From NCBI GenBank assembly GCA_963840855.1, contig CAWJBB010000027.1:160001-224000 (forward strand): a DNA stretch of 64,000 nucleotides, in the 5' to 3' direction. Of the stretch, positions 1 through 64,000 are shown one piece after another. The stretch is from an uncultured delta proteobacterium (GTDB lineage: Bacteria > Desulfobacterota > Binatia > UBA9968). The position numbers were made by a program, and so were the translations under genes. The notes below the pieces were generated by a model, which ran no database searches, had not been told where the DNA came from, and saw only the letters and a list, made by a program, of their open reading frames with translations. Within the stretch, counting starts at the first letter, position 1, and the number at the start of each line of letters is the position of its first letter.

Positions 1-451
1 TAGCAACGTCATTCCGGACGTTCCGAGCAACAGGCTCGTCGTTCCCTCGTCGAGCCTCGATTCTTCTGTCGTCACCCCATAGGTGACCAAGCGCAAATGT
101 CATCGCCAGAAAGCAGAATATCCAGAGAATGACAGGCGCCGCCGCACCTCGAAACTTCACCCAAGGGATTTCGATCTCGATAGGCCCCGCAACGGTTTCG
201 AGAAGCAGAACAATACAGAGCGCCGCTGCTGCCGACATGGGAACCCCAAGCGTCGCCGCGTAGTGCGTTTGCAGCACGGCGAGCATCCAGTTGTCCTCAG
301 GCCTTCCGGGCCAAATGGTTTGGCTGATGACGAAGTAGAATCCATAGCCAGCGAGCCCGACCATGCCCAACAGGGCTATCGTTGTCGTGAGGGCTCTGAT
401 TTTACGATTCAATATGGGAGTGCGGTTCTCGTTCTCAGAGCGAGCTTCCAT
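1..451 (-). CDS. Multi-pass membrane hypothetical protein, cassette-borne; runs off window start
   Basis: Manual translation from ATG at 451: MEARSENENRTPILNRKIRALTTTIALLGMVGLAGYGFYFV...VILWIFCFLAMTFALGHLW, open to base 1; starts 15 nt after the attC-like site. Confidence 0.65.
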   Translation of the reverse strand, partial: MEARSENENRTPILNRKIRALTTTIALLGMVGLAGYGFYFVISQTIWPGRPEDNWMLAVLQTHYAATLGVPMSAAAALCIVLLLETVAGPIEIEIPWVKFRGAAAPVILWIFCFLAMTFALGHLWGDDRRIEARRGNDEPVARNVRNDVA

Positions 452-466
452 GTTAGTTCTCGATGC

Positions 467-560
467 GTCTAATGTATAGCGTTTTATCCCTAAACCTTAG
501 AGGCAATCAAGTTGCGGAAAGAGTCTATCAGGTGCGACGGGGGGATAAAACGTGTTGGAC
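467..560 (-). other. attC-like integron recombination site
   Basis: GTCTAAT...GTTGGAC ends with inner inverted repeat CGTTTTATCCC/GGGATAAAACG; related partial copy at ~20990-21057. Confidence 0.6.
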
Positions 561-656
561 TAAATTGCGTGCGCCAGGGTTTGAGAACTTGAAGGCGGCG
601 GGATAACGATAGGCCCTAGTATTAGATTGACGATGTGCCAGAAAAAATTTGACAGG

Positions 657-684
657 ATTCGTTAGAAGGAGAAATCAGTTCAAT
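657..684 (+). repeat. 28-bp dif-like site, class A (copy A1)
   Basis: ATTCGTTAGAA-GGAGAA-ATCAGTTCAAT. Confidence 0.7.
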
Positions 685-702
685 CCTGGCATCGCCGCGT
701 CG

Positions 703-864
703 CTATTTGATCACCTTATCCGCTCTCGCCAGCACATTTGGTGGAATCGTCAGACCGATCTGCTTCGCGGTCTTCAGATTGATGATGAACTCAAACTTCG
801 TCGGCTGCTCGACTGGCAGATCGGCGGGCTTGGTGCCCTTCAGAATCTTGTCGACATAAGTGGC
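703..864 (-). pseudogene. 3' fragment of ABC transporter substrate-binding protein gene
   Basis: Translates [53 protein letters not shown], homologous to the C-terminus of 26821..27804. Confidence 0.9.
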
Positions 865-882
865 AGTCCGCTGAAACGACGG

Positions 883-1417
883 GTTATACCCCTGCCACTA
901 CTTCTTCTCTGGCATCACGGAGGAGTGATGGCTGGTAATGAGCCACTTCGAACCATCCCAGCGATACGTATAGCTATAGCGGCCATTGACTACTGCGCCT
1001 GTCTTGGCGAACGTAAATGTGTAGAGGCCAGCATCAACGGCGGTGTTGCAGCCAATTTCTACGAAGCGCAGATCAATCTTTCCGGAGGGGCGATCCACTA
1101 GGAAATGATGAAAGTAATCTTCTTTTTCCGCCGGGGTCAAGCGTGGTTTGTTCGAAACGGTAGGCAACAGAATAGAGCGTTCCGCATAGTTGGCAACGAC
1201 CTTATGCGGATCGCCAGTCTGCAAGGACTGATTCCACCGGTCAAACAACGATGCGATCTCCTGTTCGGTGGTGACCTTGCAACTTTCCGTTCGTGTGGCC
1301 TGGGCCGCGTTGGAGGTAGATCCTGCAAGGACCGCGTAACCAGCAAGTGCAATCAAGGTGAGTGATTTCATTGAAACGCTCCTTTCAGCGTTCAACGGGA
1401 AACATAGGGGGTATAAC
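883..1417 (-). mobile_element. Integron gene cassette (attC truncated)
   Basis: Minus strand starts GTTATACCCC and ends GGGGTATAAC-CCGTCGTTTCAGCGGAC, i.e. complementary core and inverse-core sites around one ORF. Confidence 0.7.
898..1371 (-). CDS. Secreted NTF2-like protein (CaMKII association domain / SgcJ-EcaC / DUF4440-like)
   Basis: Signal peptide; LFDRWNQSLQTGDPHKVVANY...LLPTVSN...GLYTFTF...WLITSHHSSVMPE; SD GAAAGGAG. Confidence 0.85.
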   Translation of the reverse strand: MKSLTLIALAGYAVLAGSTSNAAQATRTESCKVTTEQEIASLFDRWNQSLQTGDPHKVVANYAERSILLPTVSNKPRLTPAEKEDYFHHFLVDRPSGKIDLRFVEIGCNTAVDAGLYTFTFAKTGAVVNGRYSYTYRWDGSKWLITSHHSSVMPEKK

Positions 1418-1589
1418 GATTACGTGACCCTCATTAGGCGGGTTCGAGTCCATCCGGGCGCTTCTTTGCTCAACGCGGCGAAATACCCTCTCTAAACCGT
1501 CCGCATCCAAGGTAGCAGAGAAAAGTGACATTTACGACAGAAGGCTAAAGGTATTCCGTCGAGTGGAAAAACCAGATTTTCAGCCTGAG

Positions 1590-1617
1590 ATTGAACTGAA
1601 CGACGCAACAGTCGCGT
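1590..1617 (-). repeat. 28-bp dif-like site, class B (copy B1, one arm degenerate)
   Basis: + strand ATTGAACTGAA-CGACGC-AACAGTCGCGT. Confidence 0.55.
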
Positions 1618-1627
1618 CTTGTAAAGG

Positions 1628-1655
1628 ATTAGGTCGTGGGAGAAATCAGTTCAAT
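1628..1655 (+). repeat. 28-bp dif-like site, class A (copy A2)
   Basis: ATTAGGTCGTG-GGAGAA-ATCAGTTCAAT. Confidence 0.7.
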
Positions 1656-1660
1656 TAGGA

Positions 1661-1723
1661 GCTTAACACTAGCCTTCACCGGTGCGCATCTTTTTGCGCG
1701 TCCGGTGGAAGACTCCGTTCGGC
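1661..1723 (-). other. attC site
   Basis: GCTTAAC...TTCACCGG-TGCGCA...TGCGCG-TCCGGTGGAA...GTTCGGC imperfect palindrome, 63 bp. Confidence 0.75.
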
Positions 1724-1725
1724 AG

Positions 1726-1990
1726 TCATATGGCCCACGCTCTTCGTTACGACCGGGGAACACCGGAAACTACGCAAGACCTGCTCGAACTCGAAAGCGG
1801 TGCATCCTTGTGAACGGGCAGATGCGGTCTCTCGCCAGGTGCCCGCTTCAAGTAGGTCTTCAGCACAGGTGCACGCCGGTCCGCAGGAACTTCTTCAAGG
1901 CGCACCTCCTCGCGACGTCCGTGACGTAGAGTCACATTGCCACTCACCGCCTTCAAAATTTTGCACCCAGTCCAACTTCGTTCCGAGCAT
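1726..1990 (-). pseudogene. 3' fragment of nitroreductase / deazaflavin-dependent oxidoreductase-like gene
   Basis: VTLRHGRREEVRLEEVPADRRAPVLKTYLKRAPG.RPHLPV.KDAPL; no valid start, frameshifted. Confidence 0.55.
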
Positions 1991-2296
1991 GGACGCAAGT
2001 TAAATGGTAACCTTCAACGAGAGCAATGACGGGTGGTAGACTGATGAAGCGCCTGCGTCGCCGGCCTTACGCGGGCAAGCTGATCATGGCCGCGCCGATG
2101 GTAGGTGGATGATGGATCGAATTCCCGTATCTGCTCGCCCTTGTTTCCTTTCTCATCGACCATGAACGACAAAATCTCTTAGCTCGCAGGTCGGCCTTCT
2201 GGACGACAAATACAATCAGCGCCCCATCGCCGGCCCCGCACCTCACTTCTGTTGGCTCCTATCAAAGCACCTAAAGTTCGAGAAAAACGGAAGAAG

Positions 2297-4168
2297 TCAA
2301 GATTCCTCGAATGATGTTCGTGAGTGTTCAATTAGAAACCCGACCTTTTCAACAAGGTCATCGACCAAATATGGTTTGTAAATGCAGTCCTTCACGCCGG
2401 CCTGGAAGAGTTCTGATTTCACTTGCGGCTCTAGATAACCGGTTGTGATGATAATCCTTATCACCGGGTTTTGCTCCTTCAGTTCATGAATCACGTCAAA
2501 GCCGGTAATTTTGGGCAAGCCGAGATCGAGCACCACGATATCAATCTCTTCTTTATGATGGTGATAAAGATCTATCGCTTCTTCGCCGTCCATAGCAGTC
2601 AGGGTTTGGTAGCCCGCTTTCGACAAGACCTCTCTCAAAAGGCGAACCAGCGCCTCTTCGTCTTCGACCACGAGAACGGTTCCTCGACCACTAGCGTATT
2701 TTCGACTGGCGCCTTCCCTTTTCACTATCTCATCAACCGACGATTTTCCTTCCGCCCGAAGCACCGGCAAATAGAGCCGAAACGTGGTGCCGCCTCCAGG
2801 CTTACTTTCCACTTCGATGAAACCCTTATGCTCTTTGACGATGCCGTAGACGATTGCGAGTCCCAGCCCCGTCCCTTCACCGATTCCTTTAGTAGTGAAG
2901 AACGGCTCAAAAATCCGCTCCCGGACTTCTTCTTTCATTCCCATCCCGGTATCGCTGATCACAATTGAGACATACGACTCCGTGCCGGCTTCGAGGCGGT
3001 GCTCCCGCGCTTTGTTTTCGTCGATCCTTTCCGTTCTGATTGTGAGTTTCCCGCCTGCCAGCATGGCGTCGCGCGCATTGACGCAAATATTGAGCAGCGC
3101 TTGGCTCAATTGATTTGAATCCGCCATTACCGACGGCAGCCCAGGGTCAAGATCCAATGCGACGTCAATAATTTTGGGAAACGATTGTTTGATCAGTTCG
3201 CTGATCGTCAAAACGAAGTCGTTGGCATCGATGGGAGCTAACTGCGCTTTCGTCCTGCGCGCCACGGTCAAAAGTTGCCGCACCATGGACGCGCCCCGTT
3301 TGACTTGTTGGTCGATGGTTTTCAAACTTTTGTCAATCTCCTGCTCGGTTAACAGTTCCTCGCCGATGAGGTTAGCGTAACCTTGGATAATATTGAGAAT
3401 ATTGTTGAACTCATGCGCGATGCCGCCGGCCAGCGTCCCGATGCTTTCCATTTTTTGCGCGTGGCGGAGCTGCTCTTCGAGTTTTTTTTGCTCCTCGATG
3501 GTTCTTAATAGAGCCGCGTTGGCTTGATTGAGATCGGCCGTGCGTTCCTGAACTCGCCTTTCAAGCTCTTCGTTGGCTTTGACTAACTCGTTTTTTGCTT
3601 GACGCACGAGTTCATCCGCCAGTTTGCGCTGCGTAATTTCCTGCTGCATCTTTTCGTACAGCCGGGCATTTTCAAGAGAGATCGCCGCCTGCGCCGCTAG
3701 CGCTTTCAGAATCTCTTCATCTGCTTTGCTGAAGGCGCCGGTCTCTTTGTTCAATACCTCGAACGTTCCGATGATCTCTCCGTTGTTTGTTCGCAGTGGG
3801 ACGGCGAGCAGGCTCTGCGTGCGGTACCCGGAAAGTAGATCAATCTCCTTATAGAACCGCGGATCTTGATAGACGTTCTCGACATTAATCGTCTGTCCGG
3901 TAAGTGCCACGGCTCCTGCAATACCTAAGCGAGCATCAAAACGAATCTCCTCACTGCCAAGCACAACCTTTGACCAAAGCTCCCCCCGTTCCCGATCGAG
4001 CAGAAAAAGGCTTGCCCGGTCCGCCCCCATTAGCTTAGTCGCTTCGTTGGCGATCAAGTCCAAGAGCGCCACGAGGTTCCTTTCCGAACTCATTCGCTGG
4101 CAGATTTTCAGAAGCTGTTCTGCGAGGTGGTTTTGGTCCTTGAACGAAGCTTGGTTGATTGGAGTCAT
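2297..4168 (-). CDS. Hybrid sensor histidine kinase (GAF-HisKA-HATPase-REC)
   Basis: GAF N-terminus; H-box [11 protein letters not shown]; N box NARDAM; G boxes DTGMG and GTGLGL; receiver VLVVEDE...DLGLP...KP. Confidence 0.95.
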
Positions 4169-4283
4169 CGCTTTCGCCTGAAACTAGCGCGATGCCATCA
4201 TCTTAGTTGCAGTATGTTGCAACAAGACTCCTTAAGCAAGGCCAGAATTCAGCGGAGTTTTAAGGGAGATAGAAAGTTAACCC

Positions 4284-4520
4284 TCAGCGGTCACCCAAAA
4301 CCGGCCAATGAAGGTCATCTGAAAACCGGCCAACGATAACGACGCCCGAGACATTGACTGCGACGAGACGCCTACTAGGCTTCGTCGCCATGAGCAATGT
4401 CTTGAGCGAAGAAAAAAAACAACAAGTTATAGCACTAGGGCGGCTGGGCTGGACGCTTCGGCGCATTGAGCAGGCCACCGGTGTGCGTCGAGAAACCGCA
4501 GGCGCTTATCTCAAAGCCGG
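4284..4520 (+). mobile_element. IS21-family remnant (left end plus 5' end of istA)
   Basis: Tandem GGTCA..AAAACCGGCCAA end repeats, then MSNVLSEEKKQQVIALGRLGWTLRRIEQATGVRRETAGAYLKAG, truncated. Confidence 0.75.
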
Positions 4521-4582
4521 TTTTGTGCCATTGACAACCGGGGGCCTCATAAGTGGTTAGGCGGCGACATCTTTAAAAGTTC

Positions 4583-4939
4583 TTAGCACGAGCCTGAAGC
4601 CTGCTTGAGGAGCGCCGCAAAGGCTCGCTCGTCAATTCTAGAAGCGTCACGGACTTTGGTGTGCCGCACGAACTTCCCCTCGCCTTCCAGTAAACCTCTC
4701 GGGTCCTTTAGGGATGATCCGTTAAAAAAACCAAACTGCACATATCCCGTTGCAGAGTAGACGTAAGCCACTGGCCCGTTATTCCCGATCCAACACCCGT
4801 TTCCCCATTTCACGGATTGCTTTAGCTTCGGCTCAACACGTTTCACAAAACGCCGAAGTGCGCCAATAATCGCCTGGTTTTTGGGATTCTGATCCTTCAA
4901 GTAATCGTTAAAGCTCGCATATGTCTTCATTTTTCCCAT
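4583..4939 (-). CDS. DUF1801 (YdhG-like) protein in gene cassette
   Basis: VKWGNGCW...VQFGFFNGSSLKDPRGLLEGEGKFVRHTKV; flanked by ATTAGGC (4969-4975) and GCCTAAC (4556-4562) on minus. Confidence 0.85.
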   Translation of the reverse strand: MGKMKTYASFNDYLKDQNPKNQAIIGALRRFVKRVEPKLKQSVKWGNGCWIGNNGPVAYVYSATGYVQFGFFNGSSLKDPRGLLEGEGKFVRHTKVRDASRIDERAFAALLKQASGSC

Positions 4940-4968
4940 AACAAGGTCCTCAAACTCTGGCACGGACC

Positions 4969-5060
4969 GCCTAATGACCCAAGCTCACCGACGCCGCCTC
5001 AAGACGGCTCGATTGTAACCAAAGCGCGATGGCGGCGTTCGGTGCAGCGCCTTGTTAGGT
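4969..5060 (-). other. attC site
   Basis: GCCTAAT...GCTCACCGACGCCGCC...GGCGGCGTTCGGTGCAGC...GTTAGGT. Confidence 0.85.
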
Positions 5061-5149
5061 GCACCTGGAACCGTCTCAAACTCGCTTTCACTCCAGTCTA
5101 TGACTCTAAATATGATGAACGCCATATCGCTGTATATGGAGTGACCGCT

Positions 5150-5404
5150 CTACAAAAAATTGGAAATCAATTGAAACAAAAAACTCAAAATCAACAAAAA
5201 CAATCCAATGCGTGATCGAAAATCAAATTTTTTAGCTAAGGCAACCTCATCATGATTTATCTGTTCTGTAATAAGATGCTCATGCCCCTCGCGATCAATC
5301 GAAGCCGGTAAACCAAATCTCCAAATCAAATACGAACCCAAAATGCCCAAGAACAGACCAAGACTATTAACGATGATTTTTATATGAGTGAAAATGTAAT
5401 CCAT
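5150..5404 (-). CDS. Small two-TM membrane protein, AT-rich cassette gene
   Basis: 84 aa with two hydrophobic helices; lies between attI-like site (5434) and attC (4969-5060). Confidence 0.7.
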   Translation of the reverse strand: MDYIFTHIKIIVNSLGLFLGILGSYLIWRFGLPASIDREGHEHLITEQINHDEVALAKKFDFRSRIGLFLLILSFLFQLISNFL

Positions 5405-5648
5405 AATGACAAGGAGTGGCGAGGGGCTGATGCACCTATTAAGTGAGCCGCATTAGGCGGCGGAAAATGCTGGTCGGCCTATCTCCTAACACGGGTCCAA
5501 CAATCAAATTCAAATCGGTTGCAAATATCCTCCACTTGCCTCGACCTGTCAACATTACTTGGATCGACAAACGCTGCGAACTACCGCGGCCTATCCCACT
5601 AACGATTCGCGGCCTATCTCCGTCCCAGAGCACTGCAAAAAGCCTGAG

Positions 5649-5677
5649 ATTGAATTGAACGACGCATCCGGACAAAT
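5649..5677 (-). repeat. dif-like site, class B (copy B2)
   Basis: + strand ATTGAATTGAA-CGACGC-ATCCGGACAAAT (one extra base). Confidence 0.65.
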
Positions 5678-5685
5678 CGTACAGG

Positions 5686-5713
5686 ATTGGTTCGATGGAG
5701 AAATCAGTTCAAT
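5686..5713 (+). repeat. 28-bp dif-like site, class A (copy A3)
   Basis: ATTGGTTCGAT-GGAGAA-ATCAGTTCAAT. Confidence 0.7.
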
Positions 5714-5731
5714 CCTGGCATCGCCGCTTGG

Positions 5732-5752
5732 TTACTTGATCACCCGATCAGC
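5732..5752 (-). pseudogene. Last codons of ABC SBP gene (ADRVIK*)
   Basis: GCTGATCGGGTGATCAAGTAA followed by the same GCGGCGATGCCAGG linker and class A site as at 703. Confidence 0.6.
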
Positions 5753-5800
5753 AGCGCCCCCTCTTTCATACGCCGCCCGAGCCGGCCGAAGCAACATCGG

Positions 5801-5890
5801 GATTTTCATCAAACAGAAAGACGATTGACATCCTACCGGTCCGGCGATATTGCTCAGGCCAGAAAAAAAGGTGGTTTAAAATTCCTATAC
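5801..5890 (+). mobile_element. IS91/ISCR oriIS-like end with outward promoter, no transposase
   Basis: Ends GGTTTAAAATTCCTATAC; TTGACA-17-TATTGC; 88/90 identical to 31945-32034 (inverted). Confidence 0.65.
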
Positions 5891-6080
5891 ATACAGAAGT
5901 CTCGGTCTTGCAATGGACTTTTAGTAGCTCCTTCGTTGACGACTGAACGCGGACTCATCGAACAGCAGACAGCCCATGTCTAATGACCCTTTGTGATCGA
6001 TGCGTAAGTAACACCTATGAGAGGGTTGGATGCCTGACTAAGAAATATGGGAAGCTTGGTGAACTGCGAAGAGTCGGCAT

Positions 6081-6779
6081 TCAAGAAGTAGAGGGAGATT
6101 TTATGCCTGTCGCAAGTATCAAGTCAGTTGGACTTAAACGCTCTAAAAGCACTAACTGAAATGTGACAGTTGATGCTTCCATTCCTTTAAGTCGCGGCGA
6201 ATAGGTTACCGGCTTTCCCACGTAAGATGGTAACCGCATCTGTATGGGCTTATCATCGAGAATTTGTCCATCGCTTTGTTTGATGGTCGATCGAACCACT
6301 AAAAAGTCCGCTTTTATTCCTTCAACGGTGTAGGTAATCGCATATACCTTTTGTCCTTTAGAACCTTTGTATGGGACCCACAAAGTCGTCGGGCTAGATA
6401 TTAAACCGGCTGTATTGGTACGGACTATCGCGACATTTGACGTTCCAAGAATTTTCTCCGCCTTAGCTCTAAATTCTCTAACTACGTAATTGTCGATCGC
6501 CTCCAGTTTTGCTTCGAGCGCCGTTACTCGATTTCCAAGTCTATTAAATTCTGCGGTGATATTACCTACGTTTGTCTTTAATTCATCGAACTGCGGCTTT
6601 AGGCTTTGGTTCACCGCCGTGACAAATTCATTTTGGGAAACTTCGTGCCGTAAACCAAACGCCGACGGAAGAAGGTAGAATATCAAGCCCGTCGCTAGAG
6701 CTCCGGCAATTCCACCTACTACTGCACCCACCACCGGAGGCAGAATCTTCTCCAAGTATGGATCTTTCGTCTTTGCCAT
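6081..6779 (-). CDS. Hypothetical membrane-anchored coiled-coil protein
   Basis: 232-aa ORF; N-terminal TM helix followed by heptad-like region. Confidence 0.7.
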   Translation of the reverse strand: MAKTKDPYLEKILPPVVGAVVGGIAGALATGLIFYLLPSAFGLRHEVSQNEFVTAVNQSLKPQFDELKTNVGNITAEFNRLGNRVTALEAKLEAIDNYVVREFRAKAEKILGTSNVAIVRTNTAGLISSPTTLWVPYKGSKGQKVYAITYTVEGIKADFLVVRSTIKQSDGQILDDKPIQMRLPSYVGKPVTYSPRLKGMEASTVTFQLVLLERLSPTDLILATGIKSPSTS

Positions 6780-7176
6780 GGCTTTGATCGGCTCACTTGA
6801 TCAAGGGAAATCACTGTGCCTCATATCAAAATGTGCCTCGGAAAGCCAACTTTATTGGGGTTTAACGTTGCGGTCGGACCAGGCTAAGCCTCGGTTGTTT
6901 CAAGATTTGTTTGCCAGGGAGCGGTGTTATTTGGCCCTAGAGCCTCGTTTTCCTATCGAAATGGTCGCCATAAGGCGGCGCCGGCTTCCGTTGTTTTGAC
7001 TCTCGGCATGTTGCGGTTGCAGTCTAGAGGAGCCTGAGGTGAATTGCGAATCCATAAACGCTCGATAGCGAGCAATGCAGAAGAATACCGGCGCGAACAA
7101 AAACAAACCCAATTCATGCCGCCAACGGCTGGTCGTGGGGCTTTATTCCTACTGGCACAGACATGAATGCTATCAA

Positions 7177-7204
7177 ATCAAACCGATGGAGAAATCAGTT
7201 CAAT
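7177..7204 (+). repeat. 28-bp dif-like site, class A (copy A4)
   Basis: ATCAAACCGAT-GGAGAA-ATCAGTTCAAT. Confidence 0.7.
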
Positions 7205-7222
7205 CCTCGCATCGCCGCGTGG

Positions 7223-7303
7223 TTACTTGATCAGCCGAGTGGCTCGGTGCGAGCACCTCCGGCGGGATCGTCACGCCGATTTGCTTCGCTGGTTTCCGAT
7301 TGA
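7223..7303 (-). pseudogene. Degenerate 3' fragment of ABC SBP gene
   Basis: INRKPAKQIGVTIPPEVLA...LIK* with indels. Confidence 0.75.
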
Positions 7304-7607
7304 TATCAGTTTAGTCGGCTGCTCGTTGACAGTCACTTCGCACAGTGGTATTCGGATGCTGTCGAGGGATCACAGCCCTATCCATCCTTGATAGACTTTC
7401 CAGCTAGGACAGAGCTTCATCATCTCCGATAGAGCCAGCTTAGGGTAGTGGTCTTTGAGATAAACGAAGTGTGTTCCTCGGGCAAAGATAAGTGAGTCAT
7501 CAAAGCCAGTCGCTTTTGCGGTTGTGCCGCAAGAGTGTACTGGCTTTTGTTTTTCAGACGCGAACCTATCAGATGTAGGACTTTTATAGGCATAGGAAGG
7601 AGGCTTT

Positions 7608-8045
7608 ATGTTTATTGAGACTTATTATGATGACAGGGCTGCGGTTCCCGGCAGCACAAGTGAGCCGATGATTCCCTATCCTGAAATGTCGGGGGAGAAG
7701 CTGACGGTGTGGCAAGAATACTTGCCGATCAAGAGAGAGATAAGAAATCCCTACTCACCGTTCCATACTATTCCTGACCCTGCGATTGCAGAGATAAAAA
7801 AGGCAACACGTTCATTTGAGCGTATAGAGATCTGGAGCCGCGCACGCGACCCCATGGCCGTCGGAATCATCGGAGAAGAGAAACCGCGCTACTTTTCTAT
7901 CGTGCGCTGGGGGGATGCGGAACTCACGCTAGCGCAGGTAAAAAGAAGACTGTGGATCGAGAAATGGCTGCTCCGGCTGACTGCGATAGGGGGTATTTTG
8001 GGGTTTCTCGTTGTGATGTTGGCTGCCAGGGCCTATGGTGGGTAG
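7608..8045 (+). CDS. Hypothetical protein with C-terminal TM helix
   Basis: 145 aa; strong SD AGGAGG. Confidence 0.7.
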   Translation: MFIETYYDDRAAVPGSTSEPMIPYPEMSGEKLTVWQEYLPIKREIRNPYSPFHTIPDPAIAEIKKATRSFERIEIWSRARDPMAVGIIGEEKPRYFSIVRWGDAELTLAQVKRRLWIEKWLLRLTAIGGILGFLVVMLAARAYGG

Positions 8046-8219
8046 AGGTTCTCTTCTGTCCTCTGCTCCTCTTAGACGCAACTTATTCGGCGGGGTTCTT
8101 TTGCAACCTAATCGTGGGTAGTTTCGACTTGGCAGAAAGGTGGATTTTCCACTACCACCTAGGCGGATCCTCGCTGCAGAGAACTGGCGCGCCCACCCCA
8201 GTTAAAAGAAGACAAACGT

Positions 8220-8576
8220 GTGCGGGACCAAGGTTGGGATCTCGTCGGCGCCTACCAGGGCGGCTGGCAGATTCTCGTGATCCGTGGTACGGCCAGCTAT
8301 GATGGTATGTGCCGGCCGCGCCAGTATCAGGATTTCGTATTCGTGCGCGGTGCCTTCGCCGGCACGCTCTCCCCAGAAGCGACGGATAGCCGGACCGATG
8401 GTGCCCTGAGCCAAGTGTTTCTTGAGGGCAATGATCGGTTGACAGCCGAGTACGTGCGCTATAGTGACAAGGATGCGGCATGCTGCCCGGCGAGCACGAC
8501 GAGCGTCGTATTCGACGTCGCCCGTGACGGGCCGGTCCTGCGGGCCATGTCCGCGACCACTTCGCCTAATAGGTGA
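8220..8576 (+). CDS. LppP/LprE-like lipoprotein domain, probably 5'-truncated
   Basis: YDGMCRP..YQ.FVFV.G.FAGTLSP...DSRTDGAL...Y...DAACCP. Confidence 0.55.
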   Translation: MRDQGWDLVGAYQGGWQILVIRGTASYDGMCRPRQYQDFVFVRGAFAGTLSPEATDSRTDGALSQVFLEGNDRLTAEYVRYSDKDAACCPASTTSVVFDVARDGPVLRAMSATTSPNR

Positions 8577-9102
8577 TGCCGGGGCAGCCACCGGCTACCT
8601 CGAAGCCGTACCGGGTCAGATGCGTTGGACTGAACCCGCCATCGAGCGCCCGCTTTGACGGATCGTTCCGGTGTCGCCTTCCTTTGTGAGGATCTCTATC
8701 GAATCCAAATTTTCCTTTCATCAAGCGGAGTGAATCAAATGGAAAACAAGATAAAAACCTAAAGCCGAATAGACTAGCGCTACGAAGGTCAAGCCCCGAA
8801 GCGGCACCATCGGTCGGTAACGACCTATGTTCTTGTTTGTGTTTTCGGGTGCTAAGCGCGTGAAAGAATACGCGCCACGGGATCAATGGTGCCGGCATCG
8901 AAGAAGTCCCCCGATAACACGTAAAGCTAATAGCGTGCCGTGCCGATTTGACTTGTATTGGCGAACCGTGTTCCCGAAATCACGCTTTTGCCGGGTGCTT
9001 AACGGAGGTCACTTCGGGCGCGAATTAACGAACGGGTGTTTTGGCCCTGTCAGAACTGACCGCAAAGGTGCCACCTCTGCTCGCAAATTGCGTCGAATTT
9101 TT

Positions 9103-9470
9103 ATGGCTTACACGAGACAGCGAAACCAAGCCAGACTGAGCGGTGACGGCGTTCAGTTTGTGCGCTGCCGCATTTGCCGCAGCCACCTTCGCGTAATAAG
9201 TGGCCGGCACCTTTCCAAGCATGACACCGACCGCAACACGTACATGGAGGAATACCGTCTCAGCCCAGACGAACTGAGCGCGAAGGACTTCCGCATGATA
9301 ATGAGTTCGCGCAAGGGGTATCACCCATACGGCAAGCGCGACTGGGTCGATGCAATCAGGAAGCTTTACAAACGAAATAACAGGATCTTTGCCTTATAAG
9401 CGCCGCTGAAGCTTATTTTGGAAGCTGGGGTAAGACGTTGTATGCGGCCGGGATCGATCCCAATTTGTAT
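9103..9470 (+). pseudogene. Zn-finger (MucR/ROS-like CxxC...H...H) protein with FGSW repeat remnant, disrupted
   Basis: VRCRICRSHLRVISGRHLSKH...YMEEYRL; YFGSWGKTLYAAGIDP downstream after a stop. Confidence 0.5.
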
Positions 9471-9588
9471 TTTGTGCATCATACCTGGCGGAAAACCGGG
9501 ACTGAGGACGATCGGCCCGCGGAAAGACTATCGGGAAATGGTCATCAATAAAAGGGAATGACGTATTTTGCGATGGCGATGAATTCGG

Positions 9589-9616
9589 ATTGTTTAGAAG
9601 GAGAATTCAGTTCAAT
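9589..9616 (+). repeat. 28-bp dif-like site, class A (copy A5)
   Basis: ATTGTTTAGAA-GGAGAA-TTCAGTTCAAT. Confidence 0.7.
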
Positions 9617-9647
9617 CCTGGCATCGCAGCTTGTTTTTCTGCCGTCA

Positions 9648-10332
9648 GTCGCGGTAGGGACCGCCCTTGCGAGCGGCCCCCCGCACAGATCCGTACGTGA
9701 GGAATTACCTCATACGGCTCTTACCTCGGGTTCATGTGACGGCCAGCCGCTCCTTGGATACGAATAAAGCATAAGGCTTGTCGTACGCGCCACAACCCCT
9801 GTGACTCGCATCCCCGGCTCTGGGTCCGGCACGAGTGCGCTTGTGGTGCGTTCCCCTTGGTCGACCTCCTTCCCTCTGCGGACTCCGCTGCCAACGCATA
9901 CGCGTCGGCTTTGTTCGCCCGCTTCGTTGGTACTATGAGGTCGTCCGACTCCACCGCAGACGTGCATGTCGACATTACGGCTTTTAGCCTTCTTCGACCG
10001 TCCCAAACTCCATCGAGGGTGGGCGTCTGCAGGGCCTCCCGGTTCTCGCGCATGGAGTTTCCCCACATGCCTAGGGTCTCTGACTCCGCGGTGTCGAAGG
10101 ACCGCTCGCGCCTAACGCTGCCCTTCATGTTGCCTTCCCCGTATCAAGACACGGTCGGCACACCGAAGTGGTGATTTCGGAGCTCCATACCTGGCCTGTG
10201 TGTACCCCTGTCAACGCTTCGCCCGCGTCCTTTCGGACCCAGACGCATGACTCGGAGCCAAAATGGTGCGCTACTCCTTTCTTGTGCGGCTCTCTCATCC
10301 GCTACTCCATGCCGGTTTATCCCGGCGCTTTC
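9648..10332 (-). mobile_element. Group II intron RNA with RT/maturase ORF deleted (685 nt)
   Basis: Domain V GAGCCGTATGAGGTAATTCCTCACGTACGGATC; domain VI ending CCCTACCGCGAC; 5' region GCGCCGGGATAAACCGGCATGG; EBS1 loop CTTGAT complementary to exon ATCAAG. Confidence 0.9.
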
Positions 10333-10358
10333 CTTGATCACCCAATTCGCCCGGGCGA
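10333..10358 (-). pseudogene. Last codons of ABC SBP gene (ARANWVIK), 5' exon of the intron
   Basis: Removing the intron gives ...GTGATCAAG|TGA, then GCTGCGATGCCAGG and the class A site. Confidence 0.7.
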
Positions 10359-10567
10359 CTTCTGTAAAATTGCCCTCGCGCCGTAGATCCGTCTCCTGCT
10401 CCGAATTTCCTGCTCTGGAAATAGTCCCCCGGGATGGCAGGAAATTGGCTGGCGCCAATCATCATCCCGTGTCCCCACGCTGGCCGGCGCAGGTAAGGGG
10501 GCTAATGCAGTTTATGATACGCGGTTAGAATCTGGAGGCAAGACAAAATTCTTGCTTTGGTGGCGCT

Positions 10568-10987
10568 CTACTGCTGCTTTTTCGTGGCTAACGTTTTCAG
10601 TTTCGTATCCAAGGCATCTAAGACTGCCTGTTCCTTTTCATCCGCCAATTGCTCAATGGCGCGGGCATGTTCGGGCGTCTCCGCTCGTTCTCGTATCAGG
10701 TGTTCTTTACGCTCTTCGATCAGATTGAAAGCGTCGATCAACTCGCCAGCTCCATGCACCTGCTCCAGGATGCCTTCAACTAAAGCCGCAAGTTTTGCCA
10801 CGAGGGGGGCCAAAGTTTGATAGTGGTCGATATGCTGCTTCTCTTTCAAGGATGTAACGTACGTTCTAAGCTCCCCCACTGCCTCGGCTATCTCGGTAAA
10901 CGTCTCAAGGCTCAGACGGAATGAAACTTCGGATACAGACTTCGGTTCTGGATCGCTAGAGGGATTAGGGGGCTCTTCCTGTGCCAT
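10568..10987 (-). CDS. Hypothetical alpha-helical protein
   Basis: 139 aa; SD AGGAGG. Confidence 0.7.
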   Translation of the reverse strand: MAQEEPPNPSSDPEPKSVSEVSFRLSLETFTEIAEAVGELRTYVTSLKEKQHIDHYQTLAPLVAKLAALVEGILEQVHGAGELIDAFNLIEERKEHLIRERAETPEHARAIEQLADEKEQAVLDALDTKLKTLATKKQQ

Positions 10988-11064
10988 ATATTACCTCCTG
11001 AAAAACTGGTCTTTCTCAAAAATGACACTTGCCCTCGATATACACCTCTGCCGGCGGGATGGGA

Positions 11065-11398
11065 AACGGACGTGTTGTCTTTGTGGCCGCGGAGAGCATT
11101 GGCTTGATCGTATTCCAGCCGTACGCGTGTTTCCCTTCGACCATATGCACCGTGAACGCTTAGGCTTCCTTTCCAAACTTCTCCACCGGCTTTTTAGGAT
11201 GCACCGTTTCGGGCGTATCGACGCCGATCAGCCGCACTCGTTCGCCGGATTCAAGCATGATCGTATCGCCATCGATGACACGCTTGACCTGACAAACTGT
11301 TGAGTGTCGGCGAGCCCGAGCCCAGTAAAGAGCGCAACAAGAACCGCGGCGCCGAGACTCCGCACCGCTCGCCGAGTCACAGGGTTAATTGGTGCCAT
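11065..11398 (-). pseudogene. Thermonuclease (staphylococcal-nuclease-like) pseudogene
   Basis: Signal peptide, then VKRVIDGDTIMLESGERVRLIGVDTPETVHPKKPVEKFGKEA*; frameshifts and internal stop. Confidence 0.85.
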
Positions 11399-11594
11399 CA
11401 GATGACCAAAGATCATTGTTTGGACTTGGAACCGAGCCACGCCTACCCCGGATCACGGTCCAATCAAGTCGGTAGTCGCATTTGAGGCAGTGCCCGTTAA
11501 CGGCCTGGATTAGGGTGTTTCGGCCGGGCTCCCGAAGGACGATACCAAGGTAGCTGGCACAGCGGGGGCAATTGCGGAATAGGTAGCGCGTCAT
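11385..11594 (-). CDS. Small zinc-ribbon protein
   Basis: CPRC...CLKC; closely coupled to neighbours. Confidence 0.55.
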   Translation of the reverse strand: MTRYLFRNCPRCASYLGIVLREPGRNTLIQAVNGHCLKCDYRLDWTVIRGRRGSVPSPNNDLWSSDGTN

Positions 11595-11595
11595 T

Positions 11596-11835
11596 TCACT
11601 TTGGGGGCAATAAATGGTCAACGGCGATCCGGCTAATTTCCATCCCGTAAAACTCGGCCAACCCGCGCATGTCGTGGTCGAACCTGATACCAGTGTCTTG
11701 AAATCGTACGACTTCCACCACGGAGCCCAGGCGGCCGTCTTTGAGGATCTTTCCGAAGGGATGCCAATAGTGAGTATACGGCGGCCCAGGAACGGCGCTG
11801 CCGGTAATCCAATAGCCTTTGTAGCGTTCCATCAT
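11596..11835 (-). CDS. Small hypothetical protein coupled to SRAP (copy 1)
   Basis: Overlaps SRAP stop (ATGA); near-identical paralog at 17886..18122. Confidence 0.7.
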   Translation of the reverse strand: MMERYKGYWITGSAVPGPPYTHYWHPFGKILKDGRLGSVVEVVRFQDTGIRFDHDMRGLAEFYGMEISRIAVDHLLPPK

Positions 11836-12509
11836 AGCAGTTTGCCTTCAGCCGGGAGGATGCATTCCGGCAAATCGTTTCGGGGATTGTTCACGAACGG
11901 TGACACGTCGTAGCCTTCCATCTCACCGGGCGGATACGGTTTCAGCAGCGCGAGCGCGTGAGCGAGCTCGTTACCAACCGCAAGCCATTTTAGAGCGTCG
12001 TCGTTGCTCAACATGACGGGCATTCGATTGTGGATCGGGCGCAACATATCGTTGGGTGCCGTCGTGATAATCGTGTACGTGCAGAGAAGATTTCCATCCG
12101 GTTGTTTCCAGCTATCCCATAGGCCGGCGAACGTGAACGGTTCCCCGGACTTGAGTATGAAGCGCATAGGAACCTTGCCCTTTCCTTCCTTCCGCCATTC
12201 GTAAAAGCCATCGGCTAGAACGAGACAGCGGCGCGTTCCTAACAGGTTATTGAAAGCCGGTTTCTCGCCAAGCGTTTCGGCGCGGGCGTTGATCATCTTT
12301 TTACTGACGGCCGGATCTTGCGCCCATGAAGGAATCAACCCCCACCGAAAAAGTTCGATTTTTAGCTTTGCGTCTGCTTGAACGATTACTGGCGCTTCTT
12401 GACTCGGCGCGATGTTATATTGGGGCTTTAAACCGAAGATTTCCTCGACGTTCCAGGTAAGGCGAAGGTCGGAAAATTCGCCGGGCAAATAGGTATAACG
12501 ACCGCACAT
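11832..12509 (-). CDS. SOS response-associated peptidase (SRAP/YedK/HMCES family)
   Basis: MCGRY start, YNIAPSQ, RWGLIPSW, INARAET, RRCLVLADGFYEW, IHNRMPV. Confidence 0.95.
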   Translation of the reverse strand: MCGRYTYLPGEFSDLRLTWNVEEIFGLKPQYNIAPSQEAPVIVQADAKLKIELFRWGLIPSWAQDPAVSKKMINARAETLGEKPAFNNLLGTRRCLVLADGFYEWRKEGKGKVPMRFILKSGEPFTFAGLWDSWKQPDGNLLCTYTIITTAPNDMLRPIHNRMPVMLSNDDALKWLAVGNELAHALALLKPYPPGEMEGYDVSPFVNNPRNDLPECILPAEGKLL

Positions 12510-12796
12510 CGTTGGACGGACTCGTATCGCTACATGGCGGACAATTCCTAAAGCAAATCCGATTCTATTGGGGAGCAAGTTAGGACAGCAAACCCTGTGC
12601 CATTTATGCGAAAAAATGGCATTGCTTGCTTTTCATGAGGTTAGTGATGAAACATCGGGCGGGATGGCAGCTCATGTAGGGATTAGACGCCTAACACTTG
12701 GCTTTACCCTTCACTGTGGTTGGAATTTCAAGGACGTAAATCGCGTGATCGGGAGCGGTCAGAGCGCCAGACCGAAGCCCGCGGCCTGTCATTGTT

Positions 12797-13153
12797 TCAA
12801 TGAACGGTTTTCCGTTTCAGTCTCCACACCGTTTCCGCCATGGCGTGGGAGTCTTTCAGCGCGAGCGCCTCTAGGCATTGGTCACAATGCACGAAGTCTA
12901 GGGTATCCTCGTCGAGACGGAACGCCCATACAGAACGGGCATCGTCAAGCCGGTTCTGATAGTGCCACTTTTCTCTACGCGTTAGTGGTTTCTCTTCGGG
13001 GAATGGGAATCGTGAGCCAATCTCGCCATGAATTGCGATCTGCAGCAATCTGCCGGCAGCTTGAGCCCAGTCTAACTTAAGCGGCTTGATTTCGTTCTTG
13101 AAGGCTTCGCTTGATAGATAGCGCTTCAATTCTTTCTCGTCGGTTACAGGCAT
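12797..13153 (-). CDS. Hypothetical protein
   Basis: SD GAAAGGA before MPVTDEKEL; contains CxxC. Confidence 0.55.
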   Translation of the reverse strand: MPVTDEKELKRYLSSEAFKNEIKPLKLDWAQAAGRLLQIAIHGEIGSRFPFPEEKPLTRREKWHYQNRLDDARSVWAFRLDEDTLDFVHCDQCLEALALKDSHAMAETVWRLKRKTVH

Positions 13154-13390
13154 CGTTGATTTTCCTTTCTGCGCCCCGGGACCTTGCGCCTGCCAGAGCG
13201 CCGGACTTAGGGACGGTGGTGGCAGACTGAAACTATTTGGATGACTATCGACCTGTCGCACTTAGAAAGTCGAGAACGTTGCGGGCGAGTGCAACGCGCA
13301 TACTTCTTGCTCATCTGGAGGCGAAAGGAATCGTAATACCAGAACGCAACGCCAAGGGCTGGTACCCTTCGAGAATAGGCCGCCAGCGCG

Positions 13391-13672
13391 TTACTCGCTC
13401 ATAAAGGGGGCATCGGGCTTGAAAACGGCTGCATTAGAAGCCCGTGGTTCAACGCGTCTAAGAATCACACCGGTTGTTAGAATCTCATAAATACCATTTT
13501 CCTTGCAATCGACGGGCTCCCAGTCGGAGGTTAGAAAATCCTTTAATCCCGGAATTTCCGCCGTCAGTGAAGCATCATAGGAGCGAGTATCTTCAAAATA
13601 GGTGTATTCGTAGATCGTGTATATTTGGTGATCATTACCTAGCGCCGTGAAGGTTCCAGTTTGCCGTTTCAT
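13391..13672 (-). CDS. Hypothetical protein
   Basis: 93 aa; SD GGAGG; C-terminal AVFKPD motif shared with 14182-14340 and 16401-16560. Confidence 0.6.
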   Translation of the reverse strand: MKRQTGTFTALGNDHQIYTIYEYTYFEDTRSYDASLTAEIPGLKDFLTSDWEPVDCKENGIYEILTTGVILRRVEPRASNAAVFKPDAPFMSE

Positions 13673-13849
13673 TTACCCCTCCGTATCCTCGCTTTGCGAC
13701 TTACTCTACTATGATAACCGGGAGGGATTTCTGTCTAATATTGGACGAACTTCAAAAAAACTATCGCCGTGAAGGGCCGGCCCCTTTCGAGCCCGGCCCC
13801 TGCCTACGCCCGCGGGTGCGTGTTGGCGTGAACGCTGCTTGCGCGAGTC

Positions 13850-14038
13850 TCACCCATTCCAATACGTCCGCATCCAACCAATTGCCAGAATCACGGTGAT
13901 CGCCAGCGCTACCGCGACCGTGCCAAAGCCGTACGGCGCGAGGTAATGCCCTTCGAGGCAAGCCGCCACGCCCACAACTATCAGGAACAGAGAGCGCTTA
14001 AGCCAGAGCGGCATTGCATAGGTCCGCTTTGCAACCAT
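13850..14038 (-). CDS. Small two-TM membrane protein
   Basis: PLWLKRSLFLIV...LAIGWMRTYWNG; paralog at 16716-16895. Confidence 0.6.
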   Translation of the reverse strand: MVAKRTYAMPLWLKRSLFLIVVGVAACLEGHYLAPYGFGTVAVALAITVILAIGWMRTYWNG

Positions 14039-14974
14039 CAGGGCTTAATGGCGAGCATGATGCCGGCAGGTATAGTTCCGGCGAGGGGGAAGGTCAAGGC
14101 GGCCGGACCAGGGGCGGTGATTGCGAATTAGGACCGCTTCAAGAGTGCCGTTGCAACGACGGGAAACGGGCCGCCAGCGCATTATTCGCCGATGAACAGG
14201 CATTGGGCTTGAAAATGGCTTCGCAGGAAGCCCGTACGCAAACGATCTTGCTTCAAGCCTTGCTGAACCATTAACCGATTCGGGCGCTGAACCAACCGAA
14301 GCCCGACGCCGGCGAGGGCGCTGGAATTGGGCCAATGATGCGGTTGGCGGTTTGGTTGTTCATGAACGGCCAAAACGGACGACCTTCCAGATAAGCGCCA
14401 CAACGGGCAATCAAGAAGATGCTGGCTATTAGCAGCGTCAACCCGCCAAGGAACTTTAAAAAATTGTCAAATCGCCCGGGCCGGTTGTCCACTTGTCTTT
14501 CACCGCTTTCCCTTTTCATAGGCTCAACATGCGGACGCAGCCGAGCGCCGTGCAATTGTAGGTGATGCCTTTACGCGATCAATCATTTATCAATAGAGAA
14601 AGCAAGGGCGCCAGAACCGAAGCCCTACGCCCGCGGATGCGCTCGTTATCTGCTTTCTGGCGAGCGAGTGCCTCGCCGCGCAGGTGTTCACTCGATTTGA
14701 GTGCATTGACAACATGATCGAGTGTGCGCTAAAAGACGAATTCAAACCCTGATGCTCGCAATCCTCTTTTAGCCGCGGCCATCGAAGTCGGCATAGAATT
14801 TCGGTCCCGTCTATACGAAGACATGACAAGGTTTTCGGTGGGCGGGGAAAAGGACAAACCCGCGCCTCGCACTCAGGCCGGTTGCCGAAAGCGCCGGCCC
14901 TGGTGTTAACGATTGGAACGAAGCCTAGCTGTGGAACTGTTGGAACAATTGAAGCCGCGCTGAAAGCGCAGAGC

Positions 14975-15427
14975 ATGGACGTCTACGAGCAAATCCAACG
15001 CGATGAAGGCGGCAGCCGCTTAAAGCCCTATCTCGATTGCTGCGGCCGCTCTTGGAGTGAGTGCGAGTGCCCGGTCAAGGGTAAGCTTAGCATCGGCGTC
15101 GGTCGCAACCTCGATGACTGCGGCATCACTGCCACCGAGGGGCATTTACTATTCAGGCACGACGTCGCCGCGGCCAAAGCCGACGTCAACGCGCGGCTAC
15201 CATGGGCGGCTCCGGCCCTCGATGATGCCCGCTACGCCGTGCTCGTCAACATGTGCTTCAACATGGGCATAGGCAGGCTGATGAGTTTTCAGCGGATGTT
15301 TGAGGCCATGCGCAGGCAGGAGTGGCAACAAGCCGCCGACGAGCTCATGGACTCCAACTATGCACGCCAGGTCGAAGATCGCGCACGCCGGCTATCCGAA
15401 CAAATGCGAAGCGGTCGCTGGCACTGA
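14975..15427 (+). CDS. Phage-type lysozyme / endolysin (T4-like)
   Basis: IQRDEG.RLKPYLD...GKLSIGVGRNLDD...VLVNMCFNMG...AADELMDS.YARQV..RA.RL. Confidence 0.9.
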   Translation: MDVYEQIQRDEGGSRLKPYLDCCGRSWSECECPVKGKLSIGVGRNLDDCGITATEGHLLFRHDVAAAKADVNARLPWAAPALDDARYAVLVNMCFNMGIGRLMSFQRMFEAMRRQEWQQAADELMDSNYARQVEDRARRLSEQMRSGRWH

Positions 15428-15523
15428 AAAAACCCCCGCATAAATGCGTCAGCGATGCATGGACGTTGGTCTGTTGTCGCCGTGAAGGGCCGGACCCCCC
15501 TTCGAGCCCGGCGCTCTCTGGTT

Positions 15524-15748
15524 CTACAGGTACTTTTCTATCAAGTGGATTTTGCCGCGGCGCTCAAGCTCATCAATGCAAGCCTTACCTTTTCCATATA
15601 CTTCTATGAGCCGTTCAAAGGTGAGTCGTGACGGGTTGTGTTGCAGCTCATCGCCATCCTTGATTGTCTTTTTAACCAAATCAACTAATTGATCGTCCGA
15701 GAGCCTTTCCATTAGATCGTCAAGTTTCGGGAGTTTTGCGTATCTCAT
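15524..15748 (-). CDS. Hypothetical protein
   Basis: 74-aa ORF with protein-like composition. Confidence 0.5.
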   Translation of the reverse strand: MRYAKLPKLDDLMERLSDDQLVDLVKKTIKDGDELQHNPSRLTFERLIEVYGKGKACIDELERRGKIHLIEKYL

Positions 15749-15838
15749 GAAATAGCCTACTACGCCCGCCGCTGGGTTGAGCGGTGCACTACTGTTAGAG
15801 GGTCCTTATTGCCATCTAGGGCGCCGGATGCTACGGCG

Positions 15839-16099
15839 CTACTCAGGCGGTGATTTGAGGGCACCTCGGGCGGCCGTTGCCGCTTTCAAACTGGCTTCAA
15901 ACTCCCACAACCGCGCGCTTAGGTCCTCTTGGACAAGTCGAGATTCAACCGAGGTAACTGCGCCCGACGTGATGTCATGGAAAAGCGCCAATTGAGCGGC
16001 TTGGAGATCCTGCACCGTTTTTATTTCCTTCCCTTTGAACGCGAGGATTTCGGCAGTGTCTTTCATTTCCGTTCCTTTTGGTGATTCAGTTTCAGCCAT
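15839..16099 (-). CDS. Hypothetical protein (phage-like)
   Basis: EIKTVQDLQAAQLALFHDITSGAVT helical ORF. Confidence 0.5.
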   Translation of the reverse strand: MAETESPKGTEMKDTAEILAFKGKEIKTVQDLQAAQLALFHDITSGAVTSVESRLVQEDLSARLWEFEASLKAATAARGALKSPPE

Positions 16100-16715
16100 A
16101 ACCGCGCCTTCTATCGCAGCGCCAGAAAAAAGCAAGGGTTCTCGGCACTGGTAAAGTTTCAGCCATCGGATGACAAAAGTTTTTAGCTATGCCATGGTCC
16201 TGCATGGCAAAAAAGAAAGCAAAGAAAAGAACACAGCAAGGCAATCAAGTATGGTTTATAAAGAAGGACGACTTTCAGAATGCTTTAGACATTCTTGAAC
16301 TGGCTATTGGGGAACCCTTTGTACCGCCTAAAGGGACGGCCAACGATCCGCTAAAGACGACGACACACCAGCGGAGAAAAAAGCGCAAGCGGCCCTTCAA
16401 CTAATCTCGCTGAGTTTCGGATTCATTTTCATCAATAGGAACATCGGGCTTAAAAACGGCTTCGCAGGAAGCCCCAGGACGCACGATCTCGCCTTGACCC
16501 TTGCCAGACCATTGACCGATTTTGGGCACCAGACCTAAGCCCGGCGCCGGCGAGGCTTGTATTGCGATGCACGAATCTTTCACGTTAGGCAACCAGAATT
16601 GAAACAAGTTGGTTACGACTATATCCAACTCGGCCCGAGAGCTTTGTCGGAGGACCGTCGAAAGAAAAGTTGACCTTTTGAGCCGTGAACGGCCGGACCC
16701 TCGTGAGCCCAAGCC

Positions 16716-16895
16716 TTACCCGTTCCAATACGTCCGCATCCAACCGATTGCCAAGACAAAGGTTATCACCATTGGCAACACGAGCCAGTCAAAGCCCTAC
16801 GGGGAGATGTAGTATCCCGCGATCCAAGCGGCCAAGCCTGCAACGATGAGGGACAAAGAACGCTTCAGCCATAGCGGTATATTTAGGCACGGCAT
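16716..16895 (-). pseudogene. Paralog of 13850..14038 with internal stop
   Basis: PLWLKRSLSLIV...ISP*GFDW...LAIGWMRTYWNG*. Confidence 0.6.
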
Positions 16896-16917
16896 TTCAT
16901 GCATAACGACTTCCCGG

Positions 16918-16949
16918 ATTAGTTTGATGGATGGAGAATTCAATTCAAT
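16918..16949 (+). repeat. dif-like site, class A (copy A6; 4-nt GGAT duplication)
   Basis: ATTAGTTTGAT-(GGAT)-GGAGAA-TTCAATTCAAT. Confidence 0.65.
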
Positions 16950-16954
16950 GGCCG

Positions 16955-17035
16955 GGCTAACGTTCGCGGTGACCCGTGCGAGCGAGCGCGCGAAGCGGCG
17001 CTTGCCAAGCGTCGGTGTCCACCGCAGGGTTAGGC
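16955..17035 (-). other. attC site
   Basis: GGCTAAC...CGCGGTGACCCG...CGGTGTCCACCGCAG...GTTAGGC. Confidence 0.85.
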
Positions 17036-17046
17036 TCGTCGCTGGG

Positions 17047-17604
17047 CTACGAGCGAGACACCTTGCCTTGGAGCCGTTCGTTCGCCTTCTCAAAAACTCG
17101 CATGGTATCCTCCACGTCGTATGGGCGCTCTTCAAACGATTCAGGATCCCATTCGCTGCGAGCCGTGGCAAAAAAATCTCCGCCGTAAACGTGGATCGCC
17201 GCGGTAATCTGATCCAGTGGGTTCGTAACAGCGTGAATAATCGCTGCGCCCAGCGGGGTCGTGTCTCTCGCGTGCAGCTCCTTACTCCCGTGTTGCTCCA
17301 AGCCGTGTTCGGCACGGCGGTAGAAGGTATTCTGCTCGCGACCTCCATAGATTCCGATGACGGCCCACATGCGATGATCGTGGGGTTTGAACTTCATCCA
17401 GGGTCCCCAGCACAAGTTTAGGATAGTCAAATCGTCTGCCCTGTAAATCGTTTCGACGCCGGCTCGCTGCGGCTCTCCAAGGACCCGCACTACGTGCGCG
17501 GGTTCGCTTACAGCTGTGGCTACCAGCTCCCGGATTGCAGCATGCGTTTCGCCTTCCTTGAGCGCAGCGCGGCAATCTTCAATGAAACGTTCTCGCTCAA
17601 ACAT
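17047..17604 (-). CDS. Cupin / cysteine-dioxygenase-like protein in gene cassette
   Basis: PHDHRMWAVIGIYGGREQN...IHAVTNP...AIHVYGGDFF; cassette core GTTAGGC (17628-17634) and inverse core GCCTAAC (17029-17035). Confidence 0.85.
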   Translation of the reverse strand: MFERERFIEDCRAALKEGETHAAIRELVATAVSEPAHVVRVLGEPQRAGVETIYRADDLTILNLCWGPWMKFKPHDHRMWAVIGIYGGREQNTFYRRAEHGLEQHGSKELHARDTTPLGAAIIHAVTNPLDQITAAIHVYGGDFFATARSEWDPESFEERPYDVEDTMRVFEKANERLQGKVSRS

Positions 17605-17810
17605 CTCTGTTCCTCCTTTGCTCAAGAGCCTAACTTTGAAGTGAGTCGGTCAATCTATCCCGCCAACTGTTTCATGATAATGGATGAGACTATAATCTTT
17701 TCCACTGCTTAATAATGAAAACTCTGACCCGACAAATACTGCACGATTGTTCAGCCTTTGCCAACTACAAGCGTCGGCGAAAAGGAGGAGGAGTCCAAAA
17801 TCCTGGCAGG

Positions 17811-17838
17811 ATTGAACCGTTCGACGCTTCTGGCAAAT
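17811..17838 (-). repeat. 28-bp dif-like site, class B (copy B3)
   Basis: + strand ATTGAACCGTT-CGACGC-TTCTGGCAAAT. Confidence 0.65.
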
Positions 17839-17885
17839 CGCGGCGTGCATAGGCTAGGAATTCAACCGACCCAACAAAAGGCAAC

Positions 17886-18122
17886 CTAACGAGGCGCTGG
17901 CAAGCAATGGTCAACGAACATCCGGCTAATTTCCATCCCATACCACTCGGCTAGTCCGGCCAGATCGAACCTGATACCAGTGTCTTGAAATCGTACGACT
18001 TCCACCACGGAGCCCAGGCGGCCGTCTTTGAGGATCTTTCCGAAGGGGTGCCAATAATGGGTATAAGGCGGCCCAGGAACGGCGCTGCCGGTAATACAAT
18101 AGCCTTTGTAGCGTTCCATCAT
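17886..18122 (-). CDS. Small hypothetical protein coupled to SRAP (copy 2)
   Basis: MMERYKGYCITGSAVPGPPYTHYWHPFGKILKDG, paralog of 11596..11835. Confidence 0.7.
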   Translation of the reverse strand: MMERYKGYCITGSAVPGPPYTHYWHPFGKILKDGRLGSVVEVVRFQDTGIRFDLAGLAEWYGMEISRMFVDHCLPAPR

Positions 18123-18128
18123 GGCGGT

Positions 18129-18445
18129 TTAACCTTCAATCGGCTTAATGCACTCTGGCGAATCGCTACGGGGATTATTGGCGAGCGGTGACACGTCGTA
18201 GCCTTCCATCTTTTCGGGCGGATACGGTTTCAATAACGTGAGAGCATGGGCGATTTCGTAGTCGAGGGCAAGCCATTTTAACGCGTCGTCGTTACTGAGC
18301 ATGACGGGCATACGATTGTGGATCGGGCGTAACACGTCGTTGGGTTCCGTCGTGACTATCGTATAGCTGCGCAATAGATTGCCATCCGGTTGCTTCCAGC
18401 TATCCCACAAACCGGCGAACGCGAACAGCTCCCCGGACTTGAGCT
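18129..18445 (-). pseudogene. SRAP 3' half (copy 2)
   Basis: LKSGELFAFAGLWDSW...IHNRMPV; N-terminal half missing. Confidence 0.9.
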
Positions 18446-18985
18446 TGAAACTAGGGCGATGATGCACCTTCAGCCAAAATGAGCATCTTCGCAACACGGA
18501 AGACGGCTGGGAGGACCTGCCATGAACGCTGCGCTGGAAATCCGAAAGACCCGGACGGTCGGATTCAAGCCCGCCGGATAGACGGCAGACCACTTACCGC
18601 TGAAGAGCGGGAGCAAGCCCGCCGAATGGCCGCCACCAGACCGGCACACCTAACCGCCCAGGAGATCATCGACATCGACGCCGGCAAGATCGTTGCTGTC
18701 TTGATCGACTCCGACCACTCCAGGCTGAATAGTTCGCCGATTCCTCGGCGGCGGTTCTTCGATCGGTGGTTCCTCGGTCGGTGGCTCCTTAACCGGAGGC
18801 TCCGGCTGGTCTTCGTCTGGTGATGGTTCGGGAGGTTTCTCCTCTGTCATATTCGTGAATCTATTCCTTCAACGTGCTCCTGCGCCTTCTTGAGGTAAAC
18901 TTCCGCCAGGATGGGATGCAGATCAAAGCCCGCGCCGAGAAGGCTGTTAAGTAGCGACTTCTCCTGCGGGAGGTAGATGCTGGTT

Positions 18986-19207
18986 TTAGTTCGGCTTGTT
19001 CCGCTGTTCACTTAGACCCTTGTAGGCCTCCCCAAAAGTCATCTTGTCCGCATCCGGCACGGCTGCCAACTCGGCCACAAAGCCAACAAACTCTTCCAGT
19101 GCAGCCTTCACCTCGGGCGCTGTCAGTACAATAGGAATCCCGATCCGAATTGGGATTTGACCGATGCTATCGTACCACAGAACCGGTGTTCCTTTTTCGA
19201 TTTCCAT
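18986..19207 (-). CDS. Hypothetical protein
   Basis: SD AAGGAGG; 73 aa. Confidence 0.55.
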   Translation of the reverse strand: MEIEKGTPVLWYDSIGQIPIRIGIPIVLTAPEVKAALEEFVGFVAELAAVPDADKMTFGEAYKGLSEQRNKPN

Positions 19208-20259
19208 GTTTTACCTCCTTCGCGCGTCACGGGCTCTGCATATCACCGGCCTTAACTTGGCGCAAGGCGGGAGTTGAACGGTTCCACTGTGATTCGCTTT
19301 TGAACCTTTTCAATCATCAATCTGATCGTCCGCTTGAGTTCCTTGTCAGTTGCTTCGAGCTTGCGTTTCGGGAATCGCTCGAACTTTTTTCGCTGAGATC
19401 CTTTGTTGTTCGCAGTCGTCTTAGTCGCAGTTTCTGAGTTTGACTTTCGGGCATACTGTTGTTTTTCCTTCGCCGTCATTCCCTTGATTGTTTTCCCTAA
19501 CTCGGTTGCCAGGCGGTCCAGTTTTTTGCCGGATCTACCTTTTTTTGATGTTGATCTCCATTCATGGGTTAAAGAATTGATTCGATTCACTCTGGCCAAC
19601 GTGGAAGGGCAGGCGGCGCGCGAGGCCTACAGGGCAAGGTGCATCGTCTCATCATCCGCACATTGTGAAGAAATGCTTACCGGCACGCCGTGGAATGTCC
19701 CAAGTCTGCCGCTCGATAGGTGTTGCGTAGGTGCATAGCTCATCACCGAAGGCGAAATTCTCCAGTAGCCATTCCTCCTGCGCATGGCACATGGCTTCGT
19801 AGCGGCTGTCCCATGCTTGGGCGTCTCTCAGGAGTTGGGCAAAGCGGCGGGTGGTTGTGGTCATGAGGCCACTTCCTGGCTTGCGGATGGGTGGCCTTTT
19901 GAGCGGGCAGGGTGGTATAAAACGCACGAAAGCGATGCTTCTCTTCACAGGGGGCTCCTTTCAGGCCGGATACGGTGTGACCAGCACCGCCCGGCCACTT
20001 TATTTTTAGACCGACTTCACTTTTTGCGCCGGCTCCTCCGCTGCGGCGCGCTCCTCGTCGCACTCGCCTTCATCGCATGGCCGACAAACAACGTGCCCAT
20101 AATAGGGCGTGGCCGATGGCCCTAGCGCGGCGTCACACCCGCAGAAGCAACCGCATGTGGAGAAATAATTAGCTGACATAAATCCTCCTCCTGTGAGAAA
20201 CCCCGATTCTTTGGCTCTTGCCCTGGCCACCGGCGGAGTGGGACAGATCGGCTCGAAGA

Positions 20260-20510
20260 CCACGATCAACTCCGGCGACCTGGCGGGGATTCTTATGATC
20301 GCGGTGCAGGCGCTGGAGAAGCGCACGGCGGAGCTAAAACAGAAGGAGGCACAGTTGGCGGTGCTCGCATCGAAAGTTGAAGAGCTAACAGCTAAGCACG
20401 CCTATTTTGAGACTGTGGCGGCGCGGGTGGAGGCGCTGGAGTTGCGAAACAACCACCCTATCCAGAAAACAGCGGAGAAAAGCCTCTCATTGTTGGTACA
20501 GGGGGATTAG
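20260..20510 (+). pseudogene. C-terminal remnant of tail-fibre intramolecular chaperone (peptidase S74-like) protein
   Basis: INSGDLAGILMIAVQALEKRTAELKQKEAQLA coiled coil. Confidence 0.55.
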
Positions 20511-20989
20511 CAAATATGAGTCGCTTCAATTCAGGCGTGCGGAGATGAAACATCGGCTGACGGTAAGCTCGGACCATCAACTCGATAACAAATATCACGG
20601 CTCCCTCAGTTTCACATGTTCGAGTTCGTGCCCGCCCATTTCCACCTTCCATCTCGATTGTTCGGACTTCTCCTGTTTATAGGTCTCTACTTTTTTCGAG
20701 GTAAGGAGGCAGGCCGCGTCTGACACAGACTTGCAGAACGAACAAAACACTGGAGCCGGTAATCTTTGAGTCCTCAAGGACAAAGCAGAGGCCGAGCGTG
20801 AACCCGTCCCCTTCAATGGTCCATCTCCCCAAGCCGCCTAGCCAATTCAAAAATCTCTTCCGGGCTTTCCGGGTCGCGGGTGTCGTGGTATTCCCGCGCT
20901 AACTCGTCCATCTTTTGCTCTATCTCTTGGCGGGTCACCGGCTCTGCATATCACCGGCCTTGACCCCGAATCAATAGTGACTGTACATT

Positions 20990-21057
20990 CCTCGCTGACA
21001 TTGTTTTTCCGCAACTTGATGGCTCCGGGGCTTTGGGGATAAAACGCTCTGTTAGGT
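20990..21057 (+). other. Partial attC-like site related to 467-560
   Basis: TTCCGCAACTTGAT...GGGGATAAAACGCTCT-GTTAGGT. Confidence 0.5.
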
Positions 21058-21159
21058 GCGCACCTAAAATAACTAATTCATTGCAACGATCTCGATCTGA
21101 TCACGCGGATGGCTGCGGGGAGTAAGTAAGGCCGTATCATCGAAAGCTGGTGGTTAAAC

Positions 21160-21315
21160 ATGCCAAACGAGGAACACCTTGGACTTATTAACCAAGGAGT
21201 AGATGCCTGGAATCGGTGGAGGGGTGAACATGGTGATACACGGCCCGACCTCAGCGGGGCGAACCTCTTCGAGGCGAATCTCAGCAGGGCGAATCTCAGC
21301 AGGGCGGACCTCACG
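21160..21315 (+). pseudogene. Pentapeptide-repeat protein 5' fragment
   Basis: MPNEEHLGLINQGVDAWNRWR...PDLSGANLFEANLSRANLSRADL, cut by SRAP fragment. Confidence 0.8.
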
Positions 21316-21317
21316 AC

Positions 21318-21530
21318 AAATCGTTGCGGGGATCGTTCACGAGAATTGAAACGTCGTAGCCTTCCATCTTCTCCGGCGGATACGGTTTCAATAACGTGAG
21401 AGCATGGGCGATTGCGTAGTCGAGGGCAAGCCATTTTAACGCGTCGTCGTTACTGAGCATGACGGGCATCCGGTCATGGATCGGGCGCAACACGTCGTTG
21501 GGCTCTGTGGTGACAATCGTATACGCACAT
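21318..21530 (-). pseudogene. SRAP 3' fragment (copy 3)
   Basis: YTIVTTEPNDVLRPIHDRMPVMLSNDDALKWL. Confidence 0.9.
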
Positions 21531-21801
21531 AGAATCGTCCCTCACGTGAAATCACCCTGATTACTGTGACTCGACAAAAACTTGTACAACATAAGCGTAA
21601 CCGTACCAAAAACTCCTAACCGTTGGGATAGCGTCATCATGGAGCACATGAAGGGCAAGGAATGACTAAAATCTTACACTGCACTTGTAAGCAGGAGTAT
21701 CAAGATAAGAAGTACGGGACGGGTCAACGGGTCCACAATCCAACCAAAGACATTCCGCCTCATATCGTTGCACTGTTTGCAATTCACAAAAGGGGTGAAA
21801 C

Positions 21802-22639
21802 ATGGCTAGAGTTTATCGAAGTCAACCGGAAGGAAAATATGACTCCAAGGCGGAGAAACTACTGCTTGAAACTAAGGCGTCTATCGTCTCGGTTTGCGTG
21901 ATCGGCGGCGAGCATGGCAACGGCTTTTCGTTAACCTGTGATTTAGAACGTCCCGATATGTCGATTGCGATTCACCGGCTGCCCGACTTGTTGCGGAAAC
22001 TCGCGGCGCAGATCGAGGATGATATCGAGAAGGTCACCCACCAAGAATTGACGCATTGATGTCGCAATATGTCGCGATTCGATAAAATGGTGGTCCTAAG
22101 CCAAATCTTAACGCGGGACGAGATCGTCAACGCCTATAAGCTGTACGGGGCGATTCTAGACTCGGATACCGACGTGGCGTTTGACGCTGCGGTCATTAAC
22201 CAGATTCTCACGCCGCAAGTGATGGAGCGGATCAACGCCGAGCTGGGCGCGGAAGTCCTTACCGCTGGTGACGTGGCGGCAATTCTAGAGACGGCATTCA
22301 TGGAGCGCGTCCTGAATCTCGCTCGTCACACCGCCGTCTGTGTCGCGTGCGAGGTTGGGGACCACGACACTTGCAGCGGCGTTAGCCAGCTTGGGACGCT
22401 AGCGTGTGTCGAACGACAAAACTACAGTGATGATCGTCTTTTACACTACCTTGGCTTGCCTAGTGGTGTCGGTAATCTGCATTGGGGTTGCCCTCTATCT
22501 GATCTCGCGAACGACGAAAATTATAGAGCGGATTAAGAAAGACCACGAGTTTGCGCTAGCGACTATCCTGGCGCTTCGCGCCAAGGGCGAGGCTTTAAGC
22601 AAGTTGCTACGAGAATGCTATGAGGCTGACATTGACTAA
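21802..22639 (+). other. Tightly packed cluster of small phage-like hypothetical ORFs (21802..22059, 22069..22536, 22406..22639)
   Basis: Co-oriented, overlapping short ORFs; no recognisable family. Confidence 0.45.
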
Positions 22640-23748
22640 ACTCTTACCCTGCACAAGGTTGGGCGTGGCTTGGGCGTCCCCCCCCTGGCCCCCACCCCGG
22701 CGGCACCCTAACTAGTGGAAACTAGAGCGAAAAAACTAGTAACTTACATGACACGCGCACGAGGTAGGACGACGGGACACGCGCTTCGTAAACAAGTTGT
22801 CCTTGCTAACCCCGCGTACTATCAGCACTATCCCCACTCCTGTCCGTGACTTGTCCGTGGCGTTTGGCGTGGGCGTCTAGCTCGTGCTGCACGTAAGACG
22901 GTTCTGTGACGGATCAACCGTCTGAGCGCCACCTTTGGAAGCGGTATCCCACACGCCTATACGCGCTCCGAACGGGAGCGAATAGAGAAAATCTCATTTC
23001 AATAGCCGCCAAGTTTTGCTCTGAAAACCTTCAAAATCTAAATATGCTTCGTACTGCACGGCAAGGCCTTGAGACAAGGCCTTTGAGAGATGAGCTATGC
23101 CTATTTTTTAGGCGAAATAAGGTTATCTAATTGTAAGTGATTCAATCACGGCAGAGCGAGTTAGGGAGCCAACGGGAAGCGCTAGCGCCACGTTAATGCA
23201 TCTTTGACAGTCACATAAAGCAAACCGACCTTTCTCAGAGGTTCTTTTACCCTTCTCCGAGGTAATGTGATCAATCAATCTTTGAATCTTCCAACAAATT
23301 GATAGGCTTTCTCGCAATTACTCGTCCCTCCAGGGCTTAGCCTTCGTTTTAGCGCTTTTTCCCTAGTTCGTTCGCAAATTACTTTTGCAGCGCTTTTCCA
23401 TTTGCCTGTCCACCGTTAAATTTCCTGAGTGACAAACTTTCTGTCGCGGCCCACCTTTGTCTTAAAACTTCTAGCTGCACACTCTTCTACTACGAGAAGG
23501 TATGAAGGCAGAAAACTTTGAGAGAGCAATCTTCCGACTGCCTTTCTCACAAATAACCCCGCTACGATGGCGGCGGCTGATGATGCTTGGCTGTCTTAGA
23601 GGAGAAAAAGCGAGCGGAAGAGTCGAAAGCATTCTTTGGAATTTGAAAGGAGCCAAATACATTATTTACACCGAAATGTCTTAAACAGCCCTCGCCAATC
23701 CTTATCTTTATGAAGAGATATAACAGCAGTATGCCTCTTCACTAGGCG

Positions 23749-24306
23749 GTGAAATTTAGCAGGAGCGCCTACGGCTCTGAGGTTAGAGTAACCGTCCTGT
23801 ACCTACCGGATACCTCATCGATGGGTGATAAGCTGGCGACCCTAACAGGTCGCCCATATCATGTTGGTACATATGTCAAATATGTATCACCCGGAGATAG
23901 GAAACGGGCAACGGCTAAACCACAGGTTTATCAATCAAATATGACTAGTCAAGTTTTACTAAGAAGAAGAGACGCGGCAATGGTAGCAAGCCTACCTAAG
24001 TTTGAGCGGCGAAATTATTTTCGCTCGCTCGCAGTACTCCGCCTGCAAATCGTTCAAGCGCTTGGCGCAGTGTGCAAAGTTTGCGGAGCAACCGACGGCG
24101 CGTTGCAGGTGCAACCGGTTGCCGATGATTTACTGGAATTTACTAGTCTAAGACAGTGGTACAAGACACTGGTAAACCGATTAAGTAAGAACAAGGCAAT
24201 TTCAGCGACATTGACTTGTCGTAACTGCAAGCCAAAGCCTAAGACGTTCAAACCGGTAGTAATAAGGCGTAGGGACGGAATTACGAGTAGACTAAATGTT
24301 CTTTGA
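23749..24306 (+). CDS. Hypothetical protein with degenerate HNH-like Zn-binding motif
   Basis: LGAVCKVCG...LQV...LTCRNC; catalytic His not evident; start uncertain. Confidence 0.4.
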   Translation: MKFSRSAYGSEVRVTVLYLPDTSSMGDKLATLTGRPYHVGTYVKYVSPGDRKRATAKPQVYQSNMTSQVLLRRRDAAMVASLPKFERRNYFRSLAVLRLQIVQALGAVCKVCGATDGALQVQPVADDLLEFTSLRQWYKTLVNRLSKNKAISATLTCRNCKPKPKTFKPVVIRRRDGITSRLNVL

Positions 24307-24478
24307 CGTGAAAGAAATTACTATCGTCTCTCCCGGCAGAACAAATAAACGAAATCCTGATGGGAAACAGACGTGGAACTGACAACTGGTTTCAGTTGAT
24401 CGAGGAAGCCAGGCGCGGGAAGGCGTAGTGGGCTAAACGCAAGCGGCGTCAAAAGAAATTCGAGAAAGGCAACTAACC

Positions 24479-25063
24479 GTGAACACTTATAGTCCTGACA
24501 CTACAAACGAGTCAAACGAAATCACCAATCAAGATTTTGCGGCCCTTGCGCGACGGCGCAACTGGTCAGTGGAATTCCTGGCTCACACATTCAGGCGCAA
24601 GATCGAAACCCCGAATGAATTTTTCCACGGGGTGGTTAGCGGGAAGCGTCCAGAGGTAGTAATCCCCTTCGGTTCCGTCATCGACTTTTACCGCCAGTAC
24701 ATCGACACACAACTCCTCGACGGCCAGCGGGCATGTGCGTGCGGTTGCGGTCAACCGATTTTCAGCAGGCAAAAATGGGCCTCGCCCCGTTGCAAGAAAA
24801 GAATCGCCCGCCAGCGCGTCGCGGACACCAAAAAGGGGGGTTCGCAACTACCTGATTTCGTTGAGCCCAAACCGGGACAAATTAGCGGGGTGGCTGCTAA
24901 GGTATTCACCCGCTCTCAAACCGGGACAAACGGCCGTCAACAGCGATATGCGAATGGCGGAGCCTCTGGCGGAAGCGTTCAAGGCAATGATCAAAGAAGA
25001 AGTCAGACCGAGCAGAGCAAATGGACACGAACAACGCTCAATCATCGCCAGAAACTGCGTTAA
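24479..25063 (+). CDS. Hypothetical phage-like protein with CACGCG motif
   Basis: RACACGCGQPIFSRQKWASPRCKKR. Confidence 0.5.
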   Translation: MNTYSPDTTNESNEITNQDFAALARRRNWSVEFLAHTFRRKIETPNEFFHGVVSGKRPEVVIPFGSVIDFYRQYIDTQLLDGQRACACGCGQPIFSRQKWASPRCKKRIARQRVADTKKGGSQLPDFVEPKPGQISGVAAKVFTRSQTGTNGRQQRYANGGASGGSVQGNDQRRSQTEQSKWTRTTLNHRQKLR

Positions 25064-25456
25064 CGCAGTCTGAAGGGCGTTCTCGCGCGTGTTCTAACCC
25101 GTTCTGCAATGCTTCGATGGGTGAGATATCGCCGCAGGGTAAGCACAGGCGCCACTGTTCGGACCGATGCCGTCTTGAAGTTTATGCTTTGAGACGCGCT
25201 AAGGCACTGCTCAGGAAAGTCGGGGTCGTAGAGTTTCACAGGCTGCTGGAACAGGTATGAGCCCTCGGCCCATTTCCTCTATTCCACAGAGGTGTGGAAG
25301 GAAATTCAAACGGACGTGCGAGAGGCGGCGTGATTATGGCCGAGCAAGTTCAAAATCCGTTCGCTCCCTTCTTCGATCATCTCAAGCAAGCAAAATCGTC
25401 ACACGTGTCACCAGCCGTTTAAACGACAGCGACCGGAGCATTCAGCGACAACAGCG

Positions 25457-25738
25457 ATGAACTGGGTATCACCTAAAACTGTAGCGACCCGTTTGGATAT
25501 CTCGCGGCGCGAAGCTAACCGGATGATGGTTAGCGGTGAATTGCCAAGTTTCAAAGTCGGCGGAAAAAGACGGATGACGGAAGAGGCTTTGTGCAGGTGG
25601 ATGAGAGCGCAAGAAAAAAGGGCGAACGGGGGAGAGGTGAAATCGAAAACACCGTCGCAAAAAATGCCCCTAGCGGCGCGCTGCGATAGCCCGACATCGG
25701 CACTACACGCCGATAACACCGGCGAGATTGTCCATTAG
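25457..25738 (+). CDS. Excisionase-like helix-turn-helix protein
   Basis: WVSPKTVATRLDISRREANRMMVSGELPSFKVGGKRRM. Confidence 0.75.
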   Translation: MNWVSPKTVATRLDISRREANRMMVSGELPSFKVGGKRRMTEEALCRWMRAQEKRANGGEVKSKTPSQKMPLAARCDSPTSALHADNTGEIVH

Positions 25739-25941
25739 GTTCAATGAGTTAAGGCACTACGAAAAAACCAGGGAACAGTTGGTAAACAATCTTTGACCCG
25801 AATCAAGCAACATTAGCATGGCTGAAATTTTGATAGCACCTAATCCCAAGCGCAAACGCGGCGTTCGCCGACCTAAAGGCACAAATAACCGGCACGGAGA
25901 CCAAGGCGAAGATAGGGAAACTGGAGCAACTCAATACGCAG

Positions 25942-26316
25942 TTGGCTGCCAACTCCGCGCGGGTTCAAGCTGCGGTCGAAACCACCACGTCGGCGAATGC
26001 TCCGTTGGTGCAGAAATTACAAACCTCGGCTGGAACGGTCGTGACGTGGGGGGTAGTCTTCGGCGGCGACACAGCCCTCGCCGACGCGAAGCATGAGATT
26101 CAAACAATTGCGCCAAAACTGGGATTAACAAACGCGGCGATTTATTACCGACAAGGTTCCTACCGCAGTGTGGCAACCACGACCGACAGATTACAGGCGG
26201 AGCGGCTCTTACTAAAGGCAAAAGAACGCCGGAAGGATTCCTACATCGTCAATATGTCCACATGGTGTCGAGACGCTGCGGAGAAAAACGGCTATTTCGA
26301 GTGTGGAAGCTCTTAA
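25942..26316 (+). CDS. Hypothetical protein, SPOR-like C-terminal domain (probably partial)
   Basis: WGVVFGGD...A...IYYRQGSYRSV...DSYIV. Confidence 0.45.
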   Translation: MAANSARVQAAVETTTSANAPLVQKLQTSAGTVVTWGVVFGGDTALADAKHEIQTIAPKLGLTNAAIYYRQGSYRSVATTTDRLQAERLLLKAKERRKDSYIVNMSTWCRDAAEKNGYFECGSS

Positions 26317-26335
26317 AGGATATGACTCTTCAGCG

Positions 26336-26524
26336 ATGTGCGGCCGCTACACGTATTTTCCCGGCGAATTTTCCGACCTTAGGCACCTGGAAAGTCGATT
26401 CAGTCATCTCGCTGTTAAAACCCCGATATAACATCGCTCCGACTCAAGAAGCGCCCGTAATCGCCCAAGTGGGCGGCAGGCGAACCCTCGAGGCATTCCG
26501 CTGGGGATTGATCCCATGGTGGGC
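26336..26524 (+). pseudogene. SRAP 5' fragment (copy 4)
   Basis: ATGTGCGGCCGCTAC (MCGRY), frameshift, PRYNIAPTQEAPV...FRWGLIPWWA. Confidence 0.85.
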
Positions 26525-26820
26525 CTACTCCAACGTTCCGTTCCGTACCTCCTGATCTCCTCTACCTTTCGATATATATCGAACAGCATAGAAGAATATA
26601 TCTCCCGATCAATTGTTTTGACGCTGGGACAGCTGTCATCTTAAGCCACGTGTGGAAACCAGATGACAGCGTTTTTCAGCCGCGTCAACTCTTTGGTTTG
26701 GAGAAGAGGAAGACGGAGTCCCTCAGGTCGGGTTGAGCCATACACGCTCGCGGGCGGATGAATCCGGAAACTTTGTCTGCAATATCGTGATCAAAACTTA
26801 GCGGGGAAAAGGAGGAAATT

Positions 26821-27804
26821 ATGAAATGTAAAATGAGTATCGTCGTTGCCATGACGCTGCTTCTAGGTTCTGTCCAGTTTGCAGGAGCGCAACAGCGGAA
26901 GATTCCTGTAATAGGTTATCTAAGCGGCGGCTCAGCTTCTGCTGCCGCGCCACGGGTTGACGCGTTCCGCCAAGGACTGCAGGAGCTAGGTTACAATGAG
27001 GGCCAAAACATTGGAGTTGAATATCGATACGCGGACGGGAACTTAGACCGGATGCCCGACCTCGCAGCTGAACTGATCCGTCTCAAAGTTGATGTCATTG
27101 TGGTGGGGAGCGAGCAGGGAACTCGTGCAGTCCAGCAGCAAACTAAGAACACTCCGATTGTCTTTACGGCGAGCGGCGATCCGGTGGCTTCGGGGTTTGC
27201 CGCTAGTCTCGCCCGCCCGGGAGGAAACATCACGGGGACGACTTCGTCGGGCTCGTCGGATGCAGTCCTAAAACGAATTGAGCTGCTGAAGGAAGCTGTC
27301 TCAAAACTTTCTTACCTTGGGGTCGTTTGGAATCCAGGCAATTTACGTCAGAAACAACAGTTCAAAGAAGCCGAAGGCGCTGCCAAGACTTTAGACCTTA
27401 AGGTTCAATCCGTGGAGCTAGAGCGGCCTGGGGACTTGGAGAACGCCTTTGCTGCCATCACCAAGGAACGCCCCAATGGACTGTTAGTCTTTCGGTCACC
27501 GATTGTCTCGATCCACGCAAAGCGCATCACGCAATTTGCCGAAAAGAACCGACTGCCAACCATGTTCTCGTATCACCAGCACGTCGAAGACGGAGGACTT
27601 ATATCCTATGCGCCTGACCTGCTCGATTTGGACCGGCGCACCGCCGTTTATGTGGATAAGATCCTGAAAGGTGCGAAGCCGGCTGATCTCGCTGTGGAGG
27701 GACCAAAGAAGTTTGAGCTGGTCATCAATCTCAAAACCGCCCAGCAGATCGGATTAACGATTCCCCCAGCCGTTTTAAAGCGAGCGGATAAAATCATCAA
27801 GTAA
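26821..27804 (+). CDS. ABC transporter substrate-binding protein (ABC_sub_bind family), full length
   Basis: Signal peptide; IPVIGYL...FRQGLQELGY.EGQNI...SLARPGGNITG...[14 protein letters not shown]...INLKTA. Confidence 0.95.
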   Translation: MKCKMSIVVAMTLLLGSVQFAGAQQRKIPVIGYLSGGSASAAAPRVDAFRQGLQELGYNEGQNIGVEYRYADGNLDRMPDLAAELIRLKVDVIVVGSEQGTRAVQQQTKNTPIVFTASGDPVASGFAASLARPGGNITGTTSSGSSDAVLKRIELLKEAVSKLSYLGVVWNPGNLRQKQQFKEAEGAAKTLDLKVQSVELERPGDLENAFAAITKERPNGLLVFRSPIVSIHAKRITQFAEKNRLPTMFSYHQHVEDGGLISYAPDLLDLDRRTAVYVDKILKGAKPADLAVEGPKKFELVINLKTAQQIGLTIPPAVLKRADKIIK

Positions 27805-27854
27805 TCATAAATTTTCACTTAGGCAGGAAGGCAAAGATAGGAGCAGACAGCGCT

Positions 27855-28370
27855 ATGAACAAAATCAAAATCCAAAATGCAAGAGGAAGGCAAAACGTCA
27901 TTGAAAAGAGAAAAACGATCGCGGCAAGGGGTTCACTGGTCTACAATCACGCAGCATCAAGAATCAAGACGCGGTTCTCTATTCTCGTATTCTTCCTGAT
28001 ATTTGGGATGAGCGGATACGTGAGCGCTGGAACCGGACCGGTGCTTCCCGATTATGAAAATGAGGCACGAATGGTCTTTCAAGGGATGTGCGAGGGCGGA
28101 AAGGTTTCGTATAGCACCTACTACAAACAAGGCGGCTACGTTCTGGAGGCAGCGCGGATTCAACCGGAGGGGTTTTTCTATTTCATGAAGCGTTACAGGG
28201 GAAAGGAAGAAGGTTGGGAGGAACGTTATTTCAGACAGGTGAATAGCTCCGCAAATCTGCGCGAACTCGCGCATGAAGAATGGGACGAAAACGTAAAGCG
28301 GGCGAGCGTTAACTATTTCAACAAGCTCCACGATCTCCAGACGACGTGCACAAAACTGCTGGTTTCGTGA
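27855..28370 (+). CDS. Hypothetical exported protein
   Basis: 171 aa with one hydrophobic segment. Confidence 0.55.
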   Translation: MNKIKIQNARGRQNVIEKRKTIAARGSLVYNHAASRIKTRFSILVFFLIFGMSGYVSAGTGPVLPDYENEARMVFQGMCEGGKVSYSTYYKQGGYVLEAARIQPEGFFYFMKRYRGKEEGWEERYFRQVNSSANLRELAHEEWDENVKRASVNYFNKLHDLQTTCTKLLVS

Positions 28371-28723
28371 AAAAGAGGTAAGAGAAATGAAATGGGCCAC
28401 TGCGTCCGGTCTGGTGTCGAACAGAAGGCTGTAGGTCACTATATATCAAAAAGAAGCAAAGAAGGAAAAACTATGAGAAGCAGCTTCAGATCTTTTCTAT
28501 CTGTCGTAGCACTGGTTGCAGGTATAGCTTTGAGCGAGGCGCAAGCGCAAGAAACACGCGACTGGATAACAATAGAATTGGAGGCGGGAAATTATAGGTT
28601 GTCTTCGTATGAACAGAACGGCCTCTACTATTGCATGCTCGATTTCACTTTAGGGACCCACCCGATTTCAACGAAGGGGACCACTGAAATCAGCGGAGCG
28701 AAGCGACGAAGCGATTTTGACTT

Positions 28724-29494
28724 TTACACTGAGCCTCCCTGGTTTTTCAATCCCGATTTTTTCTCTGCAAGTTTTTCTCTATAGGATTTCTCTCCTTTCA
28801 GAGTGATTTTCTGAGATGGATGAATCAGCCGATCCACAATGGCTTCGGCGATCACCGGATCTTCAAACAGTTTTATCCACCCCTGGGGCTCGACCTGGGA
28901 GGTGACAATGAGGGGAGCCTTGCGGTAACGCTCTTCGAGGATGTCCATCAGGGAAGTGGCCTCCTCGTGGGTGTAGTTTCTTAGCCCTAAGTCATCGAGG
29001 ATTAAAACCTTGGCCTTGATGAGACTACGGATGTAGTTGAGGTAACGGCCGGCGGCCCTGGCGGCCTGGATTTCCTCGAACAGGAAGTTGACTGGCAAGA
29101 ACTGAGTGGGATGGCCTTCCTGGCACAGCCGTTTACCCAAGGCAATGGCGAGATGAGTTTTACCCAGGCCGGTTTTTCCAAGGATCAAAAGATTCTCCTG
29201 GTTATGAAGGAAGTTTAATTCACAGAGCTCTTTGATCTTAGCCTTGGTCAGATCCTTGTGGAACGCTAAATCTAAGTCTTCCAGATCGGCGCGGAACCGA
29301 AAGCGGGCCTTGGTCATGAGCGCCTTAGCGGTACGGTCTTTGCGCGACAACAGTTCATCTTCGAGCAGGAGTCGGAGGAACTCCAGGGGATGGAACTGCT
29401 GGGACAAAGCGATCTGGGCTTGTCGTTCGCAGGCTTCATGGATGCCGAACAGGCGCATCTGGTGCGAGAGGGCTCTGACTTGATCAAGCATCAT
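28724..29494 (-). CDS. istB: IS21 helper ATPase IstB
   Basis: Walker A GKTGLGKT, Walker B LILDDLG, AIVDRLIH. Confidence 0.95.
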   Translation of the reverse strand: MMLDQVRALSHQMRLFGIHEACERQAQIALSQQFHPLEFLRLLLEDELLSRKDRTAKALMTKARFRFRADLEDLDLAFHKDLTKAKIKELCELNFLHNQENLLILGKTGLGKTHLAIALGKRLCQEGHPTQFLPVNFLFEEIQAARAAGRYLNYIRSLIKAKVLILDDLGLRNYTHEEATSLMDILEERYRKAPLIVTSQVEPQGWIKLFEDPVIAEAIVDRLIHPSQKITLKGEKSYREKLAEKKSGLKNQGGSV

Positions 29495-29653
29495 GGTGGT
29501 GCGACCTCTTGGTGAAAGGGCTGTTTTTGGGGGAACCCCAGGTATCAACCGAGCCGAGATCGTCGTTTATAGGGCTTATACGGAGGCCGTTTTTTCCCGC
29601 TTGCTTGTCTGGATGATTAAAAATGGCTTTGCGGCTGGATTTTAAGCTCGTGC

Positions 29654-31171
29654 TCATAGGATTTCCTCCTCCACCGAAGGCAAGGACGGTTCTGGATCCG
29701 AGTCCGAATCGGCGCCGTATTGGTGCAGATGAACGGTATCGGGCTTTCTCTTTGGGGTAAGCAGCGTCGGTCTTTGACCGTGGGCGACAAAGTAAAGGGC
29801 GCAGTCTTTGATGTAGGCGAGCCGTGTTTTGTTGAAGCTCAGGGCGCGCTGGCAGGCGTGGTCCAGAGCTTGAGGGGTGACGGGATAGCGTTTTGAAAGC
29901 CGCAAGATCCCTTGGACCCGCCGTAGATGGCGCAGCGGATGGTGGCCCGAGAGCAGCTGGTCGACCAACTTCTCGACATGGGGGCCGACCTGTTTGGCTT
30001 GCTGTTGGGCGTGACGGATTTCGAAGCGCGCTACGCTAAGCTTTTTTTCTGGATAATGGAAATCATAGGTGGAGAACTGTCCGATGCCCCTAAGTCTTGG
30101 GTGCGCGGTAAGGCATTGGCTGTCCTCGCTGAAGAGTTCGACGATTTTCTCCGTGAGTCTGACCCGGACTATTTGGCCGACGTAAACAAAGGGGACCGAG
30201 TAGAAGTTTTTTTCCACCTGGACATGGCAGTCGGGATGGACTTTAGCTTGCCGCCACTCGCTGAGCTCGAAGGGCGAAGCCGGCAGGGCTTTTAACTGCT
30301 TTTTCTCTTCAGCGAAGCGCTGGGAGCGGCTCACCCCATAGTCTTTCATCACTTCGTAGTTGAGCCGCTGTAGATAGTCCCGCAGCGTTTGATTGAGCTC
30401 GGGGAGCGAATAAAAGACGCGGTTACGGACCTCCTGGAAAAAACTCCTTTGGACCACTCCGATGTGGCTTTCTCCCGAGCCCTTGTCGCGGGGCTTTCGG
30501 GGCCTGGCCGGCAGAACAGCAAAGCCCATGTGATTGGCAAAGTCACAGTAGGTGGCATTGACATCGGGGTCGTACAGATCGGCCTTGTGGACACCGCTTT
30601 TGAGATTGTCCACGACCACGTAGGGGGTGATCCCACCAAAGTAGGCGAACATGCGGCTCTGGACCCCGATAAACGTGGCAAGCTTTTGATCTAGAACGAA
30701 CTCGCCGAAGAAATACGAGCTGAACGGCAACACGCCTAAGAAAAACTGTGTGAGAGTTTTATGGCCGGTGACCGGGTCGGTGAGAAACAGACCGTCACAG
30801 AAATCGATCTGGGTTTTTTCCGCGGGCTTATGATCGAGCCGGATCGTCACTTGATCGGGTGAGGCCTGCGCACTGACCTTCTCCCGAAACGCCCGCCAAA
30901 ACTTTACGTACGCGATATCGGGGGCCACTTCCCTCTGGATCTGCTTGACCGTGGTCCCTTTGCCATAGACTTCCTGGCGGACATACTCCCAGTCAAGCGT
31001 CTCCATCCAGCCGCCGATCTCAGAGGTCGGTTGTGGGGCTGGTTCCAAGAACTTGCGCACGGTTCGGCGCGAAAGCCTCAGTATCCGGGCGATGCTGCGA
31101 ATGGAATGCCCTTGTTCGGACAGAATTTTGATTTGCGCTTGCATACGAACGCTGGTCCTCTCTTTGGCCAT
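29654..31171 (-). CDS. istA: IS21 transposase IstA
   Basis: N-terminal HTH; QIDF...VVDNLKSGV...PRDKGSGE DDE motif. Confidence 0.95.
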   Translation of the reverse strand: MAKERTSVRMQAQIKILSEQGHSIRSIARILRLSRRTVRKFLEPAPQPTSEIGGWMETLDWEYVRQEVYGKGTTVKQIQREVAPDIAYVKFWRAFREKVSAQASPDQVTIRLDHKPAEKTQIDFCDGLFLTDPVTGHKTLTQFFLGVLPFSSYFFGEFVLDQKLATFIGVQSRMFAYFGGITPYVVVDNLKSGVHKADLYDPDVNATYCDFANHMGFAVLPARPRKPRDKGSGESHIGVVQRSFFQEVRNRVFYSLPELNQTLRDYLQRLNYEVMKDYGVSRSQRFAEEKKQLKALPASPFELSEWRQAKVHPDCHVQVEKNFYSVPFVYVGQIVRVRLTEKIVELFSEDSQCLTAHPRLRGIGQFSTYDFHYPEKKLSVARFEIRHAQQQAKQVGPHVEKLVDQLLSGHHPLRHLRRVQGILRLSKRYPVTPQALDHACQRALSFNKTRLAYIKDCALYFVAHGQRPTLLTPKRKPDTVHLHQYGADSDSDPEPSLPSVEEEIL

Positions 31172-31944
31172 CAACTGGATCCTCCTCCAGTTGGCCAAGG
31201 TAGCATCGTTCGTCGCTTAGCTCAGAAAACGAAGGGTACCACCTGAAATGGGGTGGGTCCCTTCCGTGAAATCAGGTGGGTCCCTTCGTTGAAATTGGGT
31301 GGGTACGTTCCGTGAAATCGGCCAATTGCAGCAGCCAAGACCGGAGGATAGTCGGTACCCAATACGAAAATGGATACGTACTAATAATATTTGAGAGTGA
31401 CGCGCCTCGTTTTTTCAAGGAAAAAGAGATTGCTCCAGGTTTGCTTGCGAAACTGAGGGCGATTGAGATTGAGCAATTTTACAGCGTACTTTGTATCCAT
31501 TCTTTTTTTCGTGACGATTGGCAGAAGCGTTACGATGCGGAACGGACGGTAACTGACAGATTACTGAATATAAGAAAGACGGGCAAGGAGCTTGTAGCGA
31601 TCCCGTAGAAAACGTCAATACTCGAACTCATCGACTCTTCGGCGCAATATACGCATTCTCTGTTGACGCCGTGTGCGTGCTATGTGAGCATGAGCCGGAG
31701 TTAAGGCTCCTCCAATCAACTTTCCGCTAGTTTCCAAGAAGCCGCGTTAACCGATCTGCCAGCCGGTATCCCGCCAGAATCATCCTTCGATCACCAATCC
31801 GGCTCGCGTTAACAACGTAGCCCACAGGAAGCACGGGAGCCGCTGCGAGCGCCGGAGTTAGGGAGGCCGTAAGGGAGCTATAGCAGGATTGCCGCCAGAA
31901 ATTGGAGGGCAAAGCCGATAAGTAAAAGAATAATCGAGTAGTCT

Positions 31945-32034
31945 GTATAGGAATTTTAACCCACCTTTTTTTCTGGCCTGAGCAATATCGCCGGACCGGT
32001 GGGATGTCAATCGTCTTTCTGTTTGATGAAAATC
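31945..32034 (-). mobile_element. IS91/ISCR oriIS-like end with outward promoter (copy 2)
   Basis: Reverse complement is 88/90 identical to 5801-5890. Confidence 0.65.
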
Positions 32035-32105
32035 GCTTGCGCATTAAACAGGTACTGTCAAAAATCTCTCTTGCTTTCGTCCGTGATAATTGTTACAAAG
32101 TACAA

Positions 32106-32303
32106 ATGACACCTGCACAAGTTAAGAAGCTAAGAGCGGCGCTCGGATTGACGCAGCAAGCGCTTGCCGACTTGATATCGGCGTATCGCGAGACCGTCGC
32201 ACGGTGGGAAGGCGGAACGAGCAGGCCGACCGGGGCATATCTCAAATTGCTCGAACAATTGGCGGAAAAGGCGAAACGAAGTAGGCGGAGCAGGGGCAAA
32301 TAA
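32106..32303 (+). CDS. XRE-family HTH regulator
   Basis: MTPAQVKKLRAALGLTQQALADLISAYRETVARWEGGTSRP. Confidence 0.9.
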   Translation: MTPAQVKKLRAALGLTQQALADLISAYRETVARWEGGTSRPTGAYLKLLEQLAEKAKRSRRSRGK

Positions 32304-32325
32304 ACGACCAGGGAAAGGGGAAAAT

Positions 32326-33497
32326 ATGGAGCAACAAAAATTTAAAAAAATACCGGAAGTGAACGGGGAGCCGACGCCGGGGCTTCACGAGCGCTCGTAT
32401 GACACGAAGCGCAAGCGGGCGGTTTTGTACTATGACGTTTTCACCGATTGGAAAGGTATCCGTCGGCGCTTCCCTTTGGCGGCAACCTGAAAAAGGCAGT
32501 GCAAAGGCTTCGCGAGTATGAAAAAAAGAACGACGCCGAGCACGATTTCGACGAAGCCAAAACGCGCCACATGGCTTTTTCGACATGGGCCGATAAGTGC
32601 AAGAGCGCGTTCAAGTCGCGAGACCATAGCTTGTTGCCGCACCTGAAGGAGTTTTTCGGTTCCACGGAATTGCGGAACATCGGCGACACGGACCTGACCG
32701 ACTACCGGGCGGCGCGCCAAGCCGAGAAAGTATCGAAGCGCGGCAAGGAAACGGGAAAAACCACGTCGCCGACGACCGTCAACAAGGAACTGGCACTGCT
32801 CAAAAAACTCTTGCGGTTGGCGCACAACAAGGAACTAATCAGGCGCGTTCCGCAGTTCAAGATGGAACCGGAGCCGAGCCGGGACAGAACCCTGAAGGAT
32901 TATGAATTCAACAGGCTTTTGGAGAATTCACCGACGTGGCTTCAGCGCGTCATGATATGCGCCACCGAAACGGCGTTGAGTCGCGGTGACTTGCTTTCGC
33001 TCGATTGGGCCGAGGTGGACCAAGTAAAGTGGCTTATCCAACTGAAGGGCGGGCGGGAAAAGACAGAGGTTCGCCAGGAAATCCCAATTCGCACGGCGCG
33101 GTTGACGGCGTTGTTCAACGAACTGGACGCCGAATACAAGTCGACGAACCCGGAAAACGTTGTGTCGACCATCAAGGGCAAAAAAATCAACACCAAGGGA
33201 CTTGTGTTCACCATCAAGGGCAAAAAGATCACGCCGATGCAAATACGGTGGGCGCTGCAAAAGGCGTGCAGGGCGGCGAAGATTACCGACTTCACTCTTC
33301 ACGACTTCCGCCATTGCGCCATAACGATGTGGCACACGATGCACGTTCCGGTATCGGCGGCGATGAGAGCGGCGGGACACTCCTCCGTGGCTTCGCACAA
33401 AAAATATGTGAACATGGACATGGACGGCGTGATAGACGCGTTCACCATTTGTGAACAGAGAAAATCGGAACCTACCAGAAAACCTGCAAGCGCTTGA
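32326..33497 (+). CDS. Phage-type tyrosine integrase (one frameshift near 32475)
   Basis: Catalytic R (ETALSRGDL), K, HDFRH, GH, Y; N-terminus MEQQKF... lies in another frame; no IntI-specific insertion evident. Confidence 0.9.
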
Positions 33498-33627
33498 TTT
33501 CTTTGATGTTCCAGACGGAACGCAAACCCCTAACATCGGCATAGCGGGCCGGCAATGCTGCTGGGAGGATGACTCTACAGAGGCGGGTAAAAGGCGAGCC
33601 TGCGCCGGGACGAATCCGTGGCGGCGC

Positions 33628-34596
33628 TCAAGCGCCCTTGCGCTTTTTTAGCTCTTCGATGAGCTGGGGAACGATCTTAAACAGATCGCCGACGACGCCG
33701 AAATCCGAATACTGAAAGATTGGCGCTTCGGGATCTTTGTTGATCGAGATGATGGTCTTGGAAGTCTTCATGCCCGAGAGATGCTGCACCGCCCCGGAAA
33801 TGCCGACAGCGAAATAAATATCGGGCTTCACCGTCTTGCCGGTCTGGCCGATCTGCATGGCGTAGGGCACCCAGCCGGCATCCACCGCCGCTCGGCTGGC
33901 GCCGATGGCGCCACCCAGCACATCGGCAAGCTCTTTCAATATTGCGAAGTTTTCCTCGCCCTTAAGCCCACGACCGCCGGAGATGACCATCTTGGCCCCT
34001 TCCAACGAAGGACCTTCGCGCTTCACCGTGACCCGTTCTTTCATGTGGACTTTGCGCAGCGATTCATCGGCGGGCGCCGAAACCTCCTCGATGTCCGGCG
34101 CCTGCTCGCTGACCCTGGGCTCAAACGATTTGGGCCGCACCAGCAGCAATTTCGTTCCCTGGCTCACCAGCGTGCTCGTATTCTGGTAACTTGCGCCCAG
34201 GGCGGGAATCGTCGCTTCGACGCTGCCGTCTTTGAGCTGGAAATCGCCGACATCGGTAATCGCGCCGCAATCGAGCCGAGCGCTCAAGTTGGCGACCAAA
34301 TCGCGGCCGGCGTAGCTGGATGCGAACAGCATCACCGCAGGACTATGCTTTTGAATCAGGCCGGCGACGGTCTCCGCCGCGGGCAAGGTCAAATAGTCTC
34401 GATAAACCGCGTCCCCGCTCCGATAAATCTTGCTCGCGCCATGCTTGGCGAGCGTCTGCACGGCCTCATCCGGCGCGGGGCCGAGCAAAATCGCTTCGGC
34501 TTTCCCAACTTCCGCTGCTTTGGCAAGCATCTCCAAAGAGGTCGTGGTTAGCTTGTCGTCGCCAATTTCCGCGTAAACCCAGATTACGTCTGCCAC
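33628..34596 (-). CDS. etfA: Electron transfer flavoprotein alpha subunit
   Basis: SGGRG...[11 protein letters not shown]...[11 protein letters not shown]...GISGAVQH. Confidence 0.97.
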
Positions 34597-35376
34597 TTAG
34601 ATCACCTTGATTTCAGCTAAGAAGTCCGCGATCTGCTTGCCGCCCTCGCCTTCGTCGGTAACCACCTTCCCGGCTTCTCGCTTGGGCGGCCGGCCGATGG
34701 TGAGAACTTTTTCCCGCGCGCCTTTTTCGCCCACTTGATCCGGCGCCAGGCCCAAATCGGCCGCGCTGTAAACTTTGATCTCTTTTTTCTTCGCCGCCAT
34801 GATGCCCTTGAGCTGCGGATAACGCGGTTCGTTGATGCCGCTGCTGCACGCGACGAGGGCGGGCAACGTCGCCTCCACGAGGTCGTAGCCGGCCTCGCTC
34901 TGACGCTTGATGCTGATTTGCTTGCCATCGACCGTGATTTCTTTGGCGAAGGTGAGGGGCGGGAGGCCCAATAGCCGAGCTATTTGTCCATGGACTATAC
35001 CGGAATAACTATCCCCGCTTTCCGTCGCGCAAATGACCAGATCGAATTCTTGTTTTTTGATTGCCGCCGCCAGTAATTTCGCCGTGCCGAGTGTGTCGGA
35101 GCCGGCGACAGCGTCGTCGAGAATATGCACCGCCGAGGCCACCCCCATCGCCAAAGCGTTGCGAATTCCGATGGTCGCGTCGCGGGTCCCCATGGTGACC
35201 AGCGTCACCGTGCCGCCATGCTTTTCCGTGAGACGCAGACCTTCCTCCACGGCGCTCGCCGCCATAGGATCGAGCTCATGCGGTACGCCCTTGCGCACCA
35301 TGCGTTTGCTGTTGGCGTCGAGCTCGATGATGACCGTGGCCTGGGGAATGACTTTACCGCATACGACGACGTTCAA
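34597..35376 (-). CDS. etfB: Electron transfer flavoprotein beta subunit
   Basis: ALAMG...GSDTLGTA...INEPRYP.LKGIMAAKKK. Confidence 0.97.
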   Translation of the reverse strand: MNVVVCGKVIPQATVIIELDANSKRMVRKGVPHELDPMAASAVEEGLRLTEKHGGTVTLVTMGTRDATIGIRNALAMGVASAVHILDDAVAGSDTLGTAKLLAAAIKKQEFDLVICATESGDSYSGIVHGQIARLLGLPPLTFAKEITVDGKQISIKRQSEAGYDLVEATLPALVACSSGINEPRYPQLKGIMAAKKKEIKVYSAADLGLAPDQVGEKGAREKVLTIGRPPKREAGKVVTDEGEGGKQIADFLAEIKVI

Positions 35377-35497
35377 TGTTTCAGCCTCCGTCTATATTGA
35401 CTTTCGGCCCTTGGATAAGACAAAGGCGCCGTTGCGGTCCGGGCGCCTTGTCCAAATGAAAGCTCGCCTATCGACCAGCGAGCGGTTGGCAAATGAT

Positions 35498-35689
35498 TTA
35501 CGACCACCACTCTTTGACGTTGCCTTCCATGACCACGTCAAGAATTTCCTTACAATCCGCGATCGCCTGGTCGACGATTTTCGGATCGTCCTTGAGATGC
35601 GGTATGCCGGTGCCCACCGCTTTCTTCAAGGCTTGAATAAATTCCTTGAACTGCTCGTCCAGTGCTTCGGTATTGGGCGCTGCTTGCAT
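35498..35689 (-). CDS. Small hypothetical protein
   Basis: MQAAPNTEALDEQFKEF... with SD GAGG; appears fused upstream only through a frameshift. Confidence 0.55.
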   Translation of the reverse strand: MQAAPNTEALDEQFKEFIQALKKAVGTGIPHLKDDPKIVDQAIADCKEILDVVMEGNVKEWWS

Positions 35690-35703
35690 GGTCGTCCTCT
35701 GAT

Positions 35704-36427
35704 TTAGAAATAGAGACGGCCCTTGTTGGGGTCGGGAACGCGTAAGGCCCATCTTGACGATCAGGGCATCGACTTCATCTTTATACTGCTGGCGCGCCAC
35801 CGCGTTGGGGCGGCGTTTGAGCCCCCAGTGCATATAGCGCTCCGAGCGATACGACTTGCTGTTGCCGAACATATCCAGGCCTTTGGCGTACCAGTAATCG
35901 ACGGCCTTTTGAATCCTCTCCTTGTGCTCGCCGCCTTTCGCGGCGAATTCGGCCGACGCGTTGGTGCCGAAGTCGACATGCCCTTCTTCTTCCCTGATAA
36001 TATCCGGATCCTCGACCACCCGGGCCAGGGGCAAATAGGTGCAGTCAATAAACTCCTCAAGCTGGAAACGACCGACGCGGTCGACCAAAAAACCGAAAAC
36101 GGCAAAATCTTCCCAGGTTTTGATTTGGCCGCGAAAAGCCTCGACGTATCTTTCCTGATTGGGCCGGCTGAGCGTGTATGAAACGTCGACGCCGATGTCA
36201 CCGGCCAGGCGCGCCATTTTTCTGAAGTGGTCCATCTCCTCGGCCGCCGTGCGCGCGACGATGAGTTGGTCCAATTTAGTCGGCGCGTTGGGCAGAATAT
36301 CCTTGACGTAAAGGTTGGGGCCGCCGATCTCGCAATCCGCTTGAATCGCAAGCACGCGGCGCAGCAAATCCTGATATTCCGGGTCCTGCTTCTCGAAATC
36401 CTTCAGTTCGATCTTGTCGGTAAACAT
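35704..36427 (-). CDS. PaaA/PaaC-like ferritin-fold diiron protein (frameshift near 3' end)
   Basis: QADCEIGG, EEMDH, FLVD, EEEGH; ends GRLYF* in alternative frame. Confidence 0.8.
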
Positions 36428-36655
36428 TTATTAGAGCCTCCTGTCGCTGGCAAATCTGCGTGGCTACTGGAAATGGCTTAACAAAACGATGTCGATAAAT
36501 CAACAGTGAGGGCCGTCACGCGCCTTAACCCCGTTCAAAACGTATCGTCGATGAATATCGAACCGTAAGAGGAAGCTTAACATGAACGTTAACCGCGCAC
36601 GGGGTTTACTCGCTTCCAGCTTTTCACTACACTCTGCGCAAGAACGGAACCCGCC

Positions 36656-38008
36656 ATGGCCACCGGGGAAAAATTCGCGCTGCTTACCGACCTCTACCAG
36701 CTCACTATGGCGCAGAGCTATTTTCGCGAGGGCAAATCAGGGCTTGCCACTTTCAGCCTGTTCATCCGCTCCTATCCGCCCAACCGCGGTTATTTCGTCG
36801 CGGCGGGATTGCGCGACGTTATCGAGTTTCTCGAAACTTTTTCCTTCGGTGCGGCGGCCCTCGACTATCTGTCTTCCCTGAACCTATGCACCGATGACTT
36901 CCTGCACTTTCTCAGCGGCCTGCGATTTACCGGGGACGTCTGGGCGCTGCCTGAGGGGCGAATTTTTTTTCCCGATGAGCCGGTTTTGGAAGTCACCGCG
37001 CCGATCATCGAGGCGCAGCTCGTCGAGACCTTCATCATCAATCAGATCAATTTGCAATCGCTCATCGCCACCAAAGCCGCCCGCTGCGTTCATGCCGCGG
37101 CGGGACGACCGCTGGCGGACTTCGCGCTCAGACGCACCCACGGCACCGACGCCGGCATGAAAGTAGCGCGCGCCAGCTACATTGCCGGCTTCGCCGCAAC
37201 CAGCAACGTGCGCGCCGGGCAGCGCTACGGCATTCCGCTGGCCGGCACCATGGCCCACTCGTTCGTTACCAGCTTCGAACGCGAGATCGACGCCTTCCGC
37301 GCTTATGTCGCGAGCTTTCCCAACAACGCGATATTGCTGATCGACACTTTCGACACGCTCCAAGGCGCGCGCATCGCAGTCGAGGTGGCCAAGGAAATGG
37401 CCGCCCGCGGCCAACGCCTTCAAGGGGTGCGCATCGACAGCGGCGACTTGGAACAACTCGCCATTGAAGTGCGCCGCGTATTTGACGACGCGGGATTGAA
37501 GGAAGTGAAAATTATCGGCAGCGGCGGTTTGGACGAATATGACCTCGCGCGATTCACCAACGCTAAAATCCCCTACGACAGTTATGGCATCGGCACCAAG
37601 ATGGGCGTATCCGCCGACGCGCCGTGGAGCGACATGGCCTATAAGCTAGTCGAATTCGGCGACCGCTCAGTCTTAAAACTCAGCACGGGCAAGGAGTCGT
37701 GGCCGGGAAAGAAGCAGGTGTTTCGCGTCCATGACGATCAGGGACAACTATCTGGAGACCTTGTCGCTCTGCGTAGCGAGCAGATGCCGGGAACAGAGAC
37801 TTTGTTAACGCAAGTTATGCAGGCGGGCAAAATCGTCGGCCGGCTGCCAACCCTCGACGACTCCAAGTCGGTTTGCCGCGATGAGCTTGACCGGCTACCG
37901 GAAATTTACCAAGCCATCGTCGATCCGGCTTGTTACCCCGTTCAGTTCAGCGCCGGCCTAAAAGACCTGCGCGATTCCATCCGAAAGCGGGCGCTGCAAG
38001 CGCACTAG
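36656..38008 (+). CDS. pncB: Nicotinate phosphoribosyltransferase
   Basis: LLTDLYQLTM, DFALRR, GTMAHSFV, LIDTFD, GVRIDSGD. Confidence 0.95.
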   Translation: MATGEKFALLTDLYQLTMAQSYFREGKSGLATFSLFIRSYPPNRGYFVAAGLRDVIEFLETFSFGAAALDYLSSLNLCTDDFLHFLSGLRFTGDVWALPEGRIFFPDEPVLEVTAPIIEAQLVETFIINQINLQSLIATKAARCVHAAAGRPLADFALRRTHGTDAGMKVARASYIAGFAATSNVRAGQRYGIPLAGTMAHSFVTSFEREIDAFRAYVASFPNNAILLIDTFDTLQGARIAVEVAKEMAARGQRLQGVRIDSGDLEQLAIEVRRVFDDAGLKEVKIIGSGGLDEYDLARFTNAKIPYDSYGIGTKMGVSADAPWSDMAYKLVEFGDRSVLKLSTGKESWPGKKQVFRVHDDQGQLSGDLVALRSEQMPGTETLLTQVMQAGKIVGRLPTLDDSKSVCRDELDRLPEIYQAIVDPACYPVQFSAGLKDLRDSIRKRALQAH

Positions 38009-38014
38009 AGCTTC

Positions 38015-38074
38015 GTTCAAGGTTCAACGTTCCAATCGCTCCCCACCTTGAACCTTGAACGTTGAACTTTGAAC
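38015..38074. repeat. Inverted array of heptamer repeats (GTTCAAn / nTTGAAC) between convergent genes
   Basis: gttcaaggttcaacgttcc...ttgaaccttgaacgttgaactttgaac; sister copy at 43960-44021. Confidence 0.75.
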
Positions 38075-38091
38075 CAGCAGGCGAATGCCGG

Positions 38092-39084
38092 CTAGAACTT
38101 AACCACCGCGGCGCCCCAGGCAAAACCGGAGCCAAAGGCGTTAAGCAACAGGATGTCGCCCGGTTTGATCCGTCCCTGGCGTTTGGCTTCGTCGAGCGCC
38201 ACGGGAATCGAGGCCGCCGAGGTGTTGCCGTATTTGTCGACGTTCACGACGACTTTGTCCATCGACACGCCGAGCCGTTCGGCCAGGGCGACGATGATGC
38301 GCCGGTTCGCCTGGTGCGGAATCACGAGGGAGACTTGATCGATGGCGACGCCGGCCTCTTCGAGAGCCTGGCAGCTGATCTCTTCCATGGAGCGCACGGC
38401 GATCTTGAACACTTCCTTGCCGTTCATCGTGATGGTGTGTTCATGACGACGCACGGTTTCCGCGCTGGCGGGCCGTAACGAGCCGCCGGCGGGTATGTAG
38501 AGCGTTTTTGCGTAAGCGCCATCGGTGCGCAACTTGGTGCTCAGAATTCCGTTGCCGTTCTCGGAAGCGCCGAGCACCACCGCGCCGGCGCCGTCGCCGA
38601 ACAGAATACAGGTGCCGCGGTCTTGCCAGTTGAGCACGCGGCTGAGCGCATCGGAGCCGACCACGAGGGCGTTGCGGATTTTTCCGGTGCGGATAAAGCA
38701 GTCCGCTACGGACAACGCGTTGAGAAATCCCGAACAGGCGGCGCCCACGTCGAAGGAAAAGACTCCGCGCGCGCCGAGCTTGTCTTCGAGGACGCAAGCG
38801 GAGCTCGGCATCTGATAGTCGGCGGTGACGGTCGCCATGATAATGGCGTCGAGGTCTGAGGTATCCATACCGGCGTCGGCGAGAGCGCGCTTGGCCGCTT
38901 CGCAGGCCATGTCGGCGGTGCCCTTGCCTTCTTCCAAGATGCGCCGTTCCTTGATGCCCGTCCGCACTGTGATCCACTCGTCGCTGGTATCGACCATCTT
39001 TTCGAGTTCCTGGTTGGTAACGACCGTCGACGGCAGCTCGGACCCAGTGCCGAGAATGACGCTGCGCAATTGCGCTGTGCTCAT
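38092..39084 (-). CDS. fabH: Beta-ketoacyl-ACP synthase III
   Basis: [24 protein letters not shown]. Confidence 0.97.
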
Positions 39085-40334
39085 TCGCTCCTCCTGAATA
39101 TGACGCATGCGTTGGTGCCGCCGAATCCGAAGGAATTGGAAAGGGCGACTTTTATATCCGCCTTGCGCGCCTGGTTCGGCACATAGTCAAGATCACAGGC
39201 CGGATCGGGAGTATCGTAATTAATCGTCGGGGGGATGATACCATAGTGCAATGCCAGCGCCGAGTATACTCCCTCCACCGCTCCCGCCGCGCCCAACAGA
39301 TGGCCGGTCATCGATTTGGTCGAGCTTACCGCCAGCCGCGCCCCGTGTTCGCCGAACACTTTTTTGATCGCCGTGGATTCGTTGGCGTCGTTATACTCCG
39401 TGGATGTCCCATGGGCATTGATGTAGTCGACCTCGCTGGGCGCGATACCCGCGTCTCGCAACGCCAACTGCATGCAACGCGCCGCGCCCTCGCCTTCCGG
39501 TGCCGGCGCCGTCATATGATACGCGTCGCCGTTGGCGCCGTAGCCGATCACTTCCGCGTATATCTTCGCGCCCCGTTTGACGGCGCGCTCGCGTTCTTCG
39601 AGAATTAAGACGCCGGAACCCTCGCCGATGACAAAACCGTCCCGGTCTTTGTCGAATGGCCGGCTCGCCCGCTCCGGTTCATCGTTGCGCGTCGACAGCG
39701 CCTTCATGGCTGCGAAGCCGCCGACACCGAGCGGCGTGATCGCCGCTTCCGCCCCACCCGCAATCACCGCATCCTGCAACCCGCGGCGAATCAGATGAAA
39801 CCCTTCGCCGATGGCATGGGTGCCGGAAGCGCACGCCGAAGTTGGCGTTAGGTTGATACCCTTGGTGCCAAAGCGTATCGCGATATGTCCCGGCGCAAGA
39901 TTGGAGATCACTTTGGGAATGAAGAAAGGCGATATTTTTCGCGGCCCGCCGGCCAGCAAAGCTACCTTGGTAACTTCGAGCGTCTCGAGACCGCACATCC
40001 CGACGCCGATAATGACGCCGACAGCTTCGGCGAACTCCGGATCGATCTTTAAGCCGCTGTCTTCCATCGCCATCGACGCCGCGCCGATGGCATAGTGGAT
40101 GAAACGATCCATTTTCTTGATCTCTTTGGCCTCGATAAAATCTTCGGCGCGAAAATCCGTTACCTGTCCGGCGATGCGCGACGCGTAGGACTCGATATCG
40201 GGAAAGCGGTCGATGAGTTTTATTCCCGAACGCCCGGCGGTCACGGCGTCCCAATTTTTTTGCACGCCGGTACCCAGTGGCGTCACCAGACCAAGACCTG
40301 TCAAGACAACTCGTCGTTGCTCAGCTCTGTTCAC
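39081..40334 (-). CDS. fabF: Beta-ketoacyl-ACP synthase II
   Basis: [32 protein letters not shown]. Confidence 0.97.
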
Positions 40335-40413
40335 TTTTTCGTAACCGTTCGGTAATGGATTTGAAACCTAAAGATAGATTAGACCGGCGGAAGGGTCAAT
40401 AGAAACTTGCGCA

Positions 40414-41439
40414 TCAGCGGTATTTTTCATGGATATCTAAAATGCCCTTTATGAGCGGCTGAATGCGTTGCGCTGCCGCCGCCGCGAGAACATCTGCGCC
40501 GGCAGGCCGGCGCATCTCATTCAAGACCGTCGCCACAGAACCGCGTAACGCCGCCAAATCGTAACCACCCTCTAAGAGAAACGCGATTTTATTGTGGGTA
40601 TATTCCTCCGCCAGGCGCAACATCTCCCGCGCCATCACCGCGAAACCGGCTTCGGTGACTTCCATGCCGCCCAATGGATCGCGCTGATGTGGGTCGAAAC
40701 CGGCGGACACCAAGATCCAATCCGGTTGAAATTTTTTCACGGCGGGAACGATGACGTCGCGAAACACGCCGAGATATTCTCCATCAGCGCAGCCCGCGGG
40801 CAACGGCACGTTGATCGTATAGCCTTCGCCGGCGCCGGCGCCGACTTCACGCGCCGCGCCCGTGCCGGGATAATAAGGATATTGATGGGTTGAAATATAA
40901 AGCACCGACGGATCAGCGTAAAAAATTTCCTGCGTGCCATTACCATGATGCACGTCCCAATCCATCACCAAGACGCGCCGAGCTTGATGCTCGCGTCTGA
41001 GATACCGCGCGCCGATGGCAACGGTATTGAAGAGACAAAAACCCATTGCCTGATCGGGCCGAGCGTGATGGCCGGGAGGGCGGACCAGAGCGAAACCATT
41101 ATGAAACTCGCCGGCAGCAATGGCCTCCAGCAATCCCAGAAAACCGCCCACCGCTAACAAACCCACGCCGAACGAATCGCGACAGGTGATCGTATCTCCA
41201 TCCAGCGCAAAGCGGTTCGAGCGAGACGTTGACTCAACTAACGCTACGTGGTCGGCGCTGTGGCAGGCTTCGATCTCGGCTCTCGTCGCCGGCCTGGGCG
41301 GCAGCAGTTGAAACGCGCTGTTGTCGAGGGACGTCGCCAGGTCGAGCAAGACTTTAATGCGCTCGGGACGCTCCGGATGAAACTCTCCCGGAAAATGTTT
41401 GAGATACTCTTGATCGATAACCACGGCGGTTTTCGCCAT
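40414..41439 (-). CDS. Histone deacetylase-family (AcuC/AphA-like) amidohydrolase
   Basis: [35 protein letters not shown]. Confidence 0.95.
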
Positions 41440-41526
41440 GAACAAACCCTATCATCTCATCCGCCATGGCGCAAAATCAGCCAGAGCAATCTTGCCAAGG
41501 CCCGGGAAATCGCTTACGTTACACTT

Positions 41527-41808
41527 ATGTTTGGCATCGGCATGCCGGAATTATTGCTGATACTCGCCCTGGCGCTGATCGTTCTCGGCCCGAAGAAACT
41601 GCCGGAACTCGCCCGCGCGCTGGGCAAAGGCATGGCAGAACTGCGCCGGGCTACGGATGAGATCAAAGACGAGTTCCGTCGGGTGGAGAACGACATCCAG
41701 GACTCAACGCAGAGCGCCACCGCCAAGGACGATCCCTACTTGTCCGAGACGCAACTCGATGCGACGCAGTCGCCCCCTCCAGCCGAGTCCACTGAGAAGA
41801 AAACTTGA
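41527..41808 (+). CDS. tatB: Twin-arginine translocase TatA/TatB subunit
   Basis: [34 protein letters not shown]. Confidence 0.85.
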
Positions 41809-42588
41809 GCGCGCAGCCAGGTCAAGGGCAACTCCAAGGTCAAATCCATGACGAACAGATGCCCTTTACCTCTCATTTGGCCGAGCTTCGCTCCCGTCTA
41901 ATTAAATCCGTTCTCGCTCTCGCCGTCGCATTCTCCGGCTGTTTCCCGCTGGCGGATAAGATTTTCGCGTTCCTCGCTGGACCGCTCAAGCGTTTAGACG
42001 TGCCTGGTCTGACACTGGTCGGCACCTCGGTGACCGAAGCCTTCTTTACCAAAATGAAAGTGGCGTTCGCCGCAGCGATCATCGTCGCCCTGCCGGTGCT
42101 ATTATGGCAAGCGTGGCAGTTCGTCGCGCCGGGATTATATGAGCATGAAAAGCGCTACACCCGCTCCTTTGTCGCCTTCGGCTCGTTGTTTTTCTTCGCC
42201 GGCGCTATGTTTGGCTACGAAGTCGTCATCGGCCAAGGACTTGGGTTTTTGCTCAGGCGCTATGCAGGCGATCAACGTACAGCCGTGGATACAGGTCGGC
42301 GAATACTTCTCCGTCGCTGTGCGCGTCGTGCTCGCCTGCGGCGTCATGTTTCAATTGCCGGTGCTCGCTTTCTTTTTCGCCCGCGTCGGCCTCATCGACC
42401 ACCGCTTTTTGATCCGCCACTTCCGCTACGCGGTTATCGGCATCGCCATCCTCGCCGCTGTTTTGACTCCGCCCGATTTTGTCGCGATGATTTTCTTCAT
42501 GGTACCGCTGAGCGTGCTCTATGTCGTCAGCATCGGCGTCGCCTATCTGGCCCGGCGGAGGGAGGTGGCTGGAGAGCCGAAAGATTGA
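41805..42588 (+). CDS. tatC: Twin-arginine translocase TatC (frameshift near 42265)
   Basis: [24 protein letters not shown]; second frame FQLP...AAVLTPPD. Confidence 0.9.
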
Positions 42589-42796
42589 GTATTGAGATTT
42601 GACAAGCAGACCGTGTCGCGATGTCATTCTGACAGCGGTAGCCGAAGAATCTCGACTTGACATCGATGAGATTGTGCGGATTATGACACAGCCTCGAGGA
42701 GTGGGGAAACTCGCAATTGATGATTGAAACTTCCGGTGGAGCTAACGATTTGAACGGCTTGAACGATTGGAACAGCTGGAACGCCGCTGCCGCTTG

Positions 42797-43348
42797 CTAA
42801 CTATCGTCGTTAACGAAAGCGCAGGCTGCGAAGACGGTGGTCCATAGACCGTCCTTGTTTCCGATGGCGGACTGGGTGATGTTTGACGTGCGGACAATCT
42901 TGCCGGACATTTTAAAAAGACTTTCTCTCTCGTCCCACGCGGTGTCGGGATCGAATTCGATCCCGAGGGTCGTCGCCAGCATGCTTGCAGCCAAATCTTC
43001 GGCGTATTCTCCGGCCTTTTCTTCGGTTTCCCCGAAGGAGTGATGCTCCGAGAGATAGCCCCATTGTTCCTGATCGGCGGGTATCGCCACGCCGACGGAA
43101 GCAGCCACCAAACGGTTGGGCTCATTAGTGGCCTCGCGGTCATAGATGCAAAAAACGACTTCACCGGGACGCAAGAGTTTGGTTCCCTCTTCCTTTGAGA
43201 GGCGTTTGCAGCCCGGCGGATAGATGCTCGAGACAAGAACGAGGTTGCAATAGGCCAAACCCGCTTGCCTTAACGCCAGCTCAAAAGACGCCAACCTTTC
43301 CTTGTGGACGCCCACCCCTTTGGTGAAAAAACATTTTTTTGGAATCAT
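42797..43348 (-). CDS. Pyruvoyl-dependent arginine decarboxylase
   Basis: FFTKGVG.H...SFELALR.AG...[11 protein letters not shown]; GYLSEHH. Confidence 0.9.
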
Positions 43349-43433
43349 AGTGCGGATTCCTATAACATGAAAGACTTTGAGTGACAAGAATACGCCGGAA
43401 AATGCCTTGGTGAAGATTCTAGTTTCCGCCGTG

Positions 43434-43938
43434 TTACTCGACGATGACCAGCACGGCGCCGCCCTCAACGGTGTCGCCTTGCTTGACTTTGATGTCCTTC
43501 ACTTCCCCGGCGATGGGGCTGCGCACTTCGTTTTCCATCTTCATCGCTTCCACGATCACCAGCCCCTGCCCTTTCTCGACGACGTCGCCCTCGGCCACCA
43601 GCACCGCGATGACCTTTCCAGGCATCGGCACGGAAACGGTTCGGCGGCCTTGGAGTCCGCCGGCGGCCTGCGCGCCGCCGGCGCGCACGCGTCGTTCATC
43701 CACCAGGTTGACGTGATAATTGCGCCCGTCGACCAATACCAGGTACTCATCCCCCTTGTGGTCCACTTCGATTTCAAAGGAGCGATTGTCAACGATCAGT
43801 GAAAAGTTCGTGCGGCCGGTCTTCTTGCCGTCCACCAGGAACTCATTGCCGTCGACGGACACCCGGTAAACTGATTTCGCCTGTCTCTTCTATCTCTACG
43901 GTATACTTTTGTTCACCCAGCGTCGCGATGAAAGCCAT
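43434..43938 (-). CDS. Biotin carboxyl carrier protein (frameshift near 43875)
   Basis: PMPGKVI...EAMKMENE. Confidence 0.9.
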
Positions 43939-43959
43939 GGGAGCCTCTAGACCTGCGCC

Positions 43960-44021
43960 GTTCAAAGTTCAATGTTCAACGTCCCCTCCCCATCTTGAAC
44001 CTTAAACCTTGAACTTTGAAC
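43960..44021. repeat. Inverted heptamer-repeat hairpin (copy 2)
   Basis: gttcaaagttcaatgttcaac...ttgaaccttaaaccttgaactttgaac. Confidence 0.75.
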
Positions 44022-44041
44022 TCACGCATAAACTTTGCGTG

Positions 44042-45583
44042 CTAGGAGCGGCGCCAAGCGCGCCGACCAGACGCCGTGCGGCCTTGCAGCAAGGTGTTTT
44101 TGCCCTGCTCACGCCACTTGGACGGCTCGGCGGCGCCTTTCGCCAAAAGCCCCAGGGTGGTTTCCTGTTCGCGATATAATGCCGCGATGGCAGCCGACGC
44201 CAGGGCGATCTCCTTGTGCGGGTAAAGTTCTTCCTTGGTCATGTTGCGGTGCTCTTCATCGATGAAGGCGGTGTTGTAGTCGCCAGCCATGAACCGGGGA
44301 TGGCGCAGAATCCATTGGTGAAATGCGATATTGGTCTTGATGCCGCGCACCTGATATTCGCGCAGCGCGCGGCGCATGCGCAGGATCGCTTCGATCCGAT
44401 TCTCGCCCCAGGTGATGAGCTTGGCGATCATCGGATCATAATAAATCGGCACCTCGGCGCCCTCGTAAACGCCGCAGTCGTTTCTCAACCCCAGACCTTC
44501 GGGCAAACGTAGTCCTTCGATCTTGCCCGGACAGGGCATGAAGTCATTTTCTGGGTCCTCGGCATAGATGCGGCACTCGATGGCGTGGCCGGTCTGTGTG
44601 ATATGGCGCTGGCGCCAGGGAAGATAACCACCGGCGGCGATTTCGATCTGTGCCTTGACGAGATCGATGCCCACCACCCGCTCGGTCACGGCGTGTTCCA
44701 CTTGGAGGCGCGTATTCATTTCCAAAAAGTAGAAGTTCTGCTCCCGGTCCAGCAGGAACTCTAAGGTTCCCGCCCCTACATATCCCACCGTGCGCGCGCC
44801 TTGAATCGCGATGCGGCCGATGCGCCGGCGCGTGCGGTCTTCGAGTCCTGGCGCCGGCGATTCCTCGATGACTTTTTGGTGGCGCCGCTGCACGGAACAC
44901 TCACGGTCATAGAGGTGAATGACCCGGCCATAGCTATCGGCGAGAATCTGGACCTCGATGTGGCGCGGCCTTTCGATGAATTTTTCCACGTAAAGCCGCG
45001 CATCGCCAAAAGATGATGCGGCCTCGGAGCCCACCGCCCGGTAAGCCGACGATACTTCGCGGCGCGAGCGCACCAGGCGTAGGCCCTTACCGCCGCCGCC
45101 CGCCACAGCCTTCAGCATGCACGGATAGCCGATTGTTTCGATGGTGCGAAGAACATCTTCTTCCGAGGTCAATATCCCGTCCGACCCTGGCACCACGGGG
45201 ACCCCCGCGTCCTTCATGACTTGGCGCGCCTTGACCTTGTCGCCCATCCGATCGATGACTTCCGGCGACGGGCCGATGAAAACGATCCCCTCGTTTTTGC
45301 AGCGCTCGGCAAATGCGGCGTTTTCGGCAAGAAAGCCGTACCCCGGATGGATCGCTTCGGCGCCGCTTTTTTTTGCGACCTCGATGATGCGGTCGATGAC
45401 CAGATAGCTCTGAGCCGATGGCGCCGGGCCGATGAGATAGGCGTAGTCCGCGTACTTTACATGCAGCGACTCGCGGTCCGCCGCGGAGTAGACCGCCACG
45501 GTCTCGATGTCCAGCTCGCGGCAAGCGCGGGTGATGCGCACCGCGATCTCGCCGCGGTTAGCTATGAGAATGCGTTTAAACAT
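44042..45583 (-). CDS. accC: Acyl-CoA carboxylase biotin carboxylase subunit
   Basis: [44 protein letters not shown]. Confidence 0.93.
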
Positions 45584-45596
45584 GGCGAAAAAGGCA

Positions 45597-45675
45597 TGAG
45601 GCGTGAGGCACGAGGCGAGAGGAACGGTCAACCCAATTAACGGTTTGACTCACGCCTTCCGCCTCACGCCTCACG
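45597..45675. repeat. Inverted heptamer-repeat hairpin (GAGGCGT / ACGCCTC)
   Basis: tgaggcgtgaggcacgaggcgagagg...ctcacgccttccgcctcacgcctcacg. Confidence 0.7.
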
Positions 45676-45682
45676 GCTTTTT

Positions 45683-47294
45683 TTACAGTGGTATATTTCC
45701 ATGCTTCTTGGGCGGATTGTGGTCGCGTTTGTTCTTGAGCATCTCCAGGGAACGGATCAAGCGTGGGGCGGGTGTCTTCCGGGTAAATTACGGCGTCGAC
45801 GAAGCCAGCTTCCGCAGCCTTGAACGGATTGGCGAATGTTTGCCGGTATTGCGCGATCATTTGTTCTCTGGCTTTAGCGGGTTCGGAGGACTTCTCCAGC
45901 GCTTCGCGAAACACGATATTGATCGCGCCCTCCGGCCCCATGACCGCGATCTCGGCGGTGGGATAAGCGAGATTTACGTCGCCGCGCAGGTGCTTGCTAG
46001 ACATAACGATGTAACCACCGCCGTAGGCTTTGCGGGTAACGATGGTCACCTTCGGTACCGTCGCCTCTGCGTAGGCATAAAGCAGCTTGGCGCCATGGCG
46101 AATGATACCGTCAAATTCCTGTGCCGTTCCCGGCAAAAAGCCCGGCACGTCGACGAAGGTCACCACCGGAATATTGAAACAGTCGCAGAAACGAATGAAG
46201 CGCGCCGCTTTTACCGACGCATTGATATCCAGGCATCCGGCCAGGTTGGCGGGCTGGTTGGCGACGATCCCCACCGAACGGCCGCCGAGGCGCGCGAAGC
46301 CGACAAGAATATTCGGCGCAAATTCCGCTTGGACTTCGTAAAAATATCCCTCATCCACCACGGCGCCGATCAGCTCTGTCATGTCATAAGGCCGGGTGGA
46401 ATTGTCCGGCACAAGATCCCGAAGTTTTCGGTCCCGGCGCAGCGGGTCGTCGCTGTTGGGGCGAAATGGCGGTTCTTCCTGGTTGTTGCTCGGCAGAAAA
46501 CCTAGCAGGTCGCGGATCATGAGAAGGCAGTCTTTTTCGCTCTTGGCCGTAAAATGCGATACGCCGCTTTTGGCGCTGTGGGTCTCCGCTCCCCCCAACT
46601 CTTCTTTGGTGACTTCCTCGTGAGTTACCGTCTTAATGACATCAGGGCCGGTAATGAACATGTAGCTGTTGGTCTCGACCATGAAGATGAAGTCCGTGAT
46701 AGCCGGCGAGTAAACCGCCCCTCCCGCGCAGGGACCCATGATCGCCGTAAGCTGCGGGACGACACCGGAAGCCAAGACGTTTCGCTGAAAAATCTCGCCA
46801 TACCCGGCAAGACTCATGACGCCCTCTTGGATGCGCGCGCCACCCGAGTCGTTGATGCCGATGAGCGGAGCGCCGTTTTTCATCGCGAGATCCATGACCT
46901 TGCAGATCTTTTCGGCGACGACGGCGCTCAAGCTGCCGCCGAAGACAGTAAAGTCCTGGGAATAGACGTACACCAATCGGCCGTCGACGGCGCCGTAGCC
47001 CGTCACCACGGCATCGCCGAAAAACTTTTGCTTGTCCATGCCGAAGTCGTTGCAGTCATGAGTGCGCAGGCGATCCATTTCGACGAAACTGCCGCTATCG
47101 AGCAAGATGTCGAGCCGTTCCCGCGCCAATAGCTTTCCCTGTTCATGTTGGCGCCGCGCGCGCTCCGGGCCGCCGCCGGCTTCGGCGCGCTCGTCAAGCT
47201 CGCGAAGCTTTTTTAAATTGTCACCGGTGGTCAGGAATAAAGAATCCTTAAACGGAAAGTGGGAAGCGCGGAAATGCGCAAGTGGCGGCATCAT
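45683..47294 (-). CDS. pccB: Propionyl/acyl-CoA carboxylase carboxyltransferase beta subunit (3' frameshift; start uncertain)
   Basis: [45 protein letters not shown]; ends KHGNIPL* in another frame. Confidence 0.9.
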
Positions 47295-47436
47295 AACAAA
47301 AGTTCCCGGAGTGTCAACTGTCTTTACAAATCTCTAGGCGCGCCGCTGCGTCTTGCGGTTCCACTATGAAATTGATAACTTAGCATCGCCTGATAATAGC
47401 GCATTCAAGCTTCTCCACAATTCGATCCGTAAAAAC

Positions 47437-48633
47437 ATGTTTGAAACCAAGAACCGCCGGTCATCAGCAACCCAAGCCCCGGGGCGCCGGGAAAATGCCG
47501 CGCCGCCGCGCGCCGATCAGGCACTCCTCATGGTGTCCGCCAGCGAGGGCGACTCCAACATGCTTTACGCCGCGGGATTTTTCGTGCCCGATCCATTCAT
47601 CTTCTTCGCGCACAAAAAGATCAAGTACATTGTTATGAGCGACCTGGAAATCGACCGCGCCAAGAGGCAGTCGCGCGCCGACCGGGTGCTCTCCCTTTCG
47701 TTTTACCAGCGCAAGCTGCGCAAACTCGGCAAGGTTCCCACGACTGTCGATGTCCTCGATCTGCTATTCCGCGAGCGCGGCATCCGTTCATTGATCGTGC
47801 CGGCGAATTTCTCGGCGCTGCTAACCGACCAGTTGCGCGCCAAAGGGTTCAGCGTACAGATCAAGCGCGACCCCTTTTTCCCCGAACGCGAAATCAAAAA
47901 AGACAAAGAGGTTCGCCAGATCACCGAATCCCTGCGCGTGGCGCGGCTCGGTCTGGAAGCCGGCATCCGAACCCTTAAGCGGAGCAAGATTGGACGCGAC
48001 GGCTATCTTTATCTCAACGGCGCGAAGCTGACGTCGGAAATGTTGAAGACCGCCGTCAACACCACGATCATGGCGCAGGGTTGGCTGCCCAGCCACACGA
48101 TTATTTCGTCGGGCAACCAATGCGTCGACCCGCACCATGAAGGAACAGGGCCGGTCAAAGCGCATACGTCGATCATCTTCGATATCTTTCCGCGCTCGCA
48201 AAAAAATGGTTACTTCGGCGATTTGAGCCGCACCGTGGTACGCGGGCGCGCCTCCGAGCGATTGAAAAAGATCTATGCCAGTGTGCAGGCGGGACAACAG
48301 ATCGGTTTCGATCTCATCCGCGACGGCATCAACGGCAAGGAGATTCATGAAAAAATTCTGGCCCTGTTCGCCGCCCGCGGATTTCCTACCGGAAGAATCG
48401 CCGGTCGCATGCAAGGCTTTTTCCACGGCACCGGCCATGGCCTCGGCCTGGATATTCACGAAGCGCCGCGCATCGCGCCGGTGGACGCAACCCTCAAATC
48501 GGGCCATGTCGTCACGGTGGAACCAGGGCTTTACTACCTCGGCGTCGGCGGCGTCCGTCTCGAAGACGTGGTAGTGGTCAAAGCCCAGGGCAACCGTAAT
48601 CTTACCGACTGCCCGCAGTTTCTTGAGATTTAA
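47437..48633 (+). CDS. M24 Xaa-Pro peptidase family protein
   Basis: DPHH, YFGDLSRT, HGTGHGLGLDIHE, TVEPGLY, GVRLED. Confidence 0.93.
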   Translation: MFETKNRRSSATQAPGRRENAAPPRADQALLMVSASEGDSNMLYAAGFFVPDPFIFFAHKKIKYIVMSDLEIDRAKRQSRADRVLSLSFYQRKLRKLGKVPTTVDVLDLLFRERGIRSLIVPANFSALLTDQLRAKGFSVQIKRDPFFPEREIKKDKEVRQITESLRVARLGLEAGIRTLKRSKIGRDGYLYLNGAKLTSEMLKTAVNTTIMAQGWLPSHTIISSGNQCVDPHHEGTGPVKAHTSIIFDIFPRSQKNGYFGDLSRTVVRGRASERLKKIYASVQAGQQIGFDLIRDGINGKEIHEKILALFAARGFPTGRIAGRMQGFFHGTGHGLGLDIHEAPRIAPVDATLKSGHVVTVEPGLYYLGVGGVRLEDVVVVKAQGNRNLTDCPQFLEI

Positions 48634-48683
48634 TTTTCCGCCGCGGCTTTACCCATTTTCACATCGACAATAACGACTACGGC

Positions 48684-49412
48684 ATGAACGGCGTAGAAGA
48701 GAAGATCGTCGCGCTGATCGCCGATCTCGATCATCCGGAAAAGCCCAAAATCCGTGCTGCCGTGGACGCCCTGCTCGGACTATCCGCCGATGCGCCCGGT
48801 CTAAGAGCGGCGCTTGAACAGGCGCTCAACGATGAACAACGCAAAAATCGCTGGGCGGTTGCCCACGTACTCGGCCATTTGCCCCAACCTTCCAGCGCTG
48901 TCATTCGGGTATTACTAGATAGTCTCGATCATAGGGAACCGGACATCCGCTGGGCCATCGCTCTGTTGCTGGTTCGAATCGCCAGGGTTGAAGGCGACCT
49001 CGCGAACCTGCTCTTGGCACTCTCGGCAGACGGCACTGTGAATCAGAGGCGAATGGCTATTTACTGCATTCGTGATTTACAGGTTACCGATGACGCCAGC
49101 ATGCGGGCACTTTTGGCCGCGGCCAGGGACGAAGAGCCAACCGTCAGAGTCGCCGCGCTGACCAGCTTGAGATCGCGCAGCGACGCAGGCGCCGCGGCGC
49201 GCCGCCAGCTTCTTGAGCGATTCGAAAATGATGAAGATGGGAGAGTGCGGAATGCCTCGGCCATCACCTTGGCGCAACTAGGGGCGCCGGATGAAGCGTT
49301 CATTCGAGCACTGCAACAAGCCGCGCAAAGCAGCGATCCCCGTGACCGGAAAGCGGCCCTCGCCGCGCTCGACTTGTTACAAAAAAATGGGCCCGCTCCA
49401 CACGACAGCTGA
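48684..49412 (+). CDS. HEAT-repeat protein
   Basis: Repeated D.EP.VR.AA..L units. Confidence 0.85.
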   Translation: MNGVEEKIVALIADLDHPEKPKIRAAVDALLGLSADAPGLRAALEQALNDEQRKNRWAVAHVLGHLPQPSSAVIRVLLDSLDHREPDIRWAIALLLVRIARVEGDLANLLLALSADGTVNQRRMAIYCIRDLQVTDDASMRALLAAARDEEPTVRVAALTSLRSRSDAGAAARRQLLERFENDEDGRVRNASAITLAQLGAPDEAFIRALQQAAQSSDPRDRKAALAALDLLQKNGPAPHDS

Positions 49413-49433
49413 CGCTACCGCTGGAGCGGGCCC
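49381..49433 (-). terminator. Rho-independent terminator
   Basis: 12-bp stem GGGCCCGCTCCA/TGGAGCGGGCCC followed by T7 on minus. Confidence 0.8.
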
Positions 49434-49568
49434 CTAGGTGGTCTGAGGGGGATTCCCAGGCTCCAGGCCCGAATCCCCGTCAAAGATTCCGCCTAGAGCC
49501 TAAGTCTCAGCCACCTCGCAGTCAGTACATAAATCAATCATGTCTGGACCACCTCCTTTCCCTGCTGG
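49381..49568 (-). ncRNA. Putative structured small RNA / sORF transcript (MIDLCTDCEVAET*, 49500-49541)
   Basis: Own promoter, extended SD, stems CTAGG/CCTAG and GGGGATTC/GAATCCCC, terminator. Confidence 0.6.
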
Positions 49569-49573
49569 GCCGT

Positions 49574-49602
49574 AGTGTACGGAAGTGATCGGCGTCTGTC
49601 AA
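49574..49602 (-). promoter_or_regulatory. Sigma70-type promoter
   Basis: TTGACA-17 nt-TACACT. Confidence 0.8.
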
Positions 49603-49759
49603 TAAATATCATCGTCTTTGTCGATCAATCTTGACTAGCGTGACGGTCTTCAAATCGTTTTCATCGTGATAGTGATCGGACATGAAAGTAGCCTTTCTTA
49701 TGTCAGTTTGCTGGCCGGGAATCACTCAAAATTTCAGTTCAAGCAATGGCACCTTGCGC

Positions 49760-50164
49760 CTAATCCGTGCATGGCAGCGCCGACTCATTGGTCTCGACCC
49801 AGTTCACGCGGCTGCTCCAATGTCCATGAACCGATGGCTTTCCGGGTGGGACATCGTCTAACGTGCCCGCCGGAACGATCACCCGTTGGCGATCACGCGA
49901 TGGATGAGGGACTGGGCAGTTACAATTACCGCAAATCTGGCGGGCGAAACTCTTTGCTTCCGGCAAATCGAAGCGTTTGACCAGTTCCTCGCCCCGTGTC
50001 CAGCGAAACTGGTTGATCGCGACGGCGATATTCGTAGAGCGCACGCCGCCGGTGGCTTTACGACAGCGCGAGCAATAACAATGGCCAAAGCGCATGAACG
50101 GCGTGCTCACCTCGTAGCTAACCGATTTGCAGAGACAACTTCCACGAAGCGTTTGTTCGAACAT
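49760..50164 (-). CDS. GFA family (CENP-V-like) protein
   Basis: GSCLC...HCYCSRCRKATG...CGNC. Confidence 0.9.
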   Translation of the reverse strand: MFEQTLRGSCLCKSVSYEVSTPFMRFGHCYCSRCRKATGGVRSTNIAVAINQFRWTRGEELVKRFDLPEAKSFARQICGNCNCPVPHPSRDRQRVIVPAGTLDDVPPGKPSVHGHWSSRVNWVETNESALPCTD

Positions 50165-50488
50165 TGGAACCTCCTTAACTTGGCGTGGTGATGGCTCCGG
50201 AGTCTAAGGCGATTCGCCAGCCCACGCAAGTATTTCCTGGCCCGTTTTCCTGCCTCCTGCACCTGCGCGCTCCAGTTGACAAATCGCAAGCAGCTTCTCT
50301 ACAGTCGGGAAACCGACTCACCGCAGTTCCAAGTTGGGAATTCGTCCGGTCGCTTAACGCCGATGGCGCCTCCCCCCGGCCCGGCGCTGTGAGTCAGGCT
50401 GAGCGAAAGCGAAGGTAGGATCGAATCGCTCGCCTTCGCCTTGGTCAAAAACCCGTACTATAAAATATTTTCCCGAGAGGAGAGTTCG

Positions 50489-51220
50489 ATGGCTGATCCA
50501 ATTCTGAAGGAAAAAGATGGCGACATTACAACCATTACGCTGAACCGGCCCGAAGCCGGCAATCGGCAAACCGACAGCACCTGGGCGGAAGTAACACGGC
50601 TGTTGGACGACGCTGCCAAAGATTCGCGGTTGATTCTGTTCAAGGGCGCCGGCGAGGATTTTTGCTTGGGCCGGGAAACCATGGGGCAACCACCCCCCAC
50701 TCCCGCTCCTGAAGCCTACAGCGTGCGCGACCGTAGCGAGACCATCTTTAATCTGTACGGCGCTTTTCGAAATGCCAAAGCGCCCATTATCGGCATCGTT
50801 CAAGGCCGCGCCGTCGGCCTCGGTTGCGCCCTCGCCGCGCTGTGCGACATCACCATCGCCGGCGACAAAGCGCGCTTTCAGTTTCCCGAGACGGCGCACC
50901 GCATCATGCCCACCATCGCATTTTCCGCCTTGGTCGATCGCGTGCCGCGCAAGGCCGCAACCTATATGATCTACTCGACCGCGGAAATCGACGCGCACAA
51001 AGCGCTGACATTCGGTCTCATCAGCAACGTCGTGCCGCATCAAGAATTGGACGCCAACGTTAAAGCGCTGGTCGAGCATTTCAAGAAGATGCCGCTGCCC
51101 GCTGTGTTCGCGGTGAAGGAATATGCCCGCACAGCGTTCGACATCGGCGCCCAAGCCGCCACCGATTTCGCGCGCAACCTGCACGCGACGGTTAATAGTT
51201 TTTCGGGAATGCGGTCCTAA
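50489..51220 (+). CDS. Enoyl-CoA hydratase/isomerase family protein
   Basis: ITLNRPE.GN, GEDFCLG, GRAVGLGCALAALCDITIA, FQFPE. Confidence 0.9.
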   Translation: MADPILKEKDGDITTITLNRPEAGNRQTDSTWAEVTRLLDDAAKDSRLILFKGAGEDFCLGRETMGQPPPTPAPEAYSVRDRSETIFNLYGAFRNAKAPIIGIVQGRAVGLGCALAALCDITIAGDKARFQFPETAHRIMPTIAFSALVDRVPRKAATYMIYSTAEIDAHKALTFGLISNVVPHQELDANVKALVEHFKKMPLPAVFAVKEYARTAFDIGAQAATDFARNLHATVNSFSGMRS

Positions 51221-51602
51221 ACAAAATCTAGAGTCTTGAGTCTCGAGGTGTTGCAAGTTTCCGCCGGCGATTCTGGAACGAGCAACGCCGCTGTCTTTTC
51301 GACGTCGTGGACGCCGACCATCAATCCGAACCGCACGATGATGTTGGCACCGAATTACGGCTTCCCGACATCTAATTGAATACCAACTGCTATGAAGATC
51401 GTCTCCATCGGCATCAGTCAGGGGCGCGAAATTTTTAATGAAGGCTGCTCTTTTCGCACGGGAGTCCAAGAACCCATCCGAGCGATCAGCGTAAAACCCT
51501 TGCCGATGAGTGGGCGCGAATGTTTTCGCGGCTCCCTGGAGGCGGCTGCTAAAACCGAATGCGAGATGTGATACACTAACAAGAGCGAGAACAAAACGGG
51601 CG

Positions 51603-54239
51603 ATGACTCAGGAAGAACTGCGGTTACAGGAAGACCGCCAGCACAAGAAAAATTGGAAGCGCTGGGGACCTTATCTTTCCGAGCGCCAGTGGGCCACGGT
51701 GCGCGAAGATTATAGCGAGTACGGCACCGCGTGGGACTATCTGCCCCACGATCACGCCCGTAGCCGCGCCTACCGCTGGGGCGAAGACGGTCTCGGCGGT
51801 ATCTCGGACCGCCATCAATATATCTGTTTCGCCCTAGCCCTCTGGAACGGCAAAGACCCGATCCTCAAAGAGCGGCTCTTCGGGCTCACCGGCAACGAAG
51901 GCAACCATGGCGAGGACGTGAAAGAATATTACTTTTATCTCGACTCGACGCCGACCCACTCCTACATGAAGTTTCTCTACAAGTATCCGCAAGCGGCATT
52001 TCCCTACGCGCGCCTCGTCGAGGAAAATCGCCGGCGCAGCAAGGGCGAGCATGAGTTCGAGTTGATCGACACCGGCGTCTTCGATGACGATCGCTATTTC
52101 GATGTCTCCATCGCATACGCCAAGGCTGGGCCGGACGATATTCTTATTCGCATCGAAGCAACCAACCGCGGCCCCGATCCCGCCGAGTTGCGCCTGTTGC
52201 CGACGATCTGGTTTCGCAACACATGGTCCTGGGATTTTGATGCGCGCAGGCCGCGCGTCAGTCGCGACGAGACTACCGAGATCGCCGCGCTTAAAATTTC
52301 TCACCAATATTATGGCAACCGCTGGCTTTACTGCGAAGGCGGTCCGGAGCTTCTCTTTACCGAAAACGAGACCAACCAGCAGAGACTTTTTGGCGGGGAA
52401 AACAGCGCATCGCACGTAAAGGACGGTATCAACGACTACATTGTCCACGGCGCTAAGGAGGCGGCGAGCCCAAACGGTCCCGGCACGAAGGCGTCCGCAC
52501 ACTACCAAAGGATGCTCGCCGCCGGCGAGTCCACGACCGTTCGGCTTCGGCTTTGCGACAAAACTCAGGGCGGCGCCGCGCTGGACGGCAATTTCGACCG
52601 CATCTTCGCCGATCGCGCAAATGAGGCCAGCGAGTTCTACGCCACGGTCATACCCGACGCGGTTGCGCCGGACCGCCAGAACATCATGCGCCAGGCGCTC
52701 GGCAGCCTGCTGTGGAGCAAACAGTTTTATCATTACGATTTAAAGCGCTGGCTTAAAGGCGATCTCGGCGGTCCGGATAGTCCTCCGGCGCGCACGAACG
52801 GGCGCAACCGCGAATGGCGCCATCTCTACAACGCCGACGTGATCTCCATGCCCGACAAGTGGGAGTATCCCTGGTACGCTGCTTGGGACCTGGCCTTTCA
52901 CTGCATTGCGCTGGCGTTGGTGGATTCCGATTTCGCCAAGGAACAACTCCTGCTCATGACCCGCGAGTGGTACATGCATCCCAACGGCCAATTGCCGGCC
53001 TATGAATGGGCGTTCGGCGACGTCAATCCGCCGGTGCACGCCTGGGCGGCTTGGCGCGTTTATAAAGTCGAAATGAAACGGCGCGGCGCGGGCGACCGAA
53101 GATTTCTCGAACGAATTTTTCAGAAACTGCTCCTCAACTTCACCTGGTGGGTCAACCGCAAAGACACCGAAGGGCGCAATGTTTTTCAAGGCGGCTTTCT
53201 CGGCCTCGATAATATCGGCGTCTTCGACCGCAGCGCGCCGCTCCCCACCGGCGGCCATATCCAACAATCCGATGGCACCAGCTGGATGGGCATGTATTGC
53301 CTCAACATGCTCGCCATCGCGCTGGAATTGGCGCGCGAGAATACCGCCTACGAAGACGTGGCCAGCAAATTCTTCGAACACTTCGTTTACATTTGCGAAG
53401 CGATGAACAATCTCGGCAACGCAAAGATCGAATTATGGGATGCCAAGGATGGCTTCTATTACGACGTGCTGCACTACGACAACGGCCAAAATACGCCGCT
53501 GAAGGTGCGCTCCATGGTCGGGCTGATTCCGCTATTTGCCGTCGAGACCCTCGATCCGGAACTGGTAGACAGTCTCCCCGGCTTCAAGCGGCGCATGCAA
53601 TGGTTTATCGAAAACCGGCCGGAGCTGGGTGATCATATCGAAACCGAATCGACGGAAAATGGTCCGCGCCGTTTTCTCGCGCTGGTAAACCGGCATCGTT
53701 TGAAAAAAGTGCTCGGCTACATGCTCGACGAAAGTGAATTTTTGTCGCCCTACGGCATTCGCGCGCTGTCGCGTTATCACCGCGACCATCCCTATATTAT
53801 GGCCGTGAACGGCAACGAGCACCGGGTGGATTACGAGCCGGCGGAATCTAGCACCGGCCTATTCGGCGGCAACTCCAACTGGCGCGGCCCCATCTGGTTC
53901 CCGGTGAATTATTTGCTCATCGAATCGCTGCAGAAATTTCACTACTTTCTGGGAGACAATTACAAAGTAGAGTGCCCCACCGGCTCCGCCAACACCGCAA
54001 CCCTCTGGCAAGTCGCCGGGGAAATCTCGCACCGCCTCACGCGCATTTTTGAACGGGGCGAAAATGGCCGCCGGCCGGTGTTCGGCGGCACGGAAAAATT
54101 TCAGACCGATCCCCATTGGCGTGACCTCATACCGTTTTACGAATGCTTTCACGGCGACAACGGCGCGGGTATCGGCGCCAGCCATCAAACCGGCTGGACC
54201 TCCCTGGTGGCGAAACTGATCCAGCAGTACGGCGGATAA
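51603..54239 (+). CDS. MGH1-like glycoside hydrolase (GH63 glucosidase)
   Basis: [46 protein letters not shown]. Confidence 0.92.
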
Positions 54240-54366
54240 CACGCTAACGTAGTGTCTCAGAAATTCGAGGACCAATACAATGCCTCCCAGTCGTCATTGC
54301 CGCGGAAGGAGGCGCAATCTCTGATACAATGGCGATCTGACAGCTAAACAATTGGCTTGAGTCAAC

Positions 54367-55695
54367 ATGGAGCAAGCAAAACAGGACCGCTTACAAATTC
54401 TTTTACCCGGCTTAGGGCTTTTTCTTCTGACCGCGGCCTTCATCATCGCCAAGACCGGGCGCGATGCGCTGTTTTTCCAAGGGAAAGGCATCTTTCAACT
54501 GCCCGTCGCTACCATGACCATCGCCGCCGCGTCCCTCCCCCTCGCCATGATCTTCGTCAAGGCGATGAAAACTTGGGGCGCGCGGCCGGCGCGCATCGGC
54601 ATCATGCTTTTCGCGGCGGTGGTTCTCGCGCTGTCCGCGCCGTTTCTTCGAGCTGGCGACTCCGCCTTACTCTTTAATATTTTCATTTTTATCCCGGCCA
54701 TTTTCGGCATCATGTTCGCCAGCCTCTGGCTGCTCGCCAGCGATATCTTCGAGCACACGCCGAAGCCGGAAGCGGTGCGCGCATTCAGCCGGATCGGCGC
54801 CAGTTCTCTAGCCGGTGGTATCCTGGGCGGTTTCATCGCCAAGGGGCTGGTGCCTTTGACGGAGCCGAAGTGGTTAATCTTTCTCGGCGCGCTCGTGATT
54901 CTTGGGGTCGCAGCCTTGGTGGTTGGCACACATCGGCGCTTTCCAACCAATATCGGGCCAAAGCAAGCGCAGGGACAAAAGGGCTTCGGCTATTTCGCGC
55001 CGCTGACGAATCGCTATGCAATCACGCTAATGTTCATTGCCATGACCGGCGCCCTGGCCGGATTGTTGATCGACGTGCAGTTTTATATCTCGGCTACCAG
55101 CGCAAGCATGGGCTCGAAAGGCAATGCCAATTTCTTCGCCAATTTTTACATCATGCTCAATTTTAGTTCGCTGCTTCTGCAACTCTTTGCGGCGCCCAAA
55201 ATCCAGGACAAGATCGGCATTCGGGGCGGTTTGACGGTCTTGCCCTTCGCGCTGGTCGGTGGCGCGAGTTTTGCCAGCGCCGCCGCAACGGCGTTCAGCC
55301 TGTCGGTGTTACGGGTGACCGAAGGCGGGTTGCGCTCATCGATCCACCGTTCGATTTGGGAACAGGCTTTTATCCCCGTCGATTCGAGCGAACGGTCCGT
55401 CGTAAAGCTTGCCATCGACGGCATCGGCGCGCGTATCGCCGAAGGGATCGGCGCGGCGGGACTGTACTTTTGGGTTCAGCGTGTCGCCCCAGGCGGCGTC
55501 GTCACAGGGGCACTGGACACAAGCTGGATGGCCTGGGTCACCCTCGCGACTGTCATCGTCTGGTTGGTGATAACGCAAAAACTGCGCGTTCAAGGCAAGC
55601 GAGAGGCCGGCAAAGCCCGAGCGCCTGAGATGGACTGCGAACGCTTCCCCGACCAATGCCCGTGCACGACTGAGTTGGGGAAAGGCATCGCGTGA
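54367..55695 (+). CDS. MFS-fold transporter, Npt/ATP-ADP translocase-like
   Basis: About 12 TM segments; KTGRDALF, LWLLASDIF, LRSSIHRSIWEQAFIPV. Confidence 0.75.
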   Translation: MEQAKQDRLQILLPGLGLFLLTAAFIIAKTGRDALFFQGKGIFQLPVATMTIAAASLPLAMIFVKAMKTWGARPARIGIMLFAAVVLALSAPFLRAGDSALLFNIFIFIPAIFGIMFASLWLLASDIFEHTPKPEAVRAFSRIGASSLAGGILGGFIAKGLVPLTEPKWLIFLGALVILGVAALVVGTHRRFPTNIGPKQAQGQKGFGYFAPLTNRYAITLMFIAMTGALAGLLIDVQFYISATSASMGSKGNANFFANFYIMLNFSSLLLQLFAAPKIQDKIGIRGGLTVLPFALVGGASFASAAATAFSLSVLRVTEGGLRSSIHRSIWEQAFIPVDSSERSVVKLAIDGIGARIAEGIGAAGLYFWVQRVAPGGVVTGALDTSWMAWVTLATVIVWLVITQKLRVQGKREAGKARAPEMDCERFPDQCPCTTELGKGIA

Positions 55696-55729
55696 CCTGT
55701 AGGCTGCAATTGACTGAAATAATGATCAC

Positions 55730-56692
55730 ATGGAATCTCTAGTTTACCGGCATAATCGCGTTACAAGGCTTACCCACTGGGTCAATGTTCTCGCACTGCC
55801 GATTCTCTTGATGAGCGGGCTGCAAATCTTCAACGCCCATCCGCATCTCTACTGGGGTCATAGGTCGGACCCCGGCACGGCCCTGCTGTCCATCTCGTCC
55901 AGCGGAGCGCCTGGTGATGCGCGCGGCTACGTGGAACTGTTCGGACAACGGATCGAGACGACGGGTCTCCTCGGTGTCCAGCACACAGATACGGGAATAG
56001 TCCACCAGGCTTTTCCCGGCTGGCTCACGATTCCGAGCTATTTTTGGTTGGCTGGCGGGCGCCACTGGCATTTCTTTTTTGGTTGGGTCTTTTTCTTCAA
56101 CGGCATGCTCTATGTGATCTACAACCTGCTGAACGGCCATATGCGCAAATTTTTCTTGACGCCGCGCGACGCCGCGAAGATACCGGCGATGGCGCTTTAC
56201 TATCTCCGTCTACGCAAAGACTCGCCGCAGGTCGGCGAATACAACCCCATGCAGAAGATGGCCTACACCGGCGTTTTTCTCTTGCTCACCCCTGTGATCA
56301 TGCTTTCGGGTATGGCTATGTCGCCGCAGTTAAACCAGGCCTTCAACTGGCTCCCGGCTATGTTCGGCGGGCGCCAAGCGGCGCGCACAATTCACTTTCT
56401 TTTGACTTTCGCCTTCGCTGCATTTGTGTTCGGCCATGTCTTCATGGTGCTGACGACCGGAGTGTTCAATAACATGCGCTCGATGATCAGCGGCTGGTAT
56501 AAAGAAAAAGTCCCCGCTCCCGCGGAGCCGCCGGAGGTAGAAACCATTTCCCTCAATGAAGCGGCGCCGCAGCCAATAGTGGAAACGACAATCCCGGCTG
56601 AGCGGCGGGAACCGGGCCCGGAATCGCCGGCGGGCTCGGGAGAAGCCACAGCGGAAAGCCAAAAAACGGGAGGCAAAAATGACGCAGCGTAA
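55730..56692 (+). CDS. Cytochrome b/b6 (Ni-hydrogenase b-type) membrane protein
   Basis: RLTHWVN...MSGLQIFNAHP; WHFFF; YNPMQKMAY; ARTIHF; HVFMV. Confidence 0.9.
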   Translation: MESLVYRHNRVTRLTHWVNVLALPILLMSGLQIFNAHPHLYWGHRSDPGTALLSISSSGAPGDARGYVELFGQRIETTGLLGVQHTDTGIVHQAFPGWLTIPSYFWLAGGRHWHFFFGWVFFFNGMLYVIYNLLNGHMRKFFLTPRDAAKIPAMALYYLRLRKDSPQVGEYNPMQKMAYTGVFLLLTPVIMLSGMAMSPQLNQAFNWLPAMFGGRQAARTIHFLLTFAFAAFVFGHVFMVLTTGVFNNMRSMISGWYKEKVPAPAEPPEVETISLNEAAPQPIVETTIPAERREPGPESPAGSGEATAESQKTGGKNDAA

Positions 56693-57452
56693 AGTGAATC
56701 GTTGGCGGCGCGATTTCCTTCATCGCGCGTTACAAGGTGCCGGGTTAATCGTCCTCGCCGGTTGCGACAAACTCTACGAAACCGAAACTTTCCAGGCAAT
56801 CTTAAATACCGCGGAAGGCGCCAACCGCAGGATCCAGCGCTTGCTCACGCCGAAAAACAAACTCGCGCAGGAGTTCGGCGAAAAAGATATCTCGGCCGTG
56901 TTCAGGGCGAATGGCAATCCCGCGCCGAATACGCCGGAGTATCTGGCCGATGCCGCCAATCAGTGGAGCGCCTGGCGTTTGGAGGTCAACGGCCTGGTGG
57001 CGCAGCCGCGCGAGTTTTCACTGGCCGAATTGAAAACGATGCCATCGCGCACACAGATTACGCGTCACGATTGCGTCGAAGGGTGGAGCGCCATCGCCAA
57101 GTGGAAAGGCGTGCCGCTGGCGCAGATCATCGAGCGGGTGCAGCCCAAAGCAGAAGCCAAGTATGTCGTCTTTCGTTGCCTGGATACCAATTCCCGCGGC
57201 AATCATTATTATGAAAGCATCAGCCTCGAAGACGCGCTGCATCCGCAGACTATTCTCGCCTACGACATGAACGACAAGCCCGTGCCCGTCGCTAACGGCG
57301 CGCCGCTGCGCTTGCGGGTCGAGAACCAGCTTGGCTACAAGCACGCCAAATACCTCCGCGCGCTGGAGTTCGTCGCGAGCTTCGAACAGATCGAAAAAGG
57401 CAAGGGCGGTTACTGGGAAGACCGCGGCTACGAATGGTACGCTGGAATCTGA
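56679..57452 (+). CDS. Molybdopterin-dependent oxidoreductase (MsrP/sulfite oxidase-like), Tat-exported
   Basis: RRDFL signal; TRHDCVEGWSAIAKWKGV; GAPLRLR; GYKHAKY; GGYWEDRGY. Confidence 0.92.
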   Translation: MTQRKVNRWRRDFLHRALQGAGLIVLAGCDKLYETETFQAILNTAEGANRRIQRLLTPKNKLAQEFGEKDISAVFRANGNPAPNTPEYLADAANQWSAWRLEVNGLVAQPREFSLAELKTMPSRTQITRHDCVEGWSAIAKWKGVPLAQIIERVQPKAEAKYVVFRCLDTNSRGNHYYESISLEDALHPQTILAYDMNDKPVPVANGAPLRLRVENQLGYKHAKYLRALEFVASFEQIEKGKGGYWEDRGYEWYAGI

Positions 57453-57555
57453 AGCCGAGGGGTTGAATCCCGAGTCCGGGCCTTTCTCTCCACCGGCTCC
57501 GCAGCGGCGCGCCTTCGGTCGCATTATCGCCGTGGATGCGCTAATGAATGGTGTC

Positions 57556-58467
57556 ATGCGTATCTGTTCATTGTTGCCGGGCGCGACGGAGATTCTCTAT
57601 CGCCTGGGTCTGGGAGACCAGATCGTCGGCGTCACTCATGAGTGCGATTATCCGCCCGAGGCCAAACAAAGACCGGTGGTCGTGCGCAGCGCCATCGATT
57701 CCCACCGGCTTACCAGCGGCGAAATTGACCGCAAAGTCGGCGAAATTCTCGCCGGCGGCAACGCTCTTTACTGCATCGACGAACCCGCGTTCATCGAAGC
57801 CGCGCCAGATCTAATCTTAACGCAAAGCCTCTGCGACGTTTGCGCGTTGGATTATAACTCCGTCACCCGCGCCGCTGAGCTTCTGCCGCGCCCGCCGGTC
57901 ATTGTATCGCTGAATCCGCATAGCTTGACCGAACTGCTCGACGATATCCTGCGCATCGGCGCCGCGACAAAGTCCAATGACGCGGCCGCCAACCTCGTGC
58001 GCAACTTCAAATCGCGCATTGACACGGTGGGCAGCCGCGAGCCCGACCGGCGCCCGCGGGTGGTTTGTCTCGAATGGTTCGAACCGCTTTACGTGGCCGG
58101 CCACTGGGTGCCCGAAGTGGTCGAGCTTGCGGGCGGTGACGACGTTTTGGGCCGCGCCGGCGAACCTTCAGCAAAGACGGAATGGCAGCGCGTCGTTGGG
58201 GCGCAACCGGATGTGCTTTTGCTTATGCCATGCGGCTTCGATGTGCGCCGGACCATGCGCGAAGCAACGCCCCTGCGCCGGCTTGAGGGATGGAACGAAC
58301 TCCCGGCAGTCAAGACTGGAAACGTCTTTGCCCTCAATGGCAGTGCCTACTTCAGCCGCCCGGGACCGCGTCTCGTGGACGGGCTGGAAATTCTCGCCCG
58401 CATCCTTCATCCCGGCCATTTCTCAAGCGAACCATCGCCCATCGACGCAAAAAGAGTTATTCATTAA
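57556..58467 (+). CDS. Cobalamin/Fe-siderophore periplasmic-binding (BtuF-like) protein
   Basis: MRICSLLPGATEIL...VGVTHECDYP; FSRPGPRL. Confidence 0.88.
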   Translation: MRICSLLPGATEILYRLGLGDQIVGVTHECDYPPEAKQRPVVVRSAIDSHRLTSGEIDRKVGEILAGGNALYCIDEPAFIEAAPDLILTQSLCDVCALDYNSVTRAAELLPRPPVIVSLNPHSLTELLDDILRIGAATKSNDAAANLVRNFKSRIDTVGSREPDRRPRVVCLEWFEPLYVAGHWVPEVVELAGGDDVLGRAGEPSAKTEWQRVVGAQPDVLLLMPCGFDVRRTMREATPLRRLEGWNELPAVKTGNVFALNGSAYFSRPGPRLVDGLEILARILHPGHFSSEPSPIDAKRVIH

Positions 58468-58469
58468 AC

Positions 58470-58883
58470 ATGCTCGGTCGGATTTTACTGTTTTTCACCA
58501 TCGTGCCGCTGGTGGAGCTTCTCATTTTGATCAAGATCGGCGGCCACATCGGCGCGCTCAACACAATACTCCTGGTCATCTTTACCGTATTGCTCGGCGC
58601 CATGCTTGTGCGCGTGGAAGGCCTGCGCACTCTGCGGCAAATTCAATCAAGCCTGGCGCAAGGTCAATTACCGGCGGAAGAGTTGATCGACGGCGTACTG
58701 ATCTTCGTCGGCGGCATTCTCCTGCTTACCCCCGGCGTGCTGACCGATCTGTTCGCGCTCGTCTTGCTGTTGCCCTACACGCGGATGCATTTCAAACGCT
58801 GGTTGCGGCGCCGATTCGACCGCATGGTCGCGTCGGGCAACGTCCGGCTAAATTATCGCCGTGGCGACCCGCGCAGCTTCTGA
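58470..58883 (+). CDS. fxsA: FxsA family membrane protein
   Basis: PLVELLILIKIG...GGILLLTPGVLTD. Confidence 0.9.
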   Translation: MLGRILLFFTIVPLVELLILIKIGGHIGALNTILLVIFTVLLGAMLVRVEGLRTLRQIQSSLAQGQLPAEELIDGVLIFVGGILLLTPGVLTDLFALVLLLPYTRMHFKRWLRRRFDRMVASGNVRLNYRRGDPRSF

Positions 58884-60225
58884 GCGGACGGAAACGATTT
58901 CCGCCGGCCAGCATCTCCGAGACATTCTCCGCCTCGCTGTTCCGGCCATGCTGGCGTTGGCCAGCCAACCGCTCTTGAACATCGGTGAGACCGCGATGAT
59001 CGGCAAACTGGGCGCCGAACCGCTGGCGGCGCGCGCCATCGGCGCCGCCCTCACCGGCGCCATCTACTGGGTGTTCGCCTTTTTGACCTTTGGCTCGACA
59101 ACTTTGATCGGCCATCACTATGGCGCGAGAGAATTCAGAGCCTGCGGCGAAATATTCTCTCACGCCGTTTTCCTGGCGCTGCTCGGCGGATTTTTCATTG
59201 CTGCTCTTTGCATCATCTTCGCCAAGAATCTCTTCCAGCTGATGGGCGCGGGGCCGGCGGTGGCGCGGGAGGGAATTCCATATTTCAGGTTGGTTATCGC
59301 GAGCGCGCCGCTCACTTTAGTCTCCCTCGCGTCGGTGGGATTTTTCCGCGGCGTTCAAGACACGCGCACGCCGTTGCTGGTGGCATTTTTTACCAGCGGC
59401 CTGCAACTAACTTTCGATTACGGTCTGATTTACGGCCGCTTGGGCGCGCCTCGTCTCGGGCTCACCGGCGCGGGAGTGGCGGCTTTGGCGGCACAACTGG
59501 CGGGCGCCTTCGCGTATCTCGTGATTTTCTTTGTCTCTCGGAAGACCGCGGCCTTTCGAGCTCTCCCGTGGCGATTTTCTGGCGCCGAACTGCGCCCGCT
59601 ATTTCGCATCGGCCAGGATCTGGCTATTCGCACCGGCGCGCTGCGCGGTTCGCTTATCTTTGCCACCGGCACAGCCGCGCGTATGGGCGCTGCGACTTTA
59701 TCCGCTTACGAGATTGCCTTTCAGCTGTTCATGCTTTGTTCCGACATTATCGACGGCCTGGCGGTGGCTGGCCAAGCGCTGGCCGCCAAATTTCTCGGCT
59801 CGAACCAGAAAGCCGCCGCGTATCGGATGGGCAAGATTCTCATTCTTTTGGGCGCAGCGGCGGGTCTGCTTTTCACTTTGGCGTTCCTTGGCGGGGGCGG
59901 AGCCATTGTCGCTCTTTTCACGACGAGTCCTGAAGTCATGGTCTCTTTGAGCGGCGGCTTACTTTTACTGGTGGCGTTATTGCAACCGCTGAACGGCGTC
60001 GTGTTCGTCCTCGACGGATTCCTCATCGGCGCGCGCGACACGCGTTATCTCATGTGGGCCATGCTTATCGGCGGGTTGGGGATTTTCGTGCCGATCTCGT
60101 GGCTTTCTCTGCGCTACGGCTGGGGACTAACGGGCATTCTGACCGGCATCGGCGCGCTGATGTTTTGGCGCCTGGCGACTAATTTCTATCGCTTCGTCAA
60201 CGAGTCATGGATGAAGCAGGGTTGA
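58861..60225 (+). CDS. MATE family efflux transporter (DinF-like)
   Basis: LAVPAM...FFRGVQDTRTP...DGLAVAGQAL. Confidence 0.92.
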   Translation: MATRAASERTETISAGQHLRDILRLAVPAMLALASQPLLNIGETAMIGKLGAEPLAARAIGAALTGAIYWVFAFLTFGSTTLIGHHYGAREFRACGEIFSHAVFLALLGGFFIAALCIIFAKNLFQLMGAGPAVAREGIPYFRLVIASAPLTLVSLASVGFFRGVQDTRTPLLVAFFTSGLQLTFDYGLIYGRLGAPRLGLTGAGVAALAAQLAGAFAYLVIFFVSRKTAAFRALPWRFSGAELRPLFRIGQDLAIRTGALRGSLIFATGTAARMGAATLSAYEIAFQLFMLCSDIIDGLAVAGQALAAKFLGSNQKAAAYRMGKILILLGAAAGLLFTLAFLGGGGAIVALFTTSPEVMVSLSGGLLLLVALLQPLNGVVFVLDGFLIGARDTRYLMWAMLIGGLGIFVPISWLSLRYGWGLTGILTGIGALMFWRLATNFYRFVNESWMKQG

Positions 60226-60267
60226 ATGTTTGACCGTTCGGAATACCGGTGATAGCGTCGGCGCAAA

Positions 60268-60500
60268 TCACGTAGCGCGGCAAAGCCGCAACCGAAACTC
60301 GGATTATCTCGCGCAAAGCATGTCCTGAGCAAAGTCGAAGGGACGCAAAGGCCGCAAAGGTCGGAAAATGACGGTGAAAAATTCTTCAAGATAATTCATC
60401 TCTTCCCTCCGAACTTGGCGTGCTTTGCGCCTTGACGGCGGGAGTCAATTCCCCGAGTTCGAGTATTCCAGCTCACCGGAAAATTTGCGCAAGCCGCGGA
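60268..60500. repeat. Intergenic REP/MITE-like element
   Basis: CGCAAAG repeats with reverse copy CTTTGCG; embedded TCCTGAGC..TCGAAGGGA palindrome. Confidence 0.45.
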
Positions 60501-60534
60501 AACTGTGAACTATCGTAGTACAGGAGAGAGCATC

Positions 60535-61267
60535 ATGAACAAGAGCATTGTCGTTACCGGCGGCGCGGGCGGTATCGGTTCGGAAATTTGCCAAGGGCTG
60601 GCCGCGGACGGCTTGAAAGTCGTTGTCGCGGACTTCAATAGTGAGGCCGCGGAAAAGGTCGCCGCCGACATCCGCGGCGCCAAGGGTGACGCCATTGCGG
60701 TGCAAGTCGACGTCGGCGATCCCAAGAGCGTGGCCGCGATGATGGCACAAGCCATCGCCAAGTACGGCCAGGTCGATAACATGTTTTGTGGCGCCGGCAT
60801 CATGGACCGGGTCCCGATCATCGAAATGCCGGAGGAAATGTGGGACCGGCTGATGCGAATTAATTTGAAGGGCGTATTTCTCTGCGCTCAGGCGGCGGCA
60901 AAACACATGATTCCGAGAAAAGAAGGACGGATCTTGAGCATCGCCTCAGGCCGCGGTGTCGCGGGACAGGCGCGGTCGGCGCACTACGCGGCGTCTAAAG
61001 CCGGGGTCATCGCATTTACCAAGTCATTGGCCGCCGAACTGGCGGAGCACAACATCACGGTGAACTGTGTCTGCCCCGGCGCCACCGACACGCCAATGTC
61101 GAGAATCGGCTACACGCCGGAAGAATTCAAAAAGCGCGAAGCTGATCCCGCCACTGCTGGACGGTCTCACACAAAAATTCGAAATCGTCGGTCTGGTTCG
61201 TTATTTGCTGAGCGACGCAGCCAAATTCGTCACCGGACAGACTTATTTTCTGCGTACCCCCAAGTAG
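60535..61267 (+). CDS. SDR family oxidoreductase (3' frameshift)
   Basis: TGGAGGIG, YAASK, VCPG; second frame FVTGQT. Confidence 0.9.
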
Positions 61268-61744
61268 AATGCGCCGGCGCTGATTTTGTGGAGAGTGTTC
61301 GTGTATCGTGATCGTGGATAGTGTTCGTCATCCGAGCACGAAACGCGAGCACAAGCAAAAGTCATTCATTTTAAAGCGCGGCTACTCAAGCTTGCGCTGC
61401 ACGTTTTTTCTTATCCATGGGACATTGATCGGACGTTGTTGACTAGCAGGAATAACTCCAACTGCGCGGATCCGTTCTCAACATCTGGAGGAAGACTATT
61501 CCACTTAGATAACAATTTCGATTTCCCCACGCGATTTCCCTTCACGTTTCGCTCCTCCGCACTCCGATTAGATCTATTCCAATCGCTTGATCCTCAGCCA
61601 AACCGGTTCTGCCATAGCGCCGACGATCCGCCTCGGCCCGCACTCACGCAAGAGGTCAAACTGCGTCGACATCAGCCACCTCAGGCCGAAGCCGGGCCCA
61701 AAGACTCCCCGCAACAGCGCAATCTCAACCAAACACTCGTGCGC

Positions 61745-61810
61745 TTGACGACTCGCCGGTTCGGCGATATAGCTCCCGTCAGAGAAAAAGGGTGTTTAAA
61801 TTTCCTATAC
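61745..61810 (+). mobile_element. IS91/ISCR oriIS-like end with outward promoter (copy 3, diverged)
   Basis: TTGACG-17-TATAGC...AGAGAAAAAGGGTGTTTAAATTTCCTATAC. Confidence 0.6.
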
Positions 61811-61822
61811 GTAGTGTGGTTT

Positions 61823-62044
61823 ATGGAATACTTGGTTGTGCGTTTTCCTCGATCTCGTCGAGTAGTGGTAGACGATGAGTTTAACGGTCGTACCGATGAT
61901 CTGATTGAACTCGAGGCCGGTCGACATGTTGTGTCGTTGGGGCCACCTTACAATTACACGCCGGAGGAGCAAACCATCATCTTGAAGGACACGGCCGAAC
62001 TCGAGCTGCGCGAGGTGAGCTTTGATCTGTCGTCTGATGCCTAG
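61823..62044 (+). CDS. Small PEGA-like beta protein
   Basis: MEYLVVRFPRSRRVVVDDEFNGRTDDLIELEAGRHVVSL. Confidence 0.6.
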   Translation: MEYLVVRFPRSRRVVVDDEFNGRTDDLIELEAGRHVVSLGPPYNYTPEEQTIILKDTAELELREVSFDLSSDA

Positions 62045-63425
62045 ATGGGCTCTTGTCTGTCTCCTGTCTCTTGCCCTGCCGGGATGTGCCCACTACTTCG
62101 TGAATGTCGAGAAATCGGCCATCAGCCGATCAAGGAGTATCGCTTCGATCCTGAGGCGAGCGGCGACAATTCCAATTCTCTGTTCATTTGCCTGACTTTT
62201 CCGGAGGCGGGACACGCGCCGCGGCGCTTTCCTATGGTGTGTTGGAGAAGCTGAAGGACACTCGGATCACCTGGAAGGGGGAGGAAAAACGCCTTCTCGA
62301 TGAGGTGGACTGCATCTCGTCGATTTCCGGCGGGTCTTTCACCGCTGCCTATTATGGGCTGTTCGGAGAACGGATCTTCCAGGATTACCGTGGGCGATTT
62401 CTGGAAGCTGATGTTCAGGGCTCGCTTTTGTGGAGTCTCTTCAATCCCTGGAATTGGGTCAGGCTGGCGTCTCCGTACTTCAGCCGGATCGACCTTGCCG
62501 CAGAGTACTACGACGAGAACATCTTTGAAGGGAAGTCGTTTGCGGCGTTGGCCGAAACCAGCCGTCGGCCTTTTGTCATGTTGAACGCAACCAATCTTGC
62601 AAACGGAGAGCGGTTCGAGTTCACGCAAGATCAATTCGACTTTTTAGTGTCCGACCTCAATAGATATCCGGTTGCACGGGCCGTGGCTGCTTCATCGGCC
62701 TTTCCCTTCTTGTTGAGCCCGATCACGCTCAAGAATTATCCACACGCGCACTTTCAGCTGCCGAAGGATTATGAGCTCGGGCTGAAGGATTACACGGACA
62801 ATCGCCGACGCTACTATTGGGCGCGCAATCGAGCGATGTATATGAACGATGCGGCGTTGCCTATGTGCATCTCATGGATGGTGGCTTGGCCGACAATATT
62901 GGGTTGCGTCCGTTCGAGGCGGCCCATCAACGTTCCGGTGGGTTTATCCGGAAATTGCTCAATCAAGGTGAAATAGAAAAGTTTGTATTGATTGTGTTGA
63001 ATGCACACACGTTAGACAAGGACACGATGAGTCAGGACGAGAGCCCGCCGGGCCTACTTACTGTGGCCTCAAAAACTGCGACGGTTGCTATGGAGCATTA
63101 CAGTGTGGAGACCGTTGAGGCTGTGAAGGATCTCCGTGATGCACGGAGGCAGGCGCAGAAAAATATTGCGGCCTGCCAGAAGAAGCTGGATCAATGTGCG
63201 GCGTCCCCTCAACTTCCCAAGTTTCCAGCTGAGATTGATCCATATGTGATAGAGGTAGACTTCGAAGCCATCTCCGATCTCGATAGGAGGAAGTACTTCT
63301 TATCCCTGCCAACGAGTTTTGCGCTCGAAAAAGATCAGGTCCAGGCTCTCATCAACATTGGCCCTCTACTTCTGAATGAGTCGCCGGATTTTCTGGACTT
63401 TATCGAGAGTCTTAGATCACAGTAA
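62037..63425 (+). CDS. Patatin-like phospholipase lipoprotein (several frameshifts)
   Basis: Lipobox LPGC; FSGGGTRAA; SISGGS; AVAASSAFP; DGG. Confidence 0.8.
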
Positions 63426-63601
63426 CCTTGCCTCGGAGAGCGGGGAAGGTGTCAGCACAATTTCGGTTTGAATAGCCGCATCTGCTTCGCCAGCTGACCA
63501 CCGCGTCCGGTCTCGTCGTCCGTGAAGCGTCGTTCGTATCGCGCGACTAAAGCTATCAGCAGTCAGCTTTCAGCCATCAACTCCCATGCCGTGCAGAGAG
63601 T

Positions 63602-63928
63602 TCAATCGCTCTCTGCACGGCTGGAGGCTCTTACTTCATTTTCCTTCCTGGTGTCTTGGTACACCATGAGGTGCGCGTAGGGGCTGTCGTCGAACATGAT
63701 GTAGACGCCAGAGGGGTTCGGGGCAGTCGGGAGCTTCGTGGCTACTGCGTCGAAGGGCCATATGACCATCCAGTGAGGGCGCTCTTTCACAATCTTGGCC
63801 CCCTCCCCCGACATGACGACTTTCCCGCCTTTTTCATAGTGTGATCCGCCGCGGGCCATGCAGGCGATGCCGCGCACGGTGTTCGTCGGTTTCGGCGCGG
63901 TGTTCTGAGGTCGGTCATCCTTGCTCAT
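63602..63928 (-). pseudogene. Partial hypothetical protein
   Basis: HWMVIWPFDA..LPT.P...GVYIMF..SPYAHLM; no convincing start. Confidence 0.4.
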
Positions 63929-64000
63929 GGCGTGCTCGCGCCGAACGCGAAGTTGCGTTGTGAAATCATTCCGAGTCCGGCAGAGCATGCAACCGAGCAC

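Follow-up and report, generated by a model that had tools for sequence, protein, structure and literature searches.

Two alternating classes of 11-6-11 sites bracket gene modules and are candidate targets of a dedicated Xer-family recombinase

The window analysed here, a single stretch of 64,000 nucleotides, carries two classes of sites, A and B, which on balance we take to be the core sites of a dedicated, putative tyrosine recombinase of the Xer family, referred to as XerX. Judged from sequence, the system is probably a new variant of the dif-module or integron-like cassette systems, and it suggests a means of stacking and exchanging gene modules that has not been described before.

Anatomy of the A and B sites

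Both classes showed the 11-6-11 geometry of Xer-type sites, with one near-invariant arm (TTCAGTTCAAT or its complement), one loose arm and a spacer that is GGAGAA in A and CGACGC in B, the conserved arms of the two classes pointing away from each other (Table 1). The information profile of A was highest over AGGATT...GGAGAAWTCAGTTCAAT. Exact matches to the 17-nt A core, GGAGAAWTCARTTCAAT, were found at 668, 1639, 5697, 7188, 9600 and 16933, six occurrences against 0.04 expected in 64 kb. A scan of the window with the complete A 28-mer, allowing up to 3 mismatches, recovered the sites at 657, 1628, 5686, 9589 and 16922 (0.00 expected) and missed that at 7177 solely because of its divergent variable arm. 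The B core, ATTGAAYYGWWCGACGC, was present three times in the window, with exact matches at 1590, 5649 and 17811 (0.19 expected; three matches were reached in none of 100 shuffles). B-only sites are full palindromes, such as ATTGAACTGAA-CGACGC-TTCAGTTCAAT at C61:150528. In the A sites upstream of xerX, ATTGAACTGAA-TTCTCC-GCCAGTACATT, the second arm agrees at 7 of 11 positions with the complement of the first.

These results bear out most of an earlier note on this DNA, which had described six A and three B sites in the order A,B,A,B,A,A,A,A,B, with two spacer classes, oppositely oriented conserved arms and two close B-A pairs (gap of 9 to 10 nt, reported as 8 to 10 bp). Five of its A coordinates were right, while the sixth was off by 4 nt, the true start being 16922. 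The conserved arm matched the XerD arm quoted there at 8 of 11 positions, within the reported 7 to 8. A degenerate seventh A site was located just left of the window (C27:159895).

Table 1. Sites and adjoining features of the window
Feature	Positions	Strand	Remarks
A site 1, solo	657..684	+	Variable arm, GGAGAA spacer, conserved arm ATCAGTTCAAT
5'-truncated ABC_sub_bind remnant	703..897	-	Last 64 codons plus stop; starts the module right of A site 1
Conserved B-proximal module end	1509..1589	+	87-97% identity to at least 10 other loci
Composite B-A unit, 66 nt (consensus 64)	1590..1655	+	B 1590-1617, CGACGC; A 1628-1655, GGAGAA
attC-like imperfect palindrome	1661..1723	+	GCTTAAC...GTTCGGC; 5 nt right of A site 2; 63 nt, -0.43 kcal/mol per nt
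Composite B-A unit, 65 nt	5649..5713	+	B 5649-5676; A 5686-5713
A site 4, solo	7177..7204	+	ABC_sub_bind 3' remnant follows
A site 5, solo	9589..9616	+	Adjoining ABC_sub_bind remnant
A site 6, solo	16922..16949	+	16918 in the earlier note
Canonical-looking integron attC	16955..17035	+	Directly right of A site 6; 81 nt, -44.8 kcal/mol, ends paired
B site 3, solo	17811..17838	+	Full 11-6-11 palindrome, ATTGAACCGTT-CGACGC-TTCTGGCAAAT

The remnant that follows A site 1 matched PF04392 with 48.6 bits over profile positions 240-293 of 293, and dozens of paralogous 3' ends were found. A group II intron splits the ABC_sub_bind remnant beside A site 5 at the stop codon. The attC next to A site 6 is followed by the 3' end of a minus-strand ORF of 192 aa.

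Organization of the arrays and their cargo

Across the genome, 61 A cores were found with no more than one mismatch (51 of them exact), against none with the reversed control pattern, so that the combination of a conserved arm, a variable arm and a class-invariant spacer, as first described, holds genome-wide. The 61 cores are grouped in about 12 co-oriented arrays. Abutting B and A sites form one unit of fixed length, exactly 64 nt in 25 of 35 units, and the arrangement A-(~1140 nt)-B-47-A is repeated on 12 contigs with uniform orientation within each array; the sites do bracket gene modules, in the form A-cargo-B-A-cargo-B. The invariant arms face the cargo and the loose arms face a short junction, which consists either of 8 nt, giving the 64-nt B-A unit, or of the ~0.9-kb xerX gene, giving a B-xerX-A unit of 1009-1018 nt. 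Unit lengths fall into just these two classes, and the cargo genes and xerX are all co-oriented. The arrays lie within contigs of 34-334 kb bearing chromosomal genes and appear not to be carried on plasmids of a defined backbone type.

Most A-to-B intervals (~1.14 kb) contain one ABC substrate-binding-protein gene, and the remaining ones contain unrelated genes, some with integron attC sites. Similarity extends past the 28 nt of the site, on one side to the 3' end of the minus-strand ABC_sub_bind gene and on the other to a conserved segment of ~80 nt left of B. The 3' end of an ABC_sub_bind gene precedes 39 of the 61 A sites at a fixed distance of 28 nt; part of the site conservation could therefore reflect shared descent of a duplicated intergenic region. 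The other 22 A sites are next to unrelated DNA, and 51 of the 61 A cores are identical, whereas the adjoining gene ends are 72-87% alike, in keeping with selection on the core.

XerX, the recombinase encoded between the sites

XerX, a Xer-family tyrosine recombinase of 301-307 aa known from a congener (G002) and from soil metagenomes, is encoded exactly between B and A in relatives and metagenomes. Among 37 xerX loci (33 of 72 metagenome loci plus 4 genome loci), B followed the gene in 35, at a distance of 9-18 nt in 34 cases and 58 nt in one, and A preceded it in 23, at 40-67 nt; in 12 of the 37, the position of the A site held other conserved sequence or none. One contig of the congener (G002:C23) showed the order A - xerX - B - O-methyltransferase gene plus attC - A - xerX - B, and the sites still flanked xerX at three loci with 62-74% protein identity (L153, L157 and L161).

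The protein contains the Phage_int_SAM_1 (PF02899, 54.6 bits) and Phage_integrase (PF00589, 114.1 bits) domains. It scored about 200 bits with the XerC, XerD and XerA models (195 with XerA), under all three equivalog cut-offs, and we thus regard it as a member of the Xer family that is not an ortholog of XerC, XerD or XerA. No full-length match to IntI-type integrases was obtained, TIGR02249 giving 65 bits over residues 234-294 only. The single xerX copy of this genome, on C93, shares 96% DNA identity with that of the congener and, with seven 1-nt indels, reads as frameshifted; it could be a pseudogene or the result of assembly error.

The earlier note had read the sites as tyrosine-recombinase sites delimiting shuffled modules. 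Geometry, bracketing, the position of xerX and the switching of homology at the sites agree with that reading, but the enzymes put forward were not supported. One of these, the integrase of the window (32448-33497, previously given as 32326-33497; PF00589, 52.7 bits), is of phage type, has no relationship to XerX and is encoded at a distance of 14.6 kb from the last site; the other, host XerC/XerD, is discussed below.

Proposed mechanism and mosaic flanks

XerX would bind and cut the A and B sites and would pair two sites of the same class; A would not recombine with B because the spacers must match. A reaction between two A sites in direct orientation, or between two B sites so arranged, would excise a circle made of one module and one junction, and the reverse reaction would insert such a circle at any site of the same class. 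With one exchange at an A and another at a B, a module would be swapped and not lost. The modules that would in this way be stacked, lost and shuffled are for the most part ABC substrate-binding-protein genes, along with other small genes and integron cassettes. The position of the exchange within the 6-bp spacer, the circular intermediates and present-day activity in this genome are likewise putative.

No recombination product was found in the contigs, where only other repeat copies were seen, no occupied/empty pair with both flanks alike occurred among 122 B...A units, and synteny with four congeners was absent. Among the 1830 pairs of A sites, similarity was confined to the left flank in 74 and to the right flank in 11, and no pair was alike in both flanks. 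Near-identical xerX genes were joined to unrelated DNA just past B, and the homology of the module end at 1509..1589 ceased at or just past the CGACGC of B (matches end at 1606-1613). Homology breakpoints were located only to within the sites, the informative pairs scattering from the spacer into the conserved arm.

Alternative explanations

The B-xerX-A unit might itself be mobile, as a small insertion-sequence-like element of ~1.01 kb with terminal inverted repeats of 11-13 bp. The 64-nt B-A units would then be MITE-like miniature deletion derivatives, the solo A and B sites decayed ends, and the genes between units bystanders, with insertion occurring a few nucleotides past hairpins (attC, or the stem at the 3' end of ABC genes). 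We consider this unlikely. Both kinds of unit, of 64 nt and of 1009-1018 nt, do end in perfect inverted repeats made up of the outer conserved arms, but the two outer arms of a unit show no covariation, being 90.9% complementary against 90.6% for shuffled partners. The restriction to two length classes and the ACAGGAT motif upstream of the GGAGAA spacer, common to mini and xerX units, would fit such an element, as would the location of 10 of the 61 A sites 2-16 nt from a ...TAAC box, with an attC-like fold in 6 of these 10, a situation also encountered in other genomes. However, the units occur only in co-oriented arrays and are not dispersed, no empty target site was found among the 122 B...A units, and the conservation on the module side (~80 nt at B, 28 nt at A) fits mobile modules at least equally well. 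No small bacterial insertion sequence is known to combine a tyrosine recombinase with the B-xerX-A layout.

It is very unlikely that the 64-nt unit is a species-typical attC recombined by IntI, as in a sedentary chromosomal integron. In the fold that this would require of one strand, the outer arms would be the R box, the spacers an unpaired bubble and the inner arms the L box. The inner arms, however, pair at 65.9% against 64.8% for shuffled partners, the observed value being reached in 101 of 500 shuffles, and no covariation supporting an attC-like hairpin was found in the 64-nt units. As single strands, the units fold weakly and without a consistent pattern (energies between -5.8 and -10.9 kcal/mol, z between -0.1 and -4.0), whereas the neighbouring canonical attC reaches -44.8 kcal/mol, a rough comparison only, made with RNA parameters. 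The attC consensus is RYYYAAC/GTTRRRY; the unit ends, ATTGAAC and GTTCAAT, keep its AAC/GTT triplets and depart from it at position 4 on both sides. Sites of either class that stand alone are already full palindromes as double-stranded DNA. The place of the loop can, moreover, be taken by a 0.9-kb gene. An attC would be in accordance with ~64-nt units of variable centre between co-oriented small genes, and with IntI, which is encoded in this genome (442 bits) and in all five site-richest genomes, and which in G002:C23 shares one co-oriented array with canonical attC sites and xerX modules. Yet IntI was also found without sites (G011 and G021) and sites without IntI (G005, G008, G013 and G017), and the IntI gene of this genome, on C1, has no array beside it.

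Highly improbable, too, is an origin without recombination, in which the units would be conserved regulatory elements, at the DNA or RNA level, between genes of the tandemly duplicated ABC_sub_bind family (operators, terminators or 3' UTR elements), or REPIN-like repeats moved by a RAYT transposase. The fixed 28-nt distance from the gene end at 39 A sites and the position of the B palindrome ~110 nt upstream of the next gene would suit regulatory DNA, but neither the unit nor its flanks accompany some 55 further ABC_sub_bind paralogs, among them tandem arrays on C6, C30, C32 and C34, 22 A sites adjoin unrelated DNA, the core is conserved above the adjoining coding sequence, no Rfam family matched, and a Xer-family gene lies precisely between A and B. 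The genome does encode 10 Y1_Tnp (RAYT-like) proteins, yet none of these 10 matches was in or beside any array.

Least credible is the action of the host's chromosome dimer resolvases XerC/XerD on A and B as true pdif-like modules, in the manner proposed for the pdif sites of Acinetobacter, in spite of the 11-6-11 geometry, the 8 of 11 positions shared with the quoted XerD arm, the presence of one XerC-like (C77) and one XerD-like (C46) gene, and the many site-bearing genomes without xerX: the host dif, ACGTCTGATAA-GATATA-TTATGTCAACT, conserved in 35 of 41 relatives from the order and almost always single-copy, has only 6 of 11 positions in common with the conserved arm, 2 of 6 with GGAGAA and 0-1 of 6 with CGACGC, which makes these enzymes unlikely. 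This is the comparison with the host's own dif that the earlier note had proposed. In one family (f3), dif was present in 9 of 11 genomes and A sites in none of the 11, and sixty functional direct-repeat dif-like sites would presumably be a hazard to the chromosome.

Relation to known systems

The arrays resemble the pdif modules of Acinetobacter in the 11-6-11 layout of their 28-bp sites, of which one arm is well conserved and the other loose, and in the succession of several modules bounded by oppositely oriented sites, segments faced by conserved arms alternating with segments faced by loose arms; these are named 'D' and 'C' modules in PMC13141974. The mechanism of pdif module movement is likewise still inferred, according to PMC7399989 and PMC6449649. 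Unlike pdif, the sites described here are chromosomal, on contigs of up to 334 kb, differ from the host dif, and have only two fixed spacers in strict alternation. The 'C' segment is usually 8 nt or else contains the gene of a dedicated Xer-like recombinase, the genes all point the same way, the cargo is mostly one gene family instead of resistance genes, and in place of Acinetobacter the hosts are Binatia of soil and others.

With integron cassettes the arrays share co-oriented, small and diverse genes, imperfect palindromes of ~60 nt with conserved ends and variable centres, islands in which genuine attC sites also occur, together with an IntI gene in the case of G002, and the predicted excision and insertion of one-gene circles. 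They differ in their arms of 11 bp instead of 7, the lack of L-box pairing and covariation, the weak folds, the solo double-stranded sites, and a recombinase that is Xer-like and whose gene lies within the repeat unit rather than heading the array.

XerS/difSL, XerH/difH and archaeal XerA/dif are single-copy systems of chromosome dimer resolution with the site beside the gene. They are similar in having one Xer-family protein and an asymmetric site adjoining its own gene; here, in contrast, the genome keeps a normal dif and XerC/D-like genes, and the sites number dozens and form two classes. In the attP of CTX phage, a pair of dif-like sites in inverted orientation folds to yield a single substrate. 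This attP likewise has two inverted Xer-type sites close by with non-complementary central regions, whereas here there are no phage genes, no fold signal, and many arrayed copies.

In engineered cassette exchange, heterospecific lox or FRT sites share their arms and have incompatible spacers; because of this incompatibility, the flanking pair cannot excise the segment it encloses, which remains open to exchange. The modules would likewise be flanked by two sites with shared arms and incompatible spacers, a functional analogy only, the lox/FRT arrangement being a laboratory design.

Distribution among relatives and other phyla

More tentatively, the arrays may represent a second, integron-independent cassette system, in which a Xer-like recombinase and two heterospecific double-stranded sites excise, insert and exchange modules, which has spread between soil phyla (Binatia, Acidobacteriota and Chloroflexota) and which drives the amplification and turnover of substrate-binding-protein genes. 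If so, it would be a natural form of recombinase-mediated cassette exchange. The A core was present in 22 of 41 relatives and in 18 of 25 genera, with control matches close to zero, and xerX in only 5 of the 41, all five of which also have sites. The core was found as well on contigs labelled Pyrinomonadaceae, Blastocatellia and Chloroflexia.

Class A and class B sites

The six class A and three class B sites proposed in the earlier note were all recovered in the window (11-6-11 geometry, 28 bp, with the spacers GGAGAA and CGACGC, respectively). The 17-nt A core gave six exact matches against 0.04 expected, and the B core gave three against 0.19 expected. The order and spacing described in that note were also correct, apart from the start of the last A site, which lies at 16922 and not at 16918. 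When the full A 28-mer was used with up to 3 mismatches, five of the six window sites were recovered; the site at 7177 departs from the 28-mer in the variable arm only. Genome-wide (93 contigs totaling 7.1 Mb), 61 A cores were found at no more than one mismatch, compared to none for a reversed control pattern, and they were grouped into ∼12 arrays with uniform orientation inside each array. The core was more conserved than the adjoining coding DNA, since 51 of the 61 copies were identical, whereas the gene ends showed 72 to 87% identity. Information content over all 61 copies reached its maximum over AGGATT...GGAGAAWTCAGTTCAAT. A reading of GGAGAA as a ribosome-binding site was rejected because no start codon follows it and the neighboring genes lie on the opposite strand.

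Abutting B and A sites formed a unit of fixed length (exactly 64 nt in 25 of 35 cases), with the order outer arm ATTGAACTGAA, CGACGC, inner arm, 8-nt linker, inner arm, GGAGAA, and outer arm TTCAGTTCAAT. Perfect inverted repeats are formed by the outer arms, of which the inner arms are loose versions; the two spacers bear no relation to one another. Solo B sites, as well as the A sites upstream of xerX (the gene for a Xer-family tyrosine recombinase encoded between B and A), are full 11-6-11 palindromes. The typical array followed the grammar A-(about 1,140 nt)-B-47-A, and the B-to-A units fell into two length classes, 59 to 68 nt and 1,009 to 1,018 nt, plus a few odd ones.

Coordinates of the features discussed (window positions unless a contig of the same genome is named)
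Feature	Position	Strand	Details
Class A cores	668, 1639, 5697, 7188, 9600, 16933		Exact matches to GGAGAAWTCARTTCAAT
Class B cores	1590, 5649, 17811		
ABC_sub_bind 3' remnant	706-897		PF04392 profile positions 240-293 of 293
Module gene, DUF4440/CaMKII_AD protein			Pfam search
Module gene, GAF-HisKA-HATPase-REC kinase			Pfam search
Module gene, DUF1801 protein			Pfam search
Other module genes			Without Pfam match
Hybrid histidine-kinase gene, 3' 1.33 kb	2311-3640		HisKA-HATPase-REC
Canonical-looking attC sites	16955-17035, 1661-1723		5-6 nt to the right of A sites
ORF-less group II intron	9648-10295, probably to about 10330	-	RF02005 177.8 bits, RF00029 41.6 bits
Group II intron copies	C10:3038-3785, C87:46712-47287		92-95% identity; beside the same ABC_sub_bind gene end
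120-nt repeat	5771-5891; inverted copy, 31941-32034		
Two-gene unit	11604-12510, 17899-18449, 21291-21590		79-aa ORF plus SRAP/DUF159 peptidase (PF02586, 232.8 bits)
Tandem repeat	31244-31319		23 nt x 3; 1.1 kb upstream of the phage-type integrase
Phage-type integrase	32448-33497	+	349 aa; right edge of the low-GC island
CTTGAAC/GTTGAAC runs	38039-38074, 43986-44021		Heptamer-like, four or five units; also on C17 and C80
dif-like site	C46:134199-134226		ACGTCTGATAA-GATATA-TTATGTCAACT
Integron integrase (IntI)	C1 region 45987-46880		442 bits; partial second copy on C21
IS-like end ...GGCGAAGGAGAATAAA	e.g., C27:129910, C27:138951		

Module cargo

Each 1.14-kb interval contained one full gene of the ABC substrate-binding-protein family ABC_sub_bind (326 to 328 aa), encoded on the other strand from the A motif and with its stop codon 28 nt from A, and a conserved leader of roughly 80 to 110 nt ran into B. 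In the window, only 3' remnants of these genes are left, and almost all module genes lie on the minus strand. An ABC-type flank was present beside 39 of the 61 A sites, a ...TAAC box lay 2 to 16 nt away at 10 (6 of which fold like attC), and other DNA adjoined 12.

The ABC_sub_bind gene ends in the genome number on the order of 100, and 39 alone adjoin an A site. Tandem ABC_sub_bind arrays without any A/B units, with a period of ∼1.0 to 1.1 kb, were observed on C6, C30, C32, C34, C87, and other contigs. The 3' part of the hybrid histidine-kinase gene has copies on C26, C46, and C75 (97 to 98.6% identity), in which the sensor (GAF) part is not alike; the C46 and C75 copies each have a truncated B-A unit ∼400 nt away. 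In an Rfam scan of window positions 1 to 34000, only group II intron models matched, and the intron interrupts an ABC_sub_bind remnant precisely at its stop codon, at a distance of 31 nt from the A site at 9589.

Distribution and flanks of the sites

The A core was present in 22 of the 41 relatives compared (17/24 in family f1, 4/5 in f2, and 0/11 in f3); the counts over these relatives, here and below, include the unpublished genome G009, and that of dif also includes the unpublished G015. The core was also found, with the same flanks, in multi-site stretches labeled Pyrinomonadaceae, Blastocatellia, and Chloroflexia, labels that are record titles only and that may reflect mis-binning of small contigs.

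Among the 1,830 pairs of A sites, 74 were alike on the left only, 11 on the right only, and none on both sides. The 80 nt to the left of B was common to many loci and was followed by divergence at 1606-1613, and near-identical xerX genes were joined to unrelated DNA directly past B. Mapping of the exchange point yielded few clean pairs, with scattered positions; no occupied/empty pair with both flanks alike was found among 122 B...A units, and in the comparison with four congeners repeats alone matched, with no synteny at the island. Joins of 1606-1613 to 5673-5685, 9588-9600, or 16923-16930 in short assembled contigs were rejected as deletions: because other letters lie between, they are other repeat copies, and they constitute evidence neither for nor against circles.

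The XerX recombinase

When integron integrases were sought in the relatives, contig C23 of relative G002 was found, on one strand of which the order is IntI, a rhodanese cassette with attC, a TPR/FecR gene, A-xerX (307 aa)-B, an O-methyltransferase gene with attC, A-second xerX copy-B, and more cassettes with attC. The integrase, the attC cassettes, and the xerX modules of this contig (locus L115) form one co-oriented array, with the integrase reading towards the cassettes. The O-methyltransferase modules of this contig and of C69 in the window's genome were rejected as one module, only ∼70 nt beside B being alike (74%).

XerX scored about 200 bits with the XerC, XerD, and XerA models, below the cut-off for all three, and only 65 bits, confined to the last 60 residues, with the IntI model. 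The scanned metagenome contigs contained 72 xerX loci, 33 of which were analyzed for their flanks together with 4 genome loci. A B site followed xerX in 35 of these 37 loci (34 at 9 to 18 nt past the gene end and 1 at 58 nt), and the loose arm of B contains the stop codon of xerX. An A site preceded the gene in 23 of the 37, at 40 to 67 nt ahead of the matched start. As for the 14 A-less loci, two had less than 40 nt of upstream sequence, 10 had in common an alternative conserved upstream sequence (L135, L141 to L144, L149, L155, L170, L172, and L121), and that of L122 was different again. The XerX family comprised 219 protein clusters at an E value of ≤1e-60, mostly of 301 aa, on short soil contigs and bearing generic XerC/XerD names only; one cluster was labeled Candidatus Binatia. 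The gene was detected in only 5 of the 41 relatives, and the copy in the window's genome (C93) is 96% identical at the DNA level to that of G002, with seven 1-nt indels.

We consider it somewhat probable that A and B serve XerX as heterospecific core sites on either side of gene modules, in which case exchange between sites of the same class would cut out or insert a module plus its junction. In a close variant, which we regard as rather unlikely, the B-xerX-A unit itself would be a small mobile element, and the 64-nt units would be miniature versions of it that inserted next to hairpins. All other alternatives are less likely than either of these.

Alternative origins of the sites

It is highly improbable that the A/B units are attC sites for IntI. 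A strict attC scan of window positions 1 to 36000 found nothing and a relaxed one gave a single convincing attC (16955-17035); therefore, the region is not a plain attC array. No array was found beside IntI on C1. Moreover, IntI presence does not track the A/B sites: it was above the cut-off in 11 of the 41 genomes, including G011 and G021, which are free of sites, and G005, G008, G013, and G017 carry 3 to 9 sites and no IntI. An attC- or CTX-like fold would pair outer arm with outer arm and inner arm with inner arm around a 6 × 6 bubble. Across 36 different 64-nt units, the complementarity of the inner arms was 65.9%, compared to 64.8% when the partners were shuffled (a value as high as the observed one arose in 101 of 500 shuffles), and that of the outer arms was 90.9%, compared to 90.6%. 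The single-stranded folds of the two window units ranged from −5.8 to −10.9 kcal/mol (z, −0.1 to −4.0). Such folds, together with arm pairing close to that of shuffled partners, favor A and B as ordinary double-stranded sites, judging from their sequences.

We find it highly improbable that the sites are purely regulatory or REPIN-type repeats. An origin from RAYT/REPIN was rejected, as none of the 10 Y1_Tnp genes of the genome lies in or beside an array.

The earlier note had named host XerC/XerD or the window integrase as the enzymes, and neither proposal held up. The dif-like site on C46 was found in 35 of the 41 relatives, once per genome in 33 of the 35 and in all three families, a distribution that identifies it, on sequence grounds, as the real dif of the order. 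That A and B are host XerCD sites is the least probable reading of all, since dif has only 6 of 11 positions in common with their conserved arm and at most 2 of 6 with either spacer, and family f3, without A sites, has dif in 9 of its 11 genomes. For its part, the window integrase is phage-type, with 23 to 24% identity to the genome's other integrases of that type, and lies at the GC boundary of the island (49 to 56% GC left of about 34 kb and 55 to 61% on the right). No tRNA genes were found in the window.

Relation to known systems

The closest known system is that of the Acinetobacter pdif modules, which agree with the present one in the geometry of their sites and in the way module types alternate. 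The present system differs in its enzyme, its replicon, its cargo, how it relates to dif, and its fixed pair of spacers. The outcome resembles that of an integron, but the B-A units failed the attC fold test. In the portions of the literature available to our searches, dif modules were described in Acinetobacter only, with nothing on Binatia; nothing was found on integrons in Binatia, nor was an A/B-XerX system described in work on tyrosine recombinases or gene cassettes.

If XerX truly recombines these sites, gene shuffling of the dif-module kind would not be limited to Acinetobacter plasmids and would represent a more widespread strategy served by a dedicated enzyme, at work beside classical integrons on the chromosomes of uncultured bacteria that are abundant in soil. 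It would also provide a concrete enzyme-site pair for the question of how dif modules move and a two-spacer arrangement from nature that can be compared with engineered cassette exchange, and it would help to account for the very large transporter-binding-protein families of some soil lineages. The 17-nt cores are practical markers of module boundaries and of assembly-breaking repeats in soil metagenomes.

Other repeats

The 120-nt repeat is possibly a MITE or the end of an IS. The genome carries at least 25 copies of it, with identities of up to 99%, and one copy is located at the end of a contig. Of the window copies, one truncates the ABC remnant beside the A site at 5686 and the other is found immediately upstream of the phage-type integrase. 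The SRAP/DUF159 two-gene unit has three window copies and at least five more in the genome (78 to 86% identity), and its sharp ends do not match the positions of the A or B sites. The high-copy IS-like end, present in dozens of copies with left flanks 95 to 100% identical, has GGAGAA in common with the A site by chance. Finally, the CTTGAAC/GTTGAAC runs show partial likeness to the conserved arm.

What the first reader, a model, noticed from the sequence alone, without database searches (positions are those of the whole stretch)
16918..17838. Integrase-less mini-integron packaged between two dif-like sites (cleanest example of a thrice-repeated architecture)
Seen, reading the minus strand: class B site, ~175-bp leader, core site GTTAGGC, cupin gene, complete attC, 5 nt, class A site, in 921 bp. 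The layout recurs at 657-1617 (B1, GTTATAC, NTF2-like gene, truncated attC, SBP fragment, A1). It recurs again at 1628-5677 (B2, core site, two cassettes, later insertions, attC, A2). The cassettes start and end with complementary core and inverse-core heptamers (exact in two, near-exact in two), the hallmark of real integron cassettes. No intI is present in the window. Inference: a two-tier mobile unit in which an IntI acting in trans loads cassettes and a Xer-like recombinase moves the whole platform. I know of no description of this combination.
Basis: partly seen in the sequence, partly recalled or inferred. Interest (0 to 1): 0.85.

Follow-up and report, generated by a model that had tools for sequence, protein, structure and literature searches.

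The report
Mini-integron flanked by Xer-like sites
A one-gene integron fragment that lacks its integrase lies between two short recombinase-type sites; these sites recur in arrays in soil bacteria and have their own small Xer-like recombinase, which points to a second layer of gene-module mobility.

Summary
The layout is real. Reading the minus strand of window 16916-17840: a class B site, 14 nt of an intI 3' end, an attI-type leader ending at G|TT, one cassette (a cysteine-dioxygenase-like cupin ORF), an attC, 5 nt, then a class A site.

The attC is accepted by a covariance model built only from attC sites outside the window (26.5 bits, E 4e-4).

A and B are not chromosomal dif. They are two classes of 32-bp 13-6-13 inverted-repeat sites with shared arms and different 6-bp centres (TTCTCC and GCGTCG). 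I collected 237 distinct A and 174 distinct B sites.

They bound co-oriented modules: 42 of 90 modules carry a PF04392 substrate-binding protein (SBP) gene, and 16 of 90 end in an attC abutting the A site.

New here: a dedicated roughly 300-aa Xer-like recombinase gene sits in the A-to-B junction. A B site follows its stop codon in 49 of 53 metagenome loci. In this genome that gene is a pseudogene and both intI copies are damaged.

The same B-attI platform carries different cassettes in other genomes. Five literature searches found no description.

The parts
17809..17840 (-). Class B site, 32 bp: weak left arm 17828-17840, spacer GCGTCG 17822-17827, right arm 17809-17821
   Evidence: 3 mismatches to the 17-mer consensus. 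13-6-13 consensus from 174 distinct B sites.
17855..17868 (-). Possible decayed A site just upstream of B (remnant of an A-B junction)
   Evidence: Read by eye. Inference only; not recovered by the pattern scan.
17765..17778 (-). Remnant of the last codons and stop of an intI gene
   Evidence: Aligns with the 3' end of the IntI-like ORF of L108 and with the longer remnant in L109.
17634..17779 (-). attI-type leader (type 1), ending at the G of GTTAGGC. Crossover point G|TT lies between 17634 and 17633
   Evidence: 75-77% identical over 135-149 nt to L108, L109, L112 and L010. Homology ends at G|TT and the cargo differs. A second orphan copy lies at C5:8077-8195.
16961..17633 (-). One integron gene cassette (673 bp)
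   Evidence: The start TTAGGC and R'' GCCTAAC are exact complements. A 602-nt contig from another soil metagenome covers 17008-17609 and ends there.
17047..17604 (-). ORF, 185 aa, cysteine-dioxygenase-like (cupin fold) by language-model features only
   Evidence: No Pfam hit. Atlas score 0.99 to clusters named 'cysteine dioxygenase family'; 39% of the members of the third-ranked cluster (0.98) carry the Pfam family CDO_I. 79% nt identity to G029:C7.
16955..17035 (-). attC site, 81 nt, R'' GCCTAAC ... R' GTTAGCC, extra base in L''
   Evidence: Model R1: 26.5 bits, E 4e-4 in the window and 0.048 genome-wide. Fold shown.
16916..16951 (-). Class A site: strong left arm 16939-16951, spacer TTCTCC 16933-16938, weak right arm about 4 nt longer than usual
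   Evidence: Consensus from 237 distinct A sites.
5647..5715 (-). A-4nt-B junction at the head of unit 2 (A 5684-5715, B 5647-5678)
5434..5646 (-). attI-like leader (type 2) with three ATAGGCCG repeats, ending CTCACTTAATAG|GT
   Evidence: 70-80% identical regions follow B sites in at least 10 other loci. Likeness to true post-intI regions is at motif level only.
1658..5433 (-). Cargo of unit 2: an 84-aa ORF cassette (5150-5404), a DUF1801 cassette (4583-4963), later insertions including a hybrid histidine kinase (2297-4168), and a terminal attC-like end with R' GTTAAGC 3 nt before the A site's 13-nt left arm (5 nt before the ATTGAAC core)
   Evidence: These attC sites were not found by model R1.
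1588..1657 (-). A-B junction between unit 2 and unit 1 (A 1626-1657, B 1588-1619)
687..1587 (-). Cargo of unit 1, a degraded SBP module: SBP-type leader to 1509, internal SBP fragment 1446-1507, NTF2-like insert from GTTATAC at about 1440 to GTATAAC at about 882 (ORF 898-1395), SBP 3' end 707-877
655..686 (-). Class A site closing unit 1, followed by a decayed B
7188..7204 (-). Solitary A site after an SBP 3' remnant
9600..9616 (-). Solitary A site after an SBP 3' remnant, 30 nt downstream of a group II intron

Best explanation
The 921-bp unit is one module of a modular array system that sits on top of the integron system.

Modules are bounded upstream by a class B site and downstream by a class A site. 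Both are 32-bp 13-6-13 inverted-repeat core sites of the kind tyrosine recombinases use. They share arms and have different, asymmetric 6-bp centres, and each has one strong and one weak arm.

Their likely enzyme is a dedicated roughly 300-aa XerA/XerC/XerD-like recombinase. Where present, its gene lies in the A-to-B junction with the B site about 10 nt after its stop codon. In most junctions the gene is replaced by about 4 nt, giving the 67-69-nt A-B pair.

Here the cargo is an orphan attI (with 14 nt of intI 3' end) plus one attC cassette. An IntI acting in trans presumably inserted that cassette at G|TT.

Inferred, not shown: modules move or are swapped by A-with-A and B-with-B recombination. 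Because the two centres differ, A cannot recombine with B, so the arrangement behaves like recombinase-mediated cassette exchange or like Acinetobacter pdif modules.

In this genome the system looks fossil: the recombinase is a pseudogene, both intI genes are damaged, and this B site is degenerate.
For: Site anatomy:
- 237 A and 174 B sites were collected. The unselected weak arm matches the canonical arm at 6.8 and 6.1 of 13 positions, against 3.6 and 3.3 for shuffled arms.
- Arm-to-arm spacing peaks at 10 nt (a single 32-bp site) and at 46-48 nt (the A-B pair).
- Arms do not covary. At position 9 the counts are C-G 42, T-G 16, T-A 5, C.A 9, A.A 1 of 73, as expected if independent, so they look like protein sites rather than a stem.

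Recombinase:
- A B site lies 10-19 nt after the stop codon in 49 of 53 metagenome loci. An A site lies about 84 nt before the ATG in 32 of 54.
- The same arrangement is seen in G002, G003, G017, G070 and L011.
- Best family matches are XerA, XerC and XerD, all below their cut-offs. The closest solved structure is XerD 1a0p, with the catalytic motifs aligned.

Modules:
- Of 90 B-to-A units, 42 carry a full SBP gene, 16 have an attC R' abutting the A site, and 10 have attI-like leaders.
- Left and right flank classes reassort around 82 junctions.

Platform:
- The same B, intI remnant and attI carry different cassettes and end at an A site in the window, in G012 (L109/L113) and in L010.
- 10 of 13 attC hits abut an A site.

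Spread:
- 85-92% amino-acid identity between Binatia-family genomes and a MAG labelled Pyrinomonadaceae.
- Sites also occur on a 1.76-Mb contig of a Chloroflexia MAG.
Against: - No movement was seen: no contig joins across the unit, and no empty platform exists in the 8.17 Mb in hand.
- A and B mostly occur as one fixed-length junction, which also fits a miniature transposable element.
- 22 of 54 recombinase loci lack the A site and have a different upstream sequence.
- SBP arrays also exist without any A or B site, on C6, C32 and C68.
- Recombinase copies above 70% identity were found in only 5 of 89 other family genomes, so most arrays lack an enzyme in cis.
- Type 2 leaders resemble true attI sites only at motif level.
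- The genome is a MAG with 8% contamination, and cross-phylum claims rest partly on short binned contigs.
Confidence: 0.5

Rival explanations
1. The mobile thing is the junction, not the module. A-recombinase-B would be a small tyrosine-recombinase transposon with 13-bp terminal inverted repeats, and the 67-69-nt A-B pair its non-autonomous miniature (MITE-like) derivative. Both would insert preferentially 3-5 nt after attC R' boxes and after SBP gene ends. On this reading, 'B...A units' are simply the DNA between two insertions.
For: - The gene lies inside the inverted arms.
- 28 pairs of 64-69 nt occur in this genome, with conserved loop types.
- A-rec-B sits inside a true integron array headed by an intact intI in G002:C23.
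- The fixed distance to attC R' resembles the attC targeting known for IS1111-attC elements and group IIC-attC introns (recalled from memory).
Against: - Interiors of the mini and gene-bearing forms share nothing between TTCTCC and GCGTCG.
- Many A sites and B sites are solitary: 84 A arms and 63 B arms against 28 pairs.
- Each arm region is itself a full 13-6-13 site.
- The flanks would imply targets such as attC joined directly to an SBP leader, which is not a natural sequence.
- The B-attI2 composite is conserved as a unit in at least 10 loci.
Confidence: 0.25
2. The A-B pair is an atypical attC: a single-stranded hairpin recombined by IntI. The arrays would then be ordinary clusters of attC sites lacking an integrase (CALIN).
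For: - The 13-bp outer stem contains AAC...GTT.
- Arrays are co-oriented with a period of about 1.19 kb.
- IntI genes exist in the genome and its relatives.
Against: - There is no compensatory change between the arms.
- The inner stem is not conserved.
- Model R1 gives no hit on any A-B pair, even at E<=10.
- Homology breakpoints and solitary A or B sites fall inside the element, not at a 3' G|TT.
- A Xer-like gene, not intI, is linked to the sites.
Confidence: 0.07
3. The sites are used by the host's own XerC/XerD, as with pdif modules or IMEX elements, and no dedicated enzyme is involved.
For: - Host Xer paralogues occur in 86 of 90 family genomes.
- Most arrays lack the special recombinase.
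Against: - The geometry is 13-6-13 rather than the 11-6-11 of dif (recalled from memory).
- The dedicated gene is tightly linked to the B site in 49 of 53 loci.
- Sites are absent from 272 of 272 sampled genomes of 18 other families in the same class, which also have Xer.
Confidence: 0.05
4. A-B plus the leader is a conserved intergenic terminator and promoter block of one SBP gene subfamily. It would be spread by tandem duplication and homologous recombination, and the integron pieces landed there by chance IntI insertions.
For: - 42 of 90 modules carry SBP genes with a conserved leader.
- The genome has 114 PF04392 matches.
- IntI can insert cassettes outside att sites (abstract of 10.1101/2022.09.11.507474), which fits unit 1.
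Against: - The same sites flank unrelated cargo and a recombinase gene.
- The sites occur in distant phyla.
- No promoter or terminator beyond chance was predicted in this unit.
- The fixed attC-to-A spacing is not explained.
Confidence: 0.08

Closest known systems
Acinetobacter pdif modules: Xer-site-flanked gene modules on plasmids (PMC6449649, PMC7399989; search listing and abstracts only)
   Same: Gene modules are bounded by short Xer-type sites, many sites occur per replicon, modules appear in different contexts, and movement is inferred from comparisons.
   Different: Here the sites are 13-6-13 and fall into two classes with different centres. A dedicated recombinase gene sits in the junction. 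The arrays are chromosomal and co-oriented in soil bacteria, and the cargo includes attI plus attC cassettes.
Integrons, In0 and CALIN: clusters of attC sites lacking an integrase (IntegronFinder paper PMC4889954; listing and abstract only)
   Same: The unit holds an attI-type site, a G|TT junction, a cassette with matching core and inverse core, and a model-supported attC, with no intI nearby.
   Different: The fragment is boxed by two non-integron recombination sites, and the same box type mostly carries non-cassette SBP genes.
Cre/loxP and cassette exchange with heterospecific lox sites (recalled from memory)
   Same: 13-bp inverted arms surround a short asymmetric centre. Two site classes that should not recombine with each other flank a cargo.
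   Different: The centre is 6 bp rather than 8 bp. This is a natural multi-copy array, the enzyme is Xer-like, and activity is untested.
Single-recombinase Xer systems with the site next to the gene, such as XerS/difSL, XerH/difH and archaeal XerA (recalled from memory; XerA, XerD and XerH structures matched)
   Same: One small Xer-family enzyme has its cognate site adjacent to its gene.
   Different: Those systems resolve chromosome dimers at one site per replicon. Here there are dozens of sites bounding accessory genes.
MITE-flanked integrons ('integron mobilisation units'), and attC-targeting IS1111-attC elements and group IIC-attC introns (recalled from memory)
   Same: Small repeats bracket integron parts, and mobile elements home to attC ends.
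   Different: Those use DDE or DEDD transposases or retrohoming. Here the repeats are tyrosine-recombinase core sites.

Membership tests
Integron (complete) | intI gene adjacent to attI | tested here: not met
   No TIGR02249 match lies on contig C27. Only 14 nt of an intI 3' end remain.
Integron (complete) | attI site ending in a G|TT crossover | tested here: met
   The leader is homologous to the sequence that follows an IntI C-terminus in L108. Homology stops at G|TT in all 4 aligned genomes. Function was not tested.
Integron cassette / CALIN | attC with paired R''/R' and L''/L' boxes and an extrahelical base | tested here: met
   Model R1, trained outside the window, scores 26.5 bits at E 4e-4. 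IntegronFinder's own model was not available.
Integron cassette / CALIN | At least two attC sites in a cluster | tested here: inconclusive
   Only one attC in the window passes R1. The attC-like ends of unit 2 are visible by eye but score below threshold with this narrow model.
Xer/dif-type modules (pdif-like) | Modules bounded by recombinase core sites made of inverted arms and a 6-bp centre | tested here: met
   13-6-13 consensus for both classes, with the weak arm significantly like the canonical arm and a spacing peak at 10 nt.
Xer/dif-type modules (pdif-like) | Sites are bound and recombined by host XerC/XerD | not testable with these tools
   Needs biochemistry. The linked enzyme here is a separate Xer-like family.
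Xer/dif-type modules (pdif-like) | The same module is found in different contexts | tested here: met
   The B-attI platform carries different cargo in the window, G012 and L010. Flank classes reassort.
MITE / small transposon | Terminal inverted repeats with an autonomous partner encoding the enzyme | tested here: met
   13-bp arms flank either about 40 nt or the recombinase gene.
MITE / small transposon | Filled versus empty target sites (insertion polymorphism) | tested here: not met
   None was found in relatives, in laid contigs or in the 8.17 Mb in hand. The search was not exhaustive.
attC-type hairpin site | Stem pairing maintained by compensatory changes | tested here: not met
   Arm variants combine as if independent. 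R1 gives no hit on A-B pairs.

The most novel reading that the evidence does not exclude
The Xer-like recombinase, its adjacent B site and the attI-like leader would form a second kind of cassette platform. On this reading, an enzyme lacking the IntI-specific domain heads arrays of attC cassettes, as in G002:C23, where the order rec, B, attI2-like, then at least 5 model-supported attC sites is seen. The same enzyme would also shuttle whole attI-plus-cassette blocks and SBP genes between genomes and phyla as double-stranded modules. That would be a nested, two-tier gene-capture system not yet described.
Probability: 0.2. Interest if true: 0.9.

Novelty: new variant of a known kind. Interest (0 to 1): 0.75.

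Why it matters
Integrons are the textbook gene-capture device, and how their platforms and arrays move between chromosomes is an open question.

This work points to a widespread soil system: 370 recombinase proteins at E<=1e-30, with sites in Binatia and in MAGs labelled Acidobacteriota, Verrucomicrobiota and Chloroflexota. The system boxes attI-plus-cassette blocks and nutrient-uptake genes between two incompatible recombination sites.

If it is active, it would explain integrase-less cassette clusters and orphan attI sites. It would also provide a natural counterpart of engineered cassette exchange and a compact new recombinase and site pair for genome engineering. All of this can be tested with one expressed protein and two 32-bp sites.

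Tried and rejected
- Rfam at gathering thresholds found only a group II intron in the window and nothing at the sites.
- A crude AAC...GTT hairpin finder was dominated by background, about 1 candidate per 10 kb. I replaced it with covariance model R1.
- The C35 recombinase next to an A site turned out to belong to an IS91-like element, so it is not the site's enzyme.
- Public reads: 20 of the 24 listed runs (12 studies) held small parts of window 15500-19500. Contigs from the 4 runs I laid gave only fragments and loose ends near 16919-16962, with no joint skipping the unit or closing a circle. This is no evidence either way.
- The search for an empty platform (attI end abutting an A site) found none in 8.17 Mb. 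The shortest B-to-A unit is 455 nt.
- The promoter and terminator scan of the unit gave 1 promoter-like and 1 terminator-like match, against 0.8 and 1.0 in shuffles.
- A resemblance between the strong arm and the XerD arm of dif rests on memory only, so I dropped it.
- Literature searches found no description. I saw only listings and abstracts and read no paper in full. Supplements are closed and were not needed.
Full report
**Setting**

The window is G000:C27:160001-224000 of a 7.1-Mb, 93-contig MAG, 94% complete with 8% contamination. A same-genus genome (G002) carries a protein that NCBI labels Candidatus Binatia, on a contig of the same length as G002:C23. All features discussed lie on the minus strand.

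**1.

Reading 17840 down to 16916, the order is:
- a class B site (17809-17840);
- a leader (17634-17808);
- GTTAGGC (17628-17634);
- a 185-aa ORF (17047-17604);
- an 81-nt attC (16955-17035), whose R'' GCCTAAC is the exact complement of the cassette start;
- 5 nt;
- a class A site (16916-16951).

To test the attC without circularity, I built a covariance model (R1) from 10 attC sites outside the window. Eight came from other contigs of this genome and two from other genomes. On that alignment, 81.6% of cells pair, against 31-40% when the partner columns are slid. R1 finds 16955-17035 at 26.5 bits, E 4e-4, the only hit below E 1 in the window. Genome-wide it is one of 19 hits, with E 0.048.

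No intI lies on this contig.

The layout recurs at 655-1619 and 1626-5678, with two corrections. In unit 1 the 'truncated attC' is only the heptamer GTATAAC, and the unit is a degraded SBP (substrate-binding protein) module with an NTF2-like insert. The attC-like ends of unit 2 are not found by my narrow model.

The 'cupin' ORF has no Pfam hit. A protein-language-model search places it at 0.99 with clusters named 'cysteine dioxygenase family'; 39% of the members of the third-ranked cluster (0.98) carry the Pfam family CDO_I. This is a lead only.

**2. What the A and B sites are**

They are abundant. A 19-mer of A has 62 matches at up to 3 mismatches in this genome. Counted as 17- and 18-mers, there are 84 A arms and 63 B arms, a few of them chance matches.

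In 28 places, A is followed by B at a fixed distance, giving a 64-69-nt pair. The rest are solitary.

The outer arms of A and B are 13-bp inverted repeats of each other, but their variants do not compensate. Among 73 distinct pairs, position 9 shows C-G 42, T-G 16, T-A 5, C.A 9 and A.A 1, which is what independence predicts. This argues against a selected hairpin.

Each site is instead a complete 32-bp unit:
- A = strong arm GGATTGAACTGAA, centre TTCTCC, weak arm;
- B = weak arm, centre GCGTCG, strong arm TTCAGTTCAATCC.

Over 237 distinct A and 174 distinct B sites, the weak arms (not used to select the sites) match the canonical arm at 6.8 and 6.1 of 13 positions. Shuffled arms give 3.6 and 3.3, and the wrong arm gives 1.4 and 1.9. 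Arm-to-arm spacing peaks at 10 nt (one 32-bp site) and at 46-48 nt (the pair).

The sites are 13-6-13 and multi-copy, however, so they are not a chromosomal dif.

**3. A dedicated recombinase**

The Tyr recombinase beside an A site on C35 proved to be part of an IS91-like element. That element is inserted at one fixed position of B sites in four genomes.

A different gene is the real partner. In a MAG labelled Pyrinomonadaceae (L011), a 275-aa ORF (about 300 aa in database entries) starts about 84 nt after an A site.

Copies above 70% identity occur in G002 (two), G003 (one intact and one split), G017, G070 (one in-frame TGA) and G047 (partial). That is 5 of 89 other family genomes. This genome has a stop-riddled pseudogene at C93:37648-38634. 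In these loci an A site precedes the gene, and a B site follows the stop codon within about 10 nt.

In 80 metagenome loci, the B site lies 10-19 nt after the stop in 49 of 53 loci with enough flank. The A site lies 74-88 nt before the ATG in 32 of 54. The other 22 form a subfamily with a different upstream sequence, itself preceded by an attC-R'-like motif.

The protein scores best against XerA (180 bits, cut-off 220), XerC and XerD, all below their cut-offs, and only 67 bits against the integron-integrase model. Its closest solved relative is E. coli XerD (1a0p, E 9e-34), with the Arg, His-x-x-Arg and Tyr motifs aligned. The large protein database holds 370 relatives at E<=1e-30. All named ones are auto-annotated as XerC/XerD or as a generic phage-integrase/tyrosine recombinase.

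**4. Modules**

B-to-A intervals are co-oriented with their genes. Of the 90 shorter than 7 kb (own genome plus fetched loci):
- 42 hold a full PF04392 SBP gene, with sizes clustering at 1.10-1.14 kb;
- 9 hold SBP fragments;
- 16 end with an attC R' heptamer 3-5 nt before the A site;
- 10 have an attI-like leader.

Around 82 A-B or A-rec-B junctions, the left flank classes (SBP 3' end, attC R', other) and right flank classes (SBP leader, attI-like, other) occur in all combinations. The genome also has SBP arrays with no A or B sites.

**5. The leader is an attI-type site**

Window 17628-17779 matches eight relatives at 74-77% identity. One of them, G009, is unpublished.

Aligned with L108, L109 and L112, homology begins at the intI stop codon. 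It ends exactly at G|TT, where the four genomes read GTTAGGC, GTTGGGC, GTTATGT and GTTAGCT, with unrelated sequence beyond. In L108 it directly follows an ORF ending in the IntI C-terminal box.

In G012 (L109/L113) the whole architecture repeats: B site, about 40 nt, the last roughly 36 nt of intI, attI, cassette 1 with an attC whose R'' complements its start, cassette 2, then an A site. L010 shows the same with yet another cassette.

The leader of unit 2 (5434-5646) belongs to a second type. It is found 70-80% identical right after B sites in at least 10 loci. It resembles genuine post-intI regions (C21, G070:C6) only in motif order.

In the fetched loci, 10 of 13 R1 hits end 3-8 nt before an A site.

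**6. Relation to true integrons**

In G002:C23, an intact intI (478 bits) is followed by cassettes, then A-rec-B, one cassette, A-rec-B again, an attI2-like leader, and at least five model-supported attC sites. G003:C8 is a mosaic of modules separated by A-rec-B or by the short A-B pair.

In this genome, the intI on C1 loses its 3' end to an inserted three-recombinase element, and the intI on C21 is an N-terminally truncated copy with its own attI and cassettes.

**7. Distribution**

Exact A 19-mers occur in 10 of 301 sampled genomes of the class: 8 of 25 in the own family, 1 of 3 in a sister family, and 0 of 272 in 18 other families. This genome has the most, 35 copies, and the reversed control gave 0.

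By my arithmetic about 17 would be expected by chance. Hits are mostly Candidatus Binatia and 'delta proteobacterium' soil MAGs. They also include MAGs labelled Pyrinomonadaceae, Blastocatellia, Verrucomicrobiia and Udaeobacter, and a 1.76-Mb contig of a Chloroflexia MAG. The short binned contigs weaken the cross-phylum claim, but the long contig does not.

**8. Mechanism**

Shown:
- the site anatomy;
- linkage of the sites to a Xer-like gene;
- the modular architecture;
- an attI-type platform with varying cassettes;
- a fixed attC-to-A spacing.

Inferred:
- the enzyme recombines A with A and B with B, but not A with B, because the centres differ;
- modules can therefore be excised, inserted or swapped between arrays;
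- an IntI acting in trans loaded the cassette at G|TT.

I put this at 0.5. The main rival, at 0.25, is that the junction itself is a small transposon or MITE that homes to attC ends. The remaining rivals (atypical attC hairpin, host XerC/XerD, SBP intergenic block) are minor.

No direct sign of movement was obtained.

**9. Novelty**

Five full-text searches found no description. I saw only listings and abstracts.

The nearest known systems are Acinetobacter pdif modules and integrase-less cassette clusters. This system differs in having its own recombinase, two heterospecific 13-6-13 site classes, chromosomal co-oriented arrays, and attI-plus-cassette cargo.

Noticed in passing
window 9648-10295 (-): An apparently ORF-less group II intron (RF02005 at 177.8 bits; RF00029 at 41.6 bits) ends 30 nt upstream of a solitary A site, inside an SBP 3' remnant.
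   Followed up: partly
G000:C35:33676-34658 (-); also L013, L035, L071, L083: An IS91-like element (a 285-aa tyrosine recombinase, plus an HUH/zinc-finger transposase seen in L013) is inserted at the same position inside B sites, between GCGTCGTT and CAGTTCAATCC, in four genomes. It appears to target the B site.
   Followed up: partly
G000:C1:42288-46880: The best intI of the genome (442 bits) loses its 3' end right after the catalytic-Tyr box. The insertion carries three consecutive tyrosine recombinase genes and looks like a recombinase-in-trio element.
   Followed up: no
window 2311-3640: 1.33 kb, the 3' two-thirds of a hybrid histidine-kinase ORF, is 97-98.6% identical to copies on C26, C46 and C75. 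This is a recent multi-copy segment of unknown nature.
   Followed up: no
window 5771-5894: A roughly 120-nt repeat has about 20 copies at 76-99% identity on C1, C2, C35, C40, C50, C52, C65, C85 and C90, next to an SBP 3' fragment.
   Followed up: no
window 11606-12161 and 17899-18449; also C50, C67, C85: SRAP (SOS-response-associated peptidase) gene 3' parts and their downstream region are repeated at 74-87% identity. One copy lies immediately upstream of the B site of the finding.
   Followed up: no
L171, L177, L179 and 19 more metagenome loci: A subfamily of the recombinase lacks the A site. Instead it has a conserved upstream block with a small palindrome, preceded by an attC-R'-like GTTGCC. 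This may be a third site class.
   Followed up: partly
window 31244-31319 and 38039-38074 / 43986-44021: Three tandem 23-nt repeats, and two copies of a run of GTTCAA-like hexamers. Similar hexamer palindromes recur on C1, C21 and C26.
   Followed up: no
G000:C5:8077-8195 (-): A second orphan attI-type leader (75% identity to the window copy) follows a Rieske-type oxygenase gene, with no B site and no intI nearby.
   Followed up: partly

What the first reader, a model, noticed from the sequence alone, without database searches (positions are those of the whole stretch)
49381..49602. Stand-alone small transcript with a 17-nt anti-16S rRNA Shine-Dalgarno and a 13-codon CxxC ORF
Seen on minus: TTGACA-17-TACACT, then GAAAGGAGGTGGTCCAG, ATG, MIDLCTDCEVAET*, a structured segment and a strong terminator (~190 nt). 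Known: bacterial 16S rRNA typically ends ...CUGGAUCACCUCCUUUC. The leader can pair with it over 17 nt (one G:U), far beyond a normal SD. Seen: a downstream CTCAGACCACCT can pair with a second internal AGGTGGCTGAG, with the SD, or with CTAGGCGG, giving alternative folds. Inference: a ribosome-binding or sequestering sRNA, a type I toxin-antitoxin-like mRNA, or a switch-regulated micropeptide. I do not recognise it as a named family.
Basis: partly seen in the sequence, partly recalled or inferred. Interest (0 to 1): 0.72.

Follow-up and report, generated by a model that had tools for sequence, protein, structure and literature searches.

The report
Small mRNA with giant ribosome-binding site
This is a real, conserved, stand-alone mini-mRNA whose leader can pair with almost the whole free tail of 16S rRNA; it belongs to a little-studied but already described kind of ribosome-binding small mRNA whose function is still unknown.

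Summary
On the minus strand lie a promoter-like site, a 17-nt leader complementary to this genome's own 16S 3' end (one G:U), a 13-codon ORF, a structured body and a strong terminator.

It is not an orphan. It matches Rfam Ms_IGR-5 (RF02471) over the full model length but below threshold (39.5 bits, cut-off 45). It shares that family's blocks and a covarying helix. It is also the same kind of object as rreB/rreR of alpha-proteobacteria (Hahn 2016): a small mRNA with a 17-nt Shine-Dalgarno that binds 30S, is weakly translated, and has no known function.

My own covariance model finds single copies in 56 of 61 genomes of the order, 73 of 151 Actinomycetota, 57 of 151 genomes of an Ignavibacteriales-containing phylum and 15 of 151 of the Leptospira phylum.

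Across lineages the peptide is not conserved, and CxxC is specific to this lineage. Conserved features are the long leader, an open frame, a stop fixed 9 nt after an internal GAGGUG, and pairing of that GAGGUG with a downstream CACC strand.

I read it as a ribosome-engaging RNA whose translation opens an internal SD/anti-SD helix. The type I toxin reading is rejected. It is a new member of a known kind.

The parts
49597..49602 (-). -35-like hexamer TTGACA
   Evidence: The same hexamer stands at the same place in the own-type relatives.
49574..49579 (-). -10-like hexamer TACACT, 17-nt spacer
   Evidence: Relatives carry TAAACT, TACACT or TAGACT.
49556..49567 (-). Region of the RNA 5' end. The predicted start is about 49566-49567. 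Contigs from RNA libraries end at 49556, 49558 and 49559.
   Evidence: The prediction follows from the spacing after the -10 (inference). In runs X4, X6 and X7 (three studies) the contigs stop at these places and run on into Illumina adapter letters. This is a hint, not proof.
49544..49560 (-). 17-nt leader GAAAGGAGGTGGTCCAG, complementary to the 3' end of the genome's own 16S rRNA (one G:U)
   Evidence: GAAAGGAGGTGGTC is invariant in 34 relatives and nearly so across phyla.
49518..49552 (-). P0: predicted irregular hairpin that encloses the start codon and uses the 3' flank of the SD
   Evidence: Centroid fold. It is 91% pairable in 34 relatives but shows no compensatory change. In other lineages there is a short GUCC/GGAC stem, mean 4.70 against 4.30 +/- 0.07 for permuted partners.
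49500..49541 (-). sORF: ATG, 13 codons (MIDLCTDCEVAET), TAG
   Evidence: Indels in relatives keep the frame. An ORF is present in 147 of 150 and 45 of 51 loci.
49511..49517 (-). Internal SD-like GAGGTGG (codons Glu-Val), 9 nt before the stop codon
   Evidence: The stop lies 15 nt after the first G of GAGGTG in 44 of 45 ORFs found with the model.
49506..49516 (-). P1, 5' strand AGGTGGCTGAG
49436..49447 (-). P1, 3' strand CTCAG-A-CCACCT (anti-SD-like; A49442 bulged)
   Evidence: It can also pair with the leader.
49458..49501 (-). P2: central hairpin AGG-CTCTAGG with CCTGGAG-CCT, starting inside the stop codon. It contains the inner stem P2a (49485-49489 with 49471-49475).
   Evidence: P2 is 97% paired, with pair 86:115 as GC in 20 and AU in 13 sequences. 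P2a is 95.7% paired, with pair 93:106 as UA 21, UG 7, CG 3.
49448..49454 (-). AATCCCC box just before the P1 3' strand. It can pair with GGGGATT at 49472-49478, an alternative to P2a that would make a pseudoknot with P2.
   Evidence: 93% paired. An AAUCC-like box is seen in 35 of 51 hits of my model, although the model itself favours it. Its partner is unresolved.
49381..49433 (-). Intrinsic terminator: 20-bp hairpin plus A-U7
   Evidence: Seven of its pairs show compensatory changes.

Best explanation
This is this lineage's single copy of a widespread, independently transcribed small mRNA. It is of the kind described as rre genes in alpha-proteobacteria (rreB/rreR) and is homologous to the actinobacterial sRNA Ms_IGR-5.

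Shown here:
- A leader that can pair with 14-17 nt of the 16S 3' tail.
- A 10-16-codon ORF that is kept open in every lineage.
- A stop codon fixed 9 nt after an internal GAGGUG.
- A long-range helix (P1) that pairs this SD-like GAGGUG-plus-extension with a downstream CACC-containing, anti-SD-like strand.
- A central hairpin and a terminator.

Inferred:
- The 30S subunit is captured unusually tightly by the leader. This was measured for rreB, not for this RNA.
- Initiation is slow.
- The one ribosome that does translate must open P0 and P1 and then terminates with the internal GAGGUG at SD-like distance from its P site.
- The conserved function therefore lies in the RNA-ribosome encounter rather than in the peptide. 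Candidate outputs are the RNA's own turnover, or release of the C-rich, anti-SD-like 3' segment.

The physiological output is unknown.
For: Identity:
- Full-length matches to RF02471, 39.5 bits, E about 1e-7.
- The same model gives 167.6 bits in Mycobacterium, 48.6-55.1 in the Ignavibacteriales type, and 38-39 in divergent Actinomycetota.
- The joint alignment keeps the leader, TGYGAGGTGRCTG and the 3' CAG..ACC block.

Conservation:
- 56 of 61 genomes of the order, and 39 of 40 of the good-quality ones.
- Model R1: 73 of 151, 57 of 151 and 15 of 151 in three other phylum samples.

Translation is selected:
- 147 of 150 loci have an in-frame ATG/GTG/TTG, and 150 of 150 have the stop 6 codons after the Cys codon.
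- Among hits found with the model, 45 of 51 have a canonical ORF. The other 6 have in-frame ATT or CTG. Shuffles give 7.3%.
- Two variants (L188, L158) keep an ORF in another frame after a 1-2-nt change of the motif-to-stop distance.
- Ribosome footprints on MS_IGR-5 are reported in two mycobacteria (PMC4974804, passage).

Peptide not conserved:
- Only Glu-Val is constant. The 'Cys' codon is TGY, CGT, CTC, CTG, AGT, GCT or ACT in different lineages.
- W/R-T corresponds to the GGAC arm of P0.

Structure:
- P1 is 94-96% paired, with pair 68:178 as AU14/CG8 and pair 69:177 as GC15/CG6/UA4.
- CTGNN/NNCAG pairing scores 225 of 276 against 136 +/- 7 for shuffles.
- Fold z-score is -7.4.

Precedent: rreB co-sediments with 30S, is weakly translated, and its half-life depends on its start codon (PMC5711450).

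Contigs from four RNA libraries hold the core.
Against: - There are no binding, toeprint or Ribo-seq data for this RNA or this organism. Contigs cannot prove transcription, strand or level.
- For rreB, 20-fold overproduction did not change growth, and the authors argue against simple ribosome sequestration.
- Homology to rreB/rreR was not tested, because no sequences were at hand. The CC2171 model scores only 27 bits and its internal helix does not fit.
- P0 has no compensatory change in the own lineage.
- The SD-closed alternative fold is well formed only in this genus; pair 25:140 forms in 7 of 34.
- Within the own lineage the peptide is quite constant: C-x-x-C in 31 of 34 rows and CEVAET nearly invariant. 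A lineage-specific peptide role is therefore not excluded.
- Covariation counts are made on related sequences and overstate independence.
Confidence: 0.55

Rival explanations
1. The product is the micropeptide. In this lineage it would be a 13-residue acidic C-x-x-C peptide (metal- or redox-active, or a binding partner), and the long SD only tunes its synthesis.
For: - The ORF is kept open everywhere.
- In the own lineage C-x-x-C is present in 31 of 34 rows and CEVAET is nearly invariant.
- RreB and RreR are each conserved within their own clades.
Against: - Across lineages only Glu-Val is constant, and it coincides with GAGGUG of helix P1.
- The wobble bases of GAG and GTG never vary in 30 relatives found by BLAST, while the Cys wobble does.
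- The last two codons covary with the P1 partner.
- Frame-shifted variants encode GGG instead of EV.
- Start codons outside this lineage are mostly TTG, with some ATT and CTG.
- Synthetic RreB and RreR were unstructured, and putative overproduction had no growth effect.
- No conserved neighbour could act as a modifying enzyme.
Confidence: 0.15
2. It is a trans-acting base-pairing sRNA. The C-rich 3' segment (AAUCCCC...CCACCU) would be a seed for the SD regions of target mRNAs. The sORF and P1 would act only as a translation-dependent mask for that seed.
For: - An AAUCC-like box and the CACC strand recur across phyla.
- The gene is a separate transcription unit with no neighbour shared between phyla.
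- C-rich seeds are used by other actinobacterial sRNAs such as 6C (recalled, not from a call).
Against: - No target was predicted or tested.
- The box is missing in some true members (L161-L163).
- The CACC strand is paired in the conserved fold.
- The most invariant element is the leader, which is complementary to rRNA rather than to mRNAs.
Confidence: 0.15
3. It is a type I toxin-antitoxin-like mRNA whose SD is held by an anti-SD until processing.
For: Predicted alternative pairing of the SD with a downstream anti-SD-like strand. It is a small, structured, stand-alone mRNA.
Against: - The peptide has 13 residues, is acidic and has no hydrophobic stretch.
- It is single-copy and syntenic in the order.
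- It is core-like across phyla.
- The peptide is not conserved.
- No promoter-like site for an antisense RNA was reported in the 2-kb scan.
- No match in plasmids or phages.
Confidence: 0.02
4. It is a cis-acting leader or attenuator, or a 3' UTR fragment, of a neighbouring gene.
For: Its layout (short ORF, then alternative helices, then a terminator) resembles ribosome-dependent attenuators.
Against: - The next gene downstream is convergent: a HEAT-repeat protein, found in 32 of 38 own-type loci. Actinobacterial loci also have a convergent gene, but a different one.
- It has its own promoter-like site, conserved in relatives.
- Neighbours differ between phyla.
Confidence: 0.03

Closest known systems
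rreB / rreR ('ribosome-regulated expression') small mRNAs of alpha-proteobacteria (Hahn et al. 2016, PMC5711450; abstract, Results and Discussion read)
   Same: - A stand-alone transcript of about 165-190 nt with its own promoter and terminator.
- A 16-17-nt stretch complementary to the 16S 3' end.
- An sORF of 13-18 codons directly after it.
- A peptide conserved only within a clade.
- Genomic context not conserved between clades.
- Part of the complementary region and the start codon predicted to lie in a hairpin.

Same-class relatives of the window (L161-L163) even have the rre-type GGTGATCCA-GTG, with the start codon touching the complement.
   Different: - The window's leader has one G:U and an ATG two bases after the complement.
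- It lies outside the alpha-proteobacteria.
- The paper reports no internal GAGGUG/CACC helix or fixed stop.
- Sequence homology to rreB/rreR could not be tested here, because figures and supplements are not held.
- Binding to 30S, weak translation and start-codon-dependent decay are measured for rreB only.
Rfam RF02471 Ms_IGR-5 (actinobacterial sRNA; M. smegmatis IGR-5)
   Same: - Full-length alignment.
- The same leader.
- The same (A/U)UG..UGYGAGGUGGCUG..UAG block.
- The same AAUYCC..CAG.CACC block and P1.
- A terminator.

The sRNA is reported as expressed, ribosome-protected and NAD-capped, and 'yet uncharacterized' (passages).
   Different: - The score is 39.5 bits, below the 45-bit cut-off.
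- The central domain differs in sequence and length.
- There is a 1-nt bulge in P1.
- The start is ATG rather than mostly TTG.
- There are two Cys codons instead of one.
- It comes from a different phylum.
Rfam RF01867 CC2171 (Caulobacter sRNA; Northern-validated in Methylorubrum, function unknown)
   Same: The consensus begins with GAAAGGAGGUGAUCCAG followed by GUG. It is a small terminated transcript with a long-range helix between the early ORF region and the segment before the terminator.
   Different: - The score is 27 bits against a cut-off of 75.
- It has no internal GAGGUG, and its internal helix does not fit the window.
- None of 7 other family members matched it at E <= 0.01.
- That CC2171 is the Caulobacterales rre gene is my inference. 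It is not stated in any text I read.
Type I toxin mRNAs with an SD sequestered by an anti-SD-like sequence (for example aapA1; only the search listing and abstract of PMC6733600 were seen)
   Same: A small structured mRNA in which an anti-SD-like strand can mask an SD-like strand.
   Different: - No hydrophobic toxin.
- No antisense partner.
- Single-copy and core-like.
- In the conserved fold the masked element is the internal SD-like motif, not the true SD.

Membership tests
rre-type small mRNA (rreB/rreR, PMC5711450) | At least 16 nt of complementarity to the organism's own 16S 3' end, directly upstream of an sORF | tested here: met
   17 nt against the genome's own 16S gene, with one G:U. 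It is unique in the genome apart from the rDNA antisense. The paper's search used perfect complementarity, and the longest perfect run here is 11 nt.
rre-type small mRNA (rreB/rreR, PMC5711450) | Stand-alone small transcript with its own promoter and terminator, and an sORF of about 14-18 codons | tested here: met
   Promoter-like site, 13-codon ORF and terminator. They are conserved in relatives. Contigs from RNA libraries hold the core.
rre-type small mRNA (rreB/rreR, PMC5711450) | GTG start codon whose first base belongs to the complementary region | tested here: not met
   The window has ATG two bases after the complement. The feature is met in same-class relatives L161-L163. The paper itself notes an ATG exception in Azospirillum.
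rre-type small mRNA (rreB/rreR, PMC5711450) | Strong binding to 30S, weak translation, start-codon-dependent turnover | not testable with these tools
   Requires gradients, reporter fusions and half-life measurements.
rre-type small mRNA (rreB/rreR, PMC5711450) | Sequence or structure homology to rreB or rreR | not tested
   No rreB/rreR sequence was available (figures and supplements are not held), and no alpha-proteobacterial genome handle could be reached.
Rfam RF02471 Ms_IGR-5 | cmscan score at or above the gathering score (45 bits) | tested here: not met
   39.5 bits, E about 1e-7, model positions 1-184 of 184. Divergent Actinomycetota members also score 38-39 bits.
Rfam RF02471 Ms_IGR-5 | Shared sequence blocks and base-paired architecture in a joint alignment | tested here: met
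   A2 has 32 sequences from four lineage types. The leader, TGYGAGGTGRCTG and CAG..ACC are invariant or nearly so. P1 is 94.1% paired, with 3 covarying pairs.
Rfam RF02471 Ms_IGR-5 | Linked to seed-like members through intermediates | tested here: met
   The Ignavibacteriales type scores 48.6 and 55.1 bits, above the cut-off. My model R1, built on all types, scores the window at 112.7 bits and Mycobacterium at 90.1 bits.
Rfam RF01867 CC2171 | Gathering score (75 bits) and its internal long-range helix | tested here: not met
   27 bits. The helix positions are marked as non-pairs in the alignment.
Type I toxin-antitoxin | Small hydrophobic or membrane-active toxin peptide | tested here: not met
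   MIDLCTDCEVAET has 13 residues, 4 acidic residues and no hydrophobic stretch.
Type I toxin-antitoxin | Overlapping or nearby antisense RNA antitoxin | tested here: inconclusive
   No plus-strand promoter-like site within the element in the scan. There are no strand-resolved reads.
Ribosome-dependent attenuator (leader peptide) | A co-oriented regulated gene downstream of the terminator | tested here: not met
   The downstream gene is convergent. The same holds in 32 of 38 own-type loci.

The most novel reading that the evidence does not exclude
Ms_IGR-5, the RNA in this window, the Ignavibacteriales and Leptospira types, and the alpha-proteobacterial rre/CC2171 genes would form one ancient superfamily of 'ribosome-probe' RNAs. 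Each would be a dedicated mini-mRNA that:
- seizes the whole free 3' tail of 16S rRNA;
- forces one complete, minimal round of initiation, helix unwinding and termination;
- hands the anti-SD from the 5' leader to an internal SD-like site placed at P-site distance from the stop codon.

Such an RNA could serve as a sensor of free or newly made 30S subunits, as a parking place for them, or as a functional check on them, with its own decay or refolding as the read-out.
Probability: 0.15. Interest if true: 0.85.

Novelty: new member of a known kind. Interest (0 to 1): 0.55.

Why it matters
Small mRNAs with a 17-nt Shine-Dalgarno have been described only in alpha-proteobacteria, and their function is called elusive. 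Ms_IGR-5 is listed in Rfam as an uncharacterised actinobacterial sRNA.

This window shows that the same design exists in a further lineage. Followed outward, it shows one single-copy family present in roughly half of the sampled Actinomycetota and in parts of three other phyla.

The comparison gives concrete, testable rules:
- The leader is conserved.
- An open frame is conserved, whatever peptide it encodes.
- The stop lies a fixed 9 nt after an internal GAGGUG.
- That GAGGUG is paired to an anti-SD-like strand.

These rules point to a function in the ribosome-RNA encounter rather than in the peptide. Genetically tractable carriers, such as M. smegmatis and Streptomyces, are available for testing it.

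Tried and rejected
No earlier notes were seen.
- the second own-genome match to RF02471 (L002, 19 bits) lies inside a coding gene. It is a chance hit.
- no contig of the four RNA-library runs covers 49560-49750. Depths are per contig and cannot rank expression.
I repeated it with ORFs of at least 130 aa. No neighbour is shared between phyla.
I followed the tool's hint.
- meant to sample Pseudomonadota for CC2171. The genome labelled 'Gammaproteobacteria' (G061) turned out to share its phylum sample with the Mycobacterium genome. therefore sampled Actinomycetota: 2 of 151, none over the cut-off. Alpha-proteobacteria were never sampled.
- repeated the phylum (redundant).
- two of the six own-phylum hits (L164, L165) lack the internal motif and P1. 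I do not count them as members.
- L213 and L214 showed no motif and were dropped before the ORF count.
- 12 of 150 loci had no recognisable CAG..ACC strand, among them some Streptosporangiaceae-type copies.
- two competing pairings of GGGGAUUC are both over 93% pairable. One is with AAUCCCC, giving a pseudoknot. The other is with GGAAUC, which is nested. This is unresolved.
- the SD-closed fold cannot be tested by covariation because the SD never varies.
- literature searches for ncRv names and for the peptide strings found nothing.
- no match in plasmids or phages.
- Supplements of the papers were closed. Fig. S1 and the supplements of PMC5711450, which hold the rreB/rreR alignments, may bear on homology.
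Full report
**1. What is there**

On the minus strand of 49602-49381 the sequence reads as follows:
- TTGACA, 17 nt, TACACT.
- About 13 nt further on, GAAAGGAGGTGGTCCAG.
- AC, then ATG ATT GAT TTA TGT ACT GAC TGC GAG GTG GCT GAG ACT TAG.
- A structured 60-nt segment, then CTCAGACCACCT.
- A 20-bp GC-rich hairpin followed by A-T7.

The promoter scan lists the site with 10 of 12 matches. It found 2 sites in 2 kb where shuffles give 1.1, so that match alone is weak.

The assembly holds a 16S gene (G000:C59) that ends ...CTGCGGCTGGATCACCTCCTTT followed by ct. The leader pairs with it over 17 nt with one G:U, if the mature end keeps the next C. Among 12,009 GGAGG sites of the 7.1-Mb assembly, only this site and the antisense of the rDNA reach an 18-nt paired run in register. 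From recall of the E. coli 16S structure, the last three or four pairs (CCAG with CUGG) would invade the base of helix 45. The usable duplex may therefore be about 14 bp.

The 187-nt RNA folds far better than shuffles: -101.4 kcal/mol, z = -7.4.

**2. It is conserved and single-copy**

A DNA search of 61 genomes of the same order found one match in 56. Among genomes at least 90% complete and at most 5% contaminated, it found one in 39 of 40. All 30 fetched loci carry the promoter-like site, the invariant leader, an ORF and the terminator.

Length changes in the ORF's first half are in threes: MIDLCTD, MNDDKCTV, MIDYLCTD, MIDDICIV. More distant families of the order keep only the stretch from leader to stop codon.

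The neighbours are ordinary:
- a GFA-family gene upstream on the same strand;
- a convergent HEAT-repeat gene downstream;
- then an M24 peptidase.

The convergent HEAT gene accompanies the RNA in 32 of 38 own-type loci. No neighbour is shared with other phyla. There is no match in plasmids or phages.

**3. It has relatives with names**

Rfam at gathering thresholds reports nothing here. With E-values, two families align over their full length:
- Ms_IGR-5 (RF02471): 39.5 bits, cut-off 45, E about 1e-7.
- CC2171 (RF01867): 27 bits, cut-off 75.

- Most are Actinomycetota: Mycobacterium, Streptomyces, Kitasatospora, Pseudonocardia, Nocardioidaceae.
- Some are MAGs labelled Deltaproteobacteria, Syntrophobacter(ales) or Candidatus Binatia. 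These carry the window's type.
- There are also an Ignavibacteriales MAG and Leptospira weilii.

The actinobacterial copies read (T/A)TG-I-D-L-W-T-C-E-V-A-A-S/R-stop, followed by GCGAATTCCCCGCAGYCACCC and a terminator. This is the architecture of the window.

RF02471 scores 167.6 bits in Mycobacterium, 48.6 and 55.1 in the Ignavibacteriales type, and 38-39 in divergent Actinomycetota. The window's 39.5 bits is therefore typical of a divergent member of a family whose Rfam model is narrow.

**4. Distribution**

I built covariance model R1 from 32 sequences of all types. Its results on evenly drawn phylum samples:
- Own phylum: 6 of 151 genomes. By reading, four are true: the window's genome and three other families of the same class. 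Two are not.
- Actinomycetota: 73 of 151.
- Phylum of the Ignavibacteriales genome: 57 of 151 (one search repeated this phylum).
- Phylum of the Leptospira genome: 15 of 151, all with Leptospira-sized genomes.

Matches are almost always one per genome. These are samples, so 'not found' does not mean absent. Alpha-proteobacteria could not be sampled (see section 9).

**5. What is conserved: translation, not the peptide**

In the 150 loci from the pattern search and the relatives:
- 147 have an in-frame ATG, GTG or TTG 7-13 nt after GGAGG.
- All 150 have the stop exactly six codons after the Cys codon, a position the pattern did not fix.

Among 53 hits found with the model, which are not forced by the pattern, 2 (L213, L214) showed no motif and were dropped. 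In the remaining 51:
- 45 have such an ORF.
- The other 6 have ATT or CTG in frame at the same place.
- Shuffling the flanks gives an ORF in 7.3% of trials.
- The stop lies 15 nt after the first G of GAGGTG in 44 of 45.

Two variants changed the motif-to-stop distance by one or two bases. They keep an ORF in the other frame: LHSTSGGGSS and MPKRGDQWTGGGDRL.

Only Glu-Val (GAG GUG) is constant. The preceding codon is TGY, CGT, CTC, CTG, AGT, GCT or ACT.

The W/R-T of actinobacteria is the GGAC arm of a short hairpin with GUCC of the leader. The last two codons covary with a downstream partner. Start codons outside the window's lineage are mostly TTG: 77 TTG, 60 ATG and 10 GTG.

C-x-x-C is a feature of the window's lineage. 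It is present in 31 of 34 rows, and its first Cys codon lies in the predicted start-codon hairpin.

**6. Structure**

In 34 own-type sequences:
- Helix P1 (AGGUGG-CUGAG with CUCAG-N-CCACCU) is 96% paired.
- P2 is 97% paired, with one pair GC in 20 and AU in 13 sequences.
- The terminator has seven covarying pairs.
- 0 of 500 shuffles reach the observed values.

Across phyla, P1 is 94.1% paired. Pair 68:178 is AU14/CG8/UG2/GU1/UA1, pair 69:177 is GC15/CG6/UA4, and pair 64:183 is GC24/AU4/GU2. In the larger set, the two bases after CTG pair with the two before CAG in 225 of 276 cells, against 136 +/- 7 after permutation. Members of the same class show GGTGGTGAC with GTCACCACC, and GGTGGTGTC with GACACCACC.

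P1 is therefore real. It joins an SD-like GAGGUG at the end of the ORF to an anti-SD-like CACC strand just before the terminator.

For the window's own sequence:
- The MFE instead pairs the true SD with that strand (8 bp).
- The centroid has P1.
- The two differ by 1.7 kcal/mol.
- The extra pairs of the SD-closed form exist in only 7 of 34 relatives.

The start-codon hairpin P0 is 91% pairable but has no compensatory change. Two competing pairings of GGGGAUUC are unresolved.

**7. Expression**

Eleven RNA-library runs from soils, sediments, ice and rhizospheres hold part of the 401-nt query. Four were laid, and contigs of all four hold the core. In three runs from three studies, a contig ends at 49556, 49558 or 49559 and continues into Illumina adapter letters. 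That is what a cDNA ending at an RNA 5' end near the first A of AAAGGAGG would give. It lies 8-11 nt downstream of the start predicted from the -10. Contigs cannot prove transcription, strand or level, so this is a hint only.

For relatives, the papers report the following (passages read):
- RNA-seq validation in S. lividans and S. avermitilis.
- Ribosome footprints on MS_IGR-5 in M. abscessus and M. smegmatis.
- An NAD cap and an A start in M. smegmatis, where the RNA is called validated but uncharacterised.
- A Northern blot of CC2171 in Methylorubrum.

**8. Comparison with what is known**

The closest description is Hahn et al. 2016 (PMC5711450; abstract, Results and Discussion read). For rreB of Bradyrhizobium japonicum they report:
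- It is a 165-nt mRNA with a 14-codon ORF and a 17-nt perfect complement to the 16S 3' end.
- It co-sediments with 30S.
- It needs the 5' extension of the SD for that localisation.
- Its half-life rises from 10 to 37 min when the start codon is replaced by a stop.
- Twenty-fold overproduction did not affect growth.
- Analogues were found in Caulobacterales, Rhizobiales, Rhodobacterales (rreR) and Rhodospirillales.
- The function is called elusive.

The text does not mention Rfam, Actinobacteria or Mycobacterium. It is the only paper in the library that holds both 'rreB' and 'Shine-Dalgarno'. Searches for Ms_IGR-5, CC2171 and their accessions gave only listings.

The window's RNA is thus a new member of a known kind. 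Within the searched library, the following appear not to be in print:
- the link between Ms_IGR-5 and the rre design;
- the spread over several phyla;
- the fixed stop;
- the internal SD/anti-SD helix;
- the lack of peptide conservation.

**9. Mechanism and its limits**

Shown: the anatomy, its conservation, selection for an open frame, and P1.

Inferred:
- The leader captures 30S. This is by analogy with rreB.
- Initiation is slow, given the long duplex, the hidden start codon and the weak start codons in most lineages.
- A translating ribosome must open P0 and P1.
- At termination the internal GAGGUG sits 6 nt upstream of the P-site codon, a distance at which the anti-SD could re-pair.
- The freed CACC strand could close the true SD or meet other RNAs.

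What the cell gains is unknown. The absence of a growth effect from rreB overproduction argues against bulk sequestration of ribosomes.

Several genomes in the counts are flagged unpublished: G009 and G015, and G066, G083, G113, G147 and G185, with L185. No claim depends on them alone.

Noticed in passing
window 9648-10295 (-): A group II intron: RF02005 D1-D4 (177.8 bits) and RF00029 domain V-VI (41.6 bits), both over their cut-offs.
   Followed up: no
window 49609-49683 (-): Between the GFA-family gene and the small mRNA's promoter lies a 24-codon ORF (MSDHYHDENDLKTVTLVKIDRQRR) preceded by AGAAAGG. It was read. Relatives have a different upstream gene, so it may be chance.
   Followed up: no
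G061 / L091: A MAG labelled 'uncultured Gammaproteobacteria bacterium' carries a Mycobacterium-type copy (165 bits to RF02471). Its phylum sample is the same as that of a Mycobacterium genome. The label and the placement disagree.
   Followed up: partly
L148: In one actinobacterial copy, the central domain holds a direct duplication of about 35 nt (GCCGCTGAACGTCAGTGAAGCGGTCGAT..), while the leader, ORF and 3' block are intact.
   Followed up: no
L073 (Saccharopolyspora rosea) and L047/L068/L141: In these copies the sequence after the stop codon does not continue into the usual central hairpin and CAG..ACC strand. This suggests an insertion or a different 3' half.
   Followed up: no
L161-L163 (same class as the window's genome): These copies have the perfect complement GGTGATCCA fused to a GTG start, as in rreB/rreR/CC2171. 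They also have the internal GAGGTGG and P1 of the Ms_IGR-5 type, and repeat GGTGATC just before TGTGAGG. They look like a bridge between the two named designs.
   Followed up: partly
window 50276-50305 (+): A second promoter-like site (TTGACA-18-TACAGT) lies about 135 nt upstream of the enoyl-CoA hydratase ORF.
   Followed up: no
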